64,000 nt of DNA from a virus (taxonomy: Duplodnaviria > Caudoviricetes): the IMG/VR virus record IMGVR_UViG_3300032307_000764, positions 32,001 through 96,000 of that record. One strand, 5' to 3'. Below are positions 1 to 64,000 of this stretch, piece by piece. How positions within the stretch are numbered: the first letter of the stretch is position 1; every line of letters begins with the position of its first letter. The notes beneath the pieces are model-generated. The model ran no database searches and was not told the DNA's origin. It saw only the letters and a list, made by a program, of their open reading frames with translations. The position numbers were made by a program, and so were the translations under genes.

Positions 1-11
1 TACTTTTATTC

Positions 12-19
12 TATATATC
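12..19 (-). promoter_or_regulatory. Putative late promoter GATATATA, pointing left out of the window
   Basis: tatatatc at 12-19 reads GATATATA on the - strand; it mirrors the + copy at 39-46. Confidence 0.4.
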
Positions 20-38
20 ATTTTATCTCAACGAATCT

Positions 39-46
39 GATATATA
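39..46 (+). promoter_or_regulatory. Putative late promoter GATATATA
   Basis: The motif ends 7 nt before the ATG at 54; the same octamer precedes several other operon starts. Confidence 0.5.
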
Positions 47-53
47 TTAAGAA

Positions 54-467
54 ATGAAAAGAATATTAAAAATAGACAATTTCACTAAGGATTTTCCTTC
101 AGTATACGGATTAGATGCTGACGGGACTTGTTACGAGGTAAAAGAACCGTTTTATTTGGAGGTTATAACGGGTTACGAATCCAAAGGAACTATGTCTGGT
201 ATTCCATATTTTGAGCCAACGTGGACCAAAATTAAATGTGAAAAGGGAGATTTAATAACAGCTTCTAAAAGTGGATGTTATTTACAGGTTAAAGGATCTG
301 AGGGATTCATGGAATGTAGACCAGTATCCGAATCCCCAGAAGGTACTCCTAAATTAGATAATATTCCTTCCAATTTCATAAACAAAATTGGAAAGGACGT
401 AATGAATATACATCCTCTAAGTTTCGAAGAAAGAAATAAAATAACATCATCTAGATTATTACTATGA
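54..467 (+). CDS. Hypothetical phage protein
   Basis: 137-aa ORF after the promoter-like motif; ATGA overlap with the next gene; no recognised family. Confidence 0.7.
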   Translation: MKRILKIDNFTKDFPSVYGLDADGTCYEVKEPFYLEVITGYESKGTMSGIPYFEPTWTKIKCEKGDLITASKSGCYLQVKGSEGFMECRPVSESPEGTPKLDNIPSNFINKIGKDVMNIHPLSFEERNKITSSRLLL

Positions 468-1024
468 GAAGGATATACACATTTAACGAATTTGACATCA
501 ACGAAAGTTCTGCTGCAGGAAATAACGGACAGTTTTATACAATACCTTTTAAGTATACATCAAACGATCCTAAAAAAGGATACAACAGTAAAACCTTTGT
601 CGATGATCTAAAATCAATATTTTTAGAGAAGCCAAATCTAGAAAAAGAAATAACCGAATTTCTAGTTGCAAATGCAGAGATCTCTAGAATAGACGATCTT
701 AATATTAAACCTTTTTCTCTAGTATCTAAATTGATTCCTGAAATAGAAAGAATAATAGATGCTGGTGAATATGAACCAGAAATGATAATGCCTGGTGGAG
801 GTCTTCTATTTATTAGAAATAAAATATTCAAAGACGGAACAGGTGCAGATTTCTACATAAACAAAAAAGGAACTAAGGTAGAAGTTGTATTCGATGATGA
901 TATGGGAAAAGATAAATCAGCTTTATTTATGGTCGACAATTTTCCTTATGATAGATTCGAATTTACAGAGGAGGAAAAAGAAGAGTTGGAAGCCCTTGTT
1001 AAAGCTAGAGGAACTAATTCTTAA
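464..1024 (+). CDS. Hypothetical protein with a T4 capsid-targeting-like N-terminus
   Basis: 186 aa; starts MRRIYTFNEFDINE, resembling the T4 internal-protein leader MKTYQEFIAE; translationally coupled to the upstream gene. Confidence 0.65.
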   Translation: MRRIYTFNEFDINESSAAGNNGQFYTIPFKYTSNDPKKGYNSKTFVDDLKSIFLEKPNLEKEITEFLVANAEISRIDDLNIKPFSLVSKLIPEIERIIDAGEYEPEMIMPGGGLLFIRNKIFKDGTGADFYINKKGTKVEVVFDDDMGKDKSALFMVDNFPYDRFEFTEEEKEELEALVKARGTNS

Positions 1025-1730
1025 ATTTATTCATTATCAGATCTATAGATTTTTCTTTACTTATATCCGTTCCAGTCTCTATATCGATATCATCTGATAC
1101 ATCTGCAACTAGGACACAGTCATACTGATCTGAGAAATCCCTGATATTTGCTTTAAGAAATTTTCTAATCTTGCCTATCTCATTAGTGTTTTCACAAAGT
1201 GGATCTAATAATTCAGTCATTAAAAGAGCTACATTTTCTTTCTTTCCTACCTTTACTATAGAAAAGAACCAGGTAAAGACTTTCATAAATTCCTCGTCTC
1301 TCTTTCTTATTACAAGAAATCCTTGATCCCATAGATTATATTTTGCACAATAGCTTTCTACGCTTACTAAGGAGTTATACTTTTCATAAAAGAAACTGTT
1401 CTCGTCTAAGAAATTCTCTATAGTCCTGATCGAATTTTTAACTATACTCTCAACTTCTTCTATATTATCAAGATTATTGTCAAGTATGGTGTAGACTAAA
1501 TCTCTCTCCTCCTCAGTCATTTTAGAAAGTGTCTTAGAGGTAAACTCCGTGTTCTTATCAAAGCTTTCAAGATCCCTTTTAATAGTTAGAAGTTCTTTAA
1601 ATTTTTTCACGAACTGTTTAGTCTGAAAACTTTTCTTAAGATTAACTAAGAATGCCATAAGCATATAATACTTATGTTCAGTGTCTATTGGAGATTCTAA
1701 AAACCAATAAGGCTTTAAGTTTTTCATCAA
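1014..1730 (-). CDS. Hypothetical protein
   Basis: 238-aa ORF filling an otherwise empty region; TATATATA about 20 nt upstream on the - strand; TAG stop with an 11-nt convergent overlap. Confidence 0.75.
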   Translation of the reverse strand: MMKNLKPYWFLESPIDTEHKYYMLMAFLVNLKKSFQTKQFVKKFKELLTIKRDLESFDKNTEFTSKTLSKMTEEERDLVYTILDNNLDNIEEVESIVKNSIRTIENFLDENSFFYEKYNSLVSVESYCAKYNLWDQGFLVIRKRDEEFMKVFTWFFSIVKVGKKENVALLMTELLDPLCENTNEIGKIRKFLKANIRDFSDQYDCVLVADVSDDIDIETGTDISKEKSIDLIMNKFKN

Positions 1731-1883
1731 TTTGCGTTTTTATCTCTAATTATATATAGATAAAAGGAAAATTATTCATGATATGAAAAATAATTATAAA
1801 AAAGTGAAACTCTTCTGCAACCAGGGACTACAATTTTTACGAAGTAAATCCCGGGCTATGAATCATATATTATTAGAAGTCCT

Positions 1884-2504
1884 ATGAGCCCCCAATTTTT
1901 AGTTATAGCATATTACACAGAAAACACTTCTTACGAAGCACTCGCTGCAAATCTTAAAAAATCTTTACAGCACTTTGGAATAGCTCATCACATAGAAGGT
2001 ATTAAAGATCTGGGATCATGGGAGAAGAATACACACCACAAAGCATATTTTATTAAGAAGTGTCTAACCGATAGAAACCAAGATCTATTATGTGTAGATG
2101 TTGACGCAGTCTTTAAATCATATCCAGAACTTATTCCAACCCTTGATTGTGACATAGCATACAGGACAGAGAATTTTAGATGGAGAAAGGACGAAGCATT
2201 ATCTGGAACAATATTCCTAAGAAATAATGATAAGGTTAAAAGACTAGTAGACAGATGGATAGAGCTTAATGAATCAACTCCAGCTGAAAGAATGAAACCT
2301 GAAACATGGGAGCAAAAAAATATGCAAAGAGCTCAAAGAGAGTTCAGCGATATTGTATATTACAATCTGCCACCAGAGTACACCTATATCTTCGATCATA
2401 CTAGAACAATGTTTCCTGGTATCCAACCAGTGATAGAGCATTATCAAGAGAGTAGAAATGTACATAGACCTACGAATCAAAATAGGAATTTCAGAGTAAG
2501 ATAA
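1884..2504 (+). CDS. Nucleotide-diphospho-sugar transferase (GT-A fold, GT77/Nucleotid_trans-like)
   Basis: DxD motif in LLCVDVDAVF; LSGTIFL motif; WEQKNMQ and LPPEY segments typical of this group; first gene of the glycan operon. Confidence 0.7.
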   Translation: MSPQFLVIAYYTENTSYEALAANLKKSLQHFGIAHHIEGIKDLGSWEKNTHHKAYFIKKCLTDRNQDLLCVDVDAVFKSYPELIPTLDCDIAYRTENFRWRKDEALSGTIFLRNNDKVKRLVDRWIELNESTPAERMKPETWEQKNMQRAQREFSDIVYYNLPPEYTYIFDHTRTMFPGIQPVIEHYQESRNVHRPTNQNRNFRVR

Positions 2505-2506
2505 TT

Positions 2507-3241
2507 ATGGAATTAAAATATGCAGTAGTTAGCTCTGACTCTAATCCTGAGTATCTAGATTTTTGGCCATACGTAGCAAGAGCTTGGAAAAGGATTGGAA
2601 TAGAACCAGTCCTTCTTTATATAGATAAGGAATCGCCTAATCCTAGCGTGTATGATCACGGAAGGGTTATTTATCTAGAATCTATACCTGAATGGAGTAT
2701 AGCACAACAAGCACAATGTATAAGATTTTGGGCAGCTAAGATATTAGATGCTCCTTTTATAATATCTGATATGGATATGTTACCTATATCTAAGGATTAT
2801 TATAAACGGGGAGTCTCCGAGATTGGTGGTCAGGGTTTGGTTTCTTATAGCTCTGATATTATTAAATATCGATGGTATAGAACTAATCCCCAATATCCTA
2901 TGTGTTATTTAGCAGGTGATCCTTCTAGCTTCATTGGGATCTTAGAGATGAATGAAAGTACACATCAGGAATTTTTACGTAGATTGATAAGAATGAACAT
3001 AAGATCCGGTACAGATCAGAAATTCTTCTATAATCAATCATTAAAAAATCGGCAGTTTAGTATCAAGCATTTAGAGCGTGGATGGATAGAAGAAAAATAT
3101 GCTACATGTAGATTAGATAAGGTTATCTGGCCAAATTCGGGGTATAATGTAGATGAATATATAGACTGTCATTTACCTCGTCCGCTTTCTGCTAATGTTG
3201 GTATATGTAAAGAATTATTCAATAAGCTTAAAATAGATTAA
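2507..3241 (+). CDS. Putative glycosyltransferase-like protein (GT-A)
   Basis: IISDMDMLP DxD motif, YLDFWP N-terminal motif, C-terminal DCHLPRP; located in the glycan operon. Confidence 0.55.
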   Translation: MELKYAVVSSDSNPEYLDFWPYVARAWKRIGIEPVLLYIDKESPNPSVYDHGRVIYLESIPEWSIAQQAQCIRFWAAKILDAPFIISDMDMLPISKDYYKRGVSEIGGQGLVSYSSDIIKYRWYRTNPQYPMCYLAGDPSSFIGILEMNESTHQEFLRRLIRMNIRSGTDQKFFYNQSLKNRQFSIKHLERGWIEEKYATCRLDKVIWPNSGYNVDEYIDCHLPRPLSANVGICKELFNKLKID

Positions 3242-4051
3242 ATGAAGTTATCAATAATACTTCCAACTGGTGGTAACGACCACTTAAGAAATCGTAACTT
3301 TAACGAATGTCTTTTAGCTATAAAGGGACAAAAATTTACTGATTATGAAGTAATAGTCGTTGAGCAATCCTTGGATGGGAATTTTTATAAATCTTCTAAT
3401 CCTACATTAAACTATAAACACATAGGAATCAAGGATCCACAGAATAGAGGATTTAATCTAAGCTGGTGTAGAAATGTAGGAGCAAGAGAAGCTCAAGGAG
3501 AGATAATAGTTCTAATGGATTCCGATTTTGTTTTTGAATCGGATTATTTTACAGTGATAAGTGAATTTAAAGGAGAATTTGCTGCAGGTGCTGAGACGTA
3601 CTATTGGTGTAATACCGAAGAGCCAACGTCAGAATGGCTAAGAACTAAAGACTTTAATTTATTCAGAAGAAGAGGAGCAGGTCCTAGAGATGCTGTTTTT
3701 CAATTTAGATCTATGTCTAGAGGATGTGGATACGGGGCAATACTTGTTTACAATAGAGAGTGGTTTTGGGAATCGATGGGAGGATATAATGAGAACTTCT
3801 TTAGATACGGATGGGAAGATAAAGCAACGACAGAGATGATTAAATCACTTCTAGGTAGAGATGATGAGAGTATGCTTAGAATACCATACGAAGCTGCTCA
3901 TTTAAGTCATATGTCGAAAGACGTAAGAAATCTAAACACCAACGAGGCTCTTTTTTATAAATTTACTAGAATGAATCAGTCGGATCTTTCAAAAATGATA
4001 AAGGAATCATCTGTTGGTAAAAAATCAGCACCTACATTAATTAATATTTGA
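3242..4051 (+). CDS. Glycosyltransferase, GT2 N-terminus with Glyco_transf_7C-like C-terminus
   Basis: LSIILP, EVIVVEQ, RNVGA, MDSD (DxD) and GGYNENFFRYGWED motifs. Confidence 0.85.
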   Translation: MKLSIILPTGGNDHLRNRNFNECLLAIKGQKFTDYEVIVVEQSLDGNFYKSSNPTLNYKHIGIKDPQNRGFNLSWCRNVGAREAQGEIIVLMDSDFVFESDYFTVISEFKGEFAAGAETYYWCNTEEPTSEWLRTKDFNLFRRRGAGPRDAVFQFRSMSRGCGYGAILVYNREWFWESMGGYNENFFRYGWEDKATTEMIKSLLGRDDESMLRIPYEAAHLSHMSKDVRNLNTNEALFYKFTRMNQSDLSKMIKESSVGKKSAPTLINI

Positions 4052-4052
4052 T

Positions 4053-5102
4053 ATGAATAAACCGATAAGAAATATATCAGAAAGTAGGGTAAGAAGAAGA
4101 ATAATTAATAGAGTTGCACCTCCTATAATACAGCAAAATATAACTCCACAGGAGCCAACTAACCCCCAGGAGCCAAAGATTAATAGGGAAATAAAAAATG
4201 AGATAGTTATGATGAATAAGCATCAGATAATAGAAGCATATGAAAGGAATAAGATAGATTATAACGATCTTAAAAATTTCTGCGAATTTAACATGTGCAA
4301 TACCGATGATGTTGACGTTTCTGTTATAATTCCAGTAAAAGGGAGAGAAAATTTTAATAAACCATTAGTAGATCATCTTATATCTGCTATGAATTTTTTC
4401 AAAGATAAAACATATTCCATAACATTCGTAGAGCATAGTGAAACTCCCATTCATAAGGAATTATGTAATGGTGTTTCTAATCATATATGGATTAAGAAGA
4501 TTGATAGAGGATTATTTAATAAATGTCTATCTATGAACGTTGGTGCTTTATTTTCTAATAAGGCAAAATATTATCTCTTCCATGATATAGATCTTTTGGT
4601 TGATCGACAATTCTTTTATAACATTTTTCAAAACATATCTAGAATACCTATCGGCTCTGCTTTACAATCTTTTGGAGGAAGAAGAGTTGTTGTAATGAAT
4701 AACGAACTAACTGATAGAATATTGAGAAACAGGACTAGAATTGAAGAGGTAATTCCAGGAAGCTATGAATCTCCTCACTGTACACCGGGAGCTCCAGGAG
4801 GATCGATATTTATTAGTTCGGATAGCTTTTATAGAGTAGGCGGATTTGATGCTGAATTTTTTCACAGCTATTCATGCGAGGATGCCTTCTTTTATCATAA
4901 ACTCGAGATGACAGTTGGTATACAAGGATCTGATAGTCCATTAATTGATGTCTTCCATATGGATCATCCAAGAACTAACGGAGCAGATAATCCTGATCGA
5001 CATATGCAAAATCTAATATATGCAGGATTTTTAAGTATGTCTCCTGAGGATAAAACTAATTTTATAACCCACATTTCAAATAATATAAATAGCCTAAAAT
5101 GA
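4053..5102 (+). CDS. Glycosyltransferase (GT2/GT7C-like) with a low-complexity N-terminal extension
   Basis: VSVIIPVKGR, FNKCLSMNVG, FHDIDL (DxD) and GGFDAEFFHSYSCED motifs; about 85-aa Arg/Pro/Gln-rich N-terminus. Confidence 0.85.
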   Translation: MNKPIRNISESRVRRRIINRVAPPIIQQNITPQEPTNPQEPKINREIKNEIVMMNKHQIIEAYERNKIDYNDLKNFCEFNMCNTDDVDVSVIIPVKGRENFNKPLVDHLISAMNFFKDKTYSITFVEHSETPIHKELCNGVSNHIWIKKIDRGLFNKCLSMNVGALFSNKAKYYLFHDIDLLVDRQFFYNIFQNISRIPIGSALQSFGGRRVVVMNNELTDRILRNRTRIEEVIPGSYESPHCTPGAPGGSIFISSDSFYRVGGFDAEFFHSYSCEDAFFYHKLEMTVGIQGSDSPLIDVFHMDHPRTNGADNPDRHMQNLIYAGFLSMSPEDKTNFITHISNNINSLK

Positions 5103-5767
5103 GAAAAGCATTTGAATATTTTGACAAGGTTTTTTTAATAAATCTTGATAAGAGAAAGGATAGATTGGACAGATGTAATGACATCTTTGAAAAAAACAAC
5201 GTTAAAGATCTCGTAGAAAGATTTCCAGGTATAGTCCCAGATCCTTCTGATGATATACCATATACTAAGGATACTGAAAAAATAAAAGTTCCTTTGTACG
5301 GATGTTTATTATCCCACGTAAATATTATAAAAAAAGCAAAGGCCGAAGGGTTAAAATCAATACTTGTATTTGAAGATGATGTTGATTTTATCAATATTGA
5401 TTCAATAGAAAAATCAGTAGATCAGTTAAAAAATAGAGATTGGAGTCTTTTTTATCTAGGAGCTAATACGCACGTTCCGATCGAAAAAGTAGACGAAAAC
5501 CTTTTAATATTAAAGAAAGGATATGCAACACATGCTGTAGCATACCACGAGAGCTTCTATGATTATTTTATAGATAGTTTTGAGCAGAAAAAAATACACA
5601 TTATAGATGTATGGCTTTCTGATTTCGGACAGGAAAATTTTAAAAGCTATTGTACTTTCCCTATAACTGCAGTTCAAGTTAGCAACCACAGCGATATACA
5701 TGACGCATTTGCTGATTATAGTTGGATGGAGGGTAAATTTAAAGAAAACACTAAACACCTGGGATAA
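5099..5767 (+). CDS. Glycosyltransferase family 25
   Basis: FLINLDKRKDRL, GCLLSH, VFEDDV and THAVAY motifs characteristic of GT25. Confidence 0.85.
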   Translation: MRKAFEYFDKVFLINLDKRKDRLDRCNDIFEKNNVKDLVERFPGIVPDPSDDIPYTKDTEKIKVPLYGCLLSHVNIIKKAKAEGLKSILVFEDDVDFINIDSIEKSVDQLKNRDWSLFYLGANTHVPIEKVDENLLILKKGYATHAVAYHESFYDYFIDSFEQKKIHIIDVWLSDFGQENFKSYCTFPITAVQVSNHSDIHDAFADYSWMEGKFKENTKHLG

Positions 5768-6480
5768 TGGAACTGAAAAGAATATTAATAACTGGAGCTA
5801 CAAGCGGGATAGGAGAAGCTACATTTAAACATGCAGTAAGAAACGGTCACACTGTTTTTATTACAGGTAGAAATGAAGAAATTCTAAAAAAACTAGCAGA
5901 AGAAAATCCGGGAACGTTTTATTTAAAAACTGATGTGACAAATGTAGATGACGTTCAAAAATTATCTATTGAAGTCACAGACAAAATGGGTGGTATAGAC
6001 GTTTTGTTAAATAATGCAGGAATAGGTATATTCGATAAATTAATTGATTCGGATTTAAGTGACTGGCATAAAATGGTAGATGTAAATATCAAAGGAGTAT
6101 TAAACATGCTTCATTATTTTTTACCTATGCTAATAAAATCAAACGGACAGGTAATAAATTTGGGCTCCGTAGCTTCACATCATGTTTTTCCTGAATCTGG
6201 TGTATATTGCGCTACTAAACACGCATTGCTTGCAATTAGCGAAAGCTTAAGAGCTGAGCTTTCCAAAAAAATAAGGATTACCACTATTAGTCCTGGATCA
6301 GTCAATACACCTTTTATAGACCAAACAAAAAATCCAGAGCTTCTTTCTAAATTTAAACCCTCATTTGAGAGCGGTATGTCAGTAGAATGGGTTGCATCTC
6401 AGATAATGAGCACTATAGAGGTTGAGGACGGAATGAACATAAGTGAAATAATTATTAGGCCTTTTCAAATTAAGAATTAA
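5767..6480 (+). CDS. Classical short-chain dehydrogenase/reductase (YdfG-like)
   Basis: TGATSGIG Rossmann motif, NNAG, and YCATK catalytic YxxxK. Confidence 0.9.
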   Translation: MELKRILITGATSGIGEATFKHAVRNGHTVFITGRNEEILKKLAEENPGTFYLKTDVTNVDDVQKLSIEVTDKMGGIDVLLNNAGIGIFDKLIDSDLSDWHKMVDVNIKGVLNMLHYFLPMLIKSNGQVINLGSVASHHVFPESGVYCATKHALLAISESLRAELSKKIRITTISPGSVNTPFIDQTKNPELLSKFKPSFESGMSVEWVASQIMSTIEVEDGMNISEIIIRPFQIKN

Positions 6481-6482
6481 AA

Positions 6483-6893
6483 ATGGAGAGAATATATTCA
6501 AAAGTAGAAGAAGGAAAGCTATTGCATATAATTAATAGGCTATCTGAAATAGAAAAAAGAACAGAGGTTGTTCCTGAGGATAATTTTATACAATGTGCTA
6601 CTTTAAAAATGGAGAACGGTAAGACATTTCCTCCACATAAACATATTACCAAGGAAAGATCGTATAAGGCTCAAATTGCTCAGGAATCATGGGTGGTAAT
6701 AAAAGGAAGTGTTAAATGTAAGTTCTATGATATAGATGATACATTAATTGCAGAACCTATTTTATACCCAGGAGATGCTAGTTTTACACTTTACGGGGGT
6801 CATACCTATGAAATTTTAGAGGATGACACTATAGTTTATGAATATAAAACGGGTCCTTATGAGGGACAAAAATTAGATAAAGTATTTTTATAA
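6483..6893 (+). CDS. Cupin-fold protein (WbuC-like)
   Basis: PPHKH...QE metal motif and GGHTYEI second cupin motif; such cupins occur in polysaccharide clusters. Confidence 0.7.
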   Translation: MERIYSKVEEGKLLHIINRLSEIEKRTEVVPEDNFIQCATLKMENGKTFPPHKHITKERSYKAQIAQESWVVIKGSVKCKFYDIDDTLIAEPILYPGDASFTLYGGHTYEILEDDTIVYEYKTGPYEGQKLDKVFL

Positions 6894-7687
6894 TGATAGG
6901 AGGAAACATACTTGGTGGACTTGGCAATATGATGTTTGTTATTGCTGCTGTAGAAAATTTGGCAAAAGCTAATAATAATATTGCTTACTTTCCTAATGTT
7001 AAATCACATTTAGCTAAGGTTCAGGATGATAGAACAAGAGTTTATCCTAATTCTGATGTATCTACGCAGGACTATTTAAAGATCTTCAGAAATTTTAAAT
7101 GGAACGACGTAGGTAATGCAACTGGAAAAATATTATGTACATTTAATTATAATCCTATTCCTTATAGAGATGGTGTGGTTTATCATGGATATTTTCAGAC
7201 TGAAAAATATTTTACAAATAGAGATCATATTTTAAATCTATTTGAACCATCTGATTTTGTATTACAGCAGATAGAAAAGTATAGGGATATATTAAATGGA
7301 AATACATGTGCTATACATGTTAGAAGGGGAGATTATTCTTTAGATCAAGAAAGCAAACATCACACTAAAAATATGGAATGGTATAATTCTGCTATGAACA
7401 TTGTTGATGCAGAAAAATACATAGTATTTAGTGATGATATCGAATATGCTAGACAGAATTTCTTAGGAGATAAATTCATTTTCGTCGAGGATAAGGATTA
7501 TATAGAGCTTTTTTTGATGTCTATGTGTAATCATAATATCATATCTAGTTCTAGTTTTTCTTGGTGGGGAGCTTGGCTAAATAAAAACGTAAACAAGAAA
7601 GTTATTGCACCTATGAGGTGGTTTGGAAAAATAGATCCTGGGTATCCAGATCGAGATATAGTTCCCGATAGCTGGATAAAATTATAA
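6893..7687 (+). CDS. Alpha-1,2-fucosyltransferase family GT11
   Basis: GGLGNMMF, GYFQTEKYF, IHVRRGDY, FSDD and SSFSWWGAWL motifs. Confidence 0.92.
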   Translation: MIGGNILGGLGNMMFVIAAVENLAKANNNIAYFPNVKSHLAKVQDDRTRVYPNSDVSTQDYLKIFRNFKWNDVGNATGKILCTFNYNPIPYRDGVVYHGYFQTEKYFTNRDHILNLFEPSDFVLQQIEKYRDILNGNTCAIHVRRGDYSLDQESKHHTKNMEWYNSAMNIVDAEKYIVFSDDIEYARQNFLGDKFIFVEDKDYIELFLMSMCNHNIISSSSFSWWGAWLNKNVNKKVIAPMRWFGKIDPGYPDRDIVPDSWIKL

Positions 7688-7690
7688 GGA

Positions 7691-8635
7691 ATGAGATATA
7701 ACAACGTAACAATAAAAGGAACCTCATCATATCTACCAAGTAGAGTATTAACAAATGCTGAGATATCAAGTAAGGTTGATACTACTGATGAATGGATATT
7801 TAATAAGCTAGGTATAAAGGAGAGAAGAATATCTAACGATGATGAAACGGTATCTGAGATGGGATATCAAGCTGCATTATCAGTATTAGAAAAAACTGGT
7901 ATGGACAAAGAGGATCTTGATATGATAATTGTTGCTACGTCTAGTCCTGAAAAAATTTCACCCTCTACTGCATGTACAATTCATTATAAATTAGGTATAA
8001 AGAGAAATATACCAGCATTTGATATAAACGCAGTATGTTCTGGTTTTGTGTATGGAATAACCTTAGGAAGTTCTCTTATTAGTAGCAAAGCTTTTAAAAA
8101 TATACTAGTAATTGCTACTGAATCTTATTCTACACACACTGACTTTGAAGCTCAGCATAGTGTATTCTTTGGAGACGGGGCCGGTGCAGTTATTATAAGT
8201 GAATCCGAAGAGGGATGGATTTACAGCGAGATAAAATCTAATGGATCTGGAACTGGTATGACTGGATTTGTTATGCCATTAGATAAGCCTTTCATAATGA
8301 GGGGTAAAGAGGTTTGGGATCAAGCAATATCGGTATTACCAGATTCTATAAACGATGTTCTTAAAGGAACTAATCTAACCATAGAAGATATAAAAATGGT
8401 AGTTCCTCATCAGCCGAGTATTAATATACTTAAGATAATTGCAGAGAAAAACAATATACCTTTTAACAAGGTTAAAACTGTAATGGATAAGTATGCAAAT
8501 ATTGCTGGATCTTCAATACCTATTGCTCTAGACGAGGCAATAAATAACGGAGAGATTGAAAAGGGTGATAAGATACTATTAACTGCTATAGGATCTGGAT
8601 GGACTTGGGGATCTTTAATTGTAAATTATAAATGA
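7691..8635 (+). CDS. fabH: 3-oxoacyl-ACP synthase III (FabH/KAS III family)
   Basis: Cys in NAVCSGF, His in HQPS, Asn in YANIAGSSIP; FGDGAGAV and GSGWTWG motifs. Confidence 0.9.
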   Translation: MRYNNVTIKGTSSYLPSRVLTNAEISSKVDTTDEWIFNKLGIKERRISNDDETVSEMGYQAALSVLEKTGMDKEDLDMIIVATSSPEKISPSTACTIHYKLGIKRNIPAFDINAVCSGFVYGITLGSSLISSKAFKNILVIATESYSTHTDFEAQHSVFFGDGAGAVIISESEEGWIYSEIKSNGSGTGMTGFVMPLDKPFIMRGKEVWDQAISVLPDSINDVLKGTNLTIEDIKMVVPHQPSINILKIIAEKNNIPFNKVKTVMDKYANIAGSSIPIALDEAINNGEIEKGDKILLTAIGSGWTWGSLIVNYK

Positions 8636-8636
8636 T

Positions 8637-9149
8637 ATGAAAAAAGGAGAAGACGTAAGAATAAGTGAATTAGCTGTTTTATCTAGACCTGAATTGATAG
8701 AAATGGGAGATCATATAGCTATTGATCAATGGACTTATATTTCTACTCAACTTAAAATGGGAAGCTATATCCATATAGCTCCAAGTGTTTCTATTATAGG
8801 CGGAGCTCCTGCTCTTTTAATTATGGGCGATTTTACGAATATAGGATCAGGTAGTAGAATAGTTTGTGCGACCGATGATTTTACACAGGGACTGATATCC
8901 CCTGTAGTTCCTATTGAACACCGAACTGTTATTAATAAGCCTGTGATTTTTGAAAAATATGCTACACTTGGAGTTAACTGTACAGTTTTACCCGGAGTTA
9001 CTTTAGGAGAGGGATGTATAGTAGGTGCTAACTCGTTAGTAACTAAAGACACTGAGCCTTGGACAATATACGCTGGAAGTCCTGCTCGTCCTATCAAGAA
9101 AAGAGAGAAAGAAAGAATAATAGAAAGCGCAAAAAAACTAGGATACTAA
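8637..9149 (+). CDS. Hexapeptide-repeat O/N-acyltransferase (left-handed beta-helix)
   Basis: LGVNCTVLPGVTLGEGCIVGANSLVTKD and YAGSPARPIKKR motifs. Confidence 0.9.
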   Translation: MKKGEDVRISELAVLSRPELIEMGDHIAIDQWTYISTQLKMGSYIHIAPSVSIIGGAPALLIMGDFTNIGSGSRIVCATDDFTQGLISPVVPIEHRTVINKPVIFEKYATLGVNCTVLPGVTLGEGCIVGANSLVTKDTEPWTIYAGSPARPIKKREKERIIESAKKLGY

Positions 9150-9153
9150 AATT

Positions 9154-9801
9154 ATGATATACGTTATAGGAGATAGTCATTCTCAAATATTTAATACACA
9201 AGAAACTGAAGATTACTATGATATTTTTAGTAGATCATTTAAAACTAAATGGTTAACTGGAGCAACTGCATATAATATTAGTAAGCATGCACCGGAATTA
9301 ACCATATGGCTTTCCGATAATCAATTTGATAAAAATAAGGACTCGTTATTGTTCATTTTAGGTGAAATAGATGCGAGGGTTCATTTGGGGCCGCAATCTC
9401 ATAAACAAGGTATCACTTACGAGGAATCATGTAAGCTTTGCACTATCCGATATCACGATTTTTTAAAAAGCTTTAAAAACGAAGGATATAAGATTATCGT
9501 AATGGGAGCAACTCCTTCTGGACCGCATAACGATACAAACGGGGATGGATCATTAAGTTATAAAACACCTATAGAAAGAAATCAAATTACCGAGATTTTC
9601 AACAGACAAGTTAAGGATATTTGTATGATGGAGGGTTTTATTTATAGAGATATTAACGATAGAGTTATTAATGGCAAATTTCCTTATCAAACATATTTTG
9701 ACAGGGTAAGTGTACATTTAAACACTGGTATGTTTTTAATACCAAGTGAAGGCGAATCTTGTAATGCTATGCTTTACGAACTTTTTAAGGATTTAATATA
9801 A
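9154..9801 (+). CDS. SGNH/GDSL-like hydrolase or acyltransferase
   Basis: IGDSHS block I, GEIDAR block III-like motif and a C-terminal D...HL. Confidence 0.65.
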   Translation: MIYVIGDSHSQIFNTQETEDYYDIFSRSFKTKWLTGATAYNISKHAPELTIWLSDNQFDKNKDSLLFILGEIDARVHLGPQSHKQGITYEESCKLCTIRYHDFLKSFKNEGYKIIVMGATPSGPHNDTNGDGSLSYKTPIERNQITEIFNRQVKDICMMEGFIYRDINDRVINGKFPYQTYFDRVSVHLNTGMFLIPSEGESCNAMLYELFKDLI

Positions 9802-10637
9802 TGATTTATAAATTAGAATTCGTAAAAATAGCTCCTGAACACGGAGTTGCTGGTGTTGGATTTGCAGGTAATATCTTTATTGTAATGGGTGCTTTATCTC
9901 ATTTAAAAAATCCTGATGATGTGATGTATGTTGATATGGAAACTAATGAATGTATCTGCACAGAAAAGGATATCATATTACACGATACAATGAATTCTTG
10001 GGAGTATTATTTTGATCAGATAAAAATAAAAGAGGGTGACTCTATTATACATATGGACATTTTTCAAGGAAGAGGCGATTTAACATACCATGACCGTGAT
10101 GTATATTTAAACCCTGATAATTTTATTGAATTAAGGGATAAATTTTATAAGAATTTCCAGATTAAGGATTATATTAAAATCATAGTAAATGAATTTTATG
10201 ATAGTAACATCAGGGGAAAAAATACTTTAGGAATACAAGTTAGATTAACCGATTATACTCACGGGGTACATAATTTTCCAGGAGTAGAAAAATATGTAGA
10301 TAGGATTAAAGAAATATTAATAGATAACCCTGAAATAGAACAGATTTTTGTTGCTACTGATGACAGCAAGGTTATTCCTGTATTAGAAAAAAACTTTAAT
10401 ATCCCAATAATATTTTGGGATGGTATGTTTAGAGCGGATGATAAAAATTTACATCTTATATCTGATGATAGATTATACGGAGATAGAGAACTACATAGAT
10501 ATAAATTAGGGGTTGAATGTATGCAAGAGATATTCACACTAACTAAATGTGATCATTTATTAATGGCATGGACTTCTTCTATATCTATAGTTTCATCTAT
10601 ACTTTCAGAAAAAATCAAAAAAGTTTACAAGATATAA
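9801..10637 (+). CDS. Fucosyltransferase-like GT-B protein (NodZ/GT23/O-FucT-like)
   Basis: LGIQVRLTD, IFVATDD and EIFTLTKCDHLL...SSI motifs parallel the GDP-fucose-binding motifs of this superfamily. Confidence 0.7.
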   Translation: MIYKLEFVKIAPEHGVAGVGFAGNIFIVMGALSHLKNPDDVMYVDMETNECICTEKDIILHDTMNSWEYYFDQIKIKEGDSIIHMDIFQGRGDLTYHDRDVYLNPDNFIELRDKFYKNFQIKDYIKIIVNEFYDSNIRGKNTLGIQVRLTDYTHGVHNFPGVEKYVDRIKEILIDNPEIEQIFVATDDSKVIPVLEKNFNIPIIFWDGMFRADDKNLHLISDDRLYGDRELHRYKLGVECMQEIFTLTKCDHLLMAWTSSISIVSSILSEKIKKVYKI

Positions 10638-10652
10638 TAAATAAAAATAAAA

Positions 10653-11561
10653 ATGGAAAAAATAAATTATTTCAAAAATAAGGAGGCTTTAGATATTCCT
10701 TGGATAGAATCTCCATTTTTCTATGAATTATTAAAAAATGATACAACTCTAACTGACGAACAGAAAGAAATGTGCATTCAGTATCACGAGAAGGGATATT
10801 TAATAATTGACTTAGAATTACAGGATGATGAAATAAATTCAATTGTTTCTGATATGTACGAAGCGATAAATGACGAAAATACTAAATATCACGCAGATCA
10901 TTTTACTTATACAGAGAGCAAAAGGATATTTGAACATTGGAGAAAAAGTAAACCTATAGCTAATCTTACCATGAATAAGAAAGTAATGGATACTCTAGCT
11001 TTTTTATATGCAAAGGAGCCTTTTCCTTTTTCAACTATCAATTTTATAAAAGGAAGTAATCAGCCTTTACATAGTGATATCATACATTTCCACACAGTAC
11101 CTGCTTTATGGATGGTTGGTGTTTGGGTAGCATTTGAAGATGTTGACGAGACTAACGGATCATTAAAAATTGTTCCTGGAAGCCACAGATGGGATTTATA
11201 TGAGTATCATAATTTAAAATTACCACATCCTGATGATATCGAAAACGGAGAAGCAGTTAATTACGAAAAATACGAGAACTTCTTAATAGATCTTATCGAA
11301 GCTAAAAAAGCTGAACCAATGATAGTTAAGCTTAAAAAAGGACAGGCTCTTATATGGGCAGCTAATATGCTTCATGGCGGGTGCAATGTAGAAGGTGTAA
11401 CCGATTTCAATAAAACAAGATTAACCCAGGCAAATCATTATTTTTTTAAGGGATGTGATAAACATTATCATCCTATGTTTTCTAGACCTTTAGAAGGAAA
11501 ATATGCTAACAAATGGTGTAACGATGAAAACAACATAAAGACTTATTTAGATAATGAGTGA
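10653..11561 (+). CDS. 2-oxoglutarate/Fe(II) dioxygenase (PhyH family)
   Basis: LHSD (HxD), VWVAFEDVDETNGSL..VPGSH and LHGG distal His. Confidence 0.85.
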   Translation: MEKINYFKNKEALDIPWIESPFFYELLKNDTTLTDEQKEMCIQYHEKGYLIIDLELQDDEINSIVSDMYEAINDENTKYHADHFTYTESKRIFEHWRKSKPIANLTMNKKVMDTLAFLYAKEPFPFSTINFIKGSNQPLHSDIIHFHTVPALWMVGVWVAFEDVDETNGSLKIVPGSHRWDLYEYHNLKLPHPDDIENGEAVNYEKYENFLIDLIEAKKAEPMIVKLKKGQALIWAANMLHGGCNVEGVTDFNKTRLTQANHYFFKGCDKHYHPMFSRPLEGKYANKWCNDENNIKTYLDNE

Positions 11562-12402
11562 TATACTTTTATATCTACCACCTGGATGGGTAAGGGGGGA
11601 TTTTGTGAATCTAGGAAAAATAGAATACGAGAAGGAAGTACAAATATACGTAGATCAAATGCCAATTGACCCTGTTGGACCGGGTATTTTTAGATTTGTT
11701 GCTATATTAGAGCCATTCGATTCACTAAAAAATAGTATGATTAATTATTTTAATAATCATAAGGATTGTTATAATTATATACTTACCTATCATCATGATA
11801 TATTGGATACGTTTCCAAATTCCTTTATTTCAGTAACGCCTGATTTATGGGTGAATGATTATATCGAAAAAGATAAAGAATTTAGTGTGTCCTCAGTTTT
11901 TGGTAATAAACATTTGTCTGAATATTTAGCGGGATTGGAAGGATATAATGTAAGATGGGAATTATTTACCAGAAGTGATGAGATAAAGATGGATAAGAGG
12001 TTTTATCTAAGTGGAAGTTCTCCTATTCCTGGTATTAATTACGAAGATCATTTAGTTCTTAGGGATCTTAAAACACCTATGTTTGATAGCCAGTTTCATA
12101 TTGCCATAGAAAACACCAATAGGATAAAGAATGCTTTTTCTGAGAAATTAATAGATTGTTTTTATACCAGGACTATACCAATATATTACGGACCTTCTAA
12201 CATTGGAGATTTTTTTAATATAGAGGGAATATTCATAGTTAATAGTGTCGATGATATTATTGATGTTTGTAATAGAATAAATGAAAATACATATGATTCA
12301 TTAGAATCTGTTATAGAAGAGAATTATAATAGATCTTTAAACTATAAGAATATGGAGGAGACAATGGTTATAAATGTTAAAAAAGTACTTGGAATAAAAT
12401 AA
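11554..12402 (+). CDS. GT10-like (alpha-1,3-fucosyltransferase-like) protein
   Basis: FHIAIEN...FSEKLIDCF...TIPIYYG matches the GT10 C-terminal motif. Confidence 0.75.
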   Translation: MSDILLYLPPGWVRGDFVNLGKIEYEKEVQIYVDQMPIDPVGPGIFRFVAILEPFDSLKNSMINYFNNHKDCYNYILTYHHDILDTFPNSFISVTPDLWVNDYIEKDKEFSVSSVFGNKHLSEYLAGLEGYNVRWELFTRSDEIKMDKRFYLSGSSPIPGINYEDHLVLRDLKTPMFDSQFHIAIENTNRIKNAFSEKLIDCFYTRTIPIYYGPSNIGDFFNIEGIFIVNSVDDIIDVCNRINENTYDSLESVIEENYNRSLNYKNMEETMVINVKKVLGIK

Positions 12403-12407
12403 AAAAT

Positions 12408-13109
12408 ATGAAATTTAAAACCATACATAGTTTAGGTAGTAGATGTCAGAATTCTGATGTTTTAAAGTATTATAATTATAGGGAATTCTCTGGATTTTTT
12501 GATTTTATGAACACCCTGAAGGTAAGTAATCTTATTCATATACTAAATGATGATTTTTGTGAAATTCTAAAACCCGAAAATAATATTAGCATTTGTTGTG
12601 AACAGATGACTACTGACCCAGAGACTGGAGAAAAATTAGAAACTTCAATTAGAACCACTAATAAATTTTATGACCCAGATATTGAGGATGTCCATGGAGC
12701 TATATTTCCACACCACGACCTAAATAATAAGAAGGATTATAATCATTTTTTAAAGTGTAAGAAGAGATTTAAAAAACTAAGTAAATATCCTACACTTTTT
12801 AATTACACTTTTAATAAATGGGAAAATTACATAACTATAGATGACTGCGAAGAGATAGTTAGATCCTTAAAAGAAGTCCACGGAATGAAAAAATTCAGGA
12901 TTTGCTTTATAGGAATCAATTACGGTGAAAGATTCTATAAAAAAAATGTATCGGGAGAATACTATGATATATGGTCTTTAAATATAGATCCAGAGAGCTT
13001 TACTGGGGGTTTATTTATTGATGATATAGATAATGAAAATTATATAAGTATCATCAAAAGCTATGACATAGATGAGAATAGGGTATCTTTAAAACAAATT
13101 GACAAATAA
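12408..13109 (+). CDS. Putative papain-like cysteine peptidase (DUF1796-like)
   Basis: SLGSRCQ putative catalytic Cys, GFFDF and FPHH motifs. Confidence 0.55.
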   Translation: MKFKTIHSLGSRCQNSDVLKYYNYREFSGFFDFMNTLKVSNLIHILNDDFCEILKPENNISICCEQMTTDPETGEKLETSIRTTNKFYDPDIEDVHGAIFPHHDLNNKKDYNHFLKCKKRFKKLSKYPTLFNYTFNKWENYITIDDCEEIVRSLKEVHGMKKFRICFIGINYGERFYKKNVSGEYYDIWSLNIDPESFTGGLFIDDIDNENYISIIKSYDIDENRVSLKQIDK

Positions 13110-13118
13110 AGAATAATT

Positions 13119-13727
13119 ATGAGCTTTGAAATAGTTGATAAATTCGAAAAAGAGGTAGCCAAATTTTTTGGAGCGCCTTATAGTGTTGCAGTAGACAGCT
13201 GTACACATGGTATAGAACTATGCCTAAGATATACAGGAGAGAAAAAAATAAACGTACCAAACCGAACATATCTGTCCGTTCCGTTTTTAGCAGAAAAAAT
13301 GGGACTTGAAAGGGAATGGAGAGATGAAGAATGGGAAGATTATTATACTTTAAATTATGGTGATAAAAGAATAATAGACGCTGCTGTTTTATGGAGAAGA
13401 GATTCTTATATTCCTAATACATTTATGTGTTTAAGCTTCCAATACCAGAAACATTTAAGTATCGGAAGGGGTGGAATGATCCTATGTGATAACAAGGAAG
13501 ATTACGAAACTCTTAAAAAAATGAGCTATGATGGTAGGATTCCTAATATACCTTGGAGAGATCAGGATATTGATACGATAGGTTACCACTATTATATGAC
13601 TCCAGAGTCGGCTGAAATTGGCCTATCTAAATTACAAAAAGCAATAGAAACGGAGCCAAGAAAATGGATCTATACAGATTGGCCGGATTTGACTGAAATG
13701 AAATTTTTCAAAAAATCCAAGATATAA
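13119..13727 (+). CDS. Compact DegT/DnrJ/EryC1/StrS PLP-dependent aminotransferase
   Basis: FEKEVAKFFGAPYSVAVDSCTHGI, IDAA, SFQYQK (PLP lysine), GRGGMI and GYHYYM motifs; only 202 aa. Confidence 0.8.
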   Translation: MSFEIVDKFEKEVAKFFGAPYSVAVDSCTHGIELCLRYTGEKKINVPNRTYLSVPFLAEKMGLEREWRDEEWEDYYTLNYGDKRIIDAAVLWRRDSYIPNTFMCLSFQYQKHLSIGRGGMILCDNKEDYETLKKMSYDGRIPNIPWRDQDIDTIGYHYYMTPESAEIGLSKLQKAIETEPRKWIYTDWPDLTEMKFFKKSKI

Positions 13728-13730
13728 AAT

Positions 13731-13758
13731 AAAAATAGTGCTGTATAGCGATATTTTT
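13731..13758 (+). terminator. Possible weak hairpin or terminator between degT and gmd
   Basis: aaaaata-gtgct-gtat-agcga-tattttt forms an imperfect stem with a T-run; mostly A/T pairs. Confidence 0.2.
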
Positions 13759-13773
13759 TAAATAAGAAAATTA

Positions 13774-14769
13774 ATGAGAAAAAAAGCTTTTATTACTGGT
13801 ATTAACGGACAGGATGGTAGTTATTTGTCCGAATATCTTTTATCGTTAGACTATGAAGTACATGGAATGATTAGAAGAAATTCTACCTCTGAAAACCAAT
13901 CTGCTAGATTAGATTCAGTTTTAGAAGATCCTAATCTTTTTACGCATTACGGGGATCTTACAGATCAAACTTCTATAGAAAAGCTTTTAACTCAGATCAA
14001 ACCTGACGAAATCTATAACATAGGAGCTCAAAGCCATGTCAGAATTAGCTTCGATATACCTCAATATACTGTACAAACAAACTCTATAGGAGTTATTAAT
14101 ATGTTGGAAGCATATAAAAGAATAGTCCCTGATGCTAAATTTTACCAAGCTAGTTCATCTGAAATGTTTGGTTTATCTGTTGATGAGGATCATTTCCAGA
14201 GAGAATCAACCCCTATGAATCCGGTTTCACCTTATGGATGTAGTAAGGTGTTCGGCTACAATATAGTTAGGCACTATAGAAGAGCATACGGATTACACGC
14301 ATGTAACGGTATTCTTTTCAACCACGAATCTCCTAGAAGAGGATCTAACTTCGTAACCAATAAAGTCGTAAAAGGCGCTTGTGAAATTAAATTAGGATTA
14401 TCCAATAAGTTGGAAATGGGTAACATGGATTCTTATAGAGACTGGGGTCATTCTAAAGATTATGTAAAGGCTATGCACCAGATAATCAATCACACAGTTG
14501 CTGACGATTTTGTTGTATCTACAATGGAAACCCATAGTGTTAGAGATATGTGTGATGTGGTATTTACTTATCTAGGATTGGATTACAAAGATTATATTGT
14601 ACAGAATCCTAAATTCTTAAGACCTGAAGAACTTCCTTATTTAAAGGGTGACTCTACTAAAATTCGTAAAGAATTAGGATGGGAACCGACTTATAATTTT
14701 ACTGAGATGCTTCATGAAATGTGTGATCATTGGATGGACGTTTTACAAGGGAAAAAATCAAATCGTTAA
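13774..14769 (+). CDS. gmd: GDP-mannose 4,6-dehydratase
   Basis: ITGINGQDGSYL, AQSHVRISF, YQASSSEMFG, PVSPYGCSK, NHESPRRG and RDWGH motifs. Confidence 0.97.
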   Translation: MRKKAFITGINGQDGSYLSEYLLSLDYEVHGMIRRNSTSENQSARLDSVLEDPNLFTHYGDLTDQTSIEKLLTQIKPDEIYNIGAQSHVRISFDIPQYTVQTNSIGVINMLEAYKRIVPDAKFYQASSSEMFGLSVDEDHFQRESTPMNPVSPYGCSKVFGYNIVRHYRRAYGLHACNGILFNHESPRRGSNFVTNKVVKGACEIKLGLSNKLEMGNMDSYRDWGHSKDYVKAMHQIINHTVADDFVVSTMETHSVRDMCDVVFTYLGLDYKDYIVQNPKFLRPEELPYLKGDSTKIRKELGWEPTYNFTEMLHEMCDHWMDVLQGKKSNR

Positions 14770-14788
14770 ACCTTTTAAAAAAGTATGA

Positions 14789-15370
14789 ATGGATTATAAA
14801 TCGCTCATCGAAAAAGAGATAGAATATTTAAGAAAAATCCCTACAGAAAGAATATCTGATATCGTTACTCAGATAGATTATTATTTAAAACCAGGATGTA
14901 GAATAATAACATCAGGGATGGGAAAAGCAGGACAGATTGCCCACACTTTTTCTACTACTCTATCATCTACAGGAACTCCCTCTTTTTTTCTTCATCCAGC
15001 CGAAGCACAACACGGAGATCTTGGTATAGTAATGCCTGGTGATATTATAGTGGTTTTTAGTAATTCTGGAAAGACTAAAGAGGTAATGGAGCTGATTGAT
15101 CTGGTTCATAATTTAGGCTATGATAACTTAATAATGGGTATATTTGGACAATCTAATAACTATGTCAATTTAAAATGTTCAGACTATATAGAATTTGGTA
15201 AGGTGGAAGAAATATGTCCAATGGGATTAACACCAACAACGTCAACAACATGTATGTCGGTTATATCCGATTTATTAGTTGTAGGCCTAATGGAAAAAAG
15301 GGGTTATAACAAGAAAAAATATTCAAAAGTTCATCATGGAGGATATCTCGGAGAAGAATCTAAGAAATAA
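14789..15370 (+). CDS. kdsD: Arabinose-5-phosphate isomerase, SIS domain only (no CBS pair)
   Basis: SGMGKAG, GTPSFFLHPAEAQHGDLG, SNSGKT, PTTSTT and HHGGYLG motifs; the protein ends right after the SIS domain. Confidence 0.9.
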   Translation: MDYKSLIEKEIEYLRKIPTERISDIVTQIDYYLKPGCRIITSGMGKAGQIAHTFSTTLSSTGTPSFFLHPAEAQHGDLGIVMPGDIIVVFSNSGKTKEVMELIDLVHNLGYDNLIMGIFGQSNNYVNLKCSDYIEFGKVEEICPMGLTPTTSTTCMSVISDLLVVGLMEKRGYNKKKYSKVHHGGYLGEESKK

Positions 15371-16139
15371 AATATTAATAGCTGGACCCTGTGTCATACA
15401 ATCTTGGGATACGTGCTATGAAATTGCTATAGAAGTTAAGAGATGTGCAGATCTTTATGATTTCTATCCGGTATTTAAAGCTAGTTTCGATAAGGCAAAT
15501 AGAACGTCGTATGACGGCTTTAGAGGTATAGGTATAGATAAAGGATTAGAAATACTTAAAAATGTAAAAGAAAGGCTTCAAATCGATATAATTACTGATG
15601 TACATGACGTTTCGCAAGTTGAGAAAGTAGCTTCAGTAGTCGATATTTTACAGGTACCAGCTTTTCTTTGTAGACAAACTGATCTTATAGAAGCTTGTGC
15701 TAGAACAGGAAACCCCACTTTGGTTAAGAAGGGACAATTTCTTTCACCAGAAGCATGTAAATTCATAGAGCATAAATTCTACAAAGCTGGAGGATCTAAT
15801 TTAATGATAGGAGAAAGGGGAAATAGCTTCGGATATAATGATCTAATAGTTGATGTAACTTCAATAAGTAGACTAAAAAAATCGTGTGTAGAATCTAAAA
15901 TAATAATGGATTGCACTCATAGTTTACAAAGGCCCAACGGATCAAGCGGTAAGACTGAAGGAAGGGGAGATATGGTAGAGGATATGGTTAAATTCGCTGC
16001 AGCTATGGGAGCGGATGGATTATTTATTGAAACCCATCCTTATCCTGAATTATCACCATCAGATTCGGAGAATATGTTACAATTAGGATTATTTGAGGGA
16101 GTAATAAGAAAAGCAAGAAAAATATATGATACAGAATAA
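15336..16139 (+). CDS. kdsA: KDO-8-phosphate synthase (metal-dependent type)
   Basis: IAGPCVI, KASFDKANRTS, PAFLCRQTDL, KKGQFLSP, ERGNSFGYNDL, DCTHSLQ and FIETHP...SD motifs. Confidence 0.95.
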   Translation: MEDISEKNLRNKILIAGPCVIQSWDTCYEIAIEVKRCADLYDFYPVFKASFDKANRTSYDGFRGIGIDKGLEILKNVKERLQIDIITDVHDVSQVEKVASVVDILQVPAFLCRQTDLIEACARTGNPTLVKKGQFLSPEACKFIEHKFYKAGGSNLMIGERGNSFGYNDLIVDVTSISRLKKSCVESKIIMDCTHSLQRPNGSSGKTEGRGDMVEDMVKFAAAMGADGLFIETHPYPELSPSDSENMLQLGLFEGVIRKARKIYDTE

Positions 16140-16845
16140 ATTACTTGATATTGTAATAATAAGTTATGCTAAGGATGACTATTGTAGATCCCTTACTAAA
16201 AATTGTATATTCTCTATATTACTATCTGAAGAAAATGCAGTTGATAATTTCAATATTATAGTAGTTGAATCTGAGCCAGGAGTTAAATGGGAATACATTG
16301 CTGAAAATGTAAAAACATACGAAGCTCCGCTACCTTATGGATATCACAAATTTTTAAATTTCGGAAGAAAAAAAGGAGATTCACCATGGGTTGCTCTATG
16401 TAACAATGACCTAGAATTCACCAATGGGTGGTTTAGTTCTATGCTTAAAGCTTCATCTGAAAATCCAGATACCTTATCATTTTCTCCAATATGTCCTAGG
16501 ACACAGACAATGTATGGGATATACGAGAACAGTGGGTACCACAAGGGATACAATATAAGAAAGGAAATTTCTGGATGGTGTATAGTCCAGAAGAGAGAGA
16601 TTTATAAAAAAATAGGAGATCTTGATGAAAGATTCCATCATTGGTTTTGTGATAATGATTATGCTATGGAACTTCAGTATCATGGACTTTCACATATACT
16701 TGTAACAGATTCTGTTGTTATACACCACGATAAAAACATAGGGAAAACAACTGAAAGAGTAGTTACTGATCCTAATCAAATGCACGAGATGACTATGGGA
16801 TCACAGCCAATATTTATTGAAAAATGGAAAAATAGAATAAGATGA
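16126..16845 (+). CDS. Glycosyltransferase family 2
   Basis: LDIVIISY, NIIVVES, CNNDL, SGWC and DERFHHWFCDNDY motifs. Confidence 0.85.
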   Translation: MIQNKLLDIVIISYAKDDYCRSLTKNCIFSILLSEENAVDNFNIIVVESEPGVKWEYIAENVKTYEAPLPYGYHKFLNFGRKKGDSPWVALCNNDLEFTNGWFSSMLKASSENPDTLSFSPICPRTQTMYGIYENSGYHKGYNIRKEISGWCIVQKREIYKKIGDLDERFHHWFCDNDYAMELQYHGLSHILVTDSVVIHHDKNIGKTTERVVTDPNQMHEMTMGSQPIFIEKWKNRIR

Positions 16846-17468
16846 GAAGATACGAAATAATTAACAGAGTAATAGAGTCTAAAGGATACAGTGATTATCT
16901 TGAAATAGGAGTAAGAGATGGCGAATGCTTTAAACAGATATGTTGCAAAAATAAAACGGGAGTAGATCCTAATCCAGTTAGTTCTGATACTACTCACGTA
17001 ATGACATCTGATGATTTCTTTAACTCTATTAGCGAGGATGTTAAATTCGATATAATTTTTATTGACGGATTACATTTGGATTTTCAAGTTGATGCTGATA
17101 TAGAGAATTCTTTAAAACATCTTAAAGAGGGTGGAACTATACTTCTTCACGACTGTAATCCCCCTACACCTTTTCATGCTGATACTAAGCCTAATTTTGG
17201 TCCTCCGGCCAACGGAGAATGGAATGGAACCGTTTATCTTTCGTTGATTAAGCTAAGACTTTACAATAATAATGTTAAACTAAGGACTGTCAATAGCGAC
17301 TGGGGTGTTGGTATATTAACCAAAGAGCTTAGTGAAAGTATAAACGTTTTTCCAAACGATGCAATTAGCTGGGATTTCTTTGATTCGAATAGGAATGAGG
17401 TACTTGATTTAATTACCCCTGAAGATTTCTTAGAATTATACCCGGTGGAAGTTTTAAATGCTAATTGA
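16842..17468 (+). CDS. Class I SAM-dependent methyltransferase (Methyltransf_24-like)
   Basis: YLEIGVRDG, FDIIFIDGLH and GGTILLHDCNP motifs; last gene of the glycan operon. Confidence 0.85.
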   Translation: MRRYEIINRVIESKGYSDYLEIGVRDGECFKQICCKNKTGVDPNPVSSDTTHVMTSDDFFNSISEDVKFDIIFIDGLHLDFQVDADIENSLKHLKEGGTILLHDCNPPTPFHADTKPNFGPPANGEWNGTVYLSLIKLRLYNNNVKLRTVNSDWGVGILTKELSESINVFPNDAISWDFFDSNRNEVLDLITPEDFLELYPVEVLNAN

Positions 17469-17501
17469 AATTATTCCATTTAAAAGACTATAAATTGTAC
17501 C

Positions 17502-17762
17502 ATGGATATTTCTTCAGGATTTAAGCTGGTTTTAAATAAAAGCAAAGGTAAGTCATCTGTAGAGATATCTAGGCATAAAGATCCAGTAATGGATAACATA
17601 TTGATTGTTAATAGCATAGGAAGTACAAGATACGAGGATACATGGATTATAGAAAAAGATTTACCTTCTTGGCTTTCTTCGTTAAAAAATGAGGGATTTA
17701 CTGAAATAAAAATTACAGAAGATGTGGAATCTCCTAAAAAAAATAATAAGAAAAAAAAGTAA
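17502..17762 (+). CDS. Hypothetical protein
   Basis: 86-aa ORF with a Lys-rich tail, abutting the next ATG at 17764; TATAAAT at 17489-17495 upstream. Confidence 0.6.
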   Translation: MDISSGFKLVLNKSKGKSSVEISRHKDPVMDNILIVNSIGSTRYEDTWIIEKDLPSWLSSLKNEGFTEIKITEDVESPKKNNKKKK

Positions 17763-17763
17763 G

Positions 17764-18360
17764 ATGGAAAACGTAGAAGAAATCGACATTGAGTTACTCG
17801 ATAAGGAATTATCACCGTTCCTATATAAATGGACTAAGGGAGATAACGACGGTCAAGTCTGCGAGTATGAGAATTTATTTAGAGATGCCACTAGTGGGAT
17901 CGTGTGGATAAATTTTAAAGACGGGTCAAGAATAAATTATGATCTAATGAATGATTATATGATGCAAGTAGACCCTTCTTCTATAGTTAACCAGGATCAG
18001 TTAAGCTTACCTTCTGATAATACATTACAATCTTCTCCTATCAGAAATGTGATGGTTTCCGATAATCAGCCAAAAAATAAGATAGTCGATAATCCTATAG
18101 TTTCACTTTTACAAAAACAGAAGCCAAATTGGGTTGAAGTGAGTATAAATTTAAAATTGAACCTTCCGACAAAAAATCTTTATAATGTTTTATCCTCTTC
18201 TTTTGATGACGCCGAAGACGAAATAATTGAATTTGTAGTTAGAGATCTAGACATAGAAGTAATTAAGGATAGTTTGAGGATAAATATAAAAGATATATAT
18301 AAAGGAAATGGAGCTCAACGAAAAAGCGGAACAAGCAGTAATACAAAAGACCAAGAATAG
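17764..18360 (+). CDS. Hypothetical phage protein (start revised from GTG 17722 to ATG 17764)
   Basis: The ATG at 17764 lies 1 nt after the upstream stop and is in frame with the track ORF; 198 aa. Confidence 0.7.
   Translation: MENVEEIDIELLDKELSPFLYKWTKGDNDGQVCEYENLFRDATSGIVWINFKDGSRINYDLMNDYMMQVDPSSIVNQDQLSLPSDNTLQSSPIRNVMVSDNQPKNKIVDNPIVSLLQKQKPNWVEVSINLKLNLPTKNLYNVLSSSFDDAEDEIIEFVVRDLDIEVIKDSLRINIKDIYKGNGAQRKSGTSSNTKDQE
18292..18299 (+). promoter_or_regulatory. Putative late promoter GATATATA inside the upstream CDS
   Basis: Exact octamer 8 nt before the Nudix ATG at 18308. Confidence 0.4.
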
Positions 18361-18871
18361 AGAGGTAATTGAAATTGATGGACATTTGTTTGTTCGTCAG
18401 ATCAATCCGGGCGTTATTATAATGCCATATACTCTAGACGATAACGGTTATCCGATTAAGATAGGTGTTATCTCTGAGGTATTAGACCAAAGACCAGGAG
18501 GTATGGCTAAGACACTAATTACTGGATCTCAGGAAGACTCAGATGCTAACATATTCCAAACTGCAGTTAGAGAACTAAAAGAAGAATCTGGATTTGATAT
18601 TAGTGATTTAAAGAGATGGAAATTTTTAGGAAGTTTATATACATCAAAATTAGTAATAAACTCTAATCCTTGTTTCTCTGTAAATATTACATCATTAGTA
18701 GCAGATGAGAAAGAAACAGACGGTTCTCAGGATGAAGAGGATTCGAAATTTGAATTAATAAGCGTTGACGAAGCTTTGGATCTTGAGGATTCTTTAGTTA
18801 GTACGTTATTTATTAAGACGTTTAAAGATTTGTTTAACAAAAACCAAGAAGAAAATGAACCTTCCGAATAG
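18308..18871 (+). CDS. Nudix hydrolase
   Basis: Nudix box GSQEDSDANIFQTAVRELKEESGF. Confidence 0.88.
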   Translation: MELNEKAEQAVIQKTKNREVIEIDGHLFVRQINPGVIIMPYTLDDNGYPIKIGVISEVLDQRPGGMAKTLITGSQEDSDANIFQTAVRELKEESGFDISDLKRWKFLGSLYTSKLVINSNPCFSVNITSLVADEKETDGSQDEEDSKFELISVDEALDLEDSLVSTLFIKTFKDLFNKNQEENEPSE

Positions 18872-19028
18872 AAAAGAAAGAAGAAAGATTGCCAAGCAAA
18901 TGGGAGTATTTGGGAAAAATAAAGCTCTGAATACAGAAGAGGCTAAAGATAGATCTAAGGCCATGGGAAATCTAATAAGACTCAGAAATCTAACTGAGCA
19001 AAGAAACAAAAATAAAGACCAAAAATAA
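18855..19028 (+). CDS. Small basic hypothetical protein (57 aa, not in the ORF track)
   Basis: My translation is MNLPNRKERRKIAKQMG...RNKNKDQK*. It overlaps the Nudix end and stops 4 nt before the next start, filling the gap. Confidence 0.6.
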   Translation: MNLPNRKERRKIAKQMGVFGKNKALNTEEAKDRSKAMGNLIRLRNLTEQRNKNKDQK

Positions 19029-19032
19029 TTTA

Positions 19033-19353
19033 GTGTATTTTCAATCTTTCATAGTTTCTAAGGTAGACAAGATTAAAAATATCAGTCTGGAGCAGTATGA
19101 CTTTTGTCATATAGATGTTAATTCGTGGTTCAAGAGTAACAATTTGACTCCAGATAGCATGAACGAAATACGTCAATACATATTTGAAGAGTGGCTTCAT
19201 AAAAAAATGATGAGCTCTAAAAATAAAATTTCCGCGGGATGTAAATTAGTTATAGTTTACGACAGTCCTACCGATCCTTTTATTGATCTTCTAAAATTAA
19301 AAATATCAGAAATTTTCGAACATGAATTTTGTGATATTGTTTTAGCTGACTAA
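19033..19353 (+). CDS. Hypothetical protein
   Basis: 106-aa ORF with a GTG start, filling the space between neighbours. Confidence 0.55.
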   Translation: MYFQSFIVSKVDKIKNISLEQYDFCHIDVNSWFKSNNLTPDSMNEIRQYIFEEWLHKKMMSSKNKISAGCKLVIVYDSPTDPFIDLLKLKISEIFEHEFCDIVLAD

Positions 19354-19363
19354 TAAAAGTAGA

Positions 19364-19371
19364 GGTATATA
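19364..19371 (+). promoter_or_regulatory. Putative late promoter variant GGTATATA
   Basis: Lies just before the ATG at 19376 that opens the structural module. Confidence 0.35.
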
Positions 19372-19375
19372 ACGT

Positions 19376-21217
19376 ATGGGAACAAATGACGGAAATAATA
19401 ATTCTAGCAACGCTTCTTCTGGGGGTACTACAGTAACAGATATACAAAGATTTGCTACTAACATCTACTCTTTTCCTAGTGATAAGACATTTGCTACCTA
19501 TGAGGTAGGAGATTTACAATCATTACCTAAGAGCCTTTTTTATGATGCAGCAACTTCAGATGGTGTATACAGGGGTTTATTTGCATATTATGTTTTAGGC
19601 AAAGGAGCTAATGGATCTACTGTTAAATATCATAAATCTGAAACTACAGAAGAGATTTCTAAGATAACATCAATAGAGTCTAGAAATCCAACTGCAAAAA
19701 TGATAATAGACACTACGTCTAAAATTACTAATAAAGTTCCCGCATACCTAGATCCTGCAAGTCCCTACAGAGGACAGATATACAACGTAAAGGATTTTAT
19801 ATTTTGTAAATATTATGGTATAATTCCTAATAACAGGATGCTCACTCTAAGAAGATTTGCTAATCCTACATTGGATTCTCTTAGAGTTATTCCTAATTCA
19901 AAAGCCGGGGATTTCATAGTCGGTGCTGACAAAAAGGTTAGGTTTGATCAAGTAGACGTTCCAGATTTAGGTAGAATGCAGGATTTAAGCGCAAGAGAAA
20001 ATACTTCGCTTCCAGTAGCTCAGGCGGTTACCTATTTCGGAGGAGATACAGGAAATAACCTAGCATCTATATTAGGTATATCTACTGGATTAAATTTTAC
20101 ACCAGGTACTCAAGACCCAGTAAAAAACGAACAAACAGGAGACCCTGGATTGATGAACTCTCCATACGGAGATTTAATAAAATCTTATGTGCAAAGTGGT
20201 ACATCAGGATTAGATGTAGATGGGATTGATAAATTAGTTGGTACTTTATTATCTCCTGAAAAAAGTGAGAATAGATTAAAAAGAGCCTTACTAGACGAAG
20301 CAGTAAGTGCGGAAGGACCTTTATCTAAAAAGATATTTGTTAACGTTAATACTGTTAATCAAATGTATTACAGAGCTCAAGGATTTAGTGGAGGTCTGGA
20401 ATCTTTTACTATAAACTTTGATTACACACTTTCATCAGCTGGACAAGTTAATTCTAAGCTACTTTTCTTAGACTTAATGACTAACCTATTCTCGATAGGA
20501 ACTGACTACGGGCAATTCTTATCTCCAGAGCTTAGATTATCTCAAACTAATACAGGATTAGGATTCCCTGGAGGTCCAGCAGGATATGCTAAGTCTATCG
20601 TCGATCCTATACAATATTTAAGAGACACAGTTTCTAAAATGCTATCAAAATCTACTGTTGAAAGACAGCTTGCTTCAGAGAAAGCTGTATCTGAGGAGAT
20701 GAATCAAATGGTTACTGAAATTAGAAATTTCGCTAATGACCCTGATAATAAGCCATTAGGTAAAGATTCTAAACTATACAGATCCATATCAGTTATGCTT
20801 AGTGATGCCTTCTTAAGAAAGGTTTATTACCAGCCTATTATGTTGAGCGGATATCCTGTAGGTGAATGGCATTTAGTTGTGGGTAATCCATTAAATCCGA
20901 TAGCAATGATTGGAAATCTAATATGCACCAACGTTAAAATAAATTTTAATGATGAATTGGGGCCTGACGATTTTCCTACTGAGATTAAAGCTTCATTTAC
21001 ACTTGCACCCGGTAGACAAAGACACAGGGGTGATTGGGAATCAATGTTTAACCGTGGTAACGGAAGATTATACTTAGGACAATTAACATCCAGTGGAGAA
21101 TCTACACAAGCTTGGATTAATACGAGCGGTGTACAAGTTAATAGATTATCTTCCTTAGATCAAGTGGTAACTCAAGGAAGTAGCAACTTGACAGGAACAG
21201 AAATAAATAGAAGATAA
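19376..21217 (+). CDS. Putative baseplate tube-initiator/cap protein (T4 gp48/gp54-like tube fold)
   Basis: The C-terminal GNLICTNVKINFNDELGPDDFPTEIKASFTL resembles tube-fold cap proteins; it lies directly before the gp53-like gene. Confidence 0.5.
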   Translation: MGTNDGNNNSSNASSGGTTVTDIQRFATNIYSFPSDKTFATYEVGDLQSLPKSLFYDAATSDGVYRGLFAYYVLGKGANGSTVKYHKSETTEEISKITSIESRNPTAKMIIDTTSKITNKVPAYLDPASPYRGQIYNVKDFIFCKYYGIIPNNRMLTLRRFANPTLDSLRVIPNSKAGDFIVGADKKVRFDQVDVPDLGRMQDLSARENTSLPVAQAVTYFGGDTGNNLASILGISTGLNFTPGTQDPVKNEQTGDPGLMNSPYGDLIKSYVQSGTSGLDVDGIDKLVGTLLSPEKSENRLKRALLDEAVSAEGPLSKKIFVNVNTVNQMYYRAQGFSGGLESFTINFDYTLSSAGQVNSKLLFLDLMTNLFSIGTDYGQFLSPELRLSQTNTGLGFPGGPAGYAKSIVDPIQYLRDTVSKMLSKSTVERQLASEKAVSEEMNQMVTEIRNFANDPDNKPLGKDSKLYRSISVMLSDAFLRKVYYQPIMLSGYPVGEWHLVVGNPLNPIAMIGNLICTNVKINFNDELGPDDFPTEIKASFTLAPGRQRHRGDWESMFNRGNGRLYLGQLTSSGESTQAWINTSGVQVNRLSSLDQVVTQGSSNLTGTEINRR

Positions 21218-21223
21218 TTAATT

Positions 21224-21829
21224 ATGTTAGGAATTGATATAATAGAAGCTAAATCTTATAGAACTAATCCTAATACTGGGATTACATATTTAGATCTTGT
21301 GGCCCCTTCTTGGGACACTAAACAAATTAGATATGATCTTAGAAGTATTGCGATAGTAACTGATGAGACTGAAATGAGACCCGATCTTGTTTCTATATCA
21401 TATCAATCTGATCATAGATATTTGGGATCTTTATTGAAACTGAATAATATATCTAATCCTCTTAGCGTTAAATCTGGTGAAATACTTGCAGTCCCTACGG
21501 ATCAGATGTTAAAAGATCTTTTTACTAGTGGACAAACTTTTACTAATCAAAGGCAGAAAGCTAAATCTTTCAGAAAGGAATTACAGGAAAAGATCTCTCA
21601 GGTTAGCCAGGAGAGACTCGATTATCTAAATTCTAAGAATATATCGAATCTTGCAGAAACTCCTCTTCCTCCTAATATTTTACAAGAAGGACAACAACAA
21701 ATTTTAGTTGAAGGCGGAAGACTAATATTCGGACCAGACATTGGGCAATGTAGGGCTAGAGTTAGAAAGAACGTTTCTGTTACTGATATTAAATCGAAAC
21801 TTGCACAGAAAAACATTTTTAAAAGATAA
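21224..21829 (+). CDS. Baseplate wedge protein, T4 gp53/LysM-like
   Basis: EMRPDLVS...LLKLNNISNPLSVKSGEILAVP matches the gp53/LysM pattern. Confidence 0.75.
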   Translation: MLGIDIIEAKSYRTNPNTGITYLDLVAPSWDTKQIRYDLRSIAIVTDETEMRPDLVSISYQSDHRYLGSLLKLNNISNPLSVKSGEILAVPTDQMLKDLFTSGQTFTNQRQKAKSFRKELQEKISQVSQERLDYLNSKNISNLAETPLPPNILQEGQQQILVEGGRLIFGPDIGQCRARVRKNVSVTDIKSKLAQKNIFKR

Positions 21830-21832
21830 TAG

Positions 21833-23449
21833 ATGGCTGTAGAATTTAATTTAAGAAAGTCTATACTACAGTATAGAAATCCGGATATAATTCTGGATGA
21901 ACTAGCTGTGGCAGATACTTCTAGCCAGGAGGGTGATAAAAATTTAAACGATCAAAAAAGTAACAACGTACAGAAGAAGTATTTTGGTATGGCAGAACCG
22001 CTTATCAGAATAAATAATTTAGTAGTTACTGGATTAACCTATTTTAAATTGGATCTTACCGGTTTTTTACCTAAGGTAATATTTAGATTTCAAACTGTAG
22101 ACGAAAGGTTTTTGTTTACATCTTTCCCAAAAGACGGTGATATAGTTTCTATCTATATTAGGCCCTTCGGTGAATTGTTTAAGCCCATTAGAATGGACTT
22201 TACAATTACTGAGGTCCTTTCTCCTTTTAATAACGGGCCTTATGTTGATTACACACCTTCTACAGGTAAGATTCAAAACTATACTATAATGGGTGAGGTT
22301 AAGATACCTAAGCTTTATAAAGATGTGTGTAAGGTTTTTAAAGGTAACAGCGCTGATGCCCTAATAAAAATAGCGGAGGATTTAGGATTAGGATATGCTT
22401 CGAATGAAGCTAAGACATCGGATTCTATGAATTGGCTATCTCCTAATGTCGATTACAATACGCTTATTAAACAAATAGTTAATAGTGCGTGGTTAGGCGA
22501 GGAGGATTACTTCGATTGTTGGATAGATCAATATTACAATATTAATCTGGTTAATCTTAAAAAGCAATTTGACGAACAGAACGGAACAATAGAAACCATG
22601 AGAATGGCTTATGGTGCAGACGAGGGTGGAGATTTACAGCCAGGAGCGGAAACTATGGAAGTAGAATTTCCATTATTGTTGACTAATTCTACAGAATTTA
22701 GTAAATCACCTTTGTTCATAAAAGATCTAGCTTTGGAACAAAACGCGGGTAGAATTAATAACGATCTTGGATATTTTCAGAAGATCCAATTTTATGATGA
22801 TAAATTAAAATCAGATAAGCCTAAAAACAAATTTGTTGAATATAATTTGGAATCCGTAACTAACAAAGACCTAGGGTCTAGAGATACAATTAATAAAGGA
22901 AGATTAGGGGAGGACATTTACAAAGAAGAAATAAAGAAAACCTACGTTGGTACTCTATATTTTGAAAATGTTCATGAAAATTTTCAACAGGCTTCAGTTC
23001 AGAATATATTAAATAGAAATGATAGTTACAAGATGCTATTAAAAGTTAAGAATCGATCTTGGACTCCGTTTCTGTACAGAGGACAGACTTTTCCTGTTAT
23101 TATTATGAATGAAGGTAGTACAACTGCATCTGGTGATTCTAAATATACTCCTGCTTCCGGGGAAAAAACATCTATTGCACCTCCCGCAGATAAAAGAGTA
23201 CCTAATGCTTTTCTTTGCGGTAATTACGTGGTGTTAGGATTTACTATAGAATACAGTAATGTAGAAGGAATGTACCAGACTATGCTTTTAGGTAAAAAAC
23301 AATGGACTCTTAATCCTGGACTTGCTTCAGATCCAAGGACTTTAGATCCTCAAGTTGATAATGCAGGATTTAACGATCTTGTAGAGAATGCCTCAACTAT
23401 TTTACAACAGGAGGTTGGAAGAATAAAGAGCGACATATTCTCGAAATAA
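21833..23449 (+). CDS. Putative baseplate hub protein (gp27/gpD-like)
   Basis: Located between the gp53-like and gp5-like genes; has FDCWIDQYYNINLVNL and a C-terminal LCGNYVVLGFTIEY...YQTMLLGKK hub-like ending. Confidence 0.55.
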   Translation: MAVEFNLRKSILQYRNPDIILDELAVADTSSQEGDKNLNDQKSNNVQKKYFGMAEPLIRINNLVVTGLTYFKLDLTGFLPKVIFRFQTVDERFLFTSFPKDGDIVSIYIRPFGELFKPIRMDFTITEVLSPFNNGPYVDYTPSTGKIQNYTIMGEVKIPKLYKDVCKVFKGNSADALIKIAEDLGLGYASNEAKTSDSMNWLSPNVDYNTLIKQIVNSAWLGEEDYFDCWIDQYYNINLVNLKKQFDEQNGTIETMRMAYGADEGGDLQPGAETMEVEFPLLLTNSTEFSKSPLFIKDLALEQNAGRINNDLGYFQKIQFYDDKLKSDKPKNKFVEYNLESVTNKDLGSRDTINKGRLGEDIYKEEIKKTYVGTLYFENVHENFQQASVQNILNRNDSYKMLLKVKNRSWTPFLYRGQTFPVIIMNEGSTTASGDSKYTPASGEKTSIAPPADKRVPNAFLCGNYVVLGFTIEYSNVEGMYQTMLLGKKQWTLNPGLASDPRTLDPQVDNAGFNDLVENASTILQQEVGRIKSDIFSK

Positions 23450-23458
23450 TTTTAAGAA

Positions 23459-25849
23459 ATGGCAGATTTTATATCAGACTTTGGATCAGGATTAAAGGAC
23501 AACGTTCTACCTACAGGGGATGTACTAAACAGAAAGATAGATGCTCAGAGAGAGAAATTCTTGAAAGGTATTTCTAGCACAAAGCATGGTAAAAAAGAAG
23601 ATCCTACATATCTTCATTTTAAATTCATTTTTGATTTAGGAAATACTTCCTTAATAGATCAAGAGACTTTCTTAGCACCTTCTCCTTTATTTAGACCGTA
23701 TAAACCGAATGCCTTAGATCTATCTACTGAAGCCAGAGATTTAGGTAGCTTTAGAGCTGCACAAAAAGCTAGTATAGATCCTAATAAAGAAGGAGCTCCT
23801 GATCAGATAGCAAAGATAGATCAGCTTGCAAGTGTAGGTGATAGCGGATTCAAATCGGATACCGATTTTTTCTACGGCTCTAAATTTAAAATCGATGAAA
23901 GATATCACCACGGTGCATTTAATATAAATGGTGGTGGCGTTGCTTATATGGGAGCTCAAGAATTTTTATCTCAGAGATCTTTAAAGAGACAGCAAATGCT
24001 TGATGCTTTCAGAAATGGATTAAACTTCGTTAATACTGAATGTCCGTATTATTTTCAAAGCGTATCCGGACTGGACCAATTACTTAAAACTGATATTAAG
24101 AACTTCCATAAAGCAGCGGGAAAACCGATGAGAGCGGGTACTTTAACCGTAGAGTGTATGGAATCTATAGATATGAGAATATTCTCACTTTCCGAACTTT
24201 ATAGAAAAGCAGTTTACGATTATACGTATCATAGAATAATGCTTCCTGAGAATCTTAGAAAGTTTAGAATGTGGATGGTTGTAACTGAGGTTAGAAACAT
24301 ACAGCTTAGCTATGGAATAAACGATATACTTAATCCTTTTTCCGTTCCAGCAGTTGCCCAAGCAGCTAACTTTTTGGATAGTTTTAACACACAGACAGGA
24401 TTACTAAATAATACCCAAGGATTATTACAAAAAAGTACAAATACAGAAAGTCCTTATAATGATAAATTCGGATCTTATACTATGGGCCCTTATGCTTTTG
24501 TTTATCAATTTGATCAATGTGAATTTGATTTCGACGATTCTTTTCCTTCCTATGGTACCATAGACAATAAAGGTGGACAAGCAGTAACTAATAGATTTAA
24601 GATTCATGTAGGAAGAGTTAAGGATTATAAGATACAATTTAACCAGCTTTCTGATGTTATCAAGAAAAATGATAACATTCAACAAATGGTTCTTTCAGAT
24701 GTATGGGGATCTACTACCAACGACTATAATAATTATGATTATGCAGGATCTACAGGTATTTCATCTGTTGATTTGTCTAGCACTGCAAACCCAGGGCAAG
24801 CATTTGCACAAATGGCTTCTAACTTTATAAATAATACAGTAGCAGATCTGAAGAATCAGGGTGTATCTATATTACAGGGAGCCTTACTAGGAAACATATA
24901 TGGTTTAGGAGGAATAAACCCTGGTGCTGCTGCAAGAAACGTTCAATCGTTAGTTAATACACTAAAGAATGGAATACCTAATCCATTCGATGATAATACA
25001 CCACAAGGACAAGGATTAGGAGGTCCTACTGAAAGACAATACCCAACAGTAAATACTGATGTATATACAGGAGGAACTCAGGGAGTTACAGGAAGTTTAG
25101 GAAATCCTTTAACTAATCCACCTGCAGCTTCGAATAGTTTAAACGAGGATATTTATGCTAATAACCCAGGATCGGACTTAGGTGTTCCTGACAGACAATA
25201 TCCTACTTTATCTGCTGATGAGTATATTAATAATCCAGGATCTGATCTAGGTGTACCTGGTAGAGTTTATCCATCAGTTGATTTAGATATCTACCAAAAT
25301 AACCCAGGAACAGATTTAGGAGTTCCTGACAGGCAATATCCAGTTAACAATGATGATGTTTATAACAATGTACCTGGATCAGATTTAGGTGTACCTGAAA
25401 GGGTTTATCCTGATTTGAACTTAGATGTTTATTCTACTAACCCAGGATCTGATTTAGGAGTTCCTGATAGAGTTTATCCTAGTAATAATGATGACGAATA
25501 TAAAAACGTGCCTGGATCAGATTTAGGTGTTATAGGAAGAGTATACGAAACTCCTGAGGGAGACGTTTATCCTACTAATCCTGGAGCAGATTTAGGATTA
25601 CCATCTAGGGAATATAAAACATCTGAAGGTGATGAATATAAAAACGTGCCTGGATCAGATTTAGGAGGAATTGGTAGAATATACGAAACTGTTAAGGAAG
25701 ATTTATATACTAAAGTCCCTGGACCAGACTTAGGAGGATCTGAAAGAGATTATCCAACAGTAAGAGGTAGAGAATATCCGGAAGGAAAGGTATCTTCTGA
25801 GAATAATTTAGGGAGGATATATCCTACAACAAATAATGAAAACTCTTAA
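23459..25849 (+). CDS. Putative tube-fold baseplate protein with C-terminal 23-aa tandem repeats
   Basis: LTVECMESIDMRI...LPENLRKF...YQFDQCEF is reminiscent of tube-like proteins; baseplate context; repeat array at the C-terminus. Confidence 0.5.
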   Translation: MADFISDFGSGLKDNVLPTGDVLNRKIDAQREKFLKGISSTKHGKKEDPTYLHFKFIFDLGNTSLIDQETFLAPSPLFRPYKPNALDLSTEARDLGSFRAAQKASIDPNKEGAPDQIAKIDQLASVGDSGFKSDTDFFYGSKFKIDERYHHGAFNINGGGVAYMGAQEFLSQRSLKRQQMLDAFRNGLNFVNTECPYYFQSVSGLDQLLKTDIKNFHKAAGKPMRAGTLTVECMESIDMRIFSLSELYRKAVYDYTYHRIMLPENLRKFRMWMVVTEVRNIQLSYGINDILNPFSVPAVAQAANFLDSFNTQTGLLNNTQGLLQKSTNTESPYNDKFGSYTMGPYAFVYQFDQCEFDFDDSFPSYGTIDNKGGQAVTNRFKIHVGRVKDYKIQFNQLSDVIKKNDNIQQMVLSDVWGSTTNDYNNYDYAGSTGISSVDLSSTANPGQAFAQMASNFINNTVADLKNQGVSILQGALLGNIYGLGGINPGAAARNVQSLVNTLKNGIPNPFDDNTPQGQGLGGPTERQYPTVNTDVYTGGTQGVTGSLGNPLTNPPAASNSLNEDIYANNPGSDLGVPDRQYPTLSADEYINNPGSDLGVPGRVYPSVDLDIYQNNPGTDLGVPDRQYPVNNDDVYNNVPGSDLGVPERVYPDLNLDVYSTNPGSDLGVPDRVYPSNNDDEYKNVPGSDLGVIGRVYETPEGDVYPTNPGADLGLPSREYKTSEGDEYKNVPGSDLGGIGRIYETVKEDLYTKVPGPDLGGSERDYPTVRGREYPEGKVSSENNLGRIYPTTNNENS
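25148..25768 (+). repeat. Nine in-frame 69-bp (23-aa) tandem repeats, consensus DxYxNxPGSDLGVPxRxYPxxxx
   Basis: Units start at 25148, 25217 and onward at 69-nt spacing; an identical 32-bp stretch (gaatataaaaacgtgcctggatcagatttagg) occurs at 25496 and 25634. Confidence 0.95.
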
Positions 25850-25871
25850 TAATTAAATAGTATAATCTTAA

Positions 25872-26759
25872 ATGGGATTAGTAAATAGAGATAAATTAGA
25901 AAAACCAAATATTGAGATCTCTCACTATCTAGGTGTCGTGGTTGATAATAAAGATCCCGAATTTAGAGGAAGAGCTAAAATTAGAGTATTTGGTATTTTC
26001 GACGAGATCCCCGATGCAGATCTACCTTGGTCACATCAAAGGTTTGAGCAAAGCTACGGATTAAACGGAGGATCTGGAAGAATGTCTGTTCCTAAATTAG
26101 GATCGGTTGTTCATGTACAATTTAATAACGGGAATTTTTATAGTCCTGAATATAAAGCTGTTCAGGAATTATCACCTGATTTGATAGATGAGATCAGAGC
26201 AAGTTACGATGGGGCTCATTCCGTAATCTATGATGGTATAGAAAGGCTTAAGATGTATTACACTGTAGAGAAAGGAATGGTGATAGACCTTAAGGATTCT
26301 AAAATTATAATAAGGAATGATAATTCTATACTAATAACTCACGCTGATGATACCGCTTCTATCGAGTTAAAAGGTGGGAAGATAACAAAATATGCAGATC
26401 AAGAAATAGAGAACACTGCAGTTACAAGAATTAAACATTCTTCAGAGGAAGTTTGGATGGACGGTAAGACTACAAATCTTGGACACTCTCCGGTTTTTTC
26501 TGCTGTTTGCGCTGAGCCTTTATGGGATTTTCTTAAAAAATTAGCGATATCAGTAGACAGTAAAATGCCAGCAAGTCCTGGAGTTAATTCAACCTTAGCA
26601 TCTAGTTTTGAACAACTAGCTACAAGTCAAACTGTAAGAGTTACACGTGAAAATACACCAGATCTTCCTGCTGTACCTGCTCAAAATAATTTCCCTGTTT
26701 CTTTACCTGCTACTGGAGCTGCTGGTACGACCGGAGCTACAGGAACAACTGGAGGATAA
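25872..26759 (+). CDS. Baseplate central spike, T4 gp5/VgrG-like (OB fold plus short beta-helix, no lysozyme domain)
   Basis: YLGVVVDNKDPEFRGRAKIRVFG...LPW and VPKLGSVVHVQFNNGNFYSPEY are gp5 N-terminal OB-fold motifs. Confidence 0.85.
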   Translation: MGLVNRDKLEKPNIEISHYLGVVVDNKDPEFRGRAKIRVFGIFDEIPDADLPWSHQRFEQSYGLNGGSGRMSVPKLGSVVHVQFNNGNFYSPEYKAVQELSPDLIDEIRASYDGAHSVIYDGIERLKMYYTVEKGMVIDLKDSKIIIRNDNSILITHADDTASIELKGGKITKYADQEIENTAVTRIKHSSEEVWMDGKTTNLGHSPVFSAVCAEPLWDFLKKLAISVDSKMPASPGVNSTLASSFEQLATSQTVRVTRENTPDLPAVPAQNNFPVSLPATGAAGTTGATGTTGG

Positions 26760-26761
26760 AG

Positions 26762-29700
26762 ATGGCAGGAGATAATAGCATAGAATCTAGAATAGACCAA
26801 TTACTTTCTAAGGATTTTAGTAAGGTTAGTACTAGTGAGATAATAAGTCTAATCACTGGAGGACAGGACATAAATCAGCCTTATGTTGATATGCAATCTG
26901 AATCTGGATTTGATTCTGAGCTTAATAAAAGCCAAGAGCAGGTCGATTCCATAATTAGTAGTCTAGAACCTGGACCTCCTCCTATACCAATTGAAAAAAT
27001 AGAAGAACTAGCCTGTAATTTTGAAGGTGATGAACTTTATAGTAGAATACTACTGGAAAGTGTTAGAATTAATGATTCTAAGCTTTACAGATCTCTGCTT
27101 AATTCTAGCGCATTAAAGCAAAGAAGTTTTAGTGCCGAAGATCTAGGTATCAAAACACAAATAAAGTCTCTTAAAACTAATAAAAAGCTCCCTTCTGAAG
27201 GTATAGTTAGCTTCCTAAAAGAGAATAATAATTCTTTATTAGAAAAAATTAATGAAAAGCTTTTTGATAATGTTGATCCTCTACTAGTAGGTAAACCTTC
27301 AAATTCTGGTTCAAAGAAGAAAAGAGAGATTAATATTCTAGGATTTAAAATACCTCTGGAATTTATCATGTCCGGTAAAAAGATTGTGCATGTTAAAATT
27401 GGAGGAGAGGAAAAAACTAATAAACAAGCTTTAGAAGATATTAATTCTATTCTAGCCAAACAAAATCAAGGAGCAAAACCTTGTGATTTCGACGGTGTAG
27501 ATGAAAATACAAATTCCGAGAGAATAGATGAATATGATTCAAATTTCTTTCCTGACGGTGATGATCCTATACTAGATCCTGATTGTGACACTGGTATTCC
27601 TGAGGATCCTATTACCGGAGATCCTATATCAACTAGAGAATCGTTCGAGGATATACAGGAAGATTTTTGTGATCCTCCCGCTTATGATTTTTCTGGACTA
27701 AATCCGGATGACCCTGATCCAGAGCCATCACCTGTTGATGTTGATTCTATACAAGCATGTATGGATTCAGCATTAGCGAAAACTAAAAAAATAGACGATG
27801 ATAGTAAACTTCTTGCAAGATGGCAGAATATCGAGAAGAGCTTAGATGAGATTTATTACCATTATGATGTAGTTTGGGAATACCAAAGAACTTTAGCAGA
27901 GACATGGAGAGCTAGAGTTCCTGTTTCTGATGGGGGAGATCCTAAAAATTTAGATCTAGCTATACAGATATTAACTTATAATGATCAGGAAGAGATAAAA
28001 TCAGGGGAGATAATATTACAGGAGGAGAAATTAAATAATGATAAGATATTATTTCTAGAAAACAATCCTTTGCTTACTGATAATATATTTACGTTCAGTG
28101 TTTTAGATGCGGAAAATTCAGAGAATCTTACTGATGCTGAACTTGGAGAAATTTTCTCTTTCCTTGCTGATGCTAATAAATCTCCCGTAGAATATGATAC
28201 TGAAAGTCAATCTTATCCTATCCAGAAAGGCGTGGATTCTTTTAGAGAAAATCTTGAATCAATAGTAGCTATATTAATACAAGATAATTTTATAGAATCC
28301 CTTAAAACCGAGAGAGATGAAATAAAAGCTTTAAAAGAGTCAACATTACAAACTTTAGTAGATAGAAAAGGTGCTCCTATAACAATTGCAGATCTTGAGG
28401 CTGGGTTTAAAATAACGAATGCGGAAATTAATGACCCCTATGGACAAGGATCAGAGCAGAAAGAAAAAAATGCTAAGGTTTTTGATAATGTTATTTTGCC
28501 AACTTATACCTATGATTCGTATGGGTATCAATTTCTACAGGATTTAAAAAAATTCTCAGTTAGATTCAAGGATACTAAATTTGATAAGGATATAGGAGAA
28601 CTCAAATTTACACTTGCTTTTATGAGCGATTTTGGTATGCCCATTCCTTATAAAAAAGTTAAAAAATCCGGAAAAATATCATTAAAGGAAACTGGTACCG
28701 ATACTTTGGAAGAAGTTAACGAACCAGATCAGGATAAAATAAAAATTGGTAACGAACACGCTTCTGGTGGATTACTAATCAATTTTACTCCTTATTATTT
28801 GCAGAGTTATCAATATTTAACTATCGATAATATTAAAACTGGTCAACCTGATGTTGCTGAATTCTATAATTACATTGATTCTGTTGTAAATACTAGTGAT
28901 TCGAAACAATCCATTATTAACAAAATAATAGAAGATCGTGGTATTTTGTACGGACAACTTATAGAAAAGTCATCGTCAAATTGGCTGTTCTTTACGGCAG
29001 AAGAAAGAGGTGATAACGATTCGAGGGATCCTTCAAAATTAAGACCTTCAAGTTTTAATGCTGAGGGTGAACCTACACCGGTATTTACTGAATTTTATGG
29101 AAATTTTAAGCCTAAATGGGATGCTAAGTATAAATTGAACAGAGAAACCTATATTGATCCTGCTCTCTCTAGTTTAAAAGAACAGGCTAGAAAAGCAGGT
29201 GAAGGACTAGGAAACACGTTACCAACTTCTGACCAGATAGGTGTTCGTATTTTTGAAAACTATTTTGACACTAAGAAAAAAATTGAACAGATAGAGGAGA
29301 TTATACTTTATGCTGCACAAAGGAGAACTGAGATAGAGGAATCATTAAAACCCGAAAATATAGAGAAATCGTTTTCTGATATTAAATGTTCTAGTGAACA
29401 AACTAGTCCCGATGATCCTGAAAATTGTCCTCCTGTTTGTTGTGGTGAGCCGGGATCTGATTTTAAAACAGATAATTATTTACTTTCTCTACCACCAAGT
29501 TCTGATTGTCCTACGATGTTCCAGAAATGCTGGTGGAAACAATTTTCAAAAGATTTAACCAAAGTTGGATTGTTGCCTTATCCTAATGGATTACCTCCTA
29601 TTGAAGATACCAAGTATTTTTTAACCCCCGGGCCTTCGGTTAGATTAGGATTAAAATATTGGCCGGTCGGATATCTTCCGCCATCTTTTATTCCTATCCC

Positions 29701-31861
29701 TATCGCTAATCCTATCGACGGTCAGCCTTTTATTAGGATACCTCTTCCCATGATATGGACTATAATAAACCCTATCGTAATACCTTTACCCTTAAATCTA
29801 GGTATACTTGTTATATTTATACCATTAATAGGTGGTTTTATGCCTACTCCTTTAGTTTATCTTAAAGAGTTTATAGGGGGTAATTCTTTATTTCTTACGG
29901 GGATAAGAGGTCCTAGATTTATACCTAGAAAATCCGACCCGGAATTGAAGGATCCGTTGGAAAAAATAAAGCAACTTTTGTCCTTTGGTGTTCCTGATAA
30001 ATTAATTCCCCTGCCTGGCTTTGGACTGGATAACTTGGATTCTCCTAATAGAATAATGGCGGATCTTCAATCTAACCTAACTAAAATATTTGATAGTGTT
30101 CCTGCTCCTGGTAATTTAGATCAGTTAAGGCAGTTACAAGATAAAGAATTAGAGATCAAGAAAAAGATAGACGACGAAACTAAGAATTATTTAAAGAAGG
30201 AAGCTTTACTTGATATACCTAAGCCTGATTTAGAGAAACAGAAAGAGGAACTAAAAAACTTAATTACCTCTAGAAAAAATGCTCTTAAGCAGGTTATAAT
30301 GGATTATATCGACAAAGGAATACCAGATCCTAAAGCTGTATATTTTCCCAAAGATAAAGACAAGCTTAAGATTGACATTTCTGGGATCGTAAAATCGTTA
30401 AGGATACTAAAGGAAATGAAAGCAAGTTTTGTTCCTATTAAATGTTCAGGAACTATAGATTTCAAAGATGAGATACGCGAGGTTCTTAAACTTTTAAAAA
30501 TCCCTACTCCCCCTCAGTATATCCTTGATAACTTTAATGTATCTAATGCTAATAAGATTTTCCTAAAATCTAACAAGGATCCAAGATTAATGACTGATGA
30601 GGAATTTAGGAATTTAGTTTTAGAAATAAGAGGAACCTCCTTAATAATAACTCAGATACTACTTAAAGGAAATAGATTCTCTGTTCTTAAAAAAATCAGG
30701 AAGGGAGCATTCTCAATAACTGAAGAATGTGAGCTCCAAGGAACATTTGCTTTCCCTGCAGTTAAGCTGACAAATTCTGCTCCTCTCCCTTTGAAATTCC
30801 TAAGAAAAGGCGATCCAGTATTAAATGCCATGTATCTTAGAATTATGGAAGGAATGGCTAAGATAGAATACACTAGAGAAGATTTTGCTAGATATGTTAG
30901 GTATTTTGGGGAATCACCTGAATTAGTAATCAGGGTTAAAGATTTAAAGAAACTGGTTTCTAAAAAAATAGGATTAAGTAAAAGAGGTCCTTTCGATCCA
31001 GTTAGACCGATAGATCTAGAGGAACCTTTGATATCTAACTATCCACATCCAGAAGGTCCTTTATGTTGCCTAGAATCTTTAAATGGAGGGTTTGGTAATG
31101 CTATAGCAGCATTTGAGCTTCCTACTGTATTTCCAGTAAAACAGGATCAAATAACACAAACTCCAGGAGCTGGTGGTATAATACAGGTTACTATACCTGG
31201 ATCTAAAATAAAGGATTTTATAAAAACTTCAGTAGGAAAGCTTTTGGATTCAGGAGCTTTAGAAAGTTTATTACCAGAAATAGGAGATGTGGATTCTCCT
31301 AAATTTACTAATCTTGATCCGAATGATATACAGAAAATAGCAAGAAATTTAGTTAGAGATGTACTTAATCCTGAATCACCTAATATTCCGGAATTCTTGA
31401 ACATAACTAAAATACCGGTTCTTCCACCTGCTAGACCCACTGATTTAATAGAACAAGCACTAATTGGTATGGGAGCACCTCCTCCAGCAAGAATAGTTTA
31501 TAGCCTATTCTGGAAATATTTTAAAAGCACTCCGAAAACACCTTTAAGTGATAAAATAACATTGCCTACAATAGAGATATCTTCGAATATCCTAAGTAAA
31601 ATACCTTGGCCGTTGACGGTTTTAATTGGAAGAAATCTATTAAATATCATCAACCCTATAGCTATGTCAGATGACCATCCGGTATGGAGAAGAATGAGCC
31701 TTAAGAATCCTTATTATGTTGTTTACTTAGATGAGTTCTTAAGAAGTGCTTCTGATGTTTCTGGACTGTATAAATTTTTCCTCGGTGCTGCTGATCCAAC
31801 GTATCCTATACCTGAATTACCTTCGGAGCTAAAAAAGGCATTTAATGTGAAAAAATATTAA
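26762..31861 (+). CDS. Very large hypothetical protein (1699 aa), probably virion-associated
   Basis: Uninterrupted ORF starting 2 nt after the spike gene; acidic Cys-containing N-terminal half, Pro-rich hydrophobic segment, basic C-terminal half. Confidence 0.8.
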   Translation: MAGDNSIESRIDQLLSKDFSKVSTSEIISLITGGQDINQPYVDMQSESGFDSELNKSQEQVDSIISSLEPGPPPIPIEKIEELACNFEGDELYSRILLESVRINDSKLYRSLLNSSALKQRSFSAEDLGIKTQIKSLKTNKKLPSEGIVSFLKENNNSLLEKINEKLFDNVDPLLVGKPSNSGSKKKREINILGFKIPLEFIMSGKKIVHVKIGGEEKTNKQALEDINSILAKQNQGAKPCDFDGVDENTNSERIDEYDSNFFPDGDDPILDPDCDTGIPEDPITGDPISTRESFEDIQEDFCDPPAYDFSGLNPDDPDPEPSPVDVDSIQACMDSALAKTKKIDDDSKLLARWQNIEKSLDEIYYHYDVVWEYQRTLAETWRARVPVSDGGDPKNLDLAIQILTYNDQEEIKSGEIILQEEKLNNDKILFLENNPLLTDNIFTFSVLDAENSENLTDAELGEIFSFLADANKSPVEYDTESQSYPIQKGVDSFRENLESIVAILIQDNFIESLKTERDEIKALKESTLQTLVDRKGAPITIADLEAGFKITNAEINDPYGQGSEQKEKNAKVFDNVILPTYTYDSYGYQFLQDLKKFSVRFKDTKFDKDIGELKFTLAFMSDFGMPIPYKKVKKSGKISLKETGTDTLEEVNEPDQDKIKIGNEHASGGLLINFTPYYLQSYQYLTIDNIKTGQPDVAEFYNYIDSVVNTSDSKQSIINKIIEDRGILYGQLIEKSSSNWLFFTAEERGDNDSRDPSKLRPSSFNAEGEPTPVFTEFYGNFKPKWDAKYKLNRETYIDPALSSLKEQARKAGEGLGNTLPTSDQIGVRIFENYFDTKKKIEQIEEIILYAAQRRTEIEESLKPENIEKSFSDIKCSSEQTSPDDPENCPPVCCGEPGSDFKTDNYLLSLPPSSDCPTMFQKCWWKQFSKDLTKVGLLPYPNGLPPIEDTKYFLTPGPSVRLGLKYWPVGYLPPSFIPIPIANPIDGQPFIRIPLPMIWTIINPIVIPLPLNLGILVIFIPLIGGFMPTPLVYLKEFIGGNSLFLTGIRGPRFIPRKSDPELKDPLEKIKQLLSFGVPDKLIPLPGFGLDNLDSPNRIMADLQSNLTKIFDSVPAPGNLDQLRQLQDKELEIKKKIDDETKNYLKKEALLDIPKPDLEKQKEELKNLITSRKNALKQVIMDYIDKGIPDPKAVYFPKDKDKLKIDISGIVKSLRILKEMKASFVPIKCSGTIDFKDEIREVLKLLKIPTPPQYILDNFNVSNANKIFLKSNKDPRLMTDEEFRNLVLEIRGTSLIITQILLKGNRFSVLKKIRKGAFSITEECELQGTFAFPAVKLTNSAPLPLKFLRKGDPVLNAMYLRIMEGMAKIEYTREDFARYVRYFGESPELVIRVKDLKKLVSKKIGLSKRGPFDPVRPIDLEEPLISNYPHPEGPLCCLESLNGGFGNAIAAFELPTVFPVKQDQITQTPGAGGIIQVTIPGSKIKDFIKTSVGKLLDSGALESLLPEIGDVDSPKFTNLDPNDIQKIARNLVRDVLNPESPNIPEFLNITKIPVLPPARPTDLIEQALIGMGAPPPARIVYSLFWKYFKSTPKTPLSDKITLPTIEISSNILSKIPWPLTVLIGRNLLNIINPIAMSDDHPVWRRMSLKNPYYVVYLDEFLRSASDVSGLYKFFLGAADPTYPIPELPSELKKAFNVKKY

Positions 31862-31894
31862 TTTCTTGGAAATTTTAATACATACCAATACTAC

Positions 31895-31902
31895 AATAAA
31901 TA
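31895..31902 (+). promoter_or_regulatory. Putative late promoter variant AATAAATA upstream of the S1 gene
   Basis: One mismatch from the T4 late promoter TATAAATA; 14 nt before the ATG at 31917. Confidence 0.3.
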
Positions 31903-31916
31903 CAAACCCTAATAGA

Positions 31917-33029
31917 ATGAAAAATAAAAACTATAGCTGCTTCGAATATACTGCAGAAGAAAGAGAAAAGCTGGAATCGCTTTATAGCAAATCTTTTCCT
32001 GAACAAACTGTAAATTTTTCTGGAAAGGATTTACAGCAAAACAGTTCTGAAAGAATTCTAATCACTGATTTTGATCAGAGTAAAGGAGTTGCTTTAGGTG
32101 AAACCCCTTTTGGACAAACCATTATCATAGATACTAAGAAGGAAGAAAAGCACATGAGAAAGCTTGGATATCCTGCAATAGAAATAACACCAGGACAAGT
32201 TCTTGATGTTGTTATACACAGAGATCTTTCGGGATCTTTCAACGGTTCAGTTTCTGCTGGATACGAAAAAGCGCTTAAAGCTGAATTGCACAGATCTATT
32301 AAAGACGAGGATTGTGCATTTAAAGTTAGAGTTAAGAATGTTTGTAACGGAGGATTCATGGTGGATCTTTCGGGAATCGAATGTTTCTTACCTGGAAGTT
32401 TAGCAGCGGCTAATAGAATTATGAATTTCGCAGACTATGTTGGCAAACAATTAACAGTCATGGTTGAGATTTATGATCAGAAAAGAGATATCTTCGTTGT
32501 TTCATTCAAAAAATATTTGAAGAAAATTATTGATGGAGAAGCTAGAGGACTTTCTTTCTCTAATAAATATCAAGGAAATGTTACAGGAGCTTCCGGTAAT
32601 GGAGTTTTTGTTGAATGGGATGAGATCTTCACTGGTATAATTCCTATCGATGATTCTAATAGAGAAAAATTATTAGATTTAAAAACAGGTGATTCTGTTG
32701 AATTCTATGTAACAGACATTAAAAATCCGCAAAGAATAGTACTTTCTTTACTTGAACCAAATGAAAAACTCCGAACAATTCAGAAATTAAAAGATTCTTC
32801 TGCTGAAGCTTTAGGGGAAAATACTGAATTGCAAATATATAAAGGAGAGGTTACCAAGTTAAAGACATTCGGTGTATTCGTTAAACTTGAAAATGGTTTA
32901 TCAGGATTGATCGAAAAAGAGAAATTGGTTAACCCTATTAAAGATTATGAGGTTGGTCAATTGGTTAATTGCTCGATCTCGAGTGTGGATTTATCCTCAC
33001 TTAAAATACAATTAATAGAGCAAGAATAA
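31917..33029 (+). CDS. rpsA: Ribosomal protein S1 homologue (about 4 S1 domains; start revised to ATG 31917)
   Basis: GGFMVDLSGIECFLPGS and VEIYDQKRDIFVVSFKK match RpsA domain 2; GNVTGASGNGVFVEW and GEVTKLKTFGVFVKLENGLSGLI are further S1 domains. Confidence 0.85.
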   Translation: MKNKNYSCFEYTAEEREKLESLYSKSFPEQTVNFSGKDLQQNSSERILITDFDQSKGVALGETPFGQTIIIDTKKEEKHMRKLGYPAIEITPGQVLDVVIHRDLSGSFNGSVSAGYEKALKAELHRSIKDEDCAFKVRVKNVCNGGFMVDLSGIECFLPGSLAAANRIMNFADYVGKQLTVMVEIYDQKRDIFVVSFKKYLKKIIDGEARGLSFSNKYQGNVTGASGNGVFVEWDEIFTGIIPIDDSNREKLLDLKTGDSVEFYVTDIKNPQRIVLSLLEPNEKLRTIQKLKDSSAEALGENTELQIYKGEVTKLKTFGVFVKLENGLSGLIEKEKLVNPIKDYEVGQLVNCSISSVDLSSLKIQLIEQE

Positions 33030-33030
33030 A

Positions 33031-34473
33031 TTGGCTAATTTACTTTCTAATGATTTTTTCTACTCAGCAAAATTAGGGTTTGAATTTGAGTTCTATAGCA
33101 ACTTAAATAGAACAGAGATAGCGGACGGATTAGGGAAAGAACTAGGAAAGAAAATACTTCTTTTTAACAAATATCATTCTAATTTTAAGCCTACTAAGGA
33201 TATCTTTAAATTAGAACCAGATTACTCAGGAGGATCCAAGATGGTCGAAATGATCACGGGTCCTCTTCCTTATTTTGAGGCAATTGCTATTTTAATTAAA
33301 ACCTTAAGATGGATAGATCTAAACGGATATACTGATAAAAAATGTGCTTTCCAGTTTGGTGTTAGTATAGACACTTCAATCTTTCCTGATGTACCTCCGG
33401 TTACCCAACTTAATATACTCAAGTTTATTCTAGGTTTTGATGAGAATGTTATCTATAAAAGATTCCCAGATAGAACTAATTCTCTTTATGCTAAATCAAT
33501 AAAAAGAATTCTTCCATCTAATAAGTTTGTAGACCCATCGAATATTTCTTTTATTGATAAGAATTTATTTGAAGTACCATTAGAAAAAAATATGGGCATA
33601 AACTTTTTAAAATTACCTGAGGGTTATTTTGAAGTTAGATATCTAGGAGGTGCTGATTACCAAAAAAGATATAGTGCAATTAAGGAAGTTATAGATTACA
33701 TAATTACCTATGCAGTACAAACATTAAAAACAAATGACGGATTTTCTGATAACGATCTAAAAATCTTAAAGATGTTCTTAGGCGAGATTTACAAAAACTC
33801 GTCAACCTTTATTACCCCGGAAGCTTTCCAGAAAAACTATCCTCATATGAATATTATGATTGATATGAGATCAGATACACAGATTCTTAGGTCTTTCTTC
33901 TTAAACATTAGGGAAGTTCTTTACGATTTAATAGTTGAGAATAATATCAAAGAGGGATTAGTTAATTATGATAGTAATCTAGGTAAATTTCAGTTAAAAG
34001 AAGTTAAAACTTCAAGAGCATATCTTTTGAAAGACTACGATATTCTTGAAAGTGAATTGACCGGTAATATTTTTAATTGCAGATTGTTCAATTGTAAGAT
34101 CAACGACAGTACATTAGAAGAATGTGATTTACTTACGAATAACGAAGTTTATAGATCGAAGATAATGTATTCTGATGTAATGTTCAGTAACGTTGTTCAC
34201 GACAGCTATATAGACAATAAAGACAAAGAAATAAACTGTGAAGTTTATGGAGGTATTATCAGATCTGGATTTATTGGTAAGTTAGCTACACTTTCTCCTG
34301 AAACTGAGGTTGTAAAAGATGCTGAAGATGATAAAAAAATGAAAGGAAGTTCTAAGAAATTGAAATTCCCTAACAGAAATGAATCAGATGCTTTAACTAG
34401 TCCTATTAAGTTTAGTAACAATAACAGTAAGCCATCAGGAATCCCTGGTATAAACTTCAAACCAAATAATTAA
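33031..34473 (+). CDS. Putative amidoligase (Amidoligase_2, COOH-NH2 ligase-like), divergent
   Basis: LGFEFEF, EPDYS, EMITGPL and FEVRY motifs; the usual CGxHxH segment reads CAFQFG; TTG start 1 nt after the S1 stop. Confidence 0.65.
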   Translation: MANLLSNDFFYSAKLGFEFEFYSNLNRTEIADGLGKELGKKILLFNKYHSNFKPTKDIFKLEPDYSGGSKMVEMITGPLPYFEAIAILIKTLRWIDLNGYTDKKCAFQFGVSIDTSIFPDVPPVTQLNILKFILGFDENVIYKRFPDRTNSLYAKSIKRILPSNKFVDPSNISFIDKNLFEVPLEKNMGINFLKLPEGYFEVRYLGGADYQKRYSAIKEVIDYIITYAVQTLKTNDGFSDNDLKILKMFLGEIYKNSSTFITPEAFQKNYPHMNIMIDMRSDTQILRSFFLNIREVLYDLIVENNIKEGLVNYDSNLGKFQLKEVKTSRAYLLKDYDILESELTGNIFNCRLFNCKINDSTLEECDLLTNNEVYRSKIMYSDVMFSNVVHDSYIDNKDKEINCEVYGGIIRSGFIGKLATLSPETEVVKDAEDDKKMKGSSKKLKFPNRNESDALTSPIKFSNNNSKPSGIPGINFKPNN

Positions 34474-34478
34474 CTGTA

Positions 34479-35258
34479 ATGACAGAAGCAGATTTAATTC
34501 AAGAGGTAAAAGATGAAATATCTCACTCTTGTTCGCTACCTTACAATCTTAACGACCAGGAGATAAAAAGGATCATTAAAAGAGCTAGAGCTTATTTTTA
34601 TGATAATTATCAATATGCGGTAGAGGATAGAATATTTGTTTTGGGTAAAGAATTATTTTCTGCACCTGCTTTTAGAGCTACAAGACAAATCCAACTACCC
34701 TCTTGTGTGGTATCTGTTTATGATGTTCGGGAAGTAAACGGATCGGGACTTATTGGTACACCAGATAAAGACTTCGGTGATTCTAAATTATTAGGATCGG
34801 AGCTTATGCTTTCACCATTCGTTGGCGATAACTTAGTTTATAGAACGGTTCTTTATTCATTCTTCGATTTAGCTAAAGCTTATTTATTAGAGAGTTTTGC
34901 ATTTAATTATAACAAAAACACTAAAAGATTAACAATTCTTGGTAGAGACCCAGCAAGAACTAATACTACTGATGCTGGAACTACACAGGTACTTTATACT
35001 GGTATAGACGTTGGTGTTAAAGCATGTATTGCTATTCCTGAAGAAAATCTATACGATGACGAATTATTTGTTAGATATTGCCTGGCAGAAGCTAAAATAA
35101 ACATAGGTAGATTATTAGGAACATTCGAATATAACCTTCCGGGGGGTGTTCGTGTAAACTATAATAATATACAAACTTTAGGAACTACAGAAAAGCAGGA
35201 GATCATCCAAATGATAAAAGACGAGAATACTCCTTCTTACTTCTTACAGTGGAACTAA
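34479..35258 (+). CDS. Neck (head-tail adaptor) protein, T4 gp13-like
   Basis: IKRARAYFYDNY and RYCLAEAKINIGRLLGTFEYNLPGGVRVN match the gp13-like C-terminal LPGG motif. Confidence 0.75.
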   Translation: MTEADLIQEVKDEISHSCSLPYNLNDQEIKRIIKRARAYFYDNYQYAVEDRIFVLGKELFSAPAFRATRQIQLPSCVVSVYDVREVNGSGLIGTPDKDFGDSKLLGSELMLSPFVGDNLVYRTVLYSFFDLAKAYLLESFAFNYNKNTKRLTILGRDPARTNTTDAGTTQVLYTGIDVGVKACIAIPEENLYDDELFVRYCLAEAKINIGRLLGTFEYNLPGGVRVNYNNIQTLGTTEKQEIIQMIKDENTPSYFLQWN

Positions 35259-35290
35259 TTTCTTGCTTTATTCTCTTTATTCTAACAAGG

Positions 35291-35298
35291 AATATATA
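35291..35298 (+). promoter_or_regulatory. Putative late promoter AATATATA
   Basis: In the only gap before the gp25-gp6-wedge operon, 8 nt before the ATG at 35307. Confidence 0.45.
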
Positions 35299-35306
35299 GA
35301 TCTAAG

Positions 35307-35678
35307 ATGGCAAGATTTTCAGAAATTTATCCCAGAAATCCGGACGATCCAAATTACAAAGTGGGTCTGCTTCACACCGATGACGATGTTGAGATCCTAA
35401 TTGGTATGATTAGACAATGTATGATGACTAGACCAGGTGAGGTTCTAGGAGATCCTTATTTTGGTATAGATCTGGAGGGATTACTTTTCGATTTTAACGT
35501 TGATCAAAACACATTAGAAAGGGCTATAAGATTACACTTACTTACATATGTTCCTCTTTCTTCCAGCAAATTTGATGTTGATTTTAAGATAGGATTTTTC
35601 AAGGGAGAAACAAGAGATGCTTGCGTAATTGATTTTGCGATTAGAGGTAATCCTATACTTGGTATTAAAATAATTTAA
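35307..35678 (+). CDS. Baseplate wedge protein gp25/GPW-like
   Basis: MMTRPGEVLGDPYFGIDLEGLLFD is the gp25 family motif. Confidence 0.85.
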   Translation: MARFSEIYPRNPDDPNYKVGLLHTDDDVEILIGMIRQCMMTRPGEVLGDPYFGIDLEGLLFDFNVDQNTLERAIRLHLLTYVPLSSSKFDVDFKIGFFKGETRDACVIDFAIRGNPILGIKII

Positions 35679-35679
35679 A

Positions 35680-37377
35680 ATGGATTTATTAGAAAAAAAC
35701 AAAGCCAAAATATCGGATCTTATAAGCCAAACCTTTGACCTTATACAGGCAAGATATGGAATGTCAGATCAGCTTTTTACTGTAGCTTCAGTTTGGGGTC
35801 AGATTATATTTGTACTTGATAACTTATCTCAGTTTATTCTATTCTTTATAGAGGATTCGATTACTGAGCTAAACATTAACACCGCGACAAGGGAATCTTC
35901 AATATATGGTTTATCAGCTTTAGCTGGACACAATCCAACAAGAGCAATAGCAGCAAAGGGTGAGGTAGTTATAACGTGGAACGGAAAAGGATTCGAAAAC
36001 GTAGGTGGAAGCGCAGTTTTAGTTCCTAATAATTCACAACTGAAATGTATAAATAACGGTAAGACCTACTTACTAAAGCTAGCACAGGAATATACAAGAT
36101 TAAACTTAGATCCAGCTTCTAAACTTATAGCTTCTATCGTAGAAGGAACAATTAATACCAACCAATATACTGGTACTGGATTAAAATTACAAAGTTATAA
36201 CGTATCTGCCAGAGGTACTTCAAGTATAGAGAACTTCGAGGTTGACGTTAAGGTTAACGGGGAGTCTTGGAATAAGTATGATTCTTTATACGATATTCCT
36301 AGAAACGGAAAAGGATTTATTGTTAAATCCTCTATAATTTCAGGTATAGATATTTTCTTTGGGACTATAGATTTTGGTCTTCCTCCAGCTGCTGGATCGG
36401 TTATTCAGGTTAATTATCTAGAATGTACTGGATCTTCAGGTAACGTATTGGTAGAAGATTCATCTCAAGCTATTTTTAGATTTGATGCTGACGGAACAGA
36501 CCTATTTGGATCTAGTGTTACCCTTCAGGATGTTCTCCAGGTTTCGTGCTCTATCGCACCTCAGCTAGGAGCGAACCAAGAGTCAGTAGATTTAACTAGA
36601 CTTATAGCTCCTAAGACCTCTAGAAGTTTTGTACTTGCTAACCCGACTAATTATATTACATTCTTTGAAAAGTTTGGACAATTTTCTATAATAGAGGCAT
36701 TCACAACATTTAACGATCAATACCTTGATGACGACAATATTATTTATTTAATACTTGTACCTGATATTCAATTGACTTTAAAAAGCAACGAAACGTATTT
36801 TGATGTTCCCCTTTCTAGGTTCAAATTAACTCAGTCTCAAATAGATAGGATTTATCAATTATTAGATGAGAGCGGACAAAAAATAGTTACTACGGTAGTT
36901 AAAGTATTAGATCCAGTTTTAACCCGATATGTTGTTAATATAGCTATTACTATTTTTGAAGGATATGATCCAGATACTATCAAGAGTCAAATCGTCAGTA
37001 TACTTAGCGACTATTTCTTAAATATTAGAAGGAGAGATAAAATTCCTAGATCTGATTTGATTGCTGCTATAGAAGGTATAACAGGAATAGATTCGGTTTC
37101 TTTATATTTCGTTGGTGAAGAAAACGAAGCAGCAAAAGCACAGAATGCTAATTCACCAGAAATAGGATTTGATGAATTTGGAGATATAACTATGAGCAGC
37201 GATGAAATAGTGGTTATATCTGGGGGTTGGGAAGACCGAAATGGTATTTATTATGATTATGGAGCAAGCATGAATACTTTATCATCGGTTAATATTGATG
37301 TTAGAGCTATAGTACCAGTAACATACAATACTAAGGTTAATAACATACTAAAAAGCTCATTAAAAACAGGAAATTAA
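35680..37377 (+). CDS. Baseplate wedge protein, T4 gp6/baseplate J-like
   Basis: TATRESSIYGLSALAGHNP, SLYDIPRNGKGFIVK...DIFFGTIDFG..P, NYLECTGSSGN and VLANPTNY motifs; follows gp25. Confidence 0.8.
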   Translation: MDLLEKNKAKISDLISQTFDLIQARYGMSDQLFTVASVWGQIIFVLDNLSQFILFFIEDSITELNINTATRESSIYGLSALAGHNPTRAIAAKGEVVITWNGKGFENVGGSAVLVPNNSQLKCINNGKTYLLKLAQEYTRLNLDPASKLIASIVEGTINTNQYTGTGLKLQSYNVSARGTSSIENFEVDVKVNGESWNKYDSLYDIPRNGKGFIVKSSIISGIDIFFGTIDFGLPPAAGSVIQVNYLECTGSSGNVLVEDSSQAIFRFDADGTDLFGSSVTLQDVLQVSCSIAPQLGANQESVDLTRLIAPKTSRSFVLANPTNYITFFEKFGQFSIIEAFTTFNDQYLDDDNIIYLILVPDIQLTLKSNETYFDVPLSRFKLTQSQIDRIYQLLDESGQKIVTTVVKVLDPVLTRYVVNIAITIFEGYDPDTIKSQIVSILSDYFLNIRRRDKIPRSDLIAAIEGITGIDSVSLYFVGEENEAAKAQNANSPEIGFDEFGDITMSSDEIVVISGGWEDRNGIYYDYGASMNTLSSVNIDVRAIVPVTYNTKVNNILKSSLKTGN

Positions 37378-37378
37378 G

Positions 37379-37627
37379 ATGGCAGATAAAAAGAGTTGGT
37401 ACGAATTTATACAATCCCAGAATGATATAAGATCTAACGAGGGATTTAATTATGAAGGTAAGATCTTTGAGAAGACACTTTCTAATCAAGTTATGCAGGG
37501 GGATTCTAATAGGATAGATATCTTAGCTAGCATTGAAAAAGTGGTTTACCAATTGTTTGAATCCACTAAGTATATTAAGAATTATATTAATTATACAGTA
37601 CCAAAAAATAATAAGTACGTAAGATAA
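37379..37627 (+). CDS. Small hypothetical baseplate-associated protein
   Basis: 82 aa, packed with 1-nt gaps between the gp6-like gene and the giant wedge gene. Confidence 0.65.
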   Translation: MADKKSWYEFIQSQNDIRSNEGFNYEGKIFEKTLSNQVMQGDSNRIDILASIEKVVYQLFESTKYIKNYINYTVPKNNKYVR

Positions 37628-37628
37628 G

Positions 37629-40600
37629 ATGACGACCCAAAACCTTTTATTTTTCGATAAAAAAGGAGACCAATACAATTTTGCATGGAATGGTGATTAT
37701 TGGGAAGGATCTGTCCTTTTTCCTATAGTTTCTGAAAAGCTTTTTGAAGTTGAAAATATATTCGTGATAGAGAAGTTTTTAAACAATCTATCAGAAGTAG
37801 AATATGGATTTCCTCACGCAGATGGAATTAGTCCAGGATCTCCTGTTTGGAGAACTAGATGGGAATCCGACTATGATGATAAAATTGATGTATCTTCAAT
37901 AATTTATACATACGAGCTAGGTATAGATTCGAATCTAGATTCCCCGGTTTTAGTTAAAGCAACTAATGTTGAATTTTACCCTGAGGTTGTTCCTGGAGAC
38001 ACTATATCTTCGCCTTCCGGACTAGTAGTATCTTCTGATATTACTTCCTCTTCAATGCAAATAAATATTGCTCTGAATTCAGATAGTGAGGGAATATATG
38101 ATAGAACTTTAATATTTGAAGATTACACTGACCCTAATAACCCTGTTACTATATTAAGAGTTAGCTTCCATGGTGAAGTTGAAGGCGAGGATGGCAGATT
38201 ATCTGTCTTATTGGATAACTTTGGTAGAACTTTTAATGTTTCGGATTCATTTATAGTTAGAGAAACTGACATCAAAGAAGAATTACCGAATTACGAGATC
38301 ATCAATAATAAAAGGAAAGAGCTATTACTAACGGGTGAGAGTATATTTCCTTATTTGGGATCTTATAAATCGTTATTCAATGCAATTAAGTTCTTTGGAT
38401 ATTATGATCTTAGAATTAAGGAGTATTGGCTAAACGTCCATGTTGATAGCGCAGACGTATTAACTCCTTTACAACAAAATAATAAAATATTAAATCAGCT
38501 AGGAAAAACTAATTTAGAGGGTCAGAATTCTTTAGAATTAATAAGCAGCTTATTAAAAGATGAGAACGAAGGTAAATTTAAACAAGTTGAGATCTACGGT
38601 AAGAAGAGCGACGGAACTTTCGGATTAAAGAAACAGTTCGAGGAGATATTCCCTTCTAAATCTTATAAGAAAACTGCTCTATTTGGTTTATTCTATGATA
38701 TAAACAGAGAGGTAGAAGGACAGGACGAGGATCAATATGGATATCCCATAGTAGAGGATGCTTTTGCGTTTAGTCCAGAAGAAGTACTTATAAAGCTATT
38801 TGGTTTAAAAGAAAGACTTAAAAGAGATTACCTCCCATTAAATGCAAGAATAGTAGATATAACTGGAGAAGGTATCTATTTTAACATTTACAAAACTAGA
38901 GGATGGGTAGATCAGCTTGGTATAGATGAGGTTAAATCTGGTATTGAGGTTGACTTTACTGTTACTCCTCAAATAGGATATATTGAGGATCTTAGACCGT
39001 TCTATACAAAACCTAACCAAAGTGGTCTTTTATATCCTAATATTAATGGAACAGAAACTGGTATAAGTTTTCTGGGAAATACTGTTGATCCTTATTCGTA
39101 TTTTCAAGAATATCCTGTTAATTCTATTCCAGAACTAGAGAAAGCAATTAACAATTTTTACACTAATGTTAGTAACGGAGTTCTTCCTAAATTTCTAGGC
39201 GACGGTGATTATGACTATCCTGGATATAAACTTTTCTCTAACGGAAGCGACTATGTATTCCCTGCAGGATTTCCTGTTGTAATAAAGGACAACACGTTTG
39301 ATCTTTCGTGGGAGGAGGTTTCAGGAAGCTGGACTTCTTTAGACACTACAATAACTACTACAAATTTAGATATAGCTAGTTACACGAGTACTGTAGCAGA
39401 TAACCCAGGAACACCATTACAAACAGTTAATAGTACAAGTACAATAACATTAAGTAATTCTTTCCCGCAAAGTATAACTATAAATATAGGAATCGGTAAC
39501 GACTGGTTCGATCCAACTTCAACTGAGGTTATTTTTGTTAGGGTTGAATCAATAGCTTCTCCTGGTAATTTATTATTGGGGTATTCAACTTCGGTTGATT
39601 ATAACACAGGTACAGGGAATTTAACTATTCAAGTAATAAACACTAGGGGATCTGGTGAATATTCTAATTGGAATGTGACTCCTACTAACTTAACATTCAA
39701 TCCGTATACATTTCAATATTTCGAAAATTATATTCATTCAGGAGGATTCTATTCTTGGGATAGATTGCCTTATTTAGACTTCTATGAGATAGAATGGACT
39801 ATATCTAAAGATGATGATAGACCTTATTATTTTCAAATTAGGGGACAGCTACCTGAATTAGATACATTACCTCACTTCCTACCTTATAGTGGTATTTATA
39901 ATGTACAATGTAGAGTTTGGGACACTTTAAATTCCATATCTCTAGGTATAAAGAAAAATGTAATTAACGTATCTAAAAGGGAAATAGAATTAAATACAAT
40001 TACAAGATTTAGAGAATCTGAAACATACGATTGGAATAACTCATTGTTAAAATGGGACAGTTACCCTTCTCAATGGTTATTCCCTGTAGAGAATACAGAT
40101 ACTGTAAAAAATATATCGGACTTTATACAGAATTTCCCAGAATATTCTAATAATCACGAGGAGGGGCAAAACTGCGAGGTACTTACACATTTACCAGAAG
40201 TAAAAGCGACAGTAACATTTGATATGGGTGTAACAAGTACTCCTATATCTAGCATAGTTAGTGTACCTGTAGGAGGGGGTTATTCTCTTGCAGTAGTAAC
40301 AACATCTTCAAATCATGGTTTAACTTCCGGTGAAACTGTTTGGATCTACGATTCTTCAGGAGCTCCTTACGGTATTTTTCCGATTACGGTTTTATCTAGT
40401 AACACTTTCGAGATTCCACAGTTAGTTATGACAGCTATAACTGGTGGAGAAGTTTACGGAAGTGGTACAGTTAAGGTTATTGCTGATGGATTAGAAATAG
40501 CAAACTGCTCTTTCCAAGGCGATATAAATTCAACTACCAGCTTAGTTTATAGTACTATAAATTCATCTCCACTTAATCCTAAATATAAAGTTATAACTTT

Positions 40601-43600
40601 AGTTGATTCTGTAACAAATATAGGTCAAAAAACATTCACTATACAGGCTCCTAATAATTCAGGAAGTACCTGGAATGGTAAATCCTTAGTACTTCAAACC
40701 ACTGGATCTATAACTACCAGCTCTTCTAATATTCTATTTAGTGGAGGACTAAATGAGAGGGATGAATACTTAAATTACGATTTCGGTTCTTTACCTAAAC
40801 CAGAAATGAAATACTGGGGAACTAAGAAATTAGCATGGGATACATTTGAAGATTTTGAGTTTGCTAAAGCTTATGCACACACTTGGGATATGTTAGACTA
40901 TCATAACGATTGGCTAGGTGGATTCGATCTTTATTCTCTACAGTATGGTGATATAATTAAAGTTTCCCAACAAACACCTGGTATAGTTATGCAAGAGACA
41001 GATTCTCCTGCTAATAATTATTTAGATCTATCAGAGGCTGCGGATCAATTAAATAACTCTGTAGACGAGAACATTAAAAGATTCGACTACATAGTTAGAG
41101 GATATTCAGAGCTTCCTAATAACTTCTATCCGAATCAAAATCCTATATCTCCAGACCTTAATACTAATCCAGGTCCTAAAAATATTACATCAACTTTTTA
41201 TAAAATTCCTACATACTCGCCTATCACTTTTTATCCTACCTCTGTGGGTTGGGATGGAGACGGAGATATATGGGTAACAGGCGAAGATGTAGTTAAGTTC
41301 GATGGATTAAACTTTACTAACTATGATTCTTCTAATAGTATCATGCCAGGAGTCGGACTCCAAACTAATACTATTAAGATCGACAGAAATGATGTTAAGT
41401 GGATTGGTATAGAAAATACAATGACACCATTGGTCCAGCTAAACGATCTTCAGCCAACACTTAGTAAATCTTATTCAGTAACTGACTTTATAGATAATGG
41501 GGGTAACGCAGTTTGCCCACCAATAAACTCAAGTATTAAGGTAATAGAAATAAATTCTCAATCTGGAGATATATTTGCAGCTTTCGTTTCTGTTTCTTCT
41601 CCATCTTACGATGGCCTTTTATTCTATGATTCACACGCTAAATCTTGGCATCTATATACAGTAGCAAACTCTGATCTTCCTTCAGATGATATTACGGATC
41701 TTAAATTAGAATTCTATGATATTAATAAGTGGTATTTATGGATTGGTACATCTGCAGGAGTAAGTAGATTCGATGGTGTTAGATTTAAAAACTATAATTC
41801 CACCAATTCTGGATTACCTATTAACGATGTATTTTCAATAACAATAGATAAACTTGGTCATAAATGGATAGGAACCTCAGCAGGATTGGTTTATTGGGAT
41901 AAAATAAGATGGACTGTTTGGGATCATATTACTAATCCAGAATTGATTTCAGGAAGAATAGCAAATATAGTTGATACGGGAAATTCTAATATATGGTTTA
42001 CAGTAGACCCTACATCGTCACCTAGAGGAGATGCACAACTTTATTTCTTTGATGGATATTATTTCACTTTAGTTTCTTATAGAAATGATGGTACTACGTT
42101 AATAAAACCTGACGGAAGTTACTACGGAAAAACAATGCTTTCTGCTCCGTGGAAAACAATAAAAAATGGAGAAACAACATTCCCTAAGAATTTGATATTC
42201 CTTACTGATGATGGTGAGATTGGGAAGCTTGATTATGTAATACCACATATTCATGCAACATCTAAGTTCCCTGGAACTAATGGATGGGATTTTGTTTACC
42301 ACCAAACTACAATACCGCTTCCTGCTATAGAGTATTTTAAAGATGCTCCTGAGGAGTATTCTTTACTTGGATACAACATGGTAGTAGGTCCGATGGTAGA
42401 TAATATAACTTTAAATTCTGATTACACTAGACCTATCATGCCTTCGGTTGATAGATATTCATGGTCTAAGCCAAATTGGCAGCGCTACAACGTTAATTAT
42501 CTTAAAGACCAGTTTCCATCTTTGAACCTGGACAATGTCTTCTTATACGCTCCGCTACGCGATATTTTAAGTGGTAAAGCGACATACGAAAACTATTGGA
42601 GAAACTCACAAGTGGAAAGAATTGCTCAGAAAAAATCTAGAGATCTATTCCAGAATTTTGAATGGGTTATAACTTTAGGAAATAGCGATCCAGATCAGGG
42701 TATTAAAGTAACTGTAGATCTAGAGGGGGACGTAGTTACTATTGGAGATTTCAATGGTACTATCTTTATGGGAGAGGTTAATAATATAGGTTCTCAAGAC
42801 GTATATCTAACAACTGCTGAACAAGGAGTTTATGTAGCTAAATATAATAAAGGCGGTGTTTTACAATGGGCAAGAGCAATAACTTCTACAGTTATTCAAG
42901 GACCTATTTATGCTAGATCGGTAATAACCGATGCTTATTCTAATATTTATGTAGTAAGTGATAATTCTTTAACCGGATTTATCGAGATTAATAAATATGA
43001 TAGTGACGGTGTATTGTTAAATACTATAAATCTTCCAGTTACTCCTAATCAATTTATAGGAGATATTAAGGTTGATCAATACGAAAACTTATTTATATGT
43101 GGATCTTTTGAAGGAACTCTTACATTAGGATCGGTAGTATTAGATTCTCCGTCACAAAGTGTTGGGTATCTTGCAAAACTTGATTCTACTTTAACATTTA
43201 TATGGGCTAAAAAACTAAGTGACGCTGATGCTTCACAAGCTAACGAATTAGCAGTACTTAAAGATGGATATTTATATTTAACTGGTACTTTCAATGGAGA
43301 CTTAGATCTTGACCCTATAACTCTTACTACAACTAGCACCGCTGATATGTTTATTGGTAAATTCAATACTGCAGATGGTACTTGTATTTGGGGAGAATCC
43401 TTTGCTGGTACTTCATTAACAGAATTCAAATTTCCTTCCATATGTGTAGATCCTAAAGGTCATGTATTAGTTACAGGATCTTTCCAAGGAACGATGGAGA
43501 TAGAAAATGAATCTATAACATCCTTTGTTGGATCTGGTATATTTGACGTATTTGTTTTAAAACTCCTTTCTACAGGAAAACTTATATGGCTTAAGATGTG

Positions 43601-44420
43601 TGGCGGAGTTTCAGGAACCGAAGCATATGATATAGAAAGTGATTCGGACGAGAATGTTTATATTACTGGATCATTTGCAGGAGCAGCTTATTTCTCACCG
43701 GATACTGTGTATTCTAGAGGAGGCGATGATATCTATTTAACTAAATTTAATAAGGATGGAACTATTGTAGATATAGTTACTGCCGGAGGTATTAATAATG
43801 ATAGGGGAGCAGATCTTGTATTAGACAAGGATGAGAATCTTTATTTAACGGGATATTTCGAGGGCCAAGCAGAATTTTCTCCTTATTTAGTTTTATCTCC
43901 TCCTGGAACAAGCCTTGATGCTTTCCTTGGAAAAATACCTAAGGAGAGATTTAAAGAAGGACTTAAAATAGGAGCTATACAATCTTGGTCGGGGTCTCAT
44001 TCCTGGTCGTGGAAAGAAGATAGATTTTATGAAAGAGAATTTGAAATTCCATTAGCTTCTACAATTTTTATCAATCCTATAGATTCTTTAATACCTGGTA
44101 AGAAAGATCATATTTGGACTTTAACTGATACTGAAAGCGGGGAGGTGATTGTGAAGATTAGAAAGACACCTTATTTTATATGGACGTTTACTAATCCTGG
44201 ATTCTATACAATAAGCTGTCAGTTACAAGATGCTAACGGAAATCTATATGACGTAACTCACGATGGTAAAATAAGAGTAATAGATCATAAGGAACCTTTT
44301 GCAGGAGATTTAACACCAGAAATAGTTAATCCTGATGACTTCTTAAAAAGATCAATATACTATGATCGAAAAGAAATGGGGTTTCCCCCATTATCTAAAT
44401 TCGATATAGGAATGCCTTAA
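37629..44420 (+). CDS. Giant baseplate/wedge protein (gp7-like position) with beta-propeller and PKD-like domains
   Basis: 2263 aa after the gp6-like gene; Reg_prop-like repeats at about 41250-42070, SBBP-like repeats at about 42660-43940, and a C-terminal PKD-like segment (WTFTNPGFYTISCQLQD). Confidence 0.7.
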   Translation: MTTQNLLFFDKKGDQYNFAWNGDYWEGSVLFPIVSEKLFEVENIFVIEKFLNNLSEVEYGFPHADGISPGSPVWRTRWESDYDDKIDVSSIIYTYELGIDSNLDSPVLVKATNVEFYPEVVPGDTISSPSGLVVSSDITSSSMQINIALNSDSEGIYDRTLIFEDYTDPNNPVTILRVSFHGEVEGEDGRLSVLLDNFGRTFNVSDSFIVRETDIKEELPNYEIINNKRKELLLTGESIFPYLGSYKSLFNAIKFFGYYDLRIKEYWLNVHVDSADVLTPLQQNNKILNQLGKTNLEGQNSLELISSLLKDENEGKFKQVEIYGKKSDGTFGLKKQFEEIFPSKSYKKTALFGLFYDINREVEGQDEDQYGYPIVEDAFAFSPEEVLIKLFGLKERLKRDYLPLNARIVDITGEGIYFNIYKTRGWVDQLGIDEVKSGIEVDFTVTPQIGYIEDLRPFYTKPNQSGLLYPNINGTETGISFLGNTVDPYSYFQEYPVNSIPELEKAINNFYTNVSNGVLPKFLGDGDYDYPGYKLFSNGSDYVFPAGFPVVIKDNTFDLSWEEVSGSWTSLDTTITTTNLDIASYTSTVADNPGTPLQTVNSTSTITLSNSFPQSITINIGIGNDWFDPTSTEVIFVRVESIASPGNLLLGYSTSVDYNTGTGNLTIQVINTRGSGEYSNWNVTPTNLTFNPYTFQYFENYIHSGGFYSWDRLPYLDFYEIEWTISKDDDRPYYFQIRGQLPELDTLPHFLPYSGIYNVQCRVWDTLNSISLGIKKNVINVSKREIELNTITRFRESETYDWNNSLLKWDSYPSQWLFPVENTDTVKNISDFIQNFPEYSNNHEEGQNCEVLTHLPEVKATVTFDMGVTSTPISSIVSVPVGGGYSLAVVTTSSNHGLTSGETVWIYDSSGAPYGIFPITVLSSNTFEIPQLVMTAITGGEVYGSGTVKVIADGLEIANCSFQGDINSTTSLVYSTINSSPLNPKYKVITLVDSVTNIGQKTFTIQAPNNSGSTWNGKSLVLQTTGSITTSSSNILFSGGLNERDEYLNYDFGSLPKPEMKYWGTKKLAWDTFEDFEFAKAYAHTWDMLDYHNDWLGGFDLYSLQYGDIIKVSQQTPGIVMQETDSPANNYLDLSEAADQLNNSVDENIKRFDYIVRGYSELPNNFYPNQNPISPDLNTNPGPKNITSTFYKIPTYSPITFYPTSVGWDGDGDIWVTGEDVVKFDGLNFTNYDSSNSIMPGVGLQTNTIKIDRNDVKWIGIENTMTPLVQLNDLQPTLSKSYSVTDFIDNGGNAVCPPINSSIKVIEINSQSGDIFAAFVSVSSPSYDGLLFYDSHAKSWHLYTVANSDLPSDDITDLKLEFYDINKWYLWIGTSAGVSRFDGVRFKNYNSTNSGLPINDVFSITIDKLGHKWIGTSAGLVYWDKIRWTVWDHITNPELISGRIANIVDTGNSNIWFTVDPTSSPRGDAQLYFFDGYYFTLVSYRNDGTTLIKPDGSYYGKTMLSAPWKTIKNGETTFPKNLIFLTDDGEIGKLDYVIPHIHATSKFPGTNGWDFVYHQTTIPLPAIEYFKDAPEEYSLLGYNMVVGPMVDNITLNSDYTRPIMPSVDRYSWSKPNWQRYNVNYLKDQFPSLNLDNVFLYAPLRDILSGKATYENYWRNSQVERIAQKKSRDLFQNFEWVITLGNSDPDQGIKVTVDLEGDVVTIGDFNGTIFMGEVNNIGSQDVYLTTAEQGVYVAKYNKGGVLQWARAITSTVIQGPIYARSVITDAYSNIYVVSDNSLTGFIEINKYDSDGVLLNTINLPVTPNQFIGDIKVDQYENLFICGSFEGTLTLGSVVLDSPSQSVGYLAKLDSTLTFIWAKKLSDADASQANELAVLKDGYLYLTGTFNGDLDLDPITLTTTSTADMFIGKFNTADGTCIWGESFAGTSLTEFKFPSICVDPKGHVLVTGSFQGTMEIENESITSFVGSGIFDVFVLKLLSTGKLIWLKMCGGVSGTEAYDIESDSDENVYITGSFAGAAYFSPDTVYSRGGDDIYLTKFNKDGTIVDIVTAGGINNDRGADLVLDKDENLYLTGYFEGQAEFSPYLVLSPPGTSLDAFLGKIPKERFKEGLKIGAIQSWSGSHSWSWKEDRFYEREFEIPLASTIFINPIDSLIPGKKDHIWTLTDTESGEVIVKIRKTPYFIWTFTNPGFYTISCQLQDANGNLYDVTHDGKIRVIDHKEPFAGDLTPEIVNPDDFLKRSIYYDRKEMGFPPLSKFDIGMP

Positions 44421-45088
44421 GTGGTATATTCCCTATAAACATCTAATATCTCAGGTACAATAGGATGCCTGTGATTTTTCTTTAAGCAAATAACTTTAAC
44501 TCCAGGAATTCTAGCAGCAATGGTATTCATGAAATCTAGACCAGATTCTTTTTTGTTTTTTAAATCTATCTGCGAAGTGTCTCCACAAATCATAATTTTA
44601 GATCCAATTCCTAGTCTTCCTAGAACCATTTCCATTTGGCTCATAGTTACGTTTTGTGCTTCGTCTACGATAACACAAGAATTAACTAATGTTCTCCCTC
44701 TCATGAAAGGAAAAGGCAATATTTCTATAATACCCTCTGATAATAATTTTTCAATCTTTGTTTTGTCATAGATCATTTCAAGATTGGAATAAATCGGAGC
44801 TAACCAAGGATCCATTTTTTCTTTCAAATCCCCGGGTAGAAACCCAATATCTTCTTTTGCCACTGTGGGTCTTGTGATTACCAATTTTTCAATTTCCCTG
44901 TTAAATAACATGTCTAAAGCTATTTGTACTGCTAGTAACGTTTTACCAGATCCAGCAGCTCCCTTAAGCACATTAACTGGATTTTCCAGAATAATAGCTT
45001 TAGCTTCTTTTTGTTCTTCGTTCAGGTTGATTTTAAATTTGATAGGATTTTTTGGCTTTCTTTTTTGTGTCCAATTGTTTTCGGTCAT
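44417..45088 (-). CDS. phoH: PhoH-like ATPase
   Basis: GAAGSGKT Walker A, ITRP...GFLPG...KMDPW, MRGRT, IVDEAQN and GDTSQIDL motifs. Confidence 0.95.
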   Translation of the reverse strand: MTENNWTQKRKPKNPIKFKINLNEEQKEAKAIILENPVNVLKGAAGSGKTLLAVQIALDMLFNREIEKLVITRPTVAKEDIGFLPGDLKEKMDPWLAPIYSNLEMIYDKTKIEKLLSEGIIEILPFPFMRGRTLVNSCVIVDEAQNVTMSQMEMVLGRLGIGSKIMICGDTSQIDLKNKKESGLDFMNTIAARIPGVKVICLKKNHRHPIVPEILDVYREYTT

Positions 45089-45105
45089 AAGATTCTTTTT
45101 TTTTC

Positions 45106-45126
45106 GGAAACATATTCGATGTTTCC
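45106..45126. promoter_or_regulatory. Perfect 8-bp hairpin/palindrome in the phoH leader
   Basis: ggaaacat-attcg-atgtttcc; on the - strand it is followed by A9 and lies 17 nt before the phoH ATG. Confidence 0.5.
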
Positions 45127-45170
45127 CAGTTTAATAAATATCCTGTCTTTTCCTATTGTAATAAATACAG

Positions 45171-45180
45171 GATATATATC
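45171..45180. promoter_or_regulatory. Palindromic gatatatatc, a putative bidirectional late promoter
   Basis: Gives GATATATA on both strands in the divergent gap between phoH and the fibre operon. Confidence 0.45.
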
Positions 45181-45197
45181 AAAAAAAGAAAATTCAA

Positions 45198-46115
45198 ATG
45201 GCAATCACAATTACAGAAATTCTTGGAACAGATTCGATATCAGGATCAAGACTAACTATTAATGCTAACTTTTTACTTCTAGAGAACGCTTATAATGATT
45301 TAGAAGACACGTTTAATATTAACGTGTTGACAGGATCGATGGACGTATCAAGTGCATCTAGTGGACAGATCAAAGCTAAATCTCTACTTGCTAATAGTTT
45401 AGTCATGCCTTCTTCAGGTTCACCAACTATACAAGTTTATGGAACTGGTGCTAGTGCAGGATTTATGATAGCTTCTAGCACTGTAGCTTCAGCTACTGGT
45501 ATCTTCTCTAATACTTTACAAGTTAACTCAATGTCAGCTTCAGGAGCAGCAACTTTTGGTGCTACTGCTACTTTCTCTAGTTCATTAAACATAGACGGAA
45601 GAATGTCAATGGGTGCTTCTGGTAATTTTGTTAATACCAACAGAAAAGCAACAGTAGGATCTACTACAGCTTTTCCTTCTGCTCCTGGAGCAGGTGTAAC
45701 TGGAACTTATTCATCTCCTTACCAATTAACTCTAACTGAAAATGTTATTTATATACAATCTGATTATGTTTCGAGTGCGCCAGCCGATTCTACTAATGCT
45801 ACAGGATTTTTCTTTTATGCTACAACAGGTGCTGGAGCAACTGCTTCTGATATCCCTGCAGGTTATACCGTAACCCTAATTGACACAGCTACCACTGCAG
45901 GATCAATTACTACAGGAGTTACTGGACCTTCGCCTTATTATTATACTGGATTTTCAACTGGTGACGCATCTTATACGGATCCTATTATACAAACATCCGG
46001 AAATCCTTATAAAACATCGCTTACTCTTATGTGGGAGCCAAGAATAGATCAAACAGGATCTATACAAAAGGGATCTTGGGTGGTTGTTAACTCTACTCAA
46101 GGCTTCACATTCTAA
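45198..46115 (+). CDS. Putative virion fibre/baseplate structural protein
   Basis: N-terminal DSISGSRLTINANF resembles the gp9/gp10-type INxNF motif; Ser/Thr/Gly-rich beta body. Confidence 0.6.
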   Translation: MAITITEILGTDSISGSRLTINANFLLLENAYNDLEDTFNINVLTGSMDVSSASSGQIKAKSLLANSLVMPSSGSPTIQVYGTGASAGFMIASSTVASATGIFSNTLQVNSMSASGAATFGATATFSSSLNIDGRMSMGASGNFVNTNRKATVGSTTAFPSAPGAGVTGTYSSPYQLTLTENVIYIQSDYVSSAPADSTNATGFFFYATTGAGATASDIPAGYTVTLIDTATTAGSITTGVTGPSPYYYTGFSTGDASYTDPIIQTSGNPYKTSLTLMWEPRIDQTGSIQKGSWVVVNSTQGFTF

Positions 46116-46131
46116 TAAAGAAAATTAATCA

Positions 46132-48315
46132 ATGGCAAAAACACCGTTCATAAGACCGATAGCAGTACAAGGAGGTACATTTTATACCTTCTCTTCTGCT
46201 GCAGAGGATCTAACTTTAACTTTTAATAATTCATTAAAAAAGTTTACTTTCTCTAAGTATGCTCTTTTAAAATTACCAGAGTTTGGTAGTCCGACTTACG
46301 GAGAAAATACTTTACAATTTAATGCCATAGATACTACATTTATCGATGCTGCAGATGGTGATTTTATTTTGTCTAATCCTAATAATTTAAGTCCTTCTCC
46401 AGAAATATCTTTCCAGAACTACTGCTTAAATTTAGAATCGACAATAATATCTGATCCTAATTATAATCCAGAATTAAAAAGAAATGTATCTGAGAGGGTA
46501 TTTTGGAAATGGGTAAAGGAATTAGGAGGCGTTAGATACAGATCTGCAAATACAAATGAGGTAGTTGCATCTTTAAATCAAACCACTACAACAACTGTTA
46601 ACGGATATCCTTATTCTGATAAGAGATGGGTAGAGGAAGACACTTTACTAACAGGTAACGGAACACCTACACCAAGATACGAAAGAATAGTACAGTATAT
46701 AGGAGATATAGATGTTGTTAACTCTGTACAGAATCAGGCTAATGCTTATTCTGAGGTTTATATACATGTACCAACTTCCGATGGAGCAACCCCGTATGTT
46801 TTATTTAAGACTGTTGCGGACGAAAATTATTATCCAGACAGAACATGGACACATAACCCTCCAGACCCAACAGATACTGAATACATTCAAGGTAGAGACG
46901 CAGCAAGCGGTTTATACGGACCTAACGGTCTACCTAAACTTGCTATATTTGACCAGGATGTTTTAGGAGATCCTGGAGTTAGTGGATCTTCTGCTACTGG
47001 ATCATTTAGTAATAACTGGTATTCCCCGAGGGACGAAGCAAATTCTTATTTTAGTGATCCTTCTTTCTTTGATGGTACTAACTACGAATTAGAAAAATAT
47101 TTATCAGCTTCCGGTCCTGCAGGATATTCAGTAACGTATAAAAGAAGTAACCTTGACGGGGTTCAGATAGATTTCGATCCTAGCTCTTATAAAGCTATAC
47201 AGAGCTATGTAGGTATATCAACTATAGAAGAATGGAACGGTACACCTACAACAACTTCATTCGAATTTAATGCAGTTCTTGTTTATTATAATGTTTACGA
47301 TCCGAATAACCCTACAGATTATGAAACTAATCTTTATGGAATTTTATTCTTAAATGATCCTGAACCAGTATCAACAAATGCTTCTAAATTACCTTCTTTT
47401 AAGAAATTTAAGCCAGATCCAATTACCAAATTAAATGGTAATTCATACGGATTTAAAATAAATCTAAAGTTTGATACTGACGTAGAAAGTACGGGGGTTG
47501 AACAGGCTATTAATGACTATTCTTCTTTCTCTCTTTCTATATTTATGGACGCAGCAACAGTTTTACAAGATGCTGCTAAAAACTTAAATGATAGAACATT
47601 GGAGATTATAAATCTCCAGGATCAAATAAATGCTTTAACAGATCTTGTTATTAATACCGAAGATAGTTCGGAAATAAAATCAAGATTAACGGTAGTTGAA
47701 GATTCTTTACAAGCTAATCAGGCGTTATTTGATAACACACAGGATATTCTAAGTTTAATAGAAAAGAATAGTGATGATATTAACGATATTTTACAAAATC
47801 AAACATCGGTTCAAATGTCTTACAACCTTGATCTTTTAAAAGACGGGGACGGTACAGCTGTTGATAGAACTACTCCTAATATTTTAAGAGTTGATGTAAC
47901 TCAGCAAGATTATAACATATCTCAAAATTCAGTATTTACTATAAATCCGGTAGCGGGAAATACATTGCCACTTGTTCTTTATACTAATTATTTAAAACAC
48001 AAGAACAACGGTATTTCTATTACTGCTAATAACGATATAGTTATTAAGATTGATGATAGCTTAAATAAATGGAAAAAAGGACAGGTTTTAAGATTAGTTA
48101 TAGGTGATGATATAGATCTTGGGAATTATTCTCTTGTAGTTTTAACAGATGCTCTTGGAGTATATCCTACTGGAACCCCTTCAGGAGTACCATACTCAAC
48201 TGTAGTTGCTGGATTTGTTAATTCACAATTCTCTAGCTCTTCGTATAAGCCTATCTTTGATATAGTTTGTATCGATGATGTCAATTTAACTTTTGAAGTA
48301 GACCAAATAAAATAA
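46132..48315 (+). CDS. Putative virion structural protein with a coiled-coil segment
   Basis: 727 aa in the structural operon; heptad-like LQDAAKNL...LQANQ region. Confidence 0.6.
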   Translation: MAKTPFIRPIAVQGGTFYTFSSAAEDLTLTFNNSLKKFTFSKYALLKLPEFGSPTYGENTLQFNAIDTTFIDAADGDFILSNPNNLSPSPEISFQNYCLNLESTIISDPNYNPELKRNVSERVFWKWVKELGGVRYRSANTNEVVASLNQTTTTTVNGYPYSDKRWVEEDTLLTGNGTPTPRYERIVQYIGDIDVVNSVQNQANAYSEVYIHVPTSDGATPYVLFKTVADENYYPDRTWTHNPPDPTDTEYIQGRDAASGLYGPNGLPKLAIFDQDVLGDPGVSGSSATGSFSNNWYSPRDEANSYFSDPSFFDGTNYELEKYLSASGPAGYSVTYKRSNLDGVQIDFDPSSYKAIQSYVGISTIEEWNGTPTTTSFEFNAVLVYYNVYDPNNPTDYETNLYGILFLNDPEPVSTNASKLPSFKKFKPDPITKLNGNSYGFKINLKFDTDVESTGVEQAINDYSSFSLSIFMDAATVLQDAAKNLNDRTLEIINLQDQINALTDLVINTEDSSEIKSRLTVVEDSLQANQALFDNTQDILSLIEKNSDDINDILQNQTSVQMSYNLDLLKDGDGTAVDRTTPNILRVDVTQQDYNISQNSVFTINPVAGNTLPLVLYTNYLKHKNNGISITANNDIVIKIDDSLNKWKKGQVLRLVIGDDIDLGNYSLVVLTDALGVYPTGTPSGVPYSTVVAGFVNSQFSSSSYKPIFDIVCIDDVNLTFEVDQIK

Positions 48316-48321
48316 GATAAA

Positions 48322-51300
48322 ATGTCAGGTACAAAAAATTCATTCTCATCTTTAATAGCTCAATTTCTAAGAATTCAGAAGAATTCTATGGAAATAGTTA
48401 ATAAGCTAAATGAGGTAACGACATCTTCTAAAGATTCTGTAGAGATAGAATTCTTGATGGACGATAACACGTCACAAAACATTCAAGTTCCATCGTACGG
48501 ATTTTTAAAATCGGAGATCAATAGATTAGATCAAAATGTCCAGGCATTATCTGGTTTGGAGAACAATACAGCAAATATTAGAAAATCCGATGGTACTGTT
48601 GCTAAAATTTATCAAGCAACCGTATTAAAAGATCCTGCATCTCCTACAAGCTTACAGGTTCCTTCAACTTTTCAAGCTAGAAATAATTGGTTCTTCGAAT
48701 CTTTTTTAAATCCTTTACTTTACATCTCTATAGATGTTGAGAATCAAATACCTGCAAATGCAGAGAAGGTTTTTGTTAAAAGAATAATAGCAAATACTCA
48801 ATCTGATGTACAGAAACAATATTTTGATAACAATTTAAAAGGAAGAAACGATTTAAGTGATAGTGACTTTATAGCAGCTTTAGAAAGTCAAGGTATCCAA
48901 TACTTTACTGACGAGCAAATAAACGATCTAGAGCTAAGAACAATACGTTATACTGGATCATTTGGGGTTCTTAATATATTCGATGAGGAAACACAAACTA
49001 CTGAGAATGGAATCACTACAACTAATACAATAAGAAAGTATAAATTAAATACTTTAAGATATACTGATACCCTTGCAAACACGGCTAATTCGAGAACTCT
49101 TACTAAAGGTGATACTTTAATTACTTCTGGAGGTACTAAATATGAAATCAGTTCTATTGACTCCACCTCTCAAACGGTTGTATTAAAAAGATTGTTTGGC
49201 TTTGATGCTATACAAATAGGAAGCAATTCACTGACAATTTATTCTAACGTATTATCTGATAGAACTGTCGATGTTAATGTCGGATATGACGAAAGAGAAG
49301 CTATTTTTATTAAATCTATCGATGCTGATTTTAACGTAGCTTCTAGTAGTTATAGTCCAGGTGTTTGCTTTTGGTCTAATGAATTACAGATAAACACATC
49401 AGATGGTGTCAAAACACTGGATTCTTTTTATAAATCACAGGTCTCTGACTTTGGTAAAATATTTATAGCTTCTGCAAAAGAAAATGTGATACCTGCTGTT
49501 TACGGACAAACACCGAGTGCACCTTCTGTTTCAGCATCAAACTTTAAGGTAGTTAAGATCAATTCACAGATTACTGATTCTAAAGAAAACGGGGAATTTA
49601 AGAATAAGATACAAGTTAAGACCTCTATTAAGAATGAGATCTCATCTATAGATAAAGCTATAGATCAGACGAGAAAACAACTTAACGAATTAACAACTAA
49701 ATCCACTGCTAAAACTCCCACAGCTGAGTTTAAAAAGCTAAATGATAAGTTAGTATCACTCACTAAAGATAAAGCAAATAGAACTGATCTTTTAGCTACT
49801 ACGATTACTGACATCAATAATTTAACAGTAACAACTCCGGAATTAACTCAGGCACCTATTTATAGGGTCAGAGGTTTTTGGCCTATTCCTGCACCTATCG
49901 TTGATCCTAAAACGGGAGAACAAAACATTGTACAATTTAATGTTAGATATAGATATCTTTCGTTAACTGGTAATTCTACTGGAACAACTCAGATAGATTA
50001 TATTGACAATGACGGTGTTCAAAAACCTGGTCAATTTACAAACTGGACTCAATTTGTAACTGATTTAAGAAAGAAAGAATATGATCCTAATACTGGAACA
50101 TACATTTGGAAGATAGAAGATGTTAGTGATGCTAACACTGTTAACATTAACCAATTGGATATTCCAATTACTAAGGGCGAAAAAGTAGAAATCCAGGTAC
50201 AGTCTATTTCGGAAGCTGGATGGCCAACTAACCCTTTAACTTCTGCATGGTCAACATCTGCAATTGTAGAATTTCCTGCAGATCTAAGTGTTCAGGTTGA
50301 TAACAGAGCTTACATTGCTCAAAACGAATCTGATAAAGCTTTAGTTCAAATCCAAGGTGATTTACAAGCTAAAGGATTGGATCAGCATTTATCTACCTCC
50401 TTTACCTCTGGAGACAAATATTATGCTCATACTACTTCCGCTATAGCATCAGGATTTTTCGATGCTTCAGGAACTGCTATAGATCTTTTCCAGAAATTAA
50501 CACAGATCGATAACGAATTACAGTCATTAAGAGCATTGGTTGCAAAAGCAAAAGGAACTTTAGGAGTTTATATAAGAAGCGGAAGCACAACAAACAAGAT
50601 AAATCCAGGAAGTACAGTAAATCTTTTTGCAGGATATTACGATCAGCTTATTGATTTATCAAATCCTAGTAACCAAGGAAAGATTGCTACTGTTATCTAT
50701 TATCTAGAATTAAGAAACGAAGCAGCTACTCCTTTAGAACTTTCATCACTAATTGCTGGGGGACAATCAGTTAAAGCCCCAACTACAATTAGTGGATTAA
50801 CTGATTATAACAATAACAGGAAGTACGGGGATACACCAATACAACTATCAGGTATAACTGCTGCTGCAGTTCCAGTAGGAACCCCAGCTACTCCAGGATC
50901 TTTTATACAGGCTTCAGGATATCAAAGTGCAAACGCATACTCGCAATTCATCTACCCTAGATACAAAAGTGTAGGACTAGATGAGGATCTATATTTTGAT
51001 CCACTAACGAGCGGTACTGGATGGAATATTTCGAACGGATCTTCTGTTAGCGGTGTTAATTATCCTATAAACCAATATGGTATTATTATGCCTTTTAATC
51101 CTTCAACAACTACTGTTACAGGATCAGGTCCTAATCCTAATATATGGAATGGGTCTTATTCGACATCTACACCTACTGGAAATGGAAATCTTAATGAATT
51201 CTGTATACACATTTCACACCCTGATATAAATGATTCGAATGGTAATACTTTCCCTGATTTAGAAACACCTAACGTTCTTTCGGGAGGGCCTATGAAGTAT

Positions 51301-51837
51301 CCTTCATTTAGACATGCTTTAGGATTTGAGGTAGATACTTCAATAACATCTTCGGTTACCACTAGCGGTCAAACTCTTTCTACACAGCAGCTAAAATATT
51401 ATGGACCTAATTCTACCAGTTCTTTTGGAACCGATGATAATGCTTACCCTAGTAAATTAGGTTTTATTGATTCTGACGAGTATTTATGCGGTAAATATTC
51501 TTGCGGATCTTACCTATTTTTATCTCCTACAGATCATTCTGCAATACAGATAGAGGGATCAACACAGCTTGCTAAGAAGACTCTGAATTTTGGACAGGAA
51601 AATGCGATTACTGTACCTTTAATTTTCCAAATGAGAGCTCAAGATAAACTTGGGTTTATTGGAGGTTGGAGAGCGGCAGGAAATCTTAAGAATATTACTT
51701 ACAGTAAAAAAGTGGGAATAGATATACAAGTTAGGAATGAGGATTTATTTTCATTTGACGTCCTTGTAACAGGAAGCTACACTAAAACATCTTTAGTTTC
51801 TCCTGCTTATTCGCAGACTGTAATAACTAATAAGTAA
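48322..51837 (+). CDS. Putative virion structural protein (coiled coil plus FN3-like domain)
   Basis: 1171 aa; coiled coil KNEISSIDKAI...LNDKLVSL; FN3-like VQFNVRYR...IQVQSISEAG...SAWS. Confidence 0.6.
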   Translation: MSGTKNSFSSLIAQFLRIQKNSMEIVNKLNEVTTSSKDSVEIEFLMDDNTSQNIQVPSYGFLKSEINRLDQNVQALSGLENNTANIRKSDGTVAKIYQATVLKDPASPTSLQVPSTFQARNNWFFESFLNPLLYISIDVENQIPANAEKVFVKRIIANTQSDVQKQYFDNNLKGRNDLSDSDFIAALESQGIQYFTDEQINDLELRTIRYTGSFGVLNIFDEETQTTENGITTTNTIRKYKLNTLRYTDTLANTANSRTLTKGDTLITSGGTKYEISSIDSTSQTVVLKRLFGFDAIQIGSNSLTIYSNVLSDRTVDVNVGYDEREAIFIKSIDADFNVASSSYSPGVCFWSNELQINTSDGVKTLDSFYKSQVSDFGKIFIASAKENVIPAVYGQTPSAPSVSASNFKVVKINSQITDSKENGEFKNKIQVKTSIKNEISSIDKAIDQTRKQLNELTTKSTAKTPTAEFKKLNDKLVSLTKDKANRTDLLATTITDINNLTVTTPELTQAPIYRVRGFWPIPAPIVDPKTGEQNIVQFNVRYRYLSLTGNSTGTTQIDYIDNDGVQKPGQFTNWTQFVTDLRKKEYDPNTGTYIWKIEDVSDANTVNINQLDIPITKGEKVEIQVQSISEAGWPTNPLTSAWSTSAIVEFPADLSVQVDNRAYIAQNESDKALVQIQGDLQAKGLDQHLSTSFTSGDKYYAHTTSAIASGFFDASGTAIDLFQKLTQIDNELQSLRALVAKAKGTLGVYIRSGSTTNKINPGSTVNLFAGYYDQLIDLSNPSNQGKIATVIYYLELRNEAATPLELSSLIAGGQSVKAPTTISGLTDYNNNRKYGDTPIQLSGITAAAVPVGTPATPGSFIQASGYQSANAYSQFIYPRYKSVGLDEDLYFDPLTSGTGWNISNGSSVSGVNYPINQYGIIMPFNPSTTTVTGSGPNPNIWNGSYSTSTPTGNGNLNEFCIHISHPDINDSNGNTFPDLETPNVLSGGPMKYPSFRHALGFEVDTSITSSVTTSGQTLSTQQLKYYGPNSTSSFGTDDNAYPSKLGFIDSDEYLCGKYSCGSYLFLSPTDHSAIQIEGSTQLAKKTLNFGQENAITVPLIFQMRAQDKLGFIGGWRAAGNLKNITYSKKVGIDIQVRNEDLFSFDVLVTGSYTKTSLVSPAYSQTVITNK

Positions 51838-51846
51838 AATTGAAAA

Positions 51847-54800
51847 TTGGCAAGGAAGATAATAAAACAAACGGCTTCTTTTGGAGTACTAAGAGCAAAT
51901 CCGAGAATATCTGGTAACGTAAAAATTACCGTAGATTCTAATAGTGATATATGGCTAAATTCCATAGATTCTAACCCAGAGATGTCCAATCGTGCCTATA
52001 AGGCATTTAGAATCACGACTGAGTCAACTTTTGATAAGGATTTATATAACTTTTTTAACGAAGGTAAAACTCCAACACAATTTGTATTTGGATTGGTTGG
52101 CGAGGACTCACCGGTACAGAATCAATTAAACGACCTTTCTCAGGTTTATAATTTTACTTATAGTTCTGGGGTTAGTCCTTTAATATCTGATAGCTACTCA
52201 GAAGATTTCTCTTATCTTGCACCTCTATGGTTAGGAAGTGATATACCTGACTATTTTGTAATATTTAAAGTCAATGATCCTATAGATTATTCTTATCAAG
52301 TGCCAGTAACAACACTAGAAATAGGAAAGACATATAAAGTATTACAAGATCCATCGGTTGATATTAATTCATCTGGATATGCTCCATATCAAGTATCCAG
52401 TGGATCTGTTACATATACGGATGGACAGGTTTTTACTGCTACTGTATCAACATTTACTATTTTACAAGGACAGGGAATCGTTACATTAATGGATCCTTTA
52501 TATAATTTGGCAAATGTTGAGAATTCTTCAGATCATTTTTACGATAAGATATTACCTAAGTCAACAGCAGTTGCTACTTTCGATCTAACTGAGAATTCTA
52601 ATATCGGTAAATATCTAAGAAAAATAAAAAATTCTTCAGGATTTAGCGAGAGCTTAATTGATGTTAGATTCGAGGAAGGACAACTTACAACATTTAATGG
52701 AGTAAATTACCAATCTGGTGTTTTTGATAAAAAAGGAGACTATCTTTTAGATTACTATCAAAATCCAGAAACACAAATAGCATTTGAAGATTTCGTAACT
52801 GATGGGTTTAGATCTAATGGAATAATTAGTTGTAAATTATTAAATCTTGAATTTTTATTCAGTGACGTCGAGGCTAAAGATTATACAATTAATAGATACT
52901 TCGGACTTTATGTTAATGCAGCCGAAATGGCAAGCTTTAAGCTGAGTGGTGATGCCTTATACAAAAGTTTAGGATCTTCTGGTAACACTCCAGTGCCTCA
53001 AAGAAATGATAAGGGATATTTTTATCAGGATACAAAATATTATCAATATAACGATAATGGAGTTAGACTTTATGTAGATCCTAATTATATCTCCGGGGTT
53101 CTTCCTAGTTCTTACGATGTAAATGTTTTAGAGTCAACAAAATTATTTTGGATAAAAGATAAAAACGGAAGCTTCCATTCTTTGAAAAGATCAGATACCT
53201 ATTCAATATCTCCTCAATCTAATGGATCTGATTATGGATTATCTGGTACTGAAAATCAGTTAGTTATACAAGACACATCCGTAGATATTTCTCTTTTTAC
53301 TGGAAAAGACGAAGCCACTAAAAAACAATACCCTGGTGCAACCACTGGAGATAAAGGTAGGGGATATTCTGTAATAAGAATAGGATCAAGCTTAATCTCT
53401 AGTTACGAGGACTGCTTTGTTTTTTATAATCCATTAGGATTTTACGGTAATCCTGGAGGTAAATATGATTTAATTAAGGCATCAGATTTATCTTCTGTAG
53501 TAGACGAATGGATTCCAGGTAGCTATTATTCTCAAGATGGAGCTTATTATTATAACCCTTTAGGTACTCCTGAGGAAGTCGCTAAATCTTTATCTGGGGT
53601 TTTTAATAGTTTTAATTATAATTCATTCGAAGCTTTTCAAAGCGGTGATGAAGTAGTTATAAGAACAAGAGCAACAGGTACACAGGAAAATACCAAATAT
53701 TATTTAGACTTTTTCCAAGATTTTACTAATTCTCAAAGAATGCCTAATTCTAGAAGAGGAATAGTTTTTATTAACGAAAAAGATGTATGTGATATAAATC
53801 AAAGACAGTCTTTCTTAGGAGGATCCAATTATTCTAATACGAGAGTTAAAGTAAAAATAGAAGATGCTAACAAGATAGAGGTTGGAAAAACTTTTATTGA
53901 GACTGTAAGAAATACATCAACAGATACTTATAGTGGGCTTCCTGAATATTCAAATAAATCAGCTTCAGTAGTAGTAGGGAAATATAGATTTATAGATCAA
54001 TACGCAAAAGATGAAAACGGGACAATAATAGGACTTAAGGATTTTGAAACACACGCTACTTTAGAAATAGCTAACTTCACTGAAAGTATTTCCTTAGGGT
54101 CATCAAGCAATATATCAGCTTTTAATACATTTGATATCGATCTTGGTATTTTTTCTTTCTATGGATTAAGAGAATTAGATACAGACTTCTGGTATAGCCA
54201 ATACGGTTATACACCAACACAAGAATATTATAAATATTTAGACGTACAACCTGAGGGGGTTACTAAAATAATTCCTGGAAAATCTTACTTTGTTTCTTCT
54301 GGAACAGAGATATCTTATGATATTTATAGCTCTATATCGGGTCCTACTTTTTTTGAAGGAGTTGCTGGGTCTGATTCTTATACTCTTATAACTTCTTCAA
54401 CTGGTGCTGAATCTAATGTTTTTCCTACATTAAATTCTAGGGGTAATATAACATCTGGTGTAACAGTTTCTAATTTCGATAATGCTTTCTACCCAGACCT
54501 AGATGCTTTCCCGGGATTTTACGGGATACAATCCCTACAATTTATTAATAACCAGATAGGTATAGATACAAAATATCAACAGCTAAATTTCGGTAAATTA
54601 GATTCAGAATATGATTATACACAGGATAATTACAATCCTGATTATGCTATAAATAGTAGAGTAAGCCCGTATATTACTAAATGGGTTTATAGAGGGGGAA
54701 CAGATATCAGAGGTAATGGATATAGGTTAAACGCAAACGTTGCTTTTAGTCCTCTTAATTTTTCTCCTAGTTTTTTTAGAAGAACACAAGATCCTCAGTA

Positions 54801-57456
54801 TTTTACTCACGAATGGTACCAGTTACAAAAACCACCTTATTCTTTACCTGAAGAAAATTTACATAAGGATAAAAGTTATTTAGCAGGAGAGATTAATCTT
54901 AATGATCTTTATGATGCTAATCCTTCGCTAAGAGATTATTTCTTAGATTACTTTTCAATAGAGGGTGAGGACTTTGTTAATTATTATACAGGAAGTAATA
55001 CTGTAGAAAATATAGACCTAACTGAAAGATATACTGTTTTCAATTACAATACAGGGAATGGCTTTTCTGAAACTTTATTCAGAGGTGCTAAAGCTAGAAT
55101 AAAAAGAACATTTACTGATTATGCTCAAGGAGAATCAGTAAAATATATAAACGACGATAGATTTTATGAGGGATATAAATTCTCATGTGTTATTATACCT
55201 GTTGAAAATATAAAAGATGAAATACAAGCTCCTGTTAAGATAGAAATAGTAGAAAATAGGACTTTTAAAAATATAACTTTTGTTGTTAAGGTTCTTATAG
55301 ATGATATGAGAGCATTAAATTTTGAGGAGATTAGTCCAGATAATCAGTATTTAGATCTAGATTATTTTTTACTATATTCCTTAAAGGATAAATTAGATAA
55401 GCAATTCTCTCCTATATCCTCTTCGCCATCTTGGCTTCCTAGCTCTTTGATAGAATTACCTAAAGTCGGTGATGTTAAACTATCATCTGCACTAAATATA
55501 ACATCAGTTCCTAACCAGCAGGGATTATTCTCTGCTGTAAATAATGGAACATTAGGACAGCAAGGAGTAATATATTCTATAGATAATCCTGAATATGAAT
55601 CAGATTTAAGGGACGAAATTAACTTTACTTATTTGCCTTCTACTATACCTACTTCTGGTAGCTCAGTTGGACCAGGATCTTTCTATGGATTGGTAGGTCC
55701 TACAGGAACTACTGGGGGTTATACATTGCCTTTCCCTACCGGGGTTGGGCAGGATTTTATAAATTTTACTAGCACAGATTCTTTCTATTTCTTTAACTTT
55801 AATGATATAGGATTACCAGGTCCATTAAACGTTCCTACACTTGCTAATTACAATACAGTTTCTAATATACCTGTGTATCAGAGAGAAGGAGGAAAAGGAT
55901 ACTGGAGTAAGGTATTAGAGAAGATATCTTTTGCTAATCTATCCTTTTGGGTAAATACTGGGTATCCTTATATAGAATACAAATCTTACGTTTGGAACGA
56001 AACAACTAAAACAACTGATCTATTAAATGACCAGTTTGTTATTGAATTTTTACAACCATCAGCTTTTGAACAAAATACTATATTAATAACTGAGGAAGTA
56101 ACAAATAAGCCTCCGGAGTTTTCTGCAACTAATGTAGGATATACAGTTTCTGAAGTTTCTGGACAAACAGAGCTTTACAGATATAGCGGGGAATACGTTC
56201 CTAGCTTTAGAGAGATATTAAAATTTGAGAATGTTAAATATGATGGTCCTTTATGGACTGTACCCGATTACTATACATTCTCTGTTAAAGTTGTGTCTAA
56301 AACAGTAAGTTCTATCAATTACGATCTAGGATCTAACTATTGCTACGAGATAAACGGAACAATCCAAAATAAGATAACTTTAGTAAAAGGTATAACTTAT
56401 TATTTTGATCTTAGTGATCCGTCTAATTTAAACAATCAGATATATTTCTCCGAAAGTAATATAGGAAATAACTTTTCAATCGACGGGATTACTCAGGGAT
56501 ATACCCTATTTGGAACACCAGGAACTCCTGGATCATATGTACAATTCGATGTTCCTTACGATCTTCCAACAACGGTCTATTATGTTTCTAACGGAGACAA
56601 ATATATGGGTAACTCTATTAAGTCTATAGACCCTATAGAATATTCTTATTGCTCTTTTGGTCCTTATAGAGACGATTTCGGTAAGGTTAAAAATGTAAAT
56701 TATTATAAGTATTCAACTCAATGGATATACGGGATAGGGAAAGACTCTCCTTATAATCCTATTTATAATTTAATAAACGAAACACCAGTGGATAAAAGGG
56801 ATCTTTCACTGTTTGAAAGTTCTTGGGATCCTGGATTTTATAGACAATATACTTCACCTACAGCTTATACAAGCTTACCTGGTACTAGAAGTATGAAAGA
56901 AGAAAAATCTTTCTTCGGAAGTAAAGTAATGCAAACGCCTGATACTATAAATTCTCAAAAACAGATAGTTTATCCTAATTCTTTAGATGGAGTTCTTGAT
57001 CTAAATTATGACAATTACCCTAACTATGAGATATTATGGGAAAATACATCTACTGAGATCAAGGGTGTTTTGCTAATGGATAGAATGATAACTAGATATT
57101 TCCTAGAAAATGGAGGTAAACAAACTTTTGATCAATTTATAATTCCTGAATTTGGATTTGGCTCGTTGACTGATGTTAACGATGACTTCTCCGAATATAT
57201 GAAATTAAACGTTATTCCAATATTCCAATCTAAGAATAATGGATCATACCTGAAGAAAGTTCCGGTAGCAAATCCCGAATCACTAACACCTATAATAGGT
57301 AATTTACAGGATTATCAAAAATTAATCAATGGATATTACCCTTCACAGGATATTAGATACACCAAAGTAAATGAGTTAAGATATGAATTTAGGATACCTA
57401 AGGATCCTTCATTCAACTATTCATTAGCTTTTTCTATACAAATTGGAAAAATTTAA
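51847..57456 (+). CDS. Large putative virion structural protein
   Basis: 1869-aa uninterrupted ORF with a TTG start; Tyr/Phe/Asn/Ser-rich; contains a phage fibre-type module near 56370-56620. Confidence 0.7.
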   Translation: MARKIIKQTASFGVLRANPRISGNVKITVDSNSDIWLNSIDSNPEMSNRAYKAFRITTESTFDKDLYNFFNEGKTPTQFVFGLVGEDSPVQNQLNDLSQVYNFTYSSGVSPLISDSYSEDFSYLAPLWLGSDIPDYFVIFKVNDPIDYSYQVPVTTLEIGKTYKVLQDPSVDINSSGYAPYQVSSGSVTYTDGQVFTATVSTFTILQGQGIVTLMDPLYNLANVENSSDHFYDKILPKSTAVATFDLTENSNIGKYLRKIKNSSGFSESLIDVRFEEGQLTTFNGVNYQSGVFDKKGDYLLDYYQNPETQIAFEDFVTDGFRSNGIISCKLLNLEFLFSDVEAKDYTINRYFGLYVNAAEMASFKLSGDALYKSLGSSGNTPVPQRNDKGYFYQDTKYYQYNDNGVRLYVDPNYISGVLPSSYDVNVLESTKLFWIKDKNGSFHSLKRSDTYSISPQSNGSDYGLSGTENQLVIQDTSVDISLFTGKDEATKKQYPGATTGDKGRGYSVIRIGSSLISSYEDCFVFYNPLGFYGNPGGKYDLIKASDLSSVVDEWIPGSYYSQDGAYYYNPLGTPEEVAKSLSGVFNSFNYNSFEAFQSGDEVVIRTRATGTQENTKYYLDFFQDFTNSQRMPNSRRGIVFINEKDVCDINQRQSFLGGSNYSNTRVKVKIEDANKIEVGKTFIETVRNTSTDTYSGLPEYSNKSASVVVGKYRFIDQYAKDENGTIIGLKDFETHATLEIANFTESISLGSSSNISAFNTFDIDLGIFSFYGLRELDTDFWYSQYGYTPTQEYYKYLDVQPEGVTKIIPGKSYFVSSGTEISYDIYSSISGPTFFEGVAGSDSYTLITSSTGAESNVFPTLNSRGNITSGVTVSNFDNAFYPDLDAFPGFYGIQSLQFINNQIGIDTKYQQLNFGKLDSEYDYTQDNYNPDYAINSRVSPYITKWVYRGGTDIRGNGYRLNANVAFSPLNFSPSFFRRTQDPQYFTHEWYQLQKPPYSLPEENLHKDKSYLAGEINLNDLYDANPSLRDYFLDYFSIEGEDFVNYYTGSNTVENIDLTERYTVFNYNTGNGFSETLFRGAKARIKRTFTDYAQGESVKYINDDRFYEGYKFSCVIIPVENIKDEIQAPVKIEIVENRTFKNITFVVKVLIDDMRALNFEEISPDNQYLDLDYFLLYSLKDKLDKQFSPISSSPSWLPSSLIELPKVGDVKLSSALNITSVPNQQGLFSAVNNGTLGQQGVIYSIDNPEYESDLRDEINFTYLPSTIPTSGSSVGPGSFYGLVGPTGTTGGYTLPFPTGVGQDFINFTSTDSFYFFNFNDIGLPGPLNVPTLANYNTVSNIPVYQREGGKGYWSKVLEKISFANLSFWVNTGYPYIEYKSYVWNETTKTTDLLNDQFVIEFLQPSAFEQNTILITEEVTNKPPEFSATNVGYTVSEVSGQTELYRYSGEYVPSFREILKFENVKYDGPLWTVPDYYTFSVKVVSKTVSSINYDLGSNYCYEINGTIQNKITLVKGITYYFDLSDPSNLNNQIYFSESNIGNNFSIDGITQGYTLFGTPGTPGSYVQFDVPYDLPTTVYYVSNGDKYMGNSIKSIDPIEYSYCSFGPYRDDFGKVKNVNYYKYSTQWIYGIGKDSPYNPIYNLINETPVDKRDLSLFESSWDPGFYRQYTSPTAYTSLPGTRSMKEEKSFFGSKVMQTPDTINSQKQIVYPNSLDGVLDLNYDNYPNYEILWENTSTEIKGVLLMDRMITRYFLENGGKQTFDQFIIPEFGFGSLTDVNDDFSEYMKLNVIPIFQSKNNGSYLKKVPVANPESLTPIIGNLQDYQKLINGYYPSQDIRYTKVNELRYEFRIPKDPSFNYSLAFSIQIGKI

Positions 57457-57472
57457 TGAGGTGTGAATTTTT

Positions 57473-57480
57473 GATATATA
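57473..57480 (+). promoter_or_regulatory. Putative late promoter GATATATA
   Basis: Exact octamer in the 42-nt gap, 18 nt before the fibre ATG. Confidence 0.5.
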
Positions 57481-57498
57481 ATAGAACTATAACTAGAG

Positions 57499-60315
57499 AT
57501 GCCACAGATTAACATATTAAACATTCTCCAAGGAGATAATCAATCAACAATAGTTGATAAACTTAACTATAATTTTGATCAGATCCTAAGTGCTGGTGGA
57601 GGTCCTCAGGGACAAAGAGGAATCGAGGGTCCAACTGGACCTATAGGACCTCAAGGACCTCAGGGGGTTCAAGGACCTCAAGGACCTTCTGGAACCAAAT
57701 GGTTCGTACAAGAGACATCGCCCGCTTCAGGAGGTATTACTGGATCAAATCCTTGGCAATTCCCAACAATTGGTGATTATTGGCTTGATCCTGATTCAGC
57801 AACACAGGAAATTTATGTTTTTAGTGCAACTGGATGGGTTAATACAGGATACGGTCTAGCTGCGGGAGACTTATTCCAAAAAGTTACTCCAATAGATATT
57901 AGTGGTGGAGGAACGGGTCAGGGTATACTAATAGCAGGAACAGCTTCTAATCAATCTTTAGTTTTATCTGATAATAGTGTTAATGATTACACCCCTGGTG
58001 GATCGGGAATAAAAAACATCAACTACGAGAATGCAAAATTGAAAATTGCAACAGAAAATTCAAGAACTAAAATATTAAGTTTTGGTAGAGCAGATTTCGA
58101 TACTACAGTGGGTGGATCAGGAACAACAGGTAATCAAAGGAATCCTTCTATAGATTGGGATGCTTCAGTTTCTGGGTCTAATTATTACGATATTTCTTTT
58201 AGAAACCCTGGAGGATCTATATCAATATCATCGCTATCTTCTGCAGCTTCTGGAGGTGTTAATATATTTGCAAATGGCGAGATTAGCTCTGAATCATCTG
58301 CTGATAACATCATATTAAAAACAGCTTCTATTAATAAAGGCATATTTGTTAATACAGCATCTAATGGTGGATTTATAGAATTTAATACTAACGGATCAAC
58401 TAATCAAGCTAATGCACCATTGTTTGCAAATGCAACGGGAGTAGGTATAGGATTAGGAACAGGAGAATTTAAACAAGGTGGAGCTGATGCAAGAAAGCTT
58501 GGTGTATATGGAAACGTAAGTATATCTAAAACAGTTTCAAAGCATACTGGAGATTTATTCACAGGTGATTCTTTAGCCCCCTTAAATAATGATAAGGGTG
58601 TTTTATTTGTCGAGGGATTTGGTGCTTTCGGTCATAACAATCCTACAGGTGTTCCTGCAGGTACATTATTTCCTACGACAGGTGCAGCAGAAGCGCAAGG
58701 AAGATTTCCCCAGGTTTGGGTTACTTCTCCTAACTATGGACCGGGATTACAAGTAAAAACATTAGGTAATGCTACATATACTTCACGTACCGTTATAGGT
58801 GACGGTGTATTCGATTATAATGCAGCAGGAGGTTTAAACGGAGTTGCTGGTACAGGATCAGATATAACTCAAGAATTTTTTGTAAGTAGCCACAATTTTG
58901 CTGCTAATGCTCCTATAATGAGTTATCAGCATAAGGTTTCAAACTCTTCGAATACTACAGGTACTGCCCCGGTATTTGCTGTGACTACATATTCTAATGC
59001 TGGTGTATATAATAGTAATACATCTGTGCAGAAGACTGTAATTCAGACTAGGAATTCAAATGCTTCTTTAATATTGCAAGCTAACTCTACAGGTCAGCCA
59101 GACAATAATAATGTTTCTATAGGAGCTAGAGAAAATTCTATGATATCTGTTTATGGAGGCCCTACTGGATCTACAGAATTCGGTACTGTATCTATTGGAT
59201 ATCAATCTAATACATATAAAGGGACTACAGGTAGCATAAGTTCTCTTGGTAATTTTCAGCCTCTAAGCGTGCTATCCCCTTCTATTAAGAATCGTGTTTA
59301 TGCTGATCATGCTCTTACCATTGGAGGCGTTCAAACAATAGGAACTTCTGATCCCAATTCATTATTTACTTCTGGAGTAAATCAGAGCTCTCCTGTGGGT
59401 GCGGTTTCTATGTTAAAGATTCATAGAAATTTGGGGGTATCAACTACAACATCAGGAACAGGTACATACGTAGGAAGTTCTAAAGGTCTTACTCCAATTG
59501 GAAATGATTATCCTAATGGATTAGAGATAACATCTTATATTCCTAATTCTTTTTCTTTAACTACAACTGGAAATAGATCAGTAGCTTTCGCAGTAGGTGC
59601 TTCAACTAATATTGCTAGCTCTACGGGTGCTAAGCTATATGCTAATACTACAGGTTTCTTTGTATCGGATACTGGTGAAAATATTGCGATAGGATCACAA
59701 CTGGATTTTACTACTGCATTAAATGTATCTGGTGCAGGATCTGATTTTGCAATCAGAGCAAAAGGGTCGATAGGGGTAACTGGTAACGTTGGTGTAACTG
59801 GAGATCTTACTGTTAGCTCTGACGGTATTTTCGGAGCTACTGCTTATGCAAACGGAGGGGAGATTACTACAGCATTAAAAGTTGGGACAACTGGAGGATC
59901 TGGATCCGTGACAATAAACGGAACTAGTCCAATAAAGAAAATAAATGCTGGTTACTGCTTTTTCTTTTTTAATGCAAATACTGGGCAAGATCCTCAGATA
60001 TATTATCCAGGGGGCGGGCCAACATCCACTGAATGGCCTTCATTTCCTTCTGGATTTGGGGTAAACGTAGTTTCTGGATCATCTAGTGCCAACGCAGCTG
60101 CTATAGTAATAACTCATCCTGTACAAGATGTACAAAAAACAGTTGTAAATATTACAGGAAGATATGCAGGAGGTGGATTTGATGATTCACTTACTACTTT
60201 TTTTACAACACAGCCCCAATCTACAACTACAGTGATTTATTTAAGATCCCCTTTATGGGCTGATAATAATAACGTTAAACTAGGTTTCAATTTTACATTT
60301 ATTGAATATGTATAA
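57499..60315 (+). CDS. Tail fibre protein with a collagen-like segment
   Basis: N-terminal DKLNYNFDQI motif, (Gly-X-Y)10 segment and a long Gly/Ser/Thr/Asn-rich beta body. Confidence 0.75.
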   Translation: MPQINILNILQGDNQSTIVDKLNYNFDQILSAGGGPQGQRGIEGPTGPIGPQGPQGVQGPQGPSGTKWFVQETSPASGGITGSNPWQFPTIGDYWLDPDSATQEIYVFSATGWVNTGYGLAAGDLFQKVTPIDISGGGTGQGILIAGTASNQSLVLSDNSVNDYTPGGSGIKNINYENAKLKIATENSRTKILSFGRADFDTTVGGSGTTGNQRNPSIDWDASVSGSNYYDISFRNPGGSISISSLSSAASGGVNIFANGEISSESSADNIILKTASINKGIFVNTASNGGFIEFNTNGSTNQANAPLFANATGVGIGLGTGEFKQGGADARKLGVYGNVSISKTVSKHTGDLFTGDSLAPLNNDKGVLFVEGFGAFGHNNPTGVPAGTLFPTTGAAEAQGRFPQVWVTSPNYGPGLQVKTLGNATYTSRTVIGDGVFDYNAAGGLNGVAGTGSDITQEFFVSSHNFAANAPIMSYQHKVSNSSNTTGTAPVFAVTTYSNAGVYNSNTSVQKTVIQTRNSNASLILQANSTGQPDNNNVSIGARENSMISVYGGPTGSTEFGTVSIGYQSNTYKGTTGSISSLGNFQPLSVLSPSIKNRVYADHALTIGGVQTIGTSDPNSLFTSGVNQSSPVGAVSMLKIHRNLGVSTTTSGTGTYVGSSKGLTPIGNDYPNGLEITSYIPNSFSLTTTGNRSVAFAVGASTNIASSTGAKLYANTTGFFVSDTGENIAIGSQLDFTTALNVSGAGSDFAIRAKGSIGVTGNVGVTGDLTVSSDGIFGATAYANGGEITTALKVGTTGGSGSVTINGTSPIKKINAGYCFFFFNANTGQDPQIYYPGGGPTSTEWPSFPSGFGVNVVSGSSSANAAAIVITHPVQDVQKTVVNITGRYAGGGFDDSLTTFFTTQPQSTTTVIYLRSPLWADNNNVKLGFNFTFIEYV
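57601..57693 (+). repeat. Collagen-like (Gly-X-Y)10 repeat
   Basis: GPQ GQR GIE GPT GPI GPQ GPQ GVQ GPQ GPS G. Confidence 0.95.
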
Positions 60316-60523
60316 GGAATGGTTCATACAAAGATATTCAGATATTCATGATGACCTGAATAAATTAGAAATGGAAATAGAAGAGCATTTAAAAAATAAA
60401 AGTGATCTACTATCTGATGATAAAAAATTAGAAGATCTGAAAAGGAAGACAATAGATACGATAGATCTATTAAATAAAACAAGAGAAGATGAAAGAAGAA
60501 TCTTTAATTACGAAAATTCTTAA
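60302..60523 (+). CDS. Small coiled-coil hypothetical protein
   Basis: 73 aa, charged and helical, overlapping both neighbouring genes. Confidence 0.55.
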   Translation: MNMYKEWFIQRYSDIHDDLNKLEMEIEEHLKNKSDLLSDDKKLEDLKRKTIDTIDLLNKTREDERRIFNYENS

Positions 60524-61286
60524 AAGAAAGGATTTAATTCTTTTAGGAGGTGTAGCTATACTTTGTTTAATGTTATTTAAACAATGTAATAACGCTTCTA
60601 ATTTGAAAAAACAATTAGAGATCCAGGATATGAATTTGGATGCTTTAAACGACACTGTACGACTTCAAAAAAATAAGGCAGGTGAGGATACTTATGTGAG
60701 AAAAACTCTTCTTGCAACTAAAGACAATTTAGAAAAACTAAATAAAGATCTTGCTGACGAATTAAAGAAAGTTAAAGGACAGGTTCTTGTTTTACAAAAT
60801 GTCGAAACAGTAATAGAAACAGACACACAATACGTAAACAATTATCTCACTGTTTATGCAGACGGAAGTTATAGTTTGGATTGGAAATTCGATACAATAT
60901 TTTCACCTAATAACTACAGAAAATTCTCGGGAAATAGCTTCTTTAAAATAGATTCCATCACACATAAAGTAACCCCAGGATCAACTAGAATAAATCAGGA
61001 TGAATTAGGATTCTCTTTCATAACCGGTATTAGAGAAAAAGATAAAGCCCTTGAAATATTTGTTACCCCAAAATATCCAGGAATGAGAATTACTGAAATC
61101 GAAGGAGCAATTATAGATCCTCATAAATCGGACGTTTTAAAATCAATGTTTCCAGATAAGAAATTCTCCGTTGGTCCTTACGTTGGTGTTGGTATAGGAA
61201 CGGGTTACGGATTAAACGGAAGCTCTATTACCGGCGCTATGTTTAATGTAGGTTTCTCGTTACAGTATTCTTTGTTTAAATTTTAA
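60489..61286 (+). CDS. Membrane-anchored coiled-coil protein with a C-terminal beta-strand signal (spanin-like candidate)
   Basis: Hydrophobic LILLGGVAILCLMLF then KQC; coiled coil; amphipathic C-terminal strands ending LQYSLFKF. Confidence 0.65.
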   Translation: MKEESLITKILKRKDLILLGGVAILCLMLFKQCNNASNLKKQLEIQDMNLDALNDTVRLQKNKAGEDTYVRKTLLATKDNLEKLNKDLADELKKVKGQVLVLQNVETVIETDTQYVNNYLTVYADGSYSLDWKFDTIFSPNNYRKFSGNSFFKIDSITHKVTPGSTRINQDELGFSFITGIREKDKALEIFVTPKYPGMRITEIEGAIIDPHKSDVLKSMFPDKKFSVGPYVGVGIGTGYGLNGSSITGAMFNVGFSLQYSLFKF

Positions 61287-61301
61287 GGAGATATAATAAG
61301 G

Positions 61302-61309
61302 AATATATA
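61302..61309 (+). promoter_or_regulatory. Putative late promoter AATATATA
   Basis: Lies 4 nt before the ATG at 61314, preceded by a related gatataat. Confidence 0.4.
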
Positions 61310-61313
61310 AGGC

Positions 61314-63662
61314 ATGGCTAGTTACACATCAACACAAAGGTTCGTTAAGTTAACAGATTACTTGTTACTGGAGTACGATTATACTACTGCTCCAAACCCT
61401 GAACAGTATTACGTTAACACTGGAACTCCTGCTGTTGGCTTTGAAAAAATAGTAAATGGATATTTTGATAATTCTGTTCAAATATTAAACAATCCAGCAT
61501 CTCAAGCTACAACTAATAACGTAAGAGATCTTAGCGTTGTACAGACGGATAAAAATAGATTTGTAACTTTAGATATGGATTATCTTGTCCAATATCTTGA
61601 TACAGATCCTAAATTAACATCGGTTTCAAATTTACCAGTAGTATTTCCCTCTAATATAGGAGTTTACTACGATTCATTAAAATTTCATATTATTTCCGGA
61701 TATAACTTTGATAATATCGACGGTATTATTCTTCAGGTTAAATTCCAAGAGCGAACTGGTAAAAAGGCAACTGTTTTACAATTAATAGTAACTAGTGCGG
61801 ATGTTACATTACCTGTATTAAATCCTAATCCCATTTATTTAGGTGGAGCTTTATATGACCATTACATAGAGGCTAAGATACCTGCTTTTGCAAACATGGT
61901 ATACGAGTTTGATATTCTTGCAGGTACTCCAGCACAGGCTAATACTTTAGGAGCTAAGATTTCTTCGGATGGTAAAGGATTTTTAAAAGATGCACCTGTA
62001 GAATTTACAGTATTTGAGATAAACCAGACGGTACTTAAAAATGGGTATGAAAATTACGTTGCTCAGACAAGATCACAGCTTGGTATATTCCCTAGGGATA
62101 ACTATTCTTCTTTATCGGCGGTAATCCAGCAGAACTCATTCTATAATTATCTTGAATACTATCCAACTTGGGATGGTAATTTTCTTGAGGATTTCTTAAC
62201 TGCAGAAGGAAAAGTTGGTGTAACTTACTATGTTGTTAATGAAATAGAGGTAAAAGAACAGGTAGGATTAACTTACATTACCACTTATAATTTTACAAAT
62301 ACACAGACTCAAGATTTCAATGCCCCTTACATATTTAGACCTGTTATAGTAAATCCTCTATCAACTTCTTTTGTTGTTAATTATACCATGAGATTAGTAA
62401 ACAAAACTAATCAGAATCAGATTATCAGAAGATCTTCTTTTAGCTCTTTCGATGTTAACAAATTTGGAAGAGAAAACAATGTTATAACATTAACTACTGG
62501 GGCATATGCTCAGAAAGTTTATAATAAAGTTGTACAAGCACCTAATGTTGTATCTCCAGTTGGAATTAATCCTACGGTTGCTGCTCCTATCGAAAGGAAG
62601 GTACCTGTTTTTTATAAAGACAATAACATATCAATAACACAAGAGAATATAACAATTGATAAGGACGGAAATGTTGTTTCTGAAACTTCATCTCCATCTT
62701 CGGCCACTGTTTACGGGCAGGGGAATGCTAAGATATTAATAGATCCTTTCGATAACTTCTATAAATTTACTGTTTATGTTTTAAGGGATGGTACAACCCT
62801 AGAGATATTGGACCTTGGTACATCTCTTACGTATTACATGGTATTTATTGACAATTCCGGACAGGAAGTAAGAATCGAAAATATAAAGAATAAGACTAAT
62901 ATATCGAATCCGTCTGCCGGACAAGTTGCTTTTAAATTAGTTGATACAAATTCTAAGAAAGTTCTAGGATTCTCTTCTAGAAGTTTTTATATAATTTCTA
63001 GAACACCCGACGGAATAGAAACTAAGTTATATTCAGGAACATGGCAGAACCAAGCAGAGTTTTCTGCCACAGTAACAACAACTGGTACAGCCGGAACTGC
63101 AGGAACATCAGGAACTGCAGGAACAAGTGGAGTTTCATCTTCCACTACCACAGTTACCCCTGCATCTACTACAGGAACAGCAACTACTACTACCGGATCA
63201 CAAGTAACCTCGAGTGTTCCTACAACTAAGGTAGTTAAACCACTTAAACCTTATGTTTTAGGAAGTAGTGCAATACTTAGTGTTAAACCAACATCTGAAG
63301 TTAATACAACCGGAGGATACGTTACTAGTAAGAATGGTGTTAATGTGAATGCTTCAAACACTAAATCTAGCACTCAATCTAATAACATAGATATTGCAGC
63401 ACTTGCTGATTCTATATCTGGTAAAGAAGCACAAGGATTAAATGTACAGAAAGTAGTTAATTACTATTTCACTCCTGGAGCTCCTGGAGCAGTTTTATTT
63501 AAAGGTATAAAACCTAGTGAATTCTTAACTGCAGCTCTACAGATTCATCCTAAATTAGAGAATGGTGAATTTGATAAAACTTACATTCAGTATTGTAATG
63601 CTTTAGATTTTCCAGTAACTAACGATCCTACTGCAACAGCAAATAAAGGAAAAGGAAAATAA
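61314..63662 (+). CDS. Putative structural protein with a Thr/Gly/Ser-rich linker
   Basis: 782 aa; beta-rich N-terminal and middle domains; low-complexity TTTGTAGTAGTSG linker; small C-terminal domain. Confidence 0.65.
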   Translation: MASYTSTQRFVKLTDYLLLEYDYTTAPNPEQYYVNTGTPAVGFEKIVNGYFDNSVQILNNPASQATTNNVRDLSVVQTDKNRFVTLDMDYLVQYLDTDPKLTSVSNLPVVFPSNIGVYYDSLKFHIISGYNFDNIDGIILQVKFQERTGKKATVLQLIVTSADVTLPVLNPNPIYLGGALYDHYIEAKIPAFANMVYEFDILAGTPAQANTLGAKISSDGKGFLKDAPVEFTVFEINQTVLKNGYENYVAQTRSQLGIFPRDNYSSLSAVIQQNSFYNYLEYYPTWDGNFLEDFLTAEGKVGVTYYVVNEIEVKEQVGLTYITTYNFTNTQTQDFNAPYIFRPVIVNPLSTSFVVNYTMRLVNKTNQNQIIRRSSFSSFDVNKFGRENNVITLTTGAYAQKVYNKVVQAPNVVSPVGINPTVAAPIERKVPVFYKDNNISITQENITIDKDGNVVSETSSPSSATVYGQGNAKILIDPFDNFYKFTVYVLRDGTTLEILDLGTSLTYYMVFIDNSGQEVRIENIKNKTNISNPSAGQVAFKLVDTNSKKVLGFSSRSFYIISRTPDGIETKLYSGTWQNQAEFSATVTTTGTAGTAGTSGTAGTSGVSSSTTTVTPASTTGTATTTTGSQVTSSVPTTKVVKPLKPYVLGSSAILSVKPTSEVNTTGGYVTSKNGVNVNASNTKSSTQSNNIDIAALADSISGKEAQGLNVQKVVNYYFTPGAPGAVLFKGIKPSEFLTAALQIHPKLENGEFDKTYIQYCNALDFPVTNDPTATANKGKGK
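63084..63131 (+). repeat. 9-bp in-frame (Gly-Thr-Ala/Ser)5 repeat
   Basis: ggt aca gcc gga act gca gga aca tca gga act gca gga aca agt gga. Confidence 0.85.
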
Positions 63663-63672
63663 TAATAAGTAG

Positions 63673-64000
63673 ATGATTTTAAATGCTAGGCAGAATGGTT
63701 TTATCTTTAACTTTCCGAAGTCTTTTATTTCGGATGATGTTATAGCAAAATATGAGGGATACATTAAAAGAATGCCTATCCCTTATGATACTGTTAATGA
63801 TTTTATTAATGCTACTATACAGCAGGTAAACTTTCCTACTCTTAGAACTATTGATACTACAGAGCAGATTAGACCTGGTGGGTTTAAACAAAGTTATAAA
63901 AGTTCAACAACTTTACAAAATTTAATTCAGAGAGATTTCACGGTTACTTTTAAGCTAGGAGAGGGGTTTATTAATTATTGGGTCATCTATGAGAATATGG
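63673..64000 (+). CDS. Tail tube-fold protein (gp3/gp19-like), truncated by the window edge, not in the ORF track
   Basis: Open frame from ATG 63673: MILNARQNGFIFNFPKSF...INATIQQVNFPT...QRDFTVTFKLGEGFINYW; resembles tube and terminator proteins. Confidence 0.6.
   Translation, partial: MILNARQNGFIFNFPKSFISDDVIAKYEGYIKRMPIPYDTVNDFINATIQQVNFPTLRTIDTTEQIRPGGFKQSYKSSTTLQNLIQRDFTVTFKLGEGFINYWVIYENM

Follow-up and report, generated by a model that had tools for sequence, protein, structure and literature searches.

A glycan locus with conserved ends and a swappable middle lies beside the baseplate genes of an uncultured T4-type jumbo phage

In a large, uncultured T4-type jumbo phage from freshwater, a glycan locus built like a bacterial serotype locus occupies a fixed position immediately ahead of the baseplate genes. 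Its ends are conserved (w1884 and w2507 on the 5′ side; a gmd-family gene, a SIS-only kdsD, kdsA, the glycosyltransferase gene w16126 and a methyltransferase gene on the 3′ side), and they enclose a swappable middle of 10-20 kb that holds glycosyltransferases, sugar-nucleotide enzymes and tailoring enzymes. We favour, with a probability of about 0.45, the reading that the phage glycosylates its own virion proteins over the reading that it remodels the LPS core of its host. The acceptor is one that we infer: the clues are indirect, and they only lean towards virion proteins.

The window, a stretch of 64,000 nucleotides, comes from a linear contig of 248 kb with an estimated completeness of 85%. 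Between positions 1884 and 17468 all 21 co-directional plus-strand open reading frames listed by a sequence-only reading were confirmed, and its description of them as tightly coupled holds, with neighbours overlapping by 1-35 nt or separated by 0-46 nt. Its count of about nine glycosyltransferase-like proteins is correct, though five of these assignments draw on weak or indirect evidence. The cluster also lies beside virion genes as described, being embedded in a tail/baseplate block of the same orientation whose baseplate genes start downstream at 21224. That the locus is a chimera of assembly, or was recently inserted from a bacterium and plays no part in the phage, might be suspected from the bacterial-type families to which many of the genes belong and from the linear, incomplete contig. 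However, both junctions, together with both conserved ends, are common to at least 18 independent IMG/VR viral contigs from different samples, every locus gene with an orthologue is under purifying selection within the phage lineage (dN/dS = 0.02-0.24), homologues of the locus genes are found mainly in viral clusters, and GC content is uniform across the window (0.28-0.35), without the compositional break proposed as a sign of a bacterial insert. This explanation is effectively refuted; the 21 genes are real and well conserved, and the earlier view of an operon that resides in the phage and serves to assemble and tailor a glycan in the cytoplasm is supported.

The conserved 5′ end begins with w1884 (1884..2504; plus strand, like all locus genes below), a nucleotide-diphospho-sugar transferase-like GT-A protein (PF03407/GT34-like; Pfam E 0.0014, below the cut-off; Atlas 0.99) that is present in all relatives and has paralogues in some. 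The second gene, w2507 (2507..3241), has no Pfam match; its structural model (pLDDT 93.4) points to a GT-A fold glycosyltransferase of GT8/GT6/UGGT-like type, with Foldseek matches to LARGE1, UGGT and ABO transferases (TM 0.5-0.56). It carries an invariant SDMD motif, and its homologues number 153 metagenome proteins and are 69-82% identical in 21 contigs. At the 3′ end stands a divergent allele of the GDP-mannose 4,6-dehydratase (gmd) family (13774..14769; PF16363 E 8e-115; TIGR01472 383 bits against a cut-off of 415), which shares 44% identity with the gmd found in most relatives. It is followed by the core arabinose-5-phosphate isomerase of KdsD/KpsF type (14789..15370; TIGR00393 E 2e-40, SIS part only), which is without CBS domains and 70-75% identical in 18 contigs, and by the core Kdo-8-phosphate synthase KdsA (15336..16139; NF003543 316 bits, above cut-off), 67-91% identical in 18 contigs. 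The core then ends in the GT2-like GT-A glycosyltransferase w16126 (16126..16845; model pLDDT 92; 282 metagenome homologues) and the SAM methyltransferase paired with it (16842..17468; Methyltransf_24, PF13578 E 1e-9), also conserved in 18 contigs. Beyond it the conserved block continues (17502..18871) with two proteins of 86 and 212 aa, neither with an assigned function, and a NUDIX hydrolase whose gene has its own late-type motif at 18295.

The variable middle opens with a GT2 glycosyltransferase (3242..4051; PF00535 34 bits, PF10111 34 bits), a GT2/GT7-like GT-A protein (4053..5102; weak PF13733; Atlas 0.98 to viral GT2/GT7C clusters) and a LOS-type GT25 glycosyltransferase (5099..5767; PF01755 E 1e-9). 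These are succeeded by a classical SDR of FabG/3-hydroxyacid dehydrogenase-like type (5767..6480; PF00106 E 2e-47), a WbuC-like cupin (6483..6893; TIGR04366 34.5 bits, below the cut-off of 42), a GT11 protein of the alpha-1,2-fucosyltransferase family (6893..7687; PF01531 E 6e-22), a FabH-type beta-ketoacyl synthase III (7691..8635; TIGR00747 304 bits, above cut-off) and a left-handed beta-helix (LbH) sugar N/O-acyltransferase (8637..9149; Hexapep; WbbJ/NeuD/VioB-type E 4e-17). The next gene, w9154 (9154..9801), had been called SGNH; the N-terminal GDSH motif is there, and makes an SGNH-type esterase or acyltransferase possible, but neither Pfam nor PDB yields a match. Similarly, w9801 (9801..10637), described as NodZ/GT23-like, does match PF19745 and is possibly a GT23 (FUT8/NodZ)-like transferase, but the match is weak (E 0.004) and there is no PDB sequence match. 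Among type-A islands both genes occur in this genome only, w9154 being absent from the relatives c3453 and c8484. A PhyH-family Fe/2OG dioxygenase (10653..11561; PF05721 E 6e-20) and a GT10-like protein of the alpha-1,3-fucosyltransferase family (11554..12402) follow, the latter assigned through viral Atlas clusters (0.98) in which PF00852 is found in 44-67% of members, and having homologues in most islands. Downstream lie a DUF1796 protein (12408..13109; PF08795 E 2e-10), which the earlier reading did not mention, and the gene it named DegT (13119..13727). The product of this gene retains the SF..K Schiff-base motif but is a truncated DegT-like protein of 202 aa, which lacks the entire C-terminal domain and some 45 residues of the large one; its dN/dS of 0.12 indicates that the truncated gene is maintained.

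Among relatives the span from w2507 to kdsA measures 9.7-20.3 kb and comes in six or more gene mosaics. Their variable genes include those for FkbM methyltransferases, Fcl, GT10, GT11, GT6 and GT29-like proteins, full-length DegT and PseF-like cytidylyltransferases, and a more distant relative has the SIS gene and the glycosyltransferase gene but no kdsA. One island has moved between diverged backbones: island genes of c8484 differ from those of the window by dN 0.03-0.19 (86-95% identity), and the backbone genes flanking them by dN 0.20-0.32 (64-72% identity). The locus had been put forward as a candidate new system, which is overstated because T4-like cyanophages have similar clusters: those of P-SSM2, with 24 'LPS' genes (PMC1079782), and of S-SCSM2R, with 13 glycosyltransferases and KdsA/KdsB (PMC12801897), are of the same kind, and the GT11 (30-42% identical) and gmd of this locus have cyanophage homologues. 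What is new here is the fixed site, the conserved ends, the mosaic middle and one mobile island.

Export, polymerase and initiating polyprenyl-phosphate genes, reported absent by the sequence-only reading, are likewise absent from the full contig: by a crude hydropathy predictor, and at 85% completeness, none of the proteins in the 248 kb is a multi-pass membrane protein, the maximum of four hydrophobic segments being reached only by proteins of 116-134 aa, and no Bac_transf match for a polyprenyl-phosphate transferase was found. The contig also holds no KdsB, KdsC, ACP or recognisable Kdo transferase. Fcl is missing from this genome, though present in most relatives, and the 'fucose' glycan proposed earlier is thus overstated.

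For virion-protein glycosylation we propose that, late in infection, soluble enzymes would convert GDP-mannose and ribulose-5-phosphate of the host into GDP-4-keto-6-deoxymannose derivatives and Kdo-8-phosphate, with KdsC, KdsB and any Fcl activity supplied by the host. The conserved glycosyltransferases would begin the glycan, w16126 being the candidate initiating (protein O-) glycosyltransferase, and the variable GT11, GT10, GT25 and GT2 enzymes would lengthen it, while FabH, the SDR and the LbH acyltransferase could add a short acyl decoration. Assembly would take place in the cytoplasm, directly on Ser/Thr of phage tail or fibre proteins, so that no lipid carrier or exporter would be needed, and cassette swapping would give related phages different glycan 'serotypes'.

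Several observations lean towards a virion target. The sole promoter-like signal at the locus head is a late-type motif, ATATATAG (1752..1759, plus strand), kept at this site in most relatives; it is palindromic with a minus-strand copy at 1757 that faces w1014, and the plus-strand motif may be a by-product, as the mirror image of the w1014 motif. Across the genome 48 of 317 genes have ATATATA[AG] 8-45 nt upstream; among them are 10 of the 13 capsid-tag-like genes (Fisher p 5e-7), tail-fibre genes and also some non-structural genes. The presence of this motif together with the absence of the early-cassette motif from the locus leans to a virion target, as does the position inside the co-oriented tail/baseplate block. 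The only cultured-phage homologues of w16126 are actinophage glycosyltransferases; it aligns at 33% identity (E 1e-29) with the C-terminal half of gp16 from Mycobacterium phage Omega, whose gene directly follows that of the major head protein and precedes a methyltransferase gene, and this homology leans the same way. According to a passage in PMC11600133 that cites Freeman 2023, cassettes of a glycosyltransferase and an O-methyltransferase glycosylate the capsids and tail tubes of mycobacteriophages. A more distant homologue adjoins a T4 gp15-like tail gene, with other glycosyltransferases and a sulfotransferase, whereas in Gordonia phage Ziko the homologous gene does not lie in a structural module. 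The w16126 model, with polypeptide GalNAc-transferases as its best matches (ppGalNAc-T2/PGANT9, TM 0.65-0.72), also leans to a virion target, but the GT-A fold ranking is weakly discriminating because the wall-teichoic-acid glycosyltransferase RmlT scores in the same range as protein glycosyltransferases (TM 0.67-0.70). A second module in the same genome, parts of which recur in relatives, leans likewise: after a collagen-repeat protein come an oxygenase of prolyl-hydroxylase type with a fused GT2, a further GT2 and a fusion of GT4, GT9 and a methyltransferase. Finally, several fibre-like proteins contain 20-29% Ser+Thr, one with a mucin-like T/G/S stretch, although tail fibres are Ser/Thr-rich generally.

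Remodelling of the host surface is a possible, if doubtful, alternative. Soluble glycosyltransferases would extend the lipid A-Kdo core on the cytoplasmic side of the host's inner membrane, KdsD and KdsA would raise the supply of Kdo, and host MsbA/Lpt would export the altered LOS; the altered surface would block superinfection or prevent new virions from adhering to debris, as has been suggested for the 'LPS genes' that T4-like cyanophages carry, and the variable middle would follow differences in LPS core chemistry among host strains. The absence of Wzx, Wzy and ABC genes, though it holds contig-wide, does not exclude such a role, since LOS core extension on lipid A-Kdo by soluble GT25, GT11 and GT10 enzymes uses host MsbA/Lpt, and export-gene absence even fits it: extension of the LOS type does without Wzx, Wzy, Wzz, an ABC transporter and a polyprenyl-phosphate transferase. 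GT25, GT11 and GT10 belong to the classic families of the LOS/LPS outer core, where they likewise lack membrane anchors, and GT2, gmd, fcl and kdsA join them among the families of LOS/O-antigen loci and cyanophage clusters (PMC1079782; PMC12801897). The conserved core encodes only the first two Kdo steps, leaving KdsB, KdsC and Fcl to the host, which fits the feeding of host LPS at least as well as the making of a protein glycan. We know of no Kdo-containing protein O-glycan. The nearest genome match of the FabH is Psychroflexus (44%), and the host is probably a Gram-negative member of the Bacteroidota. On the other hand, the late-type motif and the virion-block position may place expression at a stage when little LPS would still be turned over, the cultured phages with a w16126 homologue infect Actinobacteria, which have no LPS, the locus is without a Kdo transferase, heptosyltransferase or lipid A gene, and the role proposed for the cyanophage clusters is itself only putative.

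We consider it highly improbable that the glycosyltransferases put sugars, possibly Kdo, on hydroxymethylated bases of phage DNA as a defence against restriction, in the manner of the phage gene clusters that Pyle et al. describe. T4-type phages do glucosylate DNA, and an extra GT2 lies among nucleotide-metabolism genes (genome 119025-120254). Phage glycosyltransferases can also attach Kdo, heptose and mono- to trisaccharides to 5hmC (bioRxiv 10.1101/2023.12.21.572611). Against this, no 5hmC/5hmU machinery was found in the 248-kb contig (no thymidylate-synthase-family hydroxymethylase, C5 cytosine methyltransferase or TET/JBP dioxygenase), nine glycosyltransferases with acylation and methylation enzymes go far beyond known DNA glycans, and the locus sits in the virion block, away from replication genes. 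Another cytoplasmic acceptor is unlikely, be it a small molecule, a protein of the host, or a precursor, secreted or meant for the host capsule, that the host exports. Genes for FabH, SDR, PhyH and methyltransferases are also known from pathways that make natural-product glycosides, and w9154, w12408 and w17722 are among the genes with no assigned function, but there are no PKS, NRPS or terpene scaffold genes, the serotype-like variation, like the fucosyltransferase families, suggests that the glycan is exposed at a surface, and the locus is conserved beside baseplate genes.

Upstream of the first gene lies a non-coding leader, TGAAACT...GGGACTAAAATTTTTAC...GTAAATCCCGGGCTATGAAT (1805..1865, plus strand). 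It has no Rfam match and no consensus fold; it is unique in the genome and is conserved in at least 14 relatives, although the flanking genes have dS > 1.

Window positions 1884-17468 are filled by 21 plus-strand ORFs, with neighbours overlapping by 1-35 nt or spaced by 0-46 nt. The locus is embedded in a tail/baseplate block of the same orientation, and baseplate hub, wedge and adaptor genes together with several very large fibre-like proteins are encoded downstream of it on the linear IMG/VR viral contig (248,191 bp, 34% GC; CheckV completeness estimate 85%), of which the window takes up bases 32001-96000. Gene families were assigned with Pfam, NCBIfam, Atlas and two structure models, and the inventory of the sequence-only reading, which had described a 15.6-kb phage glycan operon here, proved essentially right. 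Firmly assigned are GT2 (w3242; ORFs are named by their start in the window), GT25 (w5099) and GT11 (w6893) glycosyltransferases, PhyH, DUF1796 and Methyltransf_24 proteins, a classical SDR, FabH (above the NCBIfam cut-off), an LbH sugar acyltransferase, a gmd-family enzyme (w13774), a SIS-only KdsD (w14789) and KdsA (w15336). Four proteins are GT-like on a weaker basis, namely w1884 (PF03407/GT34-like), w4053 (GT2/GT7-like), w9801 (FUT8-like, E 0.004) and w11554 (GT10-like by Atlas features). The model of w2507 (pLDDT 93) adopts a GT-A fold nearest to GT8/GT6/UGGT, with an invariant SDMD motif, while a cupin is WbuC-like below the cut-off and the putative 'SGNH' protein w9154 was so named solely for its GDSH motif. 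KdsB was rejected as an identity for w2507 and for the GT w16126, being just one among many GT-A fold matches, and neither protein matched PF02348. PDB sequence and profile searches gave no usable match for w16126, w9801, w9154 or the right-flank gene w17722.

A full DegT/DnrJ/EryC1 sugar aminotransferase is a two-domain PLP fold of about 360-390 aa; the DegT-like protein of the window (w13119) is a 202-aa remnant under purifying selection that retains the SFQYQK Schiff-base lysine motif but lacks about 45 large-domain residues and the entire C-terminal domain.

Had the locus been a bacterial insert or an assembly chimera, as the sequence-only reading allowed, its composition should break at the borders. 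GC is flat over both of them. Loci were recovered from independent metagenomes (19 with KdsA as query, 21 with w2507), and after overlapping loci had been merged, 18 related contigs showed the same flanking genes around a glycan locus: w54, w464 and w1014 (minus strand) on the left, and w17502, w17722, a NUDIX gene and baseplate genes on the right. As a query for related loci, w464 returned one locus only. For every gene with an orthologue in the two closest relatives, the truncated DegT-like gene included, dN/dS was 0.02-0.24, a rough estimate since dS was often saturated. The flat GC, the same junctions in 18 contigs and the purifying selection thus exclude a chimera and show that the locus is the phage's own. 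Megablast of the whole cluster against GenBank phages gave no match.

All relatives open the locus with w1884 and w2507 and close it with the gmd-family gene, kdsD, kdsA, the GT w16126 and the methyltransferase w16842. Between these conserved ends, as in O-antigen and capsule loci, lies a variable centre of GT and sugar genes: the interval from w2507 to kdsA measures 9.7-20.3 kb and takes the form of at least six gene mosaics among the relatives. The middle found in the window recurs in two contigs only (c3453 and c8484), both of which are without w9154 and w9801. Variable middles of other types again consist of glycan genes, including FkbM methyltransferases (10 of the 67 proteins scanned), an Fcl-like GDP-fucose synthase adjoining a canonical gmd, GT10, GT11, GT6, a GT4-like protein, GT29/CST-I-like proteins, DUF5672, full-length DegT, a class III aminotransferase, a PseF-like cytidylyltransferase-cupin fusion, an RfaE-II-like nucleotidyltransferase, WbqC and a pyruvyl transferase. 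When c8484 was compared with the window, the island genes w5099-w13774 were 86-95% identical (dN 0.03-0.19), whereas the flanking kdsA, GT and baseplate genes were merely 64-72% identical (dN 0.20-0.32). Because the island is closer than its flanks, it must have moved between diverged backbones, which is how O-antigen and capsule loci evolve.

Two smaller events were seen in the same comparison. The GDSH-motif gene w9154 and the FUT8-like gene w9801 (window 9154-10637) occur, among the three islands of this type, only in the present genome, which points to a recent two-gene insertion. In two relatives (L041, about 8860-9400, and L029, upstream of w2507), an ORF whose C-terminus resembles HNH endonucleases has been inserted into w1884 about 35 codons from its start, which suggests a mobile element or intron.

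The Kdo entry steps are present, with KdsD recognised by TIGR00393 (E 2e-40, SIS part only) and KdsA by NF003543 (316 bits, above cut-off). KdsC (TIGR01670) and KdsB (PF02348) found no match in the whole contig, estimated to be 85% complete, nor was any GT30/GT99-type Kdo transferase recognised there; some relatives carry PseF/KdsB-like and RfaE-II-like nucleotidyltransferases. The fucose-type glycan proposed earlier keeps its gmd-family gene, but the GDP-L-fucose pathway is incomplete: no Fcl was found in the contig, where the PF01370 matches are gmd and the classical SDR only. The gmd of the window scores 383 bits, below the cut-off of 415, and in most relatives a canonical gmd (495 bits) is joined by a gene for an Fcl-like protein, which NF047922 scores at 433 bits against a strict cut-off of 500. 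By gene content, the lineage of the window has swapped fcl and the canonical gmd for a divergent gmd and the DegT remnant. The predicted products that the phage can make are GDP-4-keto-6-deoxymannose (Gmd) and Kdo-8-phosphate (KdsD, KdsA); CMP-Kdo and any fucose synthesis would be left to the host. FabH, the FabG-like SDR and the LbH acyltransferase may furnish a short (hydroxy)acyl group for an amino or hydroxyl sugar; a whole-contig search found no ACP. In a more distant relative (L047:9424-10708, a 183-kb contig with a GT 56% identical), the order gmd-like, SIS, GT is kept and kdsA is missing between SIS and GT, so that the SIS isomerase is not strictly tied to a phage KdsA.

Glycosylation of virion proteins is the reading that we favour, at a probability of about 0.45. 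Clues to place and timing are the position of the locus within the co-oriented tail/baseplate block, the late-type motif at 1752 and the lack of a capsid tag on all 21 enzymes; a further clue to the acceptor is the collagen/hydroxylase/GT module at the left end of the genome. In 50,697 phage records, homologues of w16126 were found only as GTs of Gordonia and Mycobacterium phages, and the GT domain of Omega gp16 shares 33% identity with the protein (E 1e-29). Omega gp16 is encoded between the major head protein gene and the methyltransferase gene gp17. This order mirrors that of w16126 and w16842, a GT and methyltransferase pair with a 4-nt overlap that is conserved in 18 contigs; the two methyltransferases have only the SAM-binding motif in common (E 0.01), and Omega itself is not known to be glycosylated. 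The w16126 model (pLDDT 92) best matches polypeptide GalNAc-transferases (TM 0.65-0.72), a fold match that is only a lead because RmlT, a teichoic-acid GT, scores about the same. Several of the fibre-like proteins contain 20-29% Ser+Thr against a genome mean of 12%, weak evidence for a virion target since fibres are generally Ser/Thr-rich. A 782-aa fibre-like protein, w61314 (window 61314-63662), contains TAGT/SGT repeats within a mucin-like T/G/S stretch (residues ~588-627, 62% Ser/Thr), and its gene is preceded at 11 nt by a late-type motif; it is a candidate O-glycosylation substrate. Elsewhere, a 60-kb contig (L048:1758-14710) carries a w16126 homologue (45%) with three GT2 genes, a GT4-like gene, an amidase and a sulfotransferase, adjoining a T4 gp15-like tail gene.

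The acceptor might instead lie on the host surface, with the locus remodelling the LPS/LOS core, a strong rival reading that we hold somewhat less probable. GT25, GT11 and GT10 are LOS-type families, and the conserved Kdo entry steps, present here without KdsB or a Kdo transferase, resemble a boost to the host pathway. The absence of export genes bears on the same question. A search of the whole contig (estimated 85% complete) upheld that absence: there was no large polytopic membrane protein and no flippase with polymerase and chain-length regulator or ABC exporter, the maximum being four hydrophobic segments per protein, reached in proteins of 116-134 aa. Nor did the contig hold an initiating polyprenyl-phosphate sugar transferase of the WecA/MraY or WbaP/PglC type, with no PF02397 (Bac_transf) match and no multi-pass membrane protein. 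The argument that the sequence-only reading built on this absence is weaker than stated, because LOS can be extended without dedicated exporter genes, and its interpretation overall is only partly supported. The closest known clusters, those of cyanophages P-SSM2 and S-SCSM2R, have likewise been interpreted as acting on the host surface, although for cyanophage 'LPS' clusters this is a hypothesis only (PMC1079782).

Hypermodification of DNA with glycans by the GTs of the locus is largely rejected. Such modification of phage DNA is known, including Kdo on 5hmC (bioRxiv 10.1101/2023.12.21.572611), and the clusters of Pyle et al. resemble the present one in having phage GT-A and GT-B enzymes related to LPS GTs, with Kdo among the transferred sugars. 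What defines those clusters, however, is a neighbouring C5-methyltransferase with a 5-methylpyrimidine dioxygenase, or else a hydroxymethylase, and the contig has none of them. Searches for C5-MT (PF00145), TET/JBP (PF12851) and thymidylate-synthase-family hydroxymethylase (PF00303) found no match in it, with controls positive where expected, leaving the contig without any known route to 5hmC or 5hmU.

Signals around the locus were compared with those of the rest of the genome. An ATATATA[AG] motif lies 8-45 nt upstream of 48 of the 317 genes, fibre genes among them, and precedes 10 of the 13 genes whose products begin with a T4-like capsid-targeting tag (Fisher p 5e-7). One copy of this late-type motif, at 1752, is kept in most relatives; it forms a palindrome with the promoter of w1014, a divergent gene, and is for that reason only a moderate clue to timing. 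Early cassettes are marked by another motif, AATCATTT at about -60, which is not present in the glycan locus. A sigma-70 promoter scan returned fewer matches than in shuffled sequence, and terminator-like matches were weak. Upstream of w1884, a non-coding element of about 60 nt (window 1805-1865) is conserved in at least 14 relatives and unique in the genome, and may serve this operon specifically, as a regulatory or antitermination site. A riboswitch or structured RNA in this leader was discounted, there being no Rfam match and no consensus structure from RNAalifold, as was a 34-aa ORF at 1784-1887, which is not conserved in relatives. The capsid tag, an N-terminus of the M(K/R)HIKLFE type, is found in 0 of the 21 glycan-locus proteins, on which ground the idea that they are packaged into the head was rejected. 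The two genes directly left of the locus (window 54-1024) encode capsid-tag-like N-termini, MKRILKIDNF and MRRIYTFNEFDINE, unlike all 21 glycan genes.

The locus belongs with known phage glycan clusters. P-SSM2 carries 24 genes for 'LPS / cell-wall synthesis and modification' in two clusters (PMC1079782), and S-SCSM2R carries 13 GTs with epimerases, KdsA and KdsB (PMC12801897), S-SCSM1 having the same kind of cluster. As in these large aquatic T4-type myoviruses, many soluble GTs (GT2/10/11/25) are grouped with gmd, epimerases and kdsA and without export genes, as found with Pfam, Atlas and PHROG and by comparing content with Table 1 of PMC12801897; the cyanophage homologues are 30-42% identical for GT11 and about 45% for gmd. 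Unlike the cyanophage clusters, the present locus occupies one fixed site in the tail/baseplate block, where at least 18 relatives keep its ends and vary its middle like a cassette, and has a core of SIS-only KdsD and KdsA without KdsB as well as a FabH/SDR/LbH acyl module. The host is probably a member of the Bacteroidota rather than a cyanobacterium; the nearest genomic FabH, from Psychroflexus (44% identity), is a hint in this direction. The locus is distinguished by this fixed virion-block site, by a conserved core of candidate initiating and Kdo genes, and by an exchange of cassettes that recalls serotype loci.

Bacterial O-antigen, capsule and LOS loci share with it the conserved flanks, a variable centre of GT, sugar-nucleotide and tailoring genes, horizontal island exchange and the same enzyme families, but the present locus has no initiating polyprenyl-phosphate transferase, Wzx, Wzy, Wzz, ABC transporter or ligase and sits in a lytic-type phage genome. 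In mycobacteriophages, Freeman et al. reportedly found in 2023 that the subunits of capsid and tail tube bear O-glycans at their C-termini and that these depend on GTs. GT/O-methyltransferase cassettes glycosylate mycobacteriophage capsids and tail tubes, Che8 and Corndog being the examples (PMC11600133, PMC11256854). With these the locus has in common a GT beside a methyltransferase (w16126-w16842), soluble phage GTs and cytoplasmic assembly with no lipid carrier, predicted here from the genes; the mycobacteriophage cassettes differ in comprising 2-4 genes with no sugar-nucleotide synthesis and in having Actinobacteria as hosts. Megavirinae have clade-specific fibril glycosylation clusters of 6-33 genes (PMC10117803), and the likeness extends to clustered virus-encoded sugar-nucleotide pathways and soluble GTs, lineage-specific content and bacterial-type rare sugars. 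They are eukaryotic viruses whose virion glycans have been chemically determined, whereas the phage locus is known from its genes, and the homology shown is that of shared families only.

Drawing on virion glycosylation as the favoured reading, we tentatively picture a clade of freshwater T4-type jumbo phages with Gram-negative, probably Bacteroidota hosts that would coat their own tail, fibre or collagen-like proteins with complex, acylated 6-deoxyhexose/Kdo-type O-glycans, made entirely in the cytoplasm and diversified by cassette swaps at a fixed locus into 'phage serotypes'. Phage glycan clusters have been known in cyanophages since 2005, and the demonstrated cases of virion glycosylation are confined to a few actinobacteriophages and to giant viruses. 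A virion coat here would be the first outside Actinobacteria phages, and no other has been shown to evolve in the manner of an O-antigen locus; Gram-negative phages with variable glycan coats would be affected in adsorption, aggregation, grazing, immune recognition and phage typing. Should LPS prove to be the target, lytic jumbo phages would provide the first clear example of a host-surface-modifying module that diversifies in the manner of serotypes. On either reading, soluble fucosyl- and other glycosyltransferases that need no carrier can be drawn from the locus, and it makes a tractable comparative system, with its fixed site, three conserved GTs that are candidates for 'initiating' enzymes, and numerous natural variants of the cassette among abundant freshwater phages.

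A second glycosylation module lies at the left end of the genome (L055:1-10746, genome 1-10746), about 21-32 kb before the window. It encodes a collagen triple-helix repeat protein cut by the contig end, DUF7936 and DUF6445 proteins, a 415-aa GT2, a 615-aa fusion of a 2OG-Fe(II) (P4H-type) oxygenase with GT2, a GLF-like flavoprotein and a 1302-aa GT4+GT9+Methyltransf_24 fusion. The order of these genes would suit hydroxylation and glycosylation of a collagen-like fibre, and parts of the collagen/hydroxylase/GT module recur after collagen repeats in other contigs. The collagen-like protein and hydroxylase-GT fusion recall L230, the collagen hydroxylase/glycosyltransferase of Mimivirus. A further GT2-domain protein of 409 aa (L051:1450-2676, genome 119025-120254) is encoded among ribonucleotide reductase and adenylate-kinase-like genes and could be a DNA- or nucleotide-linked GT.

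What the first reader, a model, noticed from the sequence alone, without database searches (positions are those of the whole stretch)
31917..33029. Phage ribosomal protein S1 homologue embedded in the tail/baseplate gene block
Seen: a 370-aa protein with about four S1 domains (an RpsA D2-like signature plus two canonical RNA-binding-type domains), preceded by AATAAATA and flanked by structural genes. Established: bacterial bS1 is usually six domains, docks by D1-D2 and captures A/U-rich mRNA leaders; S1 homologues have been reported in huge phages. Inference: a late-expressed, shortened S1 that replaces or competes with host bS1 to favour the phage's SD-less A-rich late mRNAs, or is packaged into the virion.
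Basis: partly seen in the sequence, partly recalled or inferred. Interest (0 to 1): 0.72.

Follow-up and report, generated by a model that had tools for sequence, protein, structure and literature searches.

The report
Phage S1-like ribosome-docking protein
An uncultured 248-kb freshwater phage, and hundreds of its relatives, keep a shortened four-domain copy of ribosomal protein S1 at a fixed place among their baseplate genes. The copy retains the features that anchor S1 to the ribosome, so it most likely lets the phage steer host ribosomes toward its own A-rich messages, an idea already raised for huge phages but never tested.

Summary
Window 31917-33029 (+) encodes a 370-aa protein with an N-terminal helix and four S1/OB domains. 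These align in order with domains D1-D4 of bacterial bS1, including the D2 signature. It sits between a baseplate hub gene, a 1699-aa protein, and neck and wedge genes.

- **Family.** It belongs to a large, phage-only clade of 340-440-aa S1-like proteins. The clade includes the "possible rpS1" genes of published huge phages (LR756500 and others, Lak phages). It is separated from Bacteroidota bS1 by a long branch.
- **Docking features.** The helix carries the Bacteroidota-type motif (EY[ST]xxE...[LM]xxxY). The invariant OB1 loop and OB2 are conserved. A predicted complex with a Bacteroidota uS2 passed (ipSAE 0.64, best control 0.01) at the interface solved for E. coli. This shows likeness, not binding.
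- **Leaders.** Gene leaders across the genome lack Shine-Dalgarno motifs and are A-rich.
- **Not reported in the papers I searched.** The gene's place in the module is fixed down to about 31-37% identity. In 80 of 80 IMG/VR loci it is followed, often overlapped, by a glutamine-synthetase-fold amidoligase gene.
- **Untested.** Expression timing, virion packaging and real 30S binding. The protein has no capsid-targeting tag.

Verdict: a new member of a known kind, of moderate interest. First readers of this scan noted the same family in another genome.

The parts
31917..33029 (+). Gene for the 370-aa phage bS1-like protein (P0001)
   Evidence: ORF and translation. Pfam S1 at 2e-19. rpsA models match collinearly but far below their cut-off. 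More than 120 near-full-length relatives at 51-96% identity on contigs up to 320 kb.
31941..31997 (+). N-terminal extension and helix (residues 9-27, FEYTAEEREKLESLYSKSF), the putative uS2-docking helix
   Evidence: Helix 13-26 in the model. The motif EY[ST]xxE...[LM]xxxY is shared with 31 Bacteroidota bS1. Y11 and Y23 are invariant and L19 is L or M in 51 of 51 members. Residues 19, 23, 7 and 8 touch uS2 F32 in the predicted complex.
32043..32249 (+). OB1 (residues 43-111), a diverged D1 with an extra conserved loop ETxFGQ(S/T) at 62-68
   Evidence: Model. Model residues 17-202 superpose on E. coli bS1 3-174 (Z 14.1, rmsd 4.6 over 170 residues). E62, G66 and Q67 are invariant. Loop 65-68 touches uS2 residues 203-207 in the predicted complex.
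32319..32504 (+). OB2 (residues 135-196), D2-like, the most conserved domain
   Evidence: phmmer aligns query 87-202 to E. coli bS1 59-175 with GGFxVxLxGIxxFLPGSL shared. 28 of 62 positions are invariant. F147 and F157 correspond to E. coli F120 and F130, described in PMC10123108 as an mRNA-facing pocket.
32565..32747 (+). OB3 (residues 217-277), an S1 domain with a partly eroded RNA-binding signature
   Evidence: Model. Model 14-280 corresponds to E. coli bS1 2-261. F231, D267 and R273 are conserved. The counterparts of the first aromatic residue and of the His are not (positions read by eye against the S1 consensus).
32835..33020 (+). OB4 (residues 307-368), a canonical S1 domain
   Evidence: Best Pfam S1 stretch, 306-360. 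Model 282-370 superposes on M. tuberculosis S1 domain 4 (Z 12.2, rmsd 2.7) and on E. coli residues 264-350. F318, F321 and K363 are invariant and D358 nearly so. The usual His is an invariant Glu, E333.
31866..31876 (+). Conserved upstream motif TTGGAAATTTT, 51 nt before the ATG
   Evidence: TG[GA]AAAT[TC] lies 49-53 nt upstream in most of the 31 of 53 non-redundant family loci that have it, against about 3% background. It is not a general motif of this genome. Its function is unknown.
33031..34473 (+). Downstream partner gene: a 480-aa glutamine-synthetase-fold amidoligase with a pentapeptide-like beta-helix. It has a TTG start one base after the S1-like stop codon.
   Evidence: Pfam Amidoligase_2 matches 5 of 8 members (best 3.4e-6). 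Invariant GxExE, HS, EPDxSGG and ExRY motifs. The fold matches glutamine synthetase, gamma-Glu-Cys ligase and YbdK weakly, and pentapeptide-repeat proteins. It lies downstream of the S1-like gene in 80 of 80 IMG/VR loci, and at -23 to +4 nt in 58 of them.
25872..26759 (+). Baseplate hub or spike-like gene (context)
   Evidence: phrog_430 baseplate hub at 1.5e-14. Pfam Phage_base_V at 2.8e-4, just below its cut-off.
26762..31861 (+). 1699-aa protein of no known family directly upstream (context)
   Evidence: No family hit. Its position is conserved in 75 of 80 loci.
34479..35258 (+). T4 gp13-like neck protein gene (context)
   Evidence: phrog_211 at 1.2e-7. Its counterparts in other loci carry Pfam Phage_T4_gp13.
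35680..37377 (+). Baseplate wedge (J/gp6-like) gene (context)
   Evidence: phrog_219 at 4e-22, Pfam Baseplate_J weak. tblastn relatives are Lak and other megaphages and phages of Flavobacterium, Tenacibaculum, Chryseobacterium and Sphingomonas.

Best explanation
The gene encodes a phage-adapted paralogue of ribosomal protein bS1. It is cut down to the N-terminal docking helix plus four OB domains, the counterparts of D1-D4.

Proposed mechanism:
1. The helix (L19, Y23) and the conserved OB1 loop (E62, F65, G66, Q67) seat the protein on uS2 of the host 30S subunit. This is the site that the exchangeable host bS1 uses, so the two would compete for it.
2. OB2 keeps the aromatic pocket that faces the 5' side of the mRNA. 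OB3 and OB4 supply single-stranded RNA binding.
3. Ribosomes carrying the phage protein would then load the phage's A-rich, Shine-Dalgarno-less leaders.
4. The host is probably a member of Bacteroidota, where initiation relies on such leaders.
5. The gene is probably transcribed with the baseplate genes, and so made in bulk when structural proteins are needed.

Shown: the architecture, the conserved residues, the synteny and the leader composition. Model only: the uS2 interface. Inferred: competition with host bS1, mRNA selectivity and timing.
For: - **bS1 descent.** The best sequence matches in PDB and NCBIfam are all bS1 and are collinear. The family HMM covers Bacteroidota bS1 D1-D4 in one stretch (HMM 62-368 to residues 52-372). 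It scores 48-65 bits for most Bacteroidota bS1, against 34 for an Acinetobacter rpsA and 23 for a rpsA-like fragment filed as a Listeria phage.
- **Fold.** The top Foldseek and VIA matches are ribosome-bound E. coli bS1. Model 17-202 equals residues 3-174 (Z 14.1, rmsd 4.6 over 170 residues) and model 14-280 equals residues 2-261 (Z 13.1).
- **Docking helix.** The motif is shared with 31 Bacteroidota bS1. E. coli F5 and F9 are essential for S2 binding (PMC4288201, PMC10123108). Their counterparts L19 (L or M) and Y23 (invariant) are the conserved positions of an otherwise variable helix.
- **Predicted complex.** With a Bacteroidota uS2 the ipSAE is 0.64 and the best of 3 controls is 0.01. That mark was reached by 58 of 80 solved complexes and 2 of 110 mismatched pairs. 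The runs agree in at least 93% of contacts and the partner's pLDDT is at least 82. uS2 F32 touches residues 7, 8, 19 and 23. uS2 zinc-pocket residues 203-207 touch loop 65-68. A like complex is solved, so this pass shows likeness only.
- **Conservation.** The invariant OB1 residues (E62, G66, Q67) fall in that predicted interface. OB2 is the most conserved domain, with 28 of 62 positions invariant.
- **Leaders.** Across the genome GGAG occurs upstream of 3.9% of genes against 5.7% background. A reaches 65% at position -11, and AATAA occurs in 27% of leaders against 4.9%.
- **Host clues.** Structural relatives infect Prevotella, Flavobacterium, Tenacibaculum and Chryseobacterium. A related phage contig was binned in a Saprospirales MAG.
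- **Literature.** Al-Shayeb et al. 2020 (PMC7162821) saw the same link between possible phage rpS1 genes and missing Shine-Dalgarno sites.
Against: - No experiment or expression data exist.
- The protein scores far below every rpsA equivalog cut-off.
- It sits on a stem of 1.66 changes per site outside cellular bS1, so its function may have shifted.
- E. coli K43 has no clear counterpart, because the OB1 loop has different chemistry.
- OB3 lacks two of the five canonical RNA-binding positions, and OB4 has Glu in place of the His.
- The fixed place inside the baseplate module and the coupling to an amidoligase gene are not explained by a plain translation factor.
- If it serves host takeover, late synthesis would be odd.
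- The host is not identified, so the uS2 used was a stand-in.
Confidence: 0.55

Rival explanations
1. Virion cargo. The protein is made late, built into the tail or baseplate (or head), and delivered with the DNA. The first phage transcripts would then meet ribosomes already carrying phage S1. This is compatible with ribosome docking and differs only in when and where the protein acts.
For: The gene holds a fixed place between hub and wedge genes, down to about 31-37% identity. A takeover factor made late only helps the next infection if it is packaged. Other proteins of this genome carry capsid-targeting-like tags, so cargo delivery exists here (earlier notes; tag re-derived).
Against: The N-terminus does not fit this genome's tag MKHIKLFEQF (rank 186 of 311). 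There is no virion proteome. In Lak phages and three other megaphages the S1-like gene lies more than 100 kb from the wedge gene, so a structural link is not universal. The phage would need thousands of copies to reprogram a cell, far more than a tail could carry.
Confidence: 0.15
2. Targeting subunit or substrate of the downstream amidoligase. The S1-like protein brings the glutamine-synthetase-fold ligase to the ribosome or to an RNA, or is itself modified by it. The pair would then remodel a host or phage component.
For: The amidoligase gene follows in 80 of 80 IMG/VR loci and in five more distant loci. It sits at -23 to +4 nt in 58 of 80, often with a TTG start abutting the S1-like stop, which suggests coupled translation. 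The catalytic-type motifs are invariant. Among database phages the ligase is found only in the six megaphages that also carry the S1-like gene, even where the two are unlinked.
Against: All these phages are related, so co-occurrence may be shared descent. Lak phages have the S1-like gene but gave no ligase match. No binding test was run. The S1-like C-terminus is not conserved in the way a RimK-type substrate tail would be. The ligase could serve the baseplate instead.
Confidence: 0.15
3. Dominant-negative blocker. The protein occupies the uS2 site but binds mRNA poorly, shutting off host translation that depends on bS1.
For: The docking elements are better conserved than the RNA-binding signature of OB3, and D5-D6 are missing.
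Against: The phage's own leaders lack Shine-Dalgarno motifs and are A-rich, so they should need S1 function too. OB4 keeps both aromatic residues and the basic residue.
Confidence: 0.08
4. Structural baseplate protein in which S1-type OB folds were re-used as building blocks, with no role in translation.
For: Its position is in the baseplate module. OB folds do occur in hub proteins.
Against: The conserved residues are those of the bS1 docking helix, the loop and D2, not of a new interface. Cultured relatives with the same wedge protein lack the gene.
Confidence: 0.05

Closest known systems
Bacterial ribosomal protein bS1 (RpsA), especially the Bacteroidota form
   Same: N-terminal docking helix with the Bacteroidota-type motif. 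D1-D2 pair with the GGFxVxLxGxxxFLPGS signature. S1 domains follow in the same order. Acidic overall (pI 5.4). Predicted to use the same uS2 surface.
   Different: Four domains instead of six. Scores 85.6 bits against a 577-bit equivalog cut-off. OB1 carries an extra conserved loop in place of the K43 loop. The RNA-binding signature of OB3 is eroded and OB4 has Glu for His. It forms a separate, long-branched, phage-only clade. It is encoded in a baseplate module.
'Possible rpS1' genes of huge phages (Al-Shayeb et al. 2020, PMC7162821; records LR756500-504, LR745206) and of Lak phages
   Same: Same clade in my tree (support 100) with the same D2 motif. LR756500 keeps the gene in the same module with the amidoligase about 1.3 kb downstream. 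The genomes lack Shine-Dalgarno sites.
   Different: Identity is only 25-35%. In Lak phages and in LR756501 and LR756504 the gene is more than 100 kb from the wedge gene. The Lak copy appears to have three domains. That paper gave no architecture, docking analysis or synteny.
bS1 of Microcystis jumbo phage PhiMa05 (PMC13157829)
   Same: A phage-encoded bS1 homologue proposed to replace the host protein.
   Different: According to that paper it was acquired from a Vampirovibrio-like host and sits with other ribosomal protein genes. It is an independent acquisition, not this family. I did not compare the sequences.
Four-domain S1 of low-GC Gram-positive bacteria (NCBIfam NF005208)
   Same: About 390 aa with four S1 domains. 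It matches collinearly at 2e-23.
   Different: That form is known (from general knowledge) to bind ribosomes weakly and to lack the Gram-negative-type role. The phage protein instead shares the Bacteroidota N-terminal motif. The rpsA-like fragment filed as a Listeria phage scored lowest against the family HMM (23 bits).
Host bS1 recruited by phages (Q-beta replicase subunit; T4 RegB activation)
   Same: The D1-D2 surface that binds uS2 also binds the Q-beta replicase, so phages already exploit this module.
   Different: Those phages borrow the host protein. Here the phage encodes its own.

Membership tests
Ribosomal protein bS1 (RpsA) | N-terminal helix with two hydrophobic or aromatic residues four apart that stack on uS2 (E. 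coli F5, F9) | tested here: met
   L19 (L or M in 51 of 51) and Y23 (invariant) align with Bacteroidota [LM]xxxY and with Acinetobacter/E. coli FxxxF. They touch uS2 F32 in the predicted complex.
Ribosomal protein bS1 (RpsA) | D1-D2 pair with the D2 signature GGFxVxLxGxxxFLPGS | tested here: met
   phmmer aligns query 87-202 with E. coli 59-175. VIA gives Z 14.1 over residues 3-174.
Ribosomal protein bS1 (RpsA) | Loop-2 lysine (E. coli K43) inserted into the uS2 zinc pocket | tested here: inconclusive
   Sequence alignment is ambiguous between E76 and K75. In the predicted complex a different conserved loop (F65-G66-Q67-T68) fills the pocket.
Ribosomal protein bS1 (RpsA) | C-terminal S1 domains with the canonical RNA-binding residues (two aromatics, His, Asp, Arg/Lys) | tested here: inconclusive
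   OB4 keeps 4 of 5, with His replaced by an invariant Glu. OB3 keeps 3 of 5 (positions assigned by eye).
Ribosomal protein bS1 (RpsA) | Score above the curated equivalog cut-off | tested here: not met
   TIGR00717 gives 85.6 bits against 577. All other rpsA models are also far below their cut-offs.
Ribosomal protein bS1 (RpsA) | Six S1 domains (Gram-negative type) | tested here: not met
   Four OB domains in 370 aa.
Ribosomal protein bS1 (RpsA) | Physical association with the 30S subunit and a role in initiation | not testable with these tools
   Only a predicted complex is available.
Phage S1-like clade (huge-phage 'possible rpS1') | Groups with the S1-like proteins of LR756500, LR745206, LR756501 and Lak-A2 to the exclusion of cellular bS1 | tested here: met
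   One clade with SH-aLRT 100 in a quick IQ-TREE run of 73 rows. Bacteroidota bS1 forms its own clade with support 89. Outgroups were few.
Phage S1-like clade (huge-phage 'possible rpS1') | Genome without Shine-Dalgarno sites | tested here: met
T4-type capsid-targeted cargo | N-terminal tag of this genome (MKHIKLFEQF-like) | tested here: not met
   PSSM score -26, rank 186 of 311.

The most novel reading that the evidence does not exclude
The S1-like gene and the translationally coupled glutamine-synthetase-fold amidoligase form one two-gene device kept in the baseplate module. The S1-like protein docks on uS2 next to the mRNA exit and positions the ligase there. The ligase then covalently modifies a ribosomal component or mRNA near that site. 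The pair may be carried in the virion so that it acts from the first minute of infection.
Probability: 0.1. Interest if true: 0.85.

Novelty: new member of a known kind. Interest (0 to 1): 0.5.

Why it matters
Phage-encoded S1 has been listed in huge-phage surveys but set aside as ambiguous, because S1 domains are everywhere.

This work shows that one large phage family keeps the specific elements that anchor bS1 to uS2, and keeps them in a Bacteroidota-type form. That turns the idea that phages swap in their own S1 into a testable claim with named residues (L19, Y23, the 62-68 loop).

It also bears on how translation starts without Shine-Dalgarno pairing in Bacteroidota.

The constant pairing with an amidoligase inside the baseplate module is unexplained. 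It could point to a ribosome- or virion-modifying activity.

Tried and rejected
- **PHROGs.** No family matches the S1-like protein.
- **Phage records.** Megablast of the region against phage records found nothing.
- **AATAAATA and T4-type TATAAATA.** Neither is enriched in the window, so I rejected them as promoter evidence.
- **Promoter and terminator scan.** The sigma-70 and terminator scan around the gene gave nothing above shuffles.
- **Capsid-targeting tag.** Absent from this protein.
- **bS21.** No gene found in this 85%-complete record.
- **tRNAs.** None in the window.
- **Sequencing runs.** No RNA holder is listed, so nothing can be said about expression. I did not lay reads.
- **PDB entry 'Ribosomal protein S1 homologue' (28jw/9tvu).** It is the Chlamydomonas chlororibosome protein and is irrelevant.
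- **Jumbo-phage review PMC7824862.** It mentions neither the S1 gene nor this ligase.
- **Iyer et al. 2009 on amidoligases.** Not held.
- **Donor phylum.** The tree had only Bacteroidota plus two other bacterial sequences, so the donor is not resolved.
- **Complex prediction.** The single job went to uS2, so the pairing of the S1-like protein with the amidoligase was not modelled.
Full report
**The object.** Window 31917-33029 (+) is an open frame of 370 codons starting MKNKNY. A TTG 51 nt upstream would add 17 residues. That extension is not kept in relatives, and in some of them it is closed by a stop codon, so the ATG is the start. The window lies in an IMG/VR virus record of 248,191 bp estimated at 85% complete. 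Its GC content is 34% and nearly all its genes are on one strand.

**Is it an S1 protein, and of which kind?**
- Pfam finds the S1 domain at 2e-19 in three stretches.
- Every strong NCBIfam hit is a 30S ribosomal protein S1 model. The match is one collinear stretch, residues 88-366 against model positions 56-340 of TIGR00717. It scores 85.6 bits against a cut-off of 577.
- Against PDB sequences the best hits are E. coli bS1. Residues 87-202 align with E. coli 59-175, the end of D1 and all of D2, and share GGFxVxLxGIxxFLPGSL.
- An AlphaFold2 model built on 51 family members (pLDDT 84.7, pTM 0.60) has an N-terminal helix at 13-26 and four OB domains at 43-111, 135-196, 217-277 and 307-368.
- Foldseek ranks ribosome-bound E. 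coli bS1 first (4e-22).
- VIA-align puts model 17-202 on bS1 3-174 (Z 14.1, rmsd 4.6 over 170 residues) and model 14-280 on bS1 2-261 (Z 13.1). OB4 falls on domain 4 of the M. tuberculosis and E. coli proteins (Z 12.2 and 10.5).

The four domains are the positional counterparts of D1-D4.

**Surroundings.**
- Upstream lie a hub or spike-like gene (phrog_430; Phage_base_V just below its cut-off) and a 1699-aa protein of no known family.
- Downstream lie a 480-aa protein, a T4 gp13-like neck protein and a 123-aa protein. The positional counterpart of the 123-aa protein in another locus has a weak GPW_gp25 hit.
- After those comes a baseplate wedge (J-like) protein.
- The wedge protein's relatives are LR756500, Lak and other megaphages. 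More distant ones are cultured phages of Flavobacterium, Tenacibaculum, Chryseobacterium and Sphingomonas.

**The family.**
- A word-indexed search gave 431 hits. More than 120 are about 370 aa long at 51-96% identity, on contigs up to 320 kb.
- An exhaustive search of 50%-identity representatives gave 1924 hits at E of 1e-3 or better. Almost all of the best 150 are 325-440 aa.
- In a tree of 73 rows (quick IQ-TREE), three groups form one clade with support 100 on a stem of 1.66 changes per site: the jumbo-phage family, the S1-like genes of LR756500, LR745206, LR756501 and Lak-A2, and the unlabelled representatives.
- 29 Bacteroidota bS1 form a separate clade with support 89.
- The protein is thus neither a recent capture nor a non-ribosomal S1-domain protein. 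It is an old, phage-specific offshoot of bS1.
- The donor phylum is not resolved, because I had only two non-Bacteroidota bacterial sequences.
- The family HMM scores Bacteroidota bS1 higher than the others: 48-65 bits for most, collinear over D1-D4, against 34 for an Acinetobacter rpsA and 23 for a rpsA-like fragment filed as a Listeria phage.

**Docking features.**
- Experiments on E. coli show that bS1 is anchored by F5 and F9 of its N-terminal helix, which stack on uS2 F32. Mutating either residue abolishes binding.
- K43 of loop 2 enters the uS2 zinc pocket and plays a minor part. OB2 residues K117, F120 and F130 face the mRNA (PMC4288201, PMC10123108).
- The 31 Bacteroidota bS1 that I extracted begin their helix with EY[ST]xxE...[LM]xx[LM]Yxx[ST][LF]. 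The phage family has FEYTAEEREKLESLYSKSF at the same place. The Acinetobacter protein starts directly with the FxxxF helix and lacks the EY extension.
- Within the family the helix is variable, except for Y23 (invariant), L19 (L or M), Y11, E15 and R16.
- In OB1 the invariant residues include E62, G66 and Q67, in a loop that bacterial D1 lacks.
- OB2 is the most conserved part, with 28 of 62 positions invariant. These include F147 and F157, the counterparts of F120 and F130.

**Predicted complex with uS2.**
- I folded residues 1-212 (as an alignment) with a Bacteroidota uS2 (an alignment of 16). The ipSAE was 0.64 (runs 0.64, 0.60 and 0.72) and the best of three controls was 0.01.
- That mark was reached by 58 of 80 solved complexes and 2 of 110 mismatched pairs. 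The runs agree in at least 93% of contacts, and the partner's pLDDT is at least 82.
- uS2 F32 touches residues 7, 8, 19 and 23. uS2 residues 203-207 touch loop 65-68.
- This is the interface solved for E. coli, so the pass may come from the model's memory. It shows likeness, not binding, and the uS2 was a stand-in for an unknown host.
- The residues that the family holds invariant are the ones at this interface, and that observation does not depend on the model.

**RNA-binding half and leaders.**
- Read by eye against the S1 consensus, OB4 keeps both aromatic residues (F318, F321), the Asp (D358) and the basic residue (K363). It has an invariant Glu (E333) where His usually stands.
- OB3 keeps F231, D267 and R273 but not the first aromatic residue or the His.
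- Across the genome, upstream regions show no Shine-Dalgarno enrichment (GGAG in 3.9% against 5.7% background). They are A-rich from -14 to -1, with A at 65% at -11 and AATAA in 27% against 4.9%.
- This pattern, the hosts of the structural relatives and a related phage contig binned with a Saprospirales MAG all point to a Bacteroidota host. None of them is proof.
- The leader finding agrees with Al-Shayeb et al. 2020. They reported possible rpS1 genes in huge phages that rarely have Shine-Dalgarno sites, and noted that true rpS1 is hard to confirm. Mizuno et al. 2019 left S1 out for that reason.

**Not described in the papers I searched.**
- *Fixed position.* The order hub, large protein, S1-like, roughly 430-480-aa protein, gp13-like, roughly 120-aa protein, J-like recurs in loci whose S1-like proteins are only 31-37% identical. 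It also recurs, with insertions, in LR756500. In 80 IMG/VR loci the order is never permuted. In Lak phages and in LR756501 and LR756504 the S1-like gene is far from the wedge gene. Cultured relatives lack it.
- *Downstream gene.* It is always an Amidoligase_2 protein. Pfam matches 5 of 8 members (best 3.4e-6). The GxExE, HS, EPDxSGG and ExRY motifs are invariant. The fold matches glutamine synthetase, gamma-Glu-Cys ligase and YbdK weakly, and the C-terminus is a pentapeptide-like beta-helix. It follows in 80 of 80 loci and sits at -23 to +4 nt in 58 of them. It often has a TTG start abutting the S1-like stop, as in this window. Among database phages it occurs only in the six megaphages that also have the S1-like gene. 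Because these phages are all related, this does not prove a functional tie.
- *Upstream motif.* TG[GA]AAAT[TC] lies 49-53 nt upstream of the start in most of the 31 of 53 non-redundant loci that have it, against about 3% background. It is not a general motif of this genome. With TACTAC or TACTAA 17 nt downstream it could be a weak -35/-10 pair, which would make timing independent of the baseplate operon. This is unresolved.

**Packaging.** Earlier notes of this scan reported a capsid-targeting-like tag on many proteins of this genome. I re-derived it (MKHIKLFEQF-like). The S1-like N-terminus does not fit it (rank 186 of 311). This does not exclude delivery through the tail.

**Verdict.**
- Supported: descent from bS1, retention of the docking surface and Shine-Dalgarno-less leaders.
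- Untested: late timing, mRNA preference and packaging.

The thing is a member of the already reported class of phage S1 homologues, now with a defined architecture and named docking residues. Two features remain unexplained: the baseplate address and the coupled amidoligase.

Noticed in passing
window 33031-34473 (+): A 480-aa protein with a glutamine-synthetase-fold amidoligase domain (invariant GxExE, HS, EPDxSGG and ExRY motifs), a pentapeptide-like beta-helix and a disordered basic tail. Its TTG start lies one base after the S1-like stop. It sits downstream of the S1-like gene in 80 of 80 related loci. Its substrate is unknown.
   Followed up: partly
window 31866-31876 (+): A conserved non-coding motif, TTGGAAATTTT, 51 nt upstream of the S1-like start. 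It is found at 49-53 nt in most of the 31 of 53 non-redundant relatives that have it, and it is not a general motif of this genome. TACTAC lies 17 nt downstream, so it may be a gene-specific promoter or an autoregulatory site.
   Followed up: partly
window 26762-31861 (+): A 1699-aa protein of no known family directly upstream of the S1-like gene. Its position is conserved in 75 of 80 loci, but its length varies widely in distant relatives (422 to 1710 aa).
   Followed up: no
window 34479-35258 (+): A T4 gp13-like neck protein gene sits inside the baseplate run, between the amidoligase and the gp25-like and J-like genes, in every related locus.
   Followed up: no
L006 (CALAZP010000190.1, 64-kb contig of a Saprospirales MAG): This contig of a bacterial MAG carries the same phage module (S1-like, amidoligase, gp13-like, 123 aa, J-like). 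It is a phage contig binned with a Bacteroidota genome, which is a weak host hint.
   Followed up: partly
L046 (CAKLQH020000011.1), L047 (OR847547.1), hit H9 (OR845856.1): Three records filed as Acinetobacter, Listeria and Escherichia phages hold ordinary-looking rpsA sequences. In the Acinetobacter record rpsA sits between cmk and himD, as on a chromosome. They look like bacterial DNA filed as phage, not phage S1 genes.
   Followed up: partly
L048 (Prevotella phage Lak-A2, 2509-3627): The Lak S1-like protein reads through under TAG=Gln. It appears to have only three OB domains followed by an acidic tail, and no amidoligase match was found in Lak genomes.
   Followed up: no
G000, outside the window (e.g. 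window coordinates 76606, 164307, 166298, 189066): Several unrelated proteins start with MKHIKLFEQF-like peptides. This is the capsid-targeting-like tag that earlier notes reported for this genome.
   Followed up: partly
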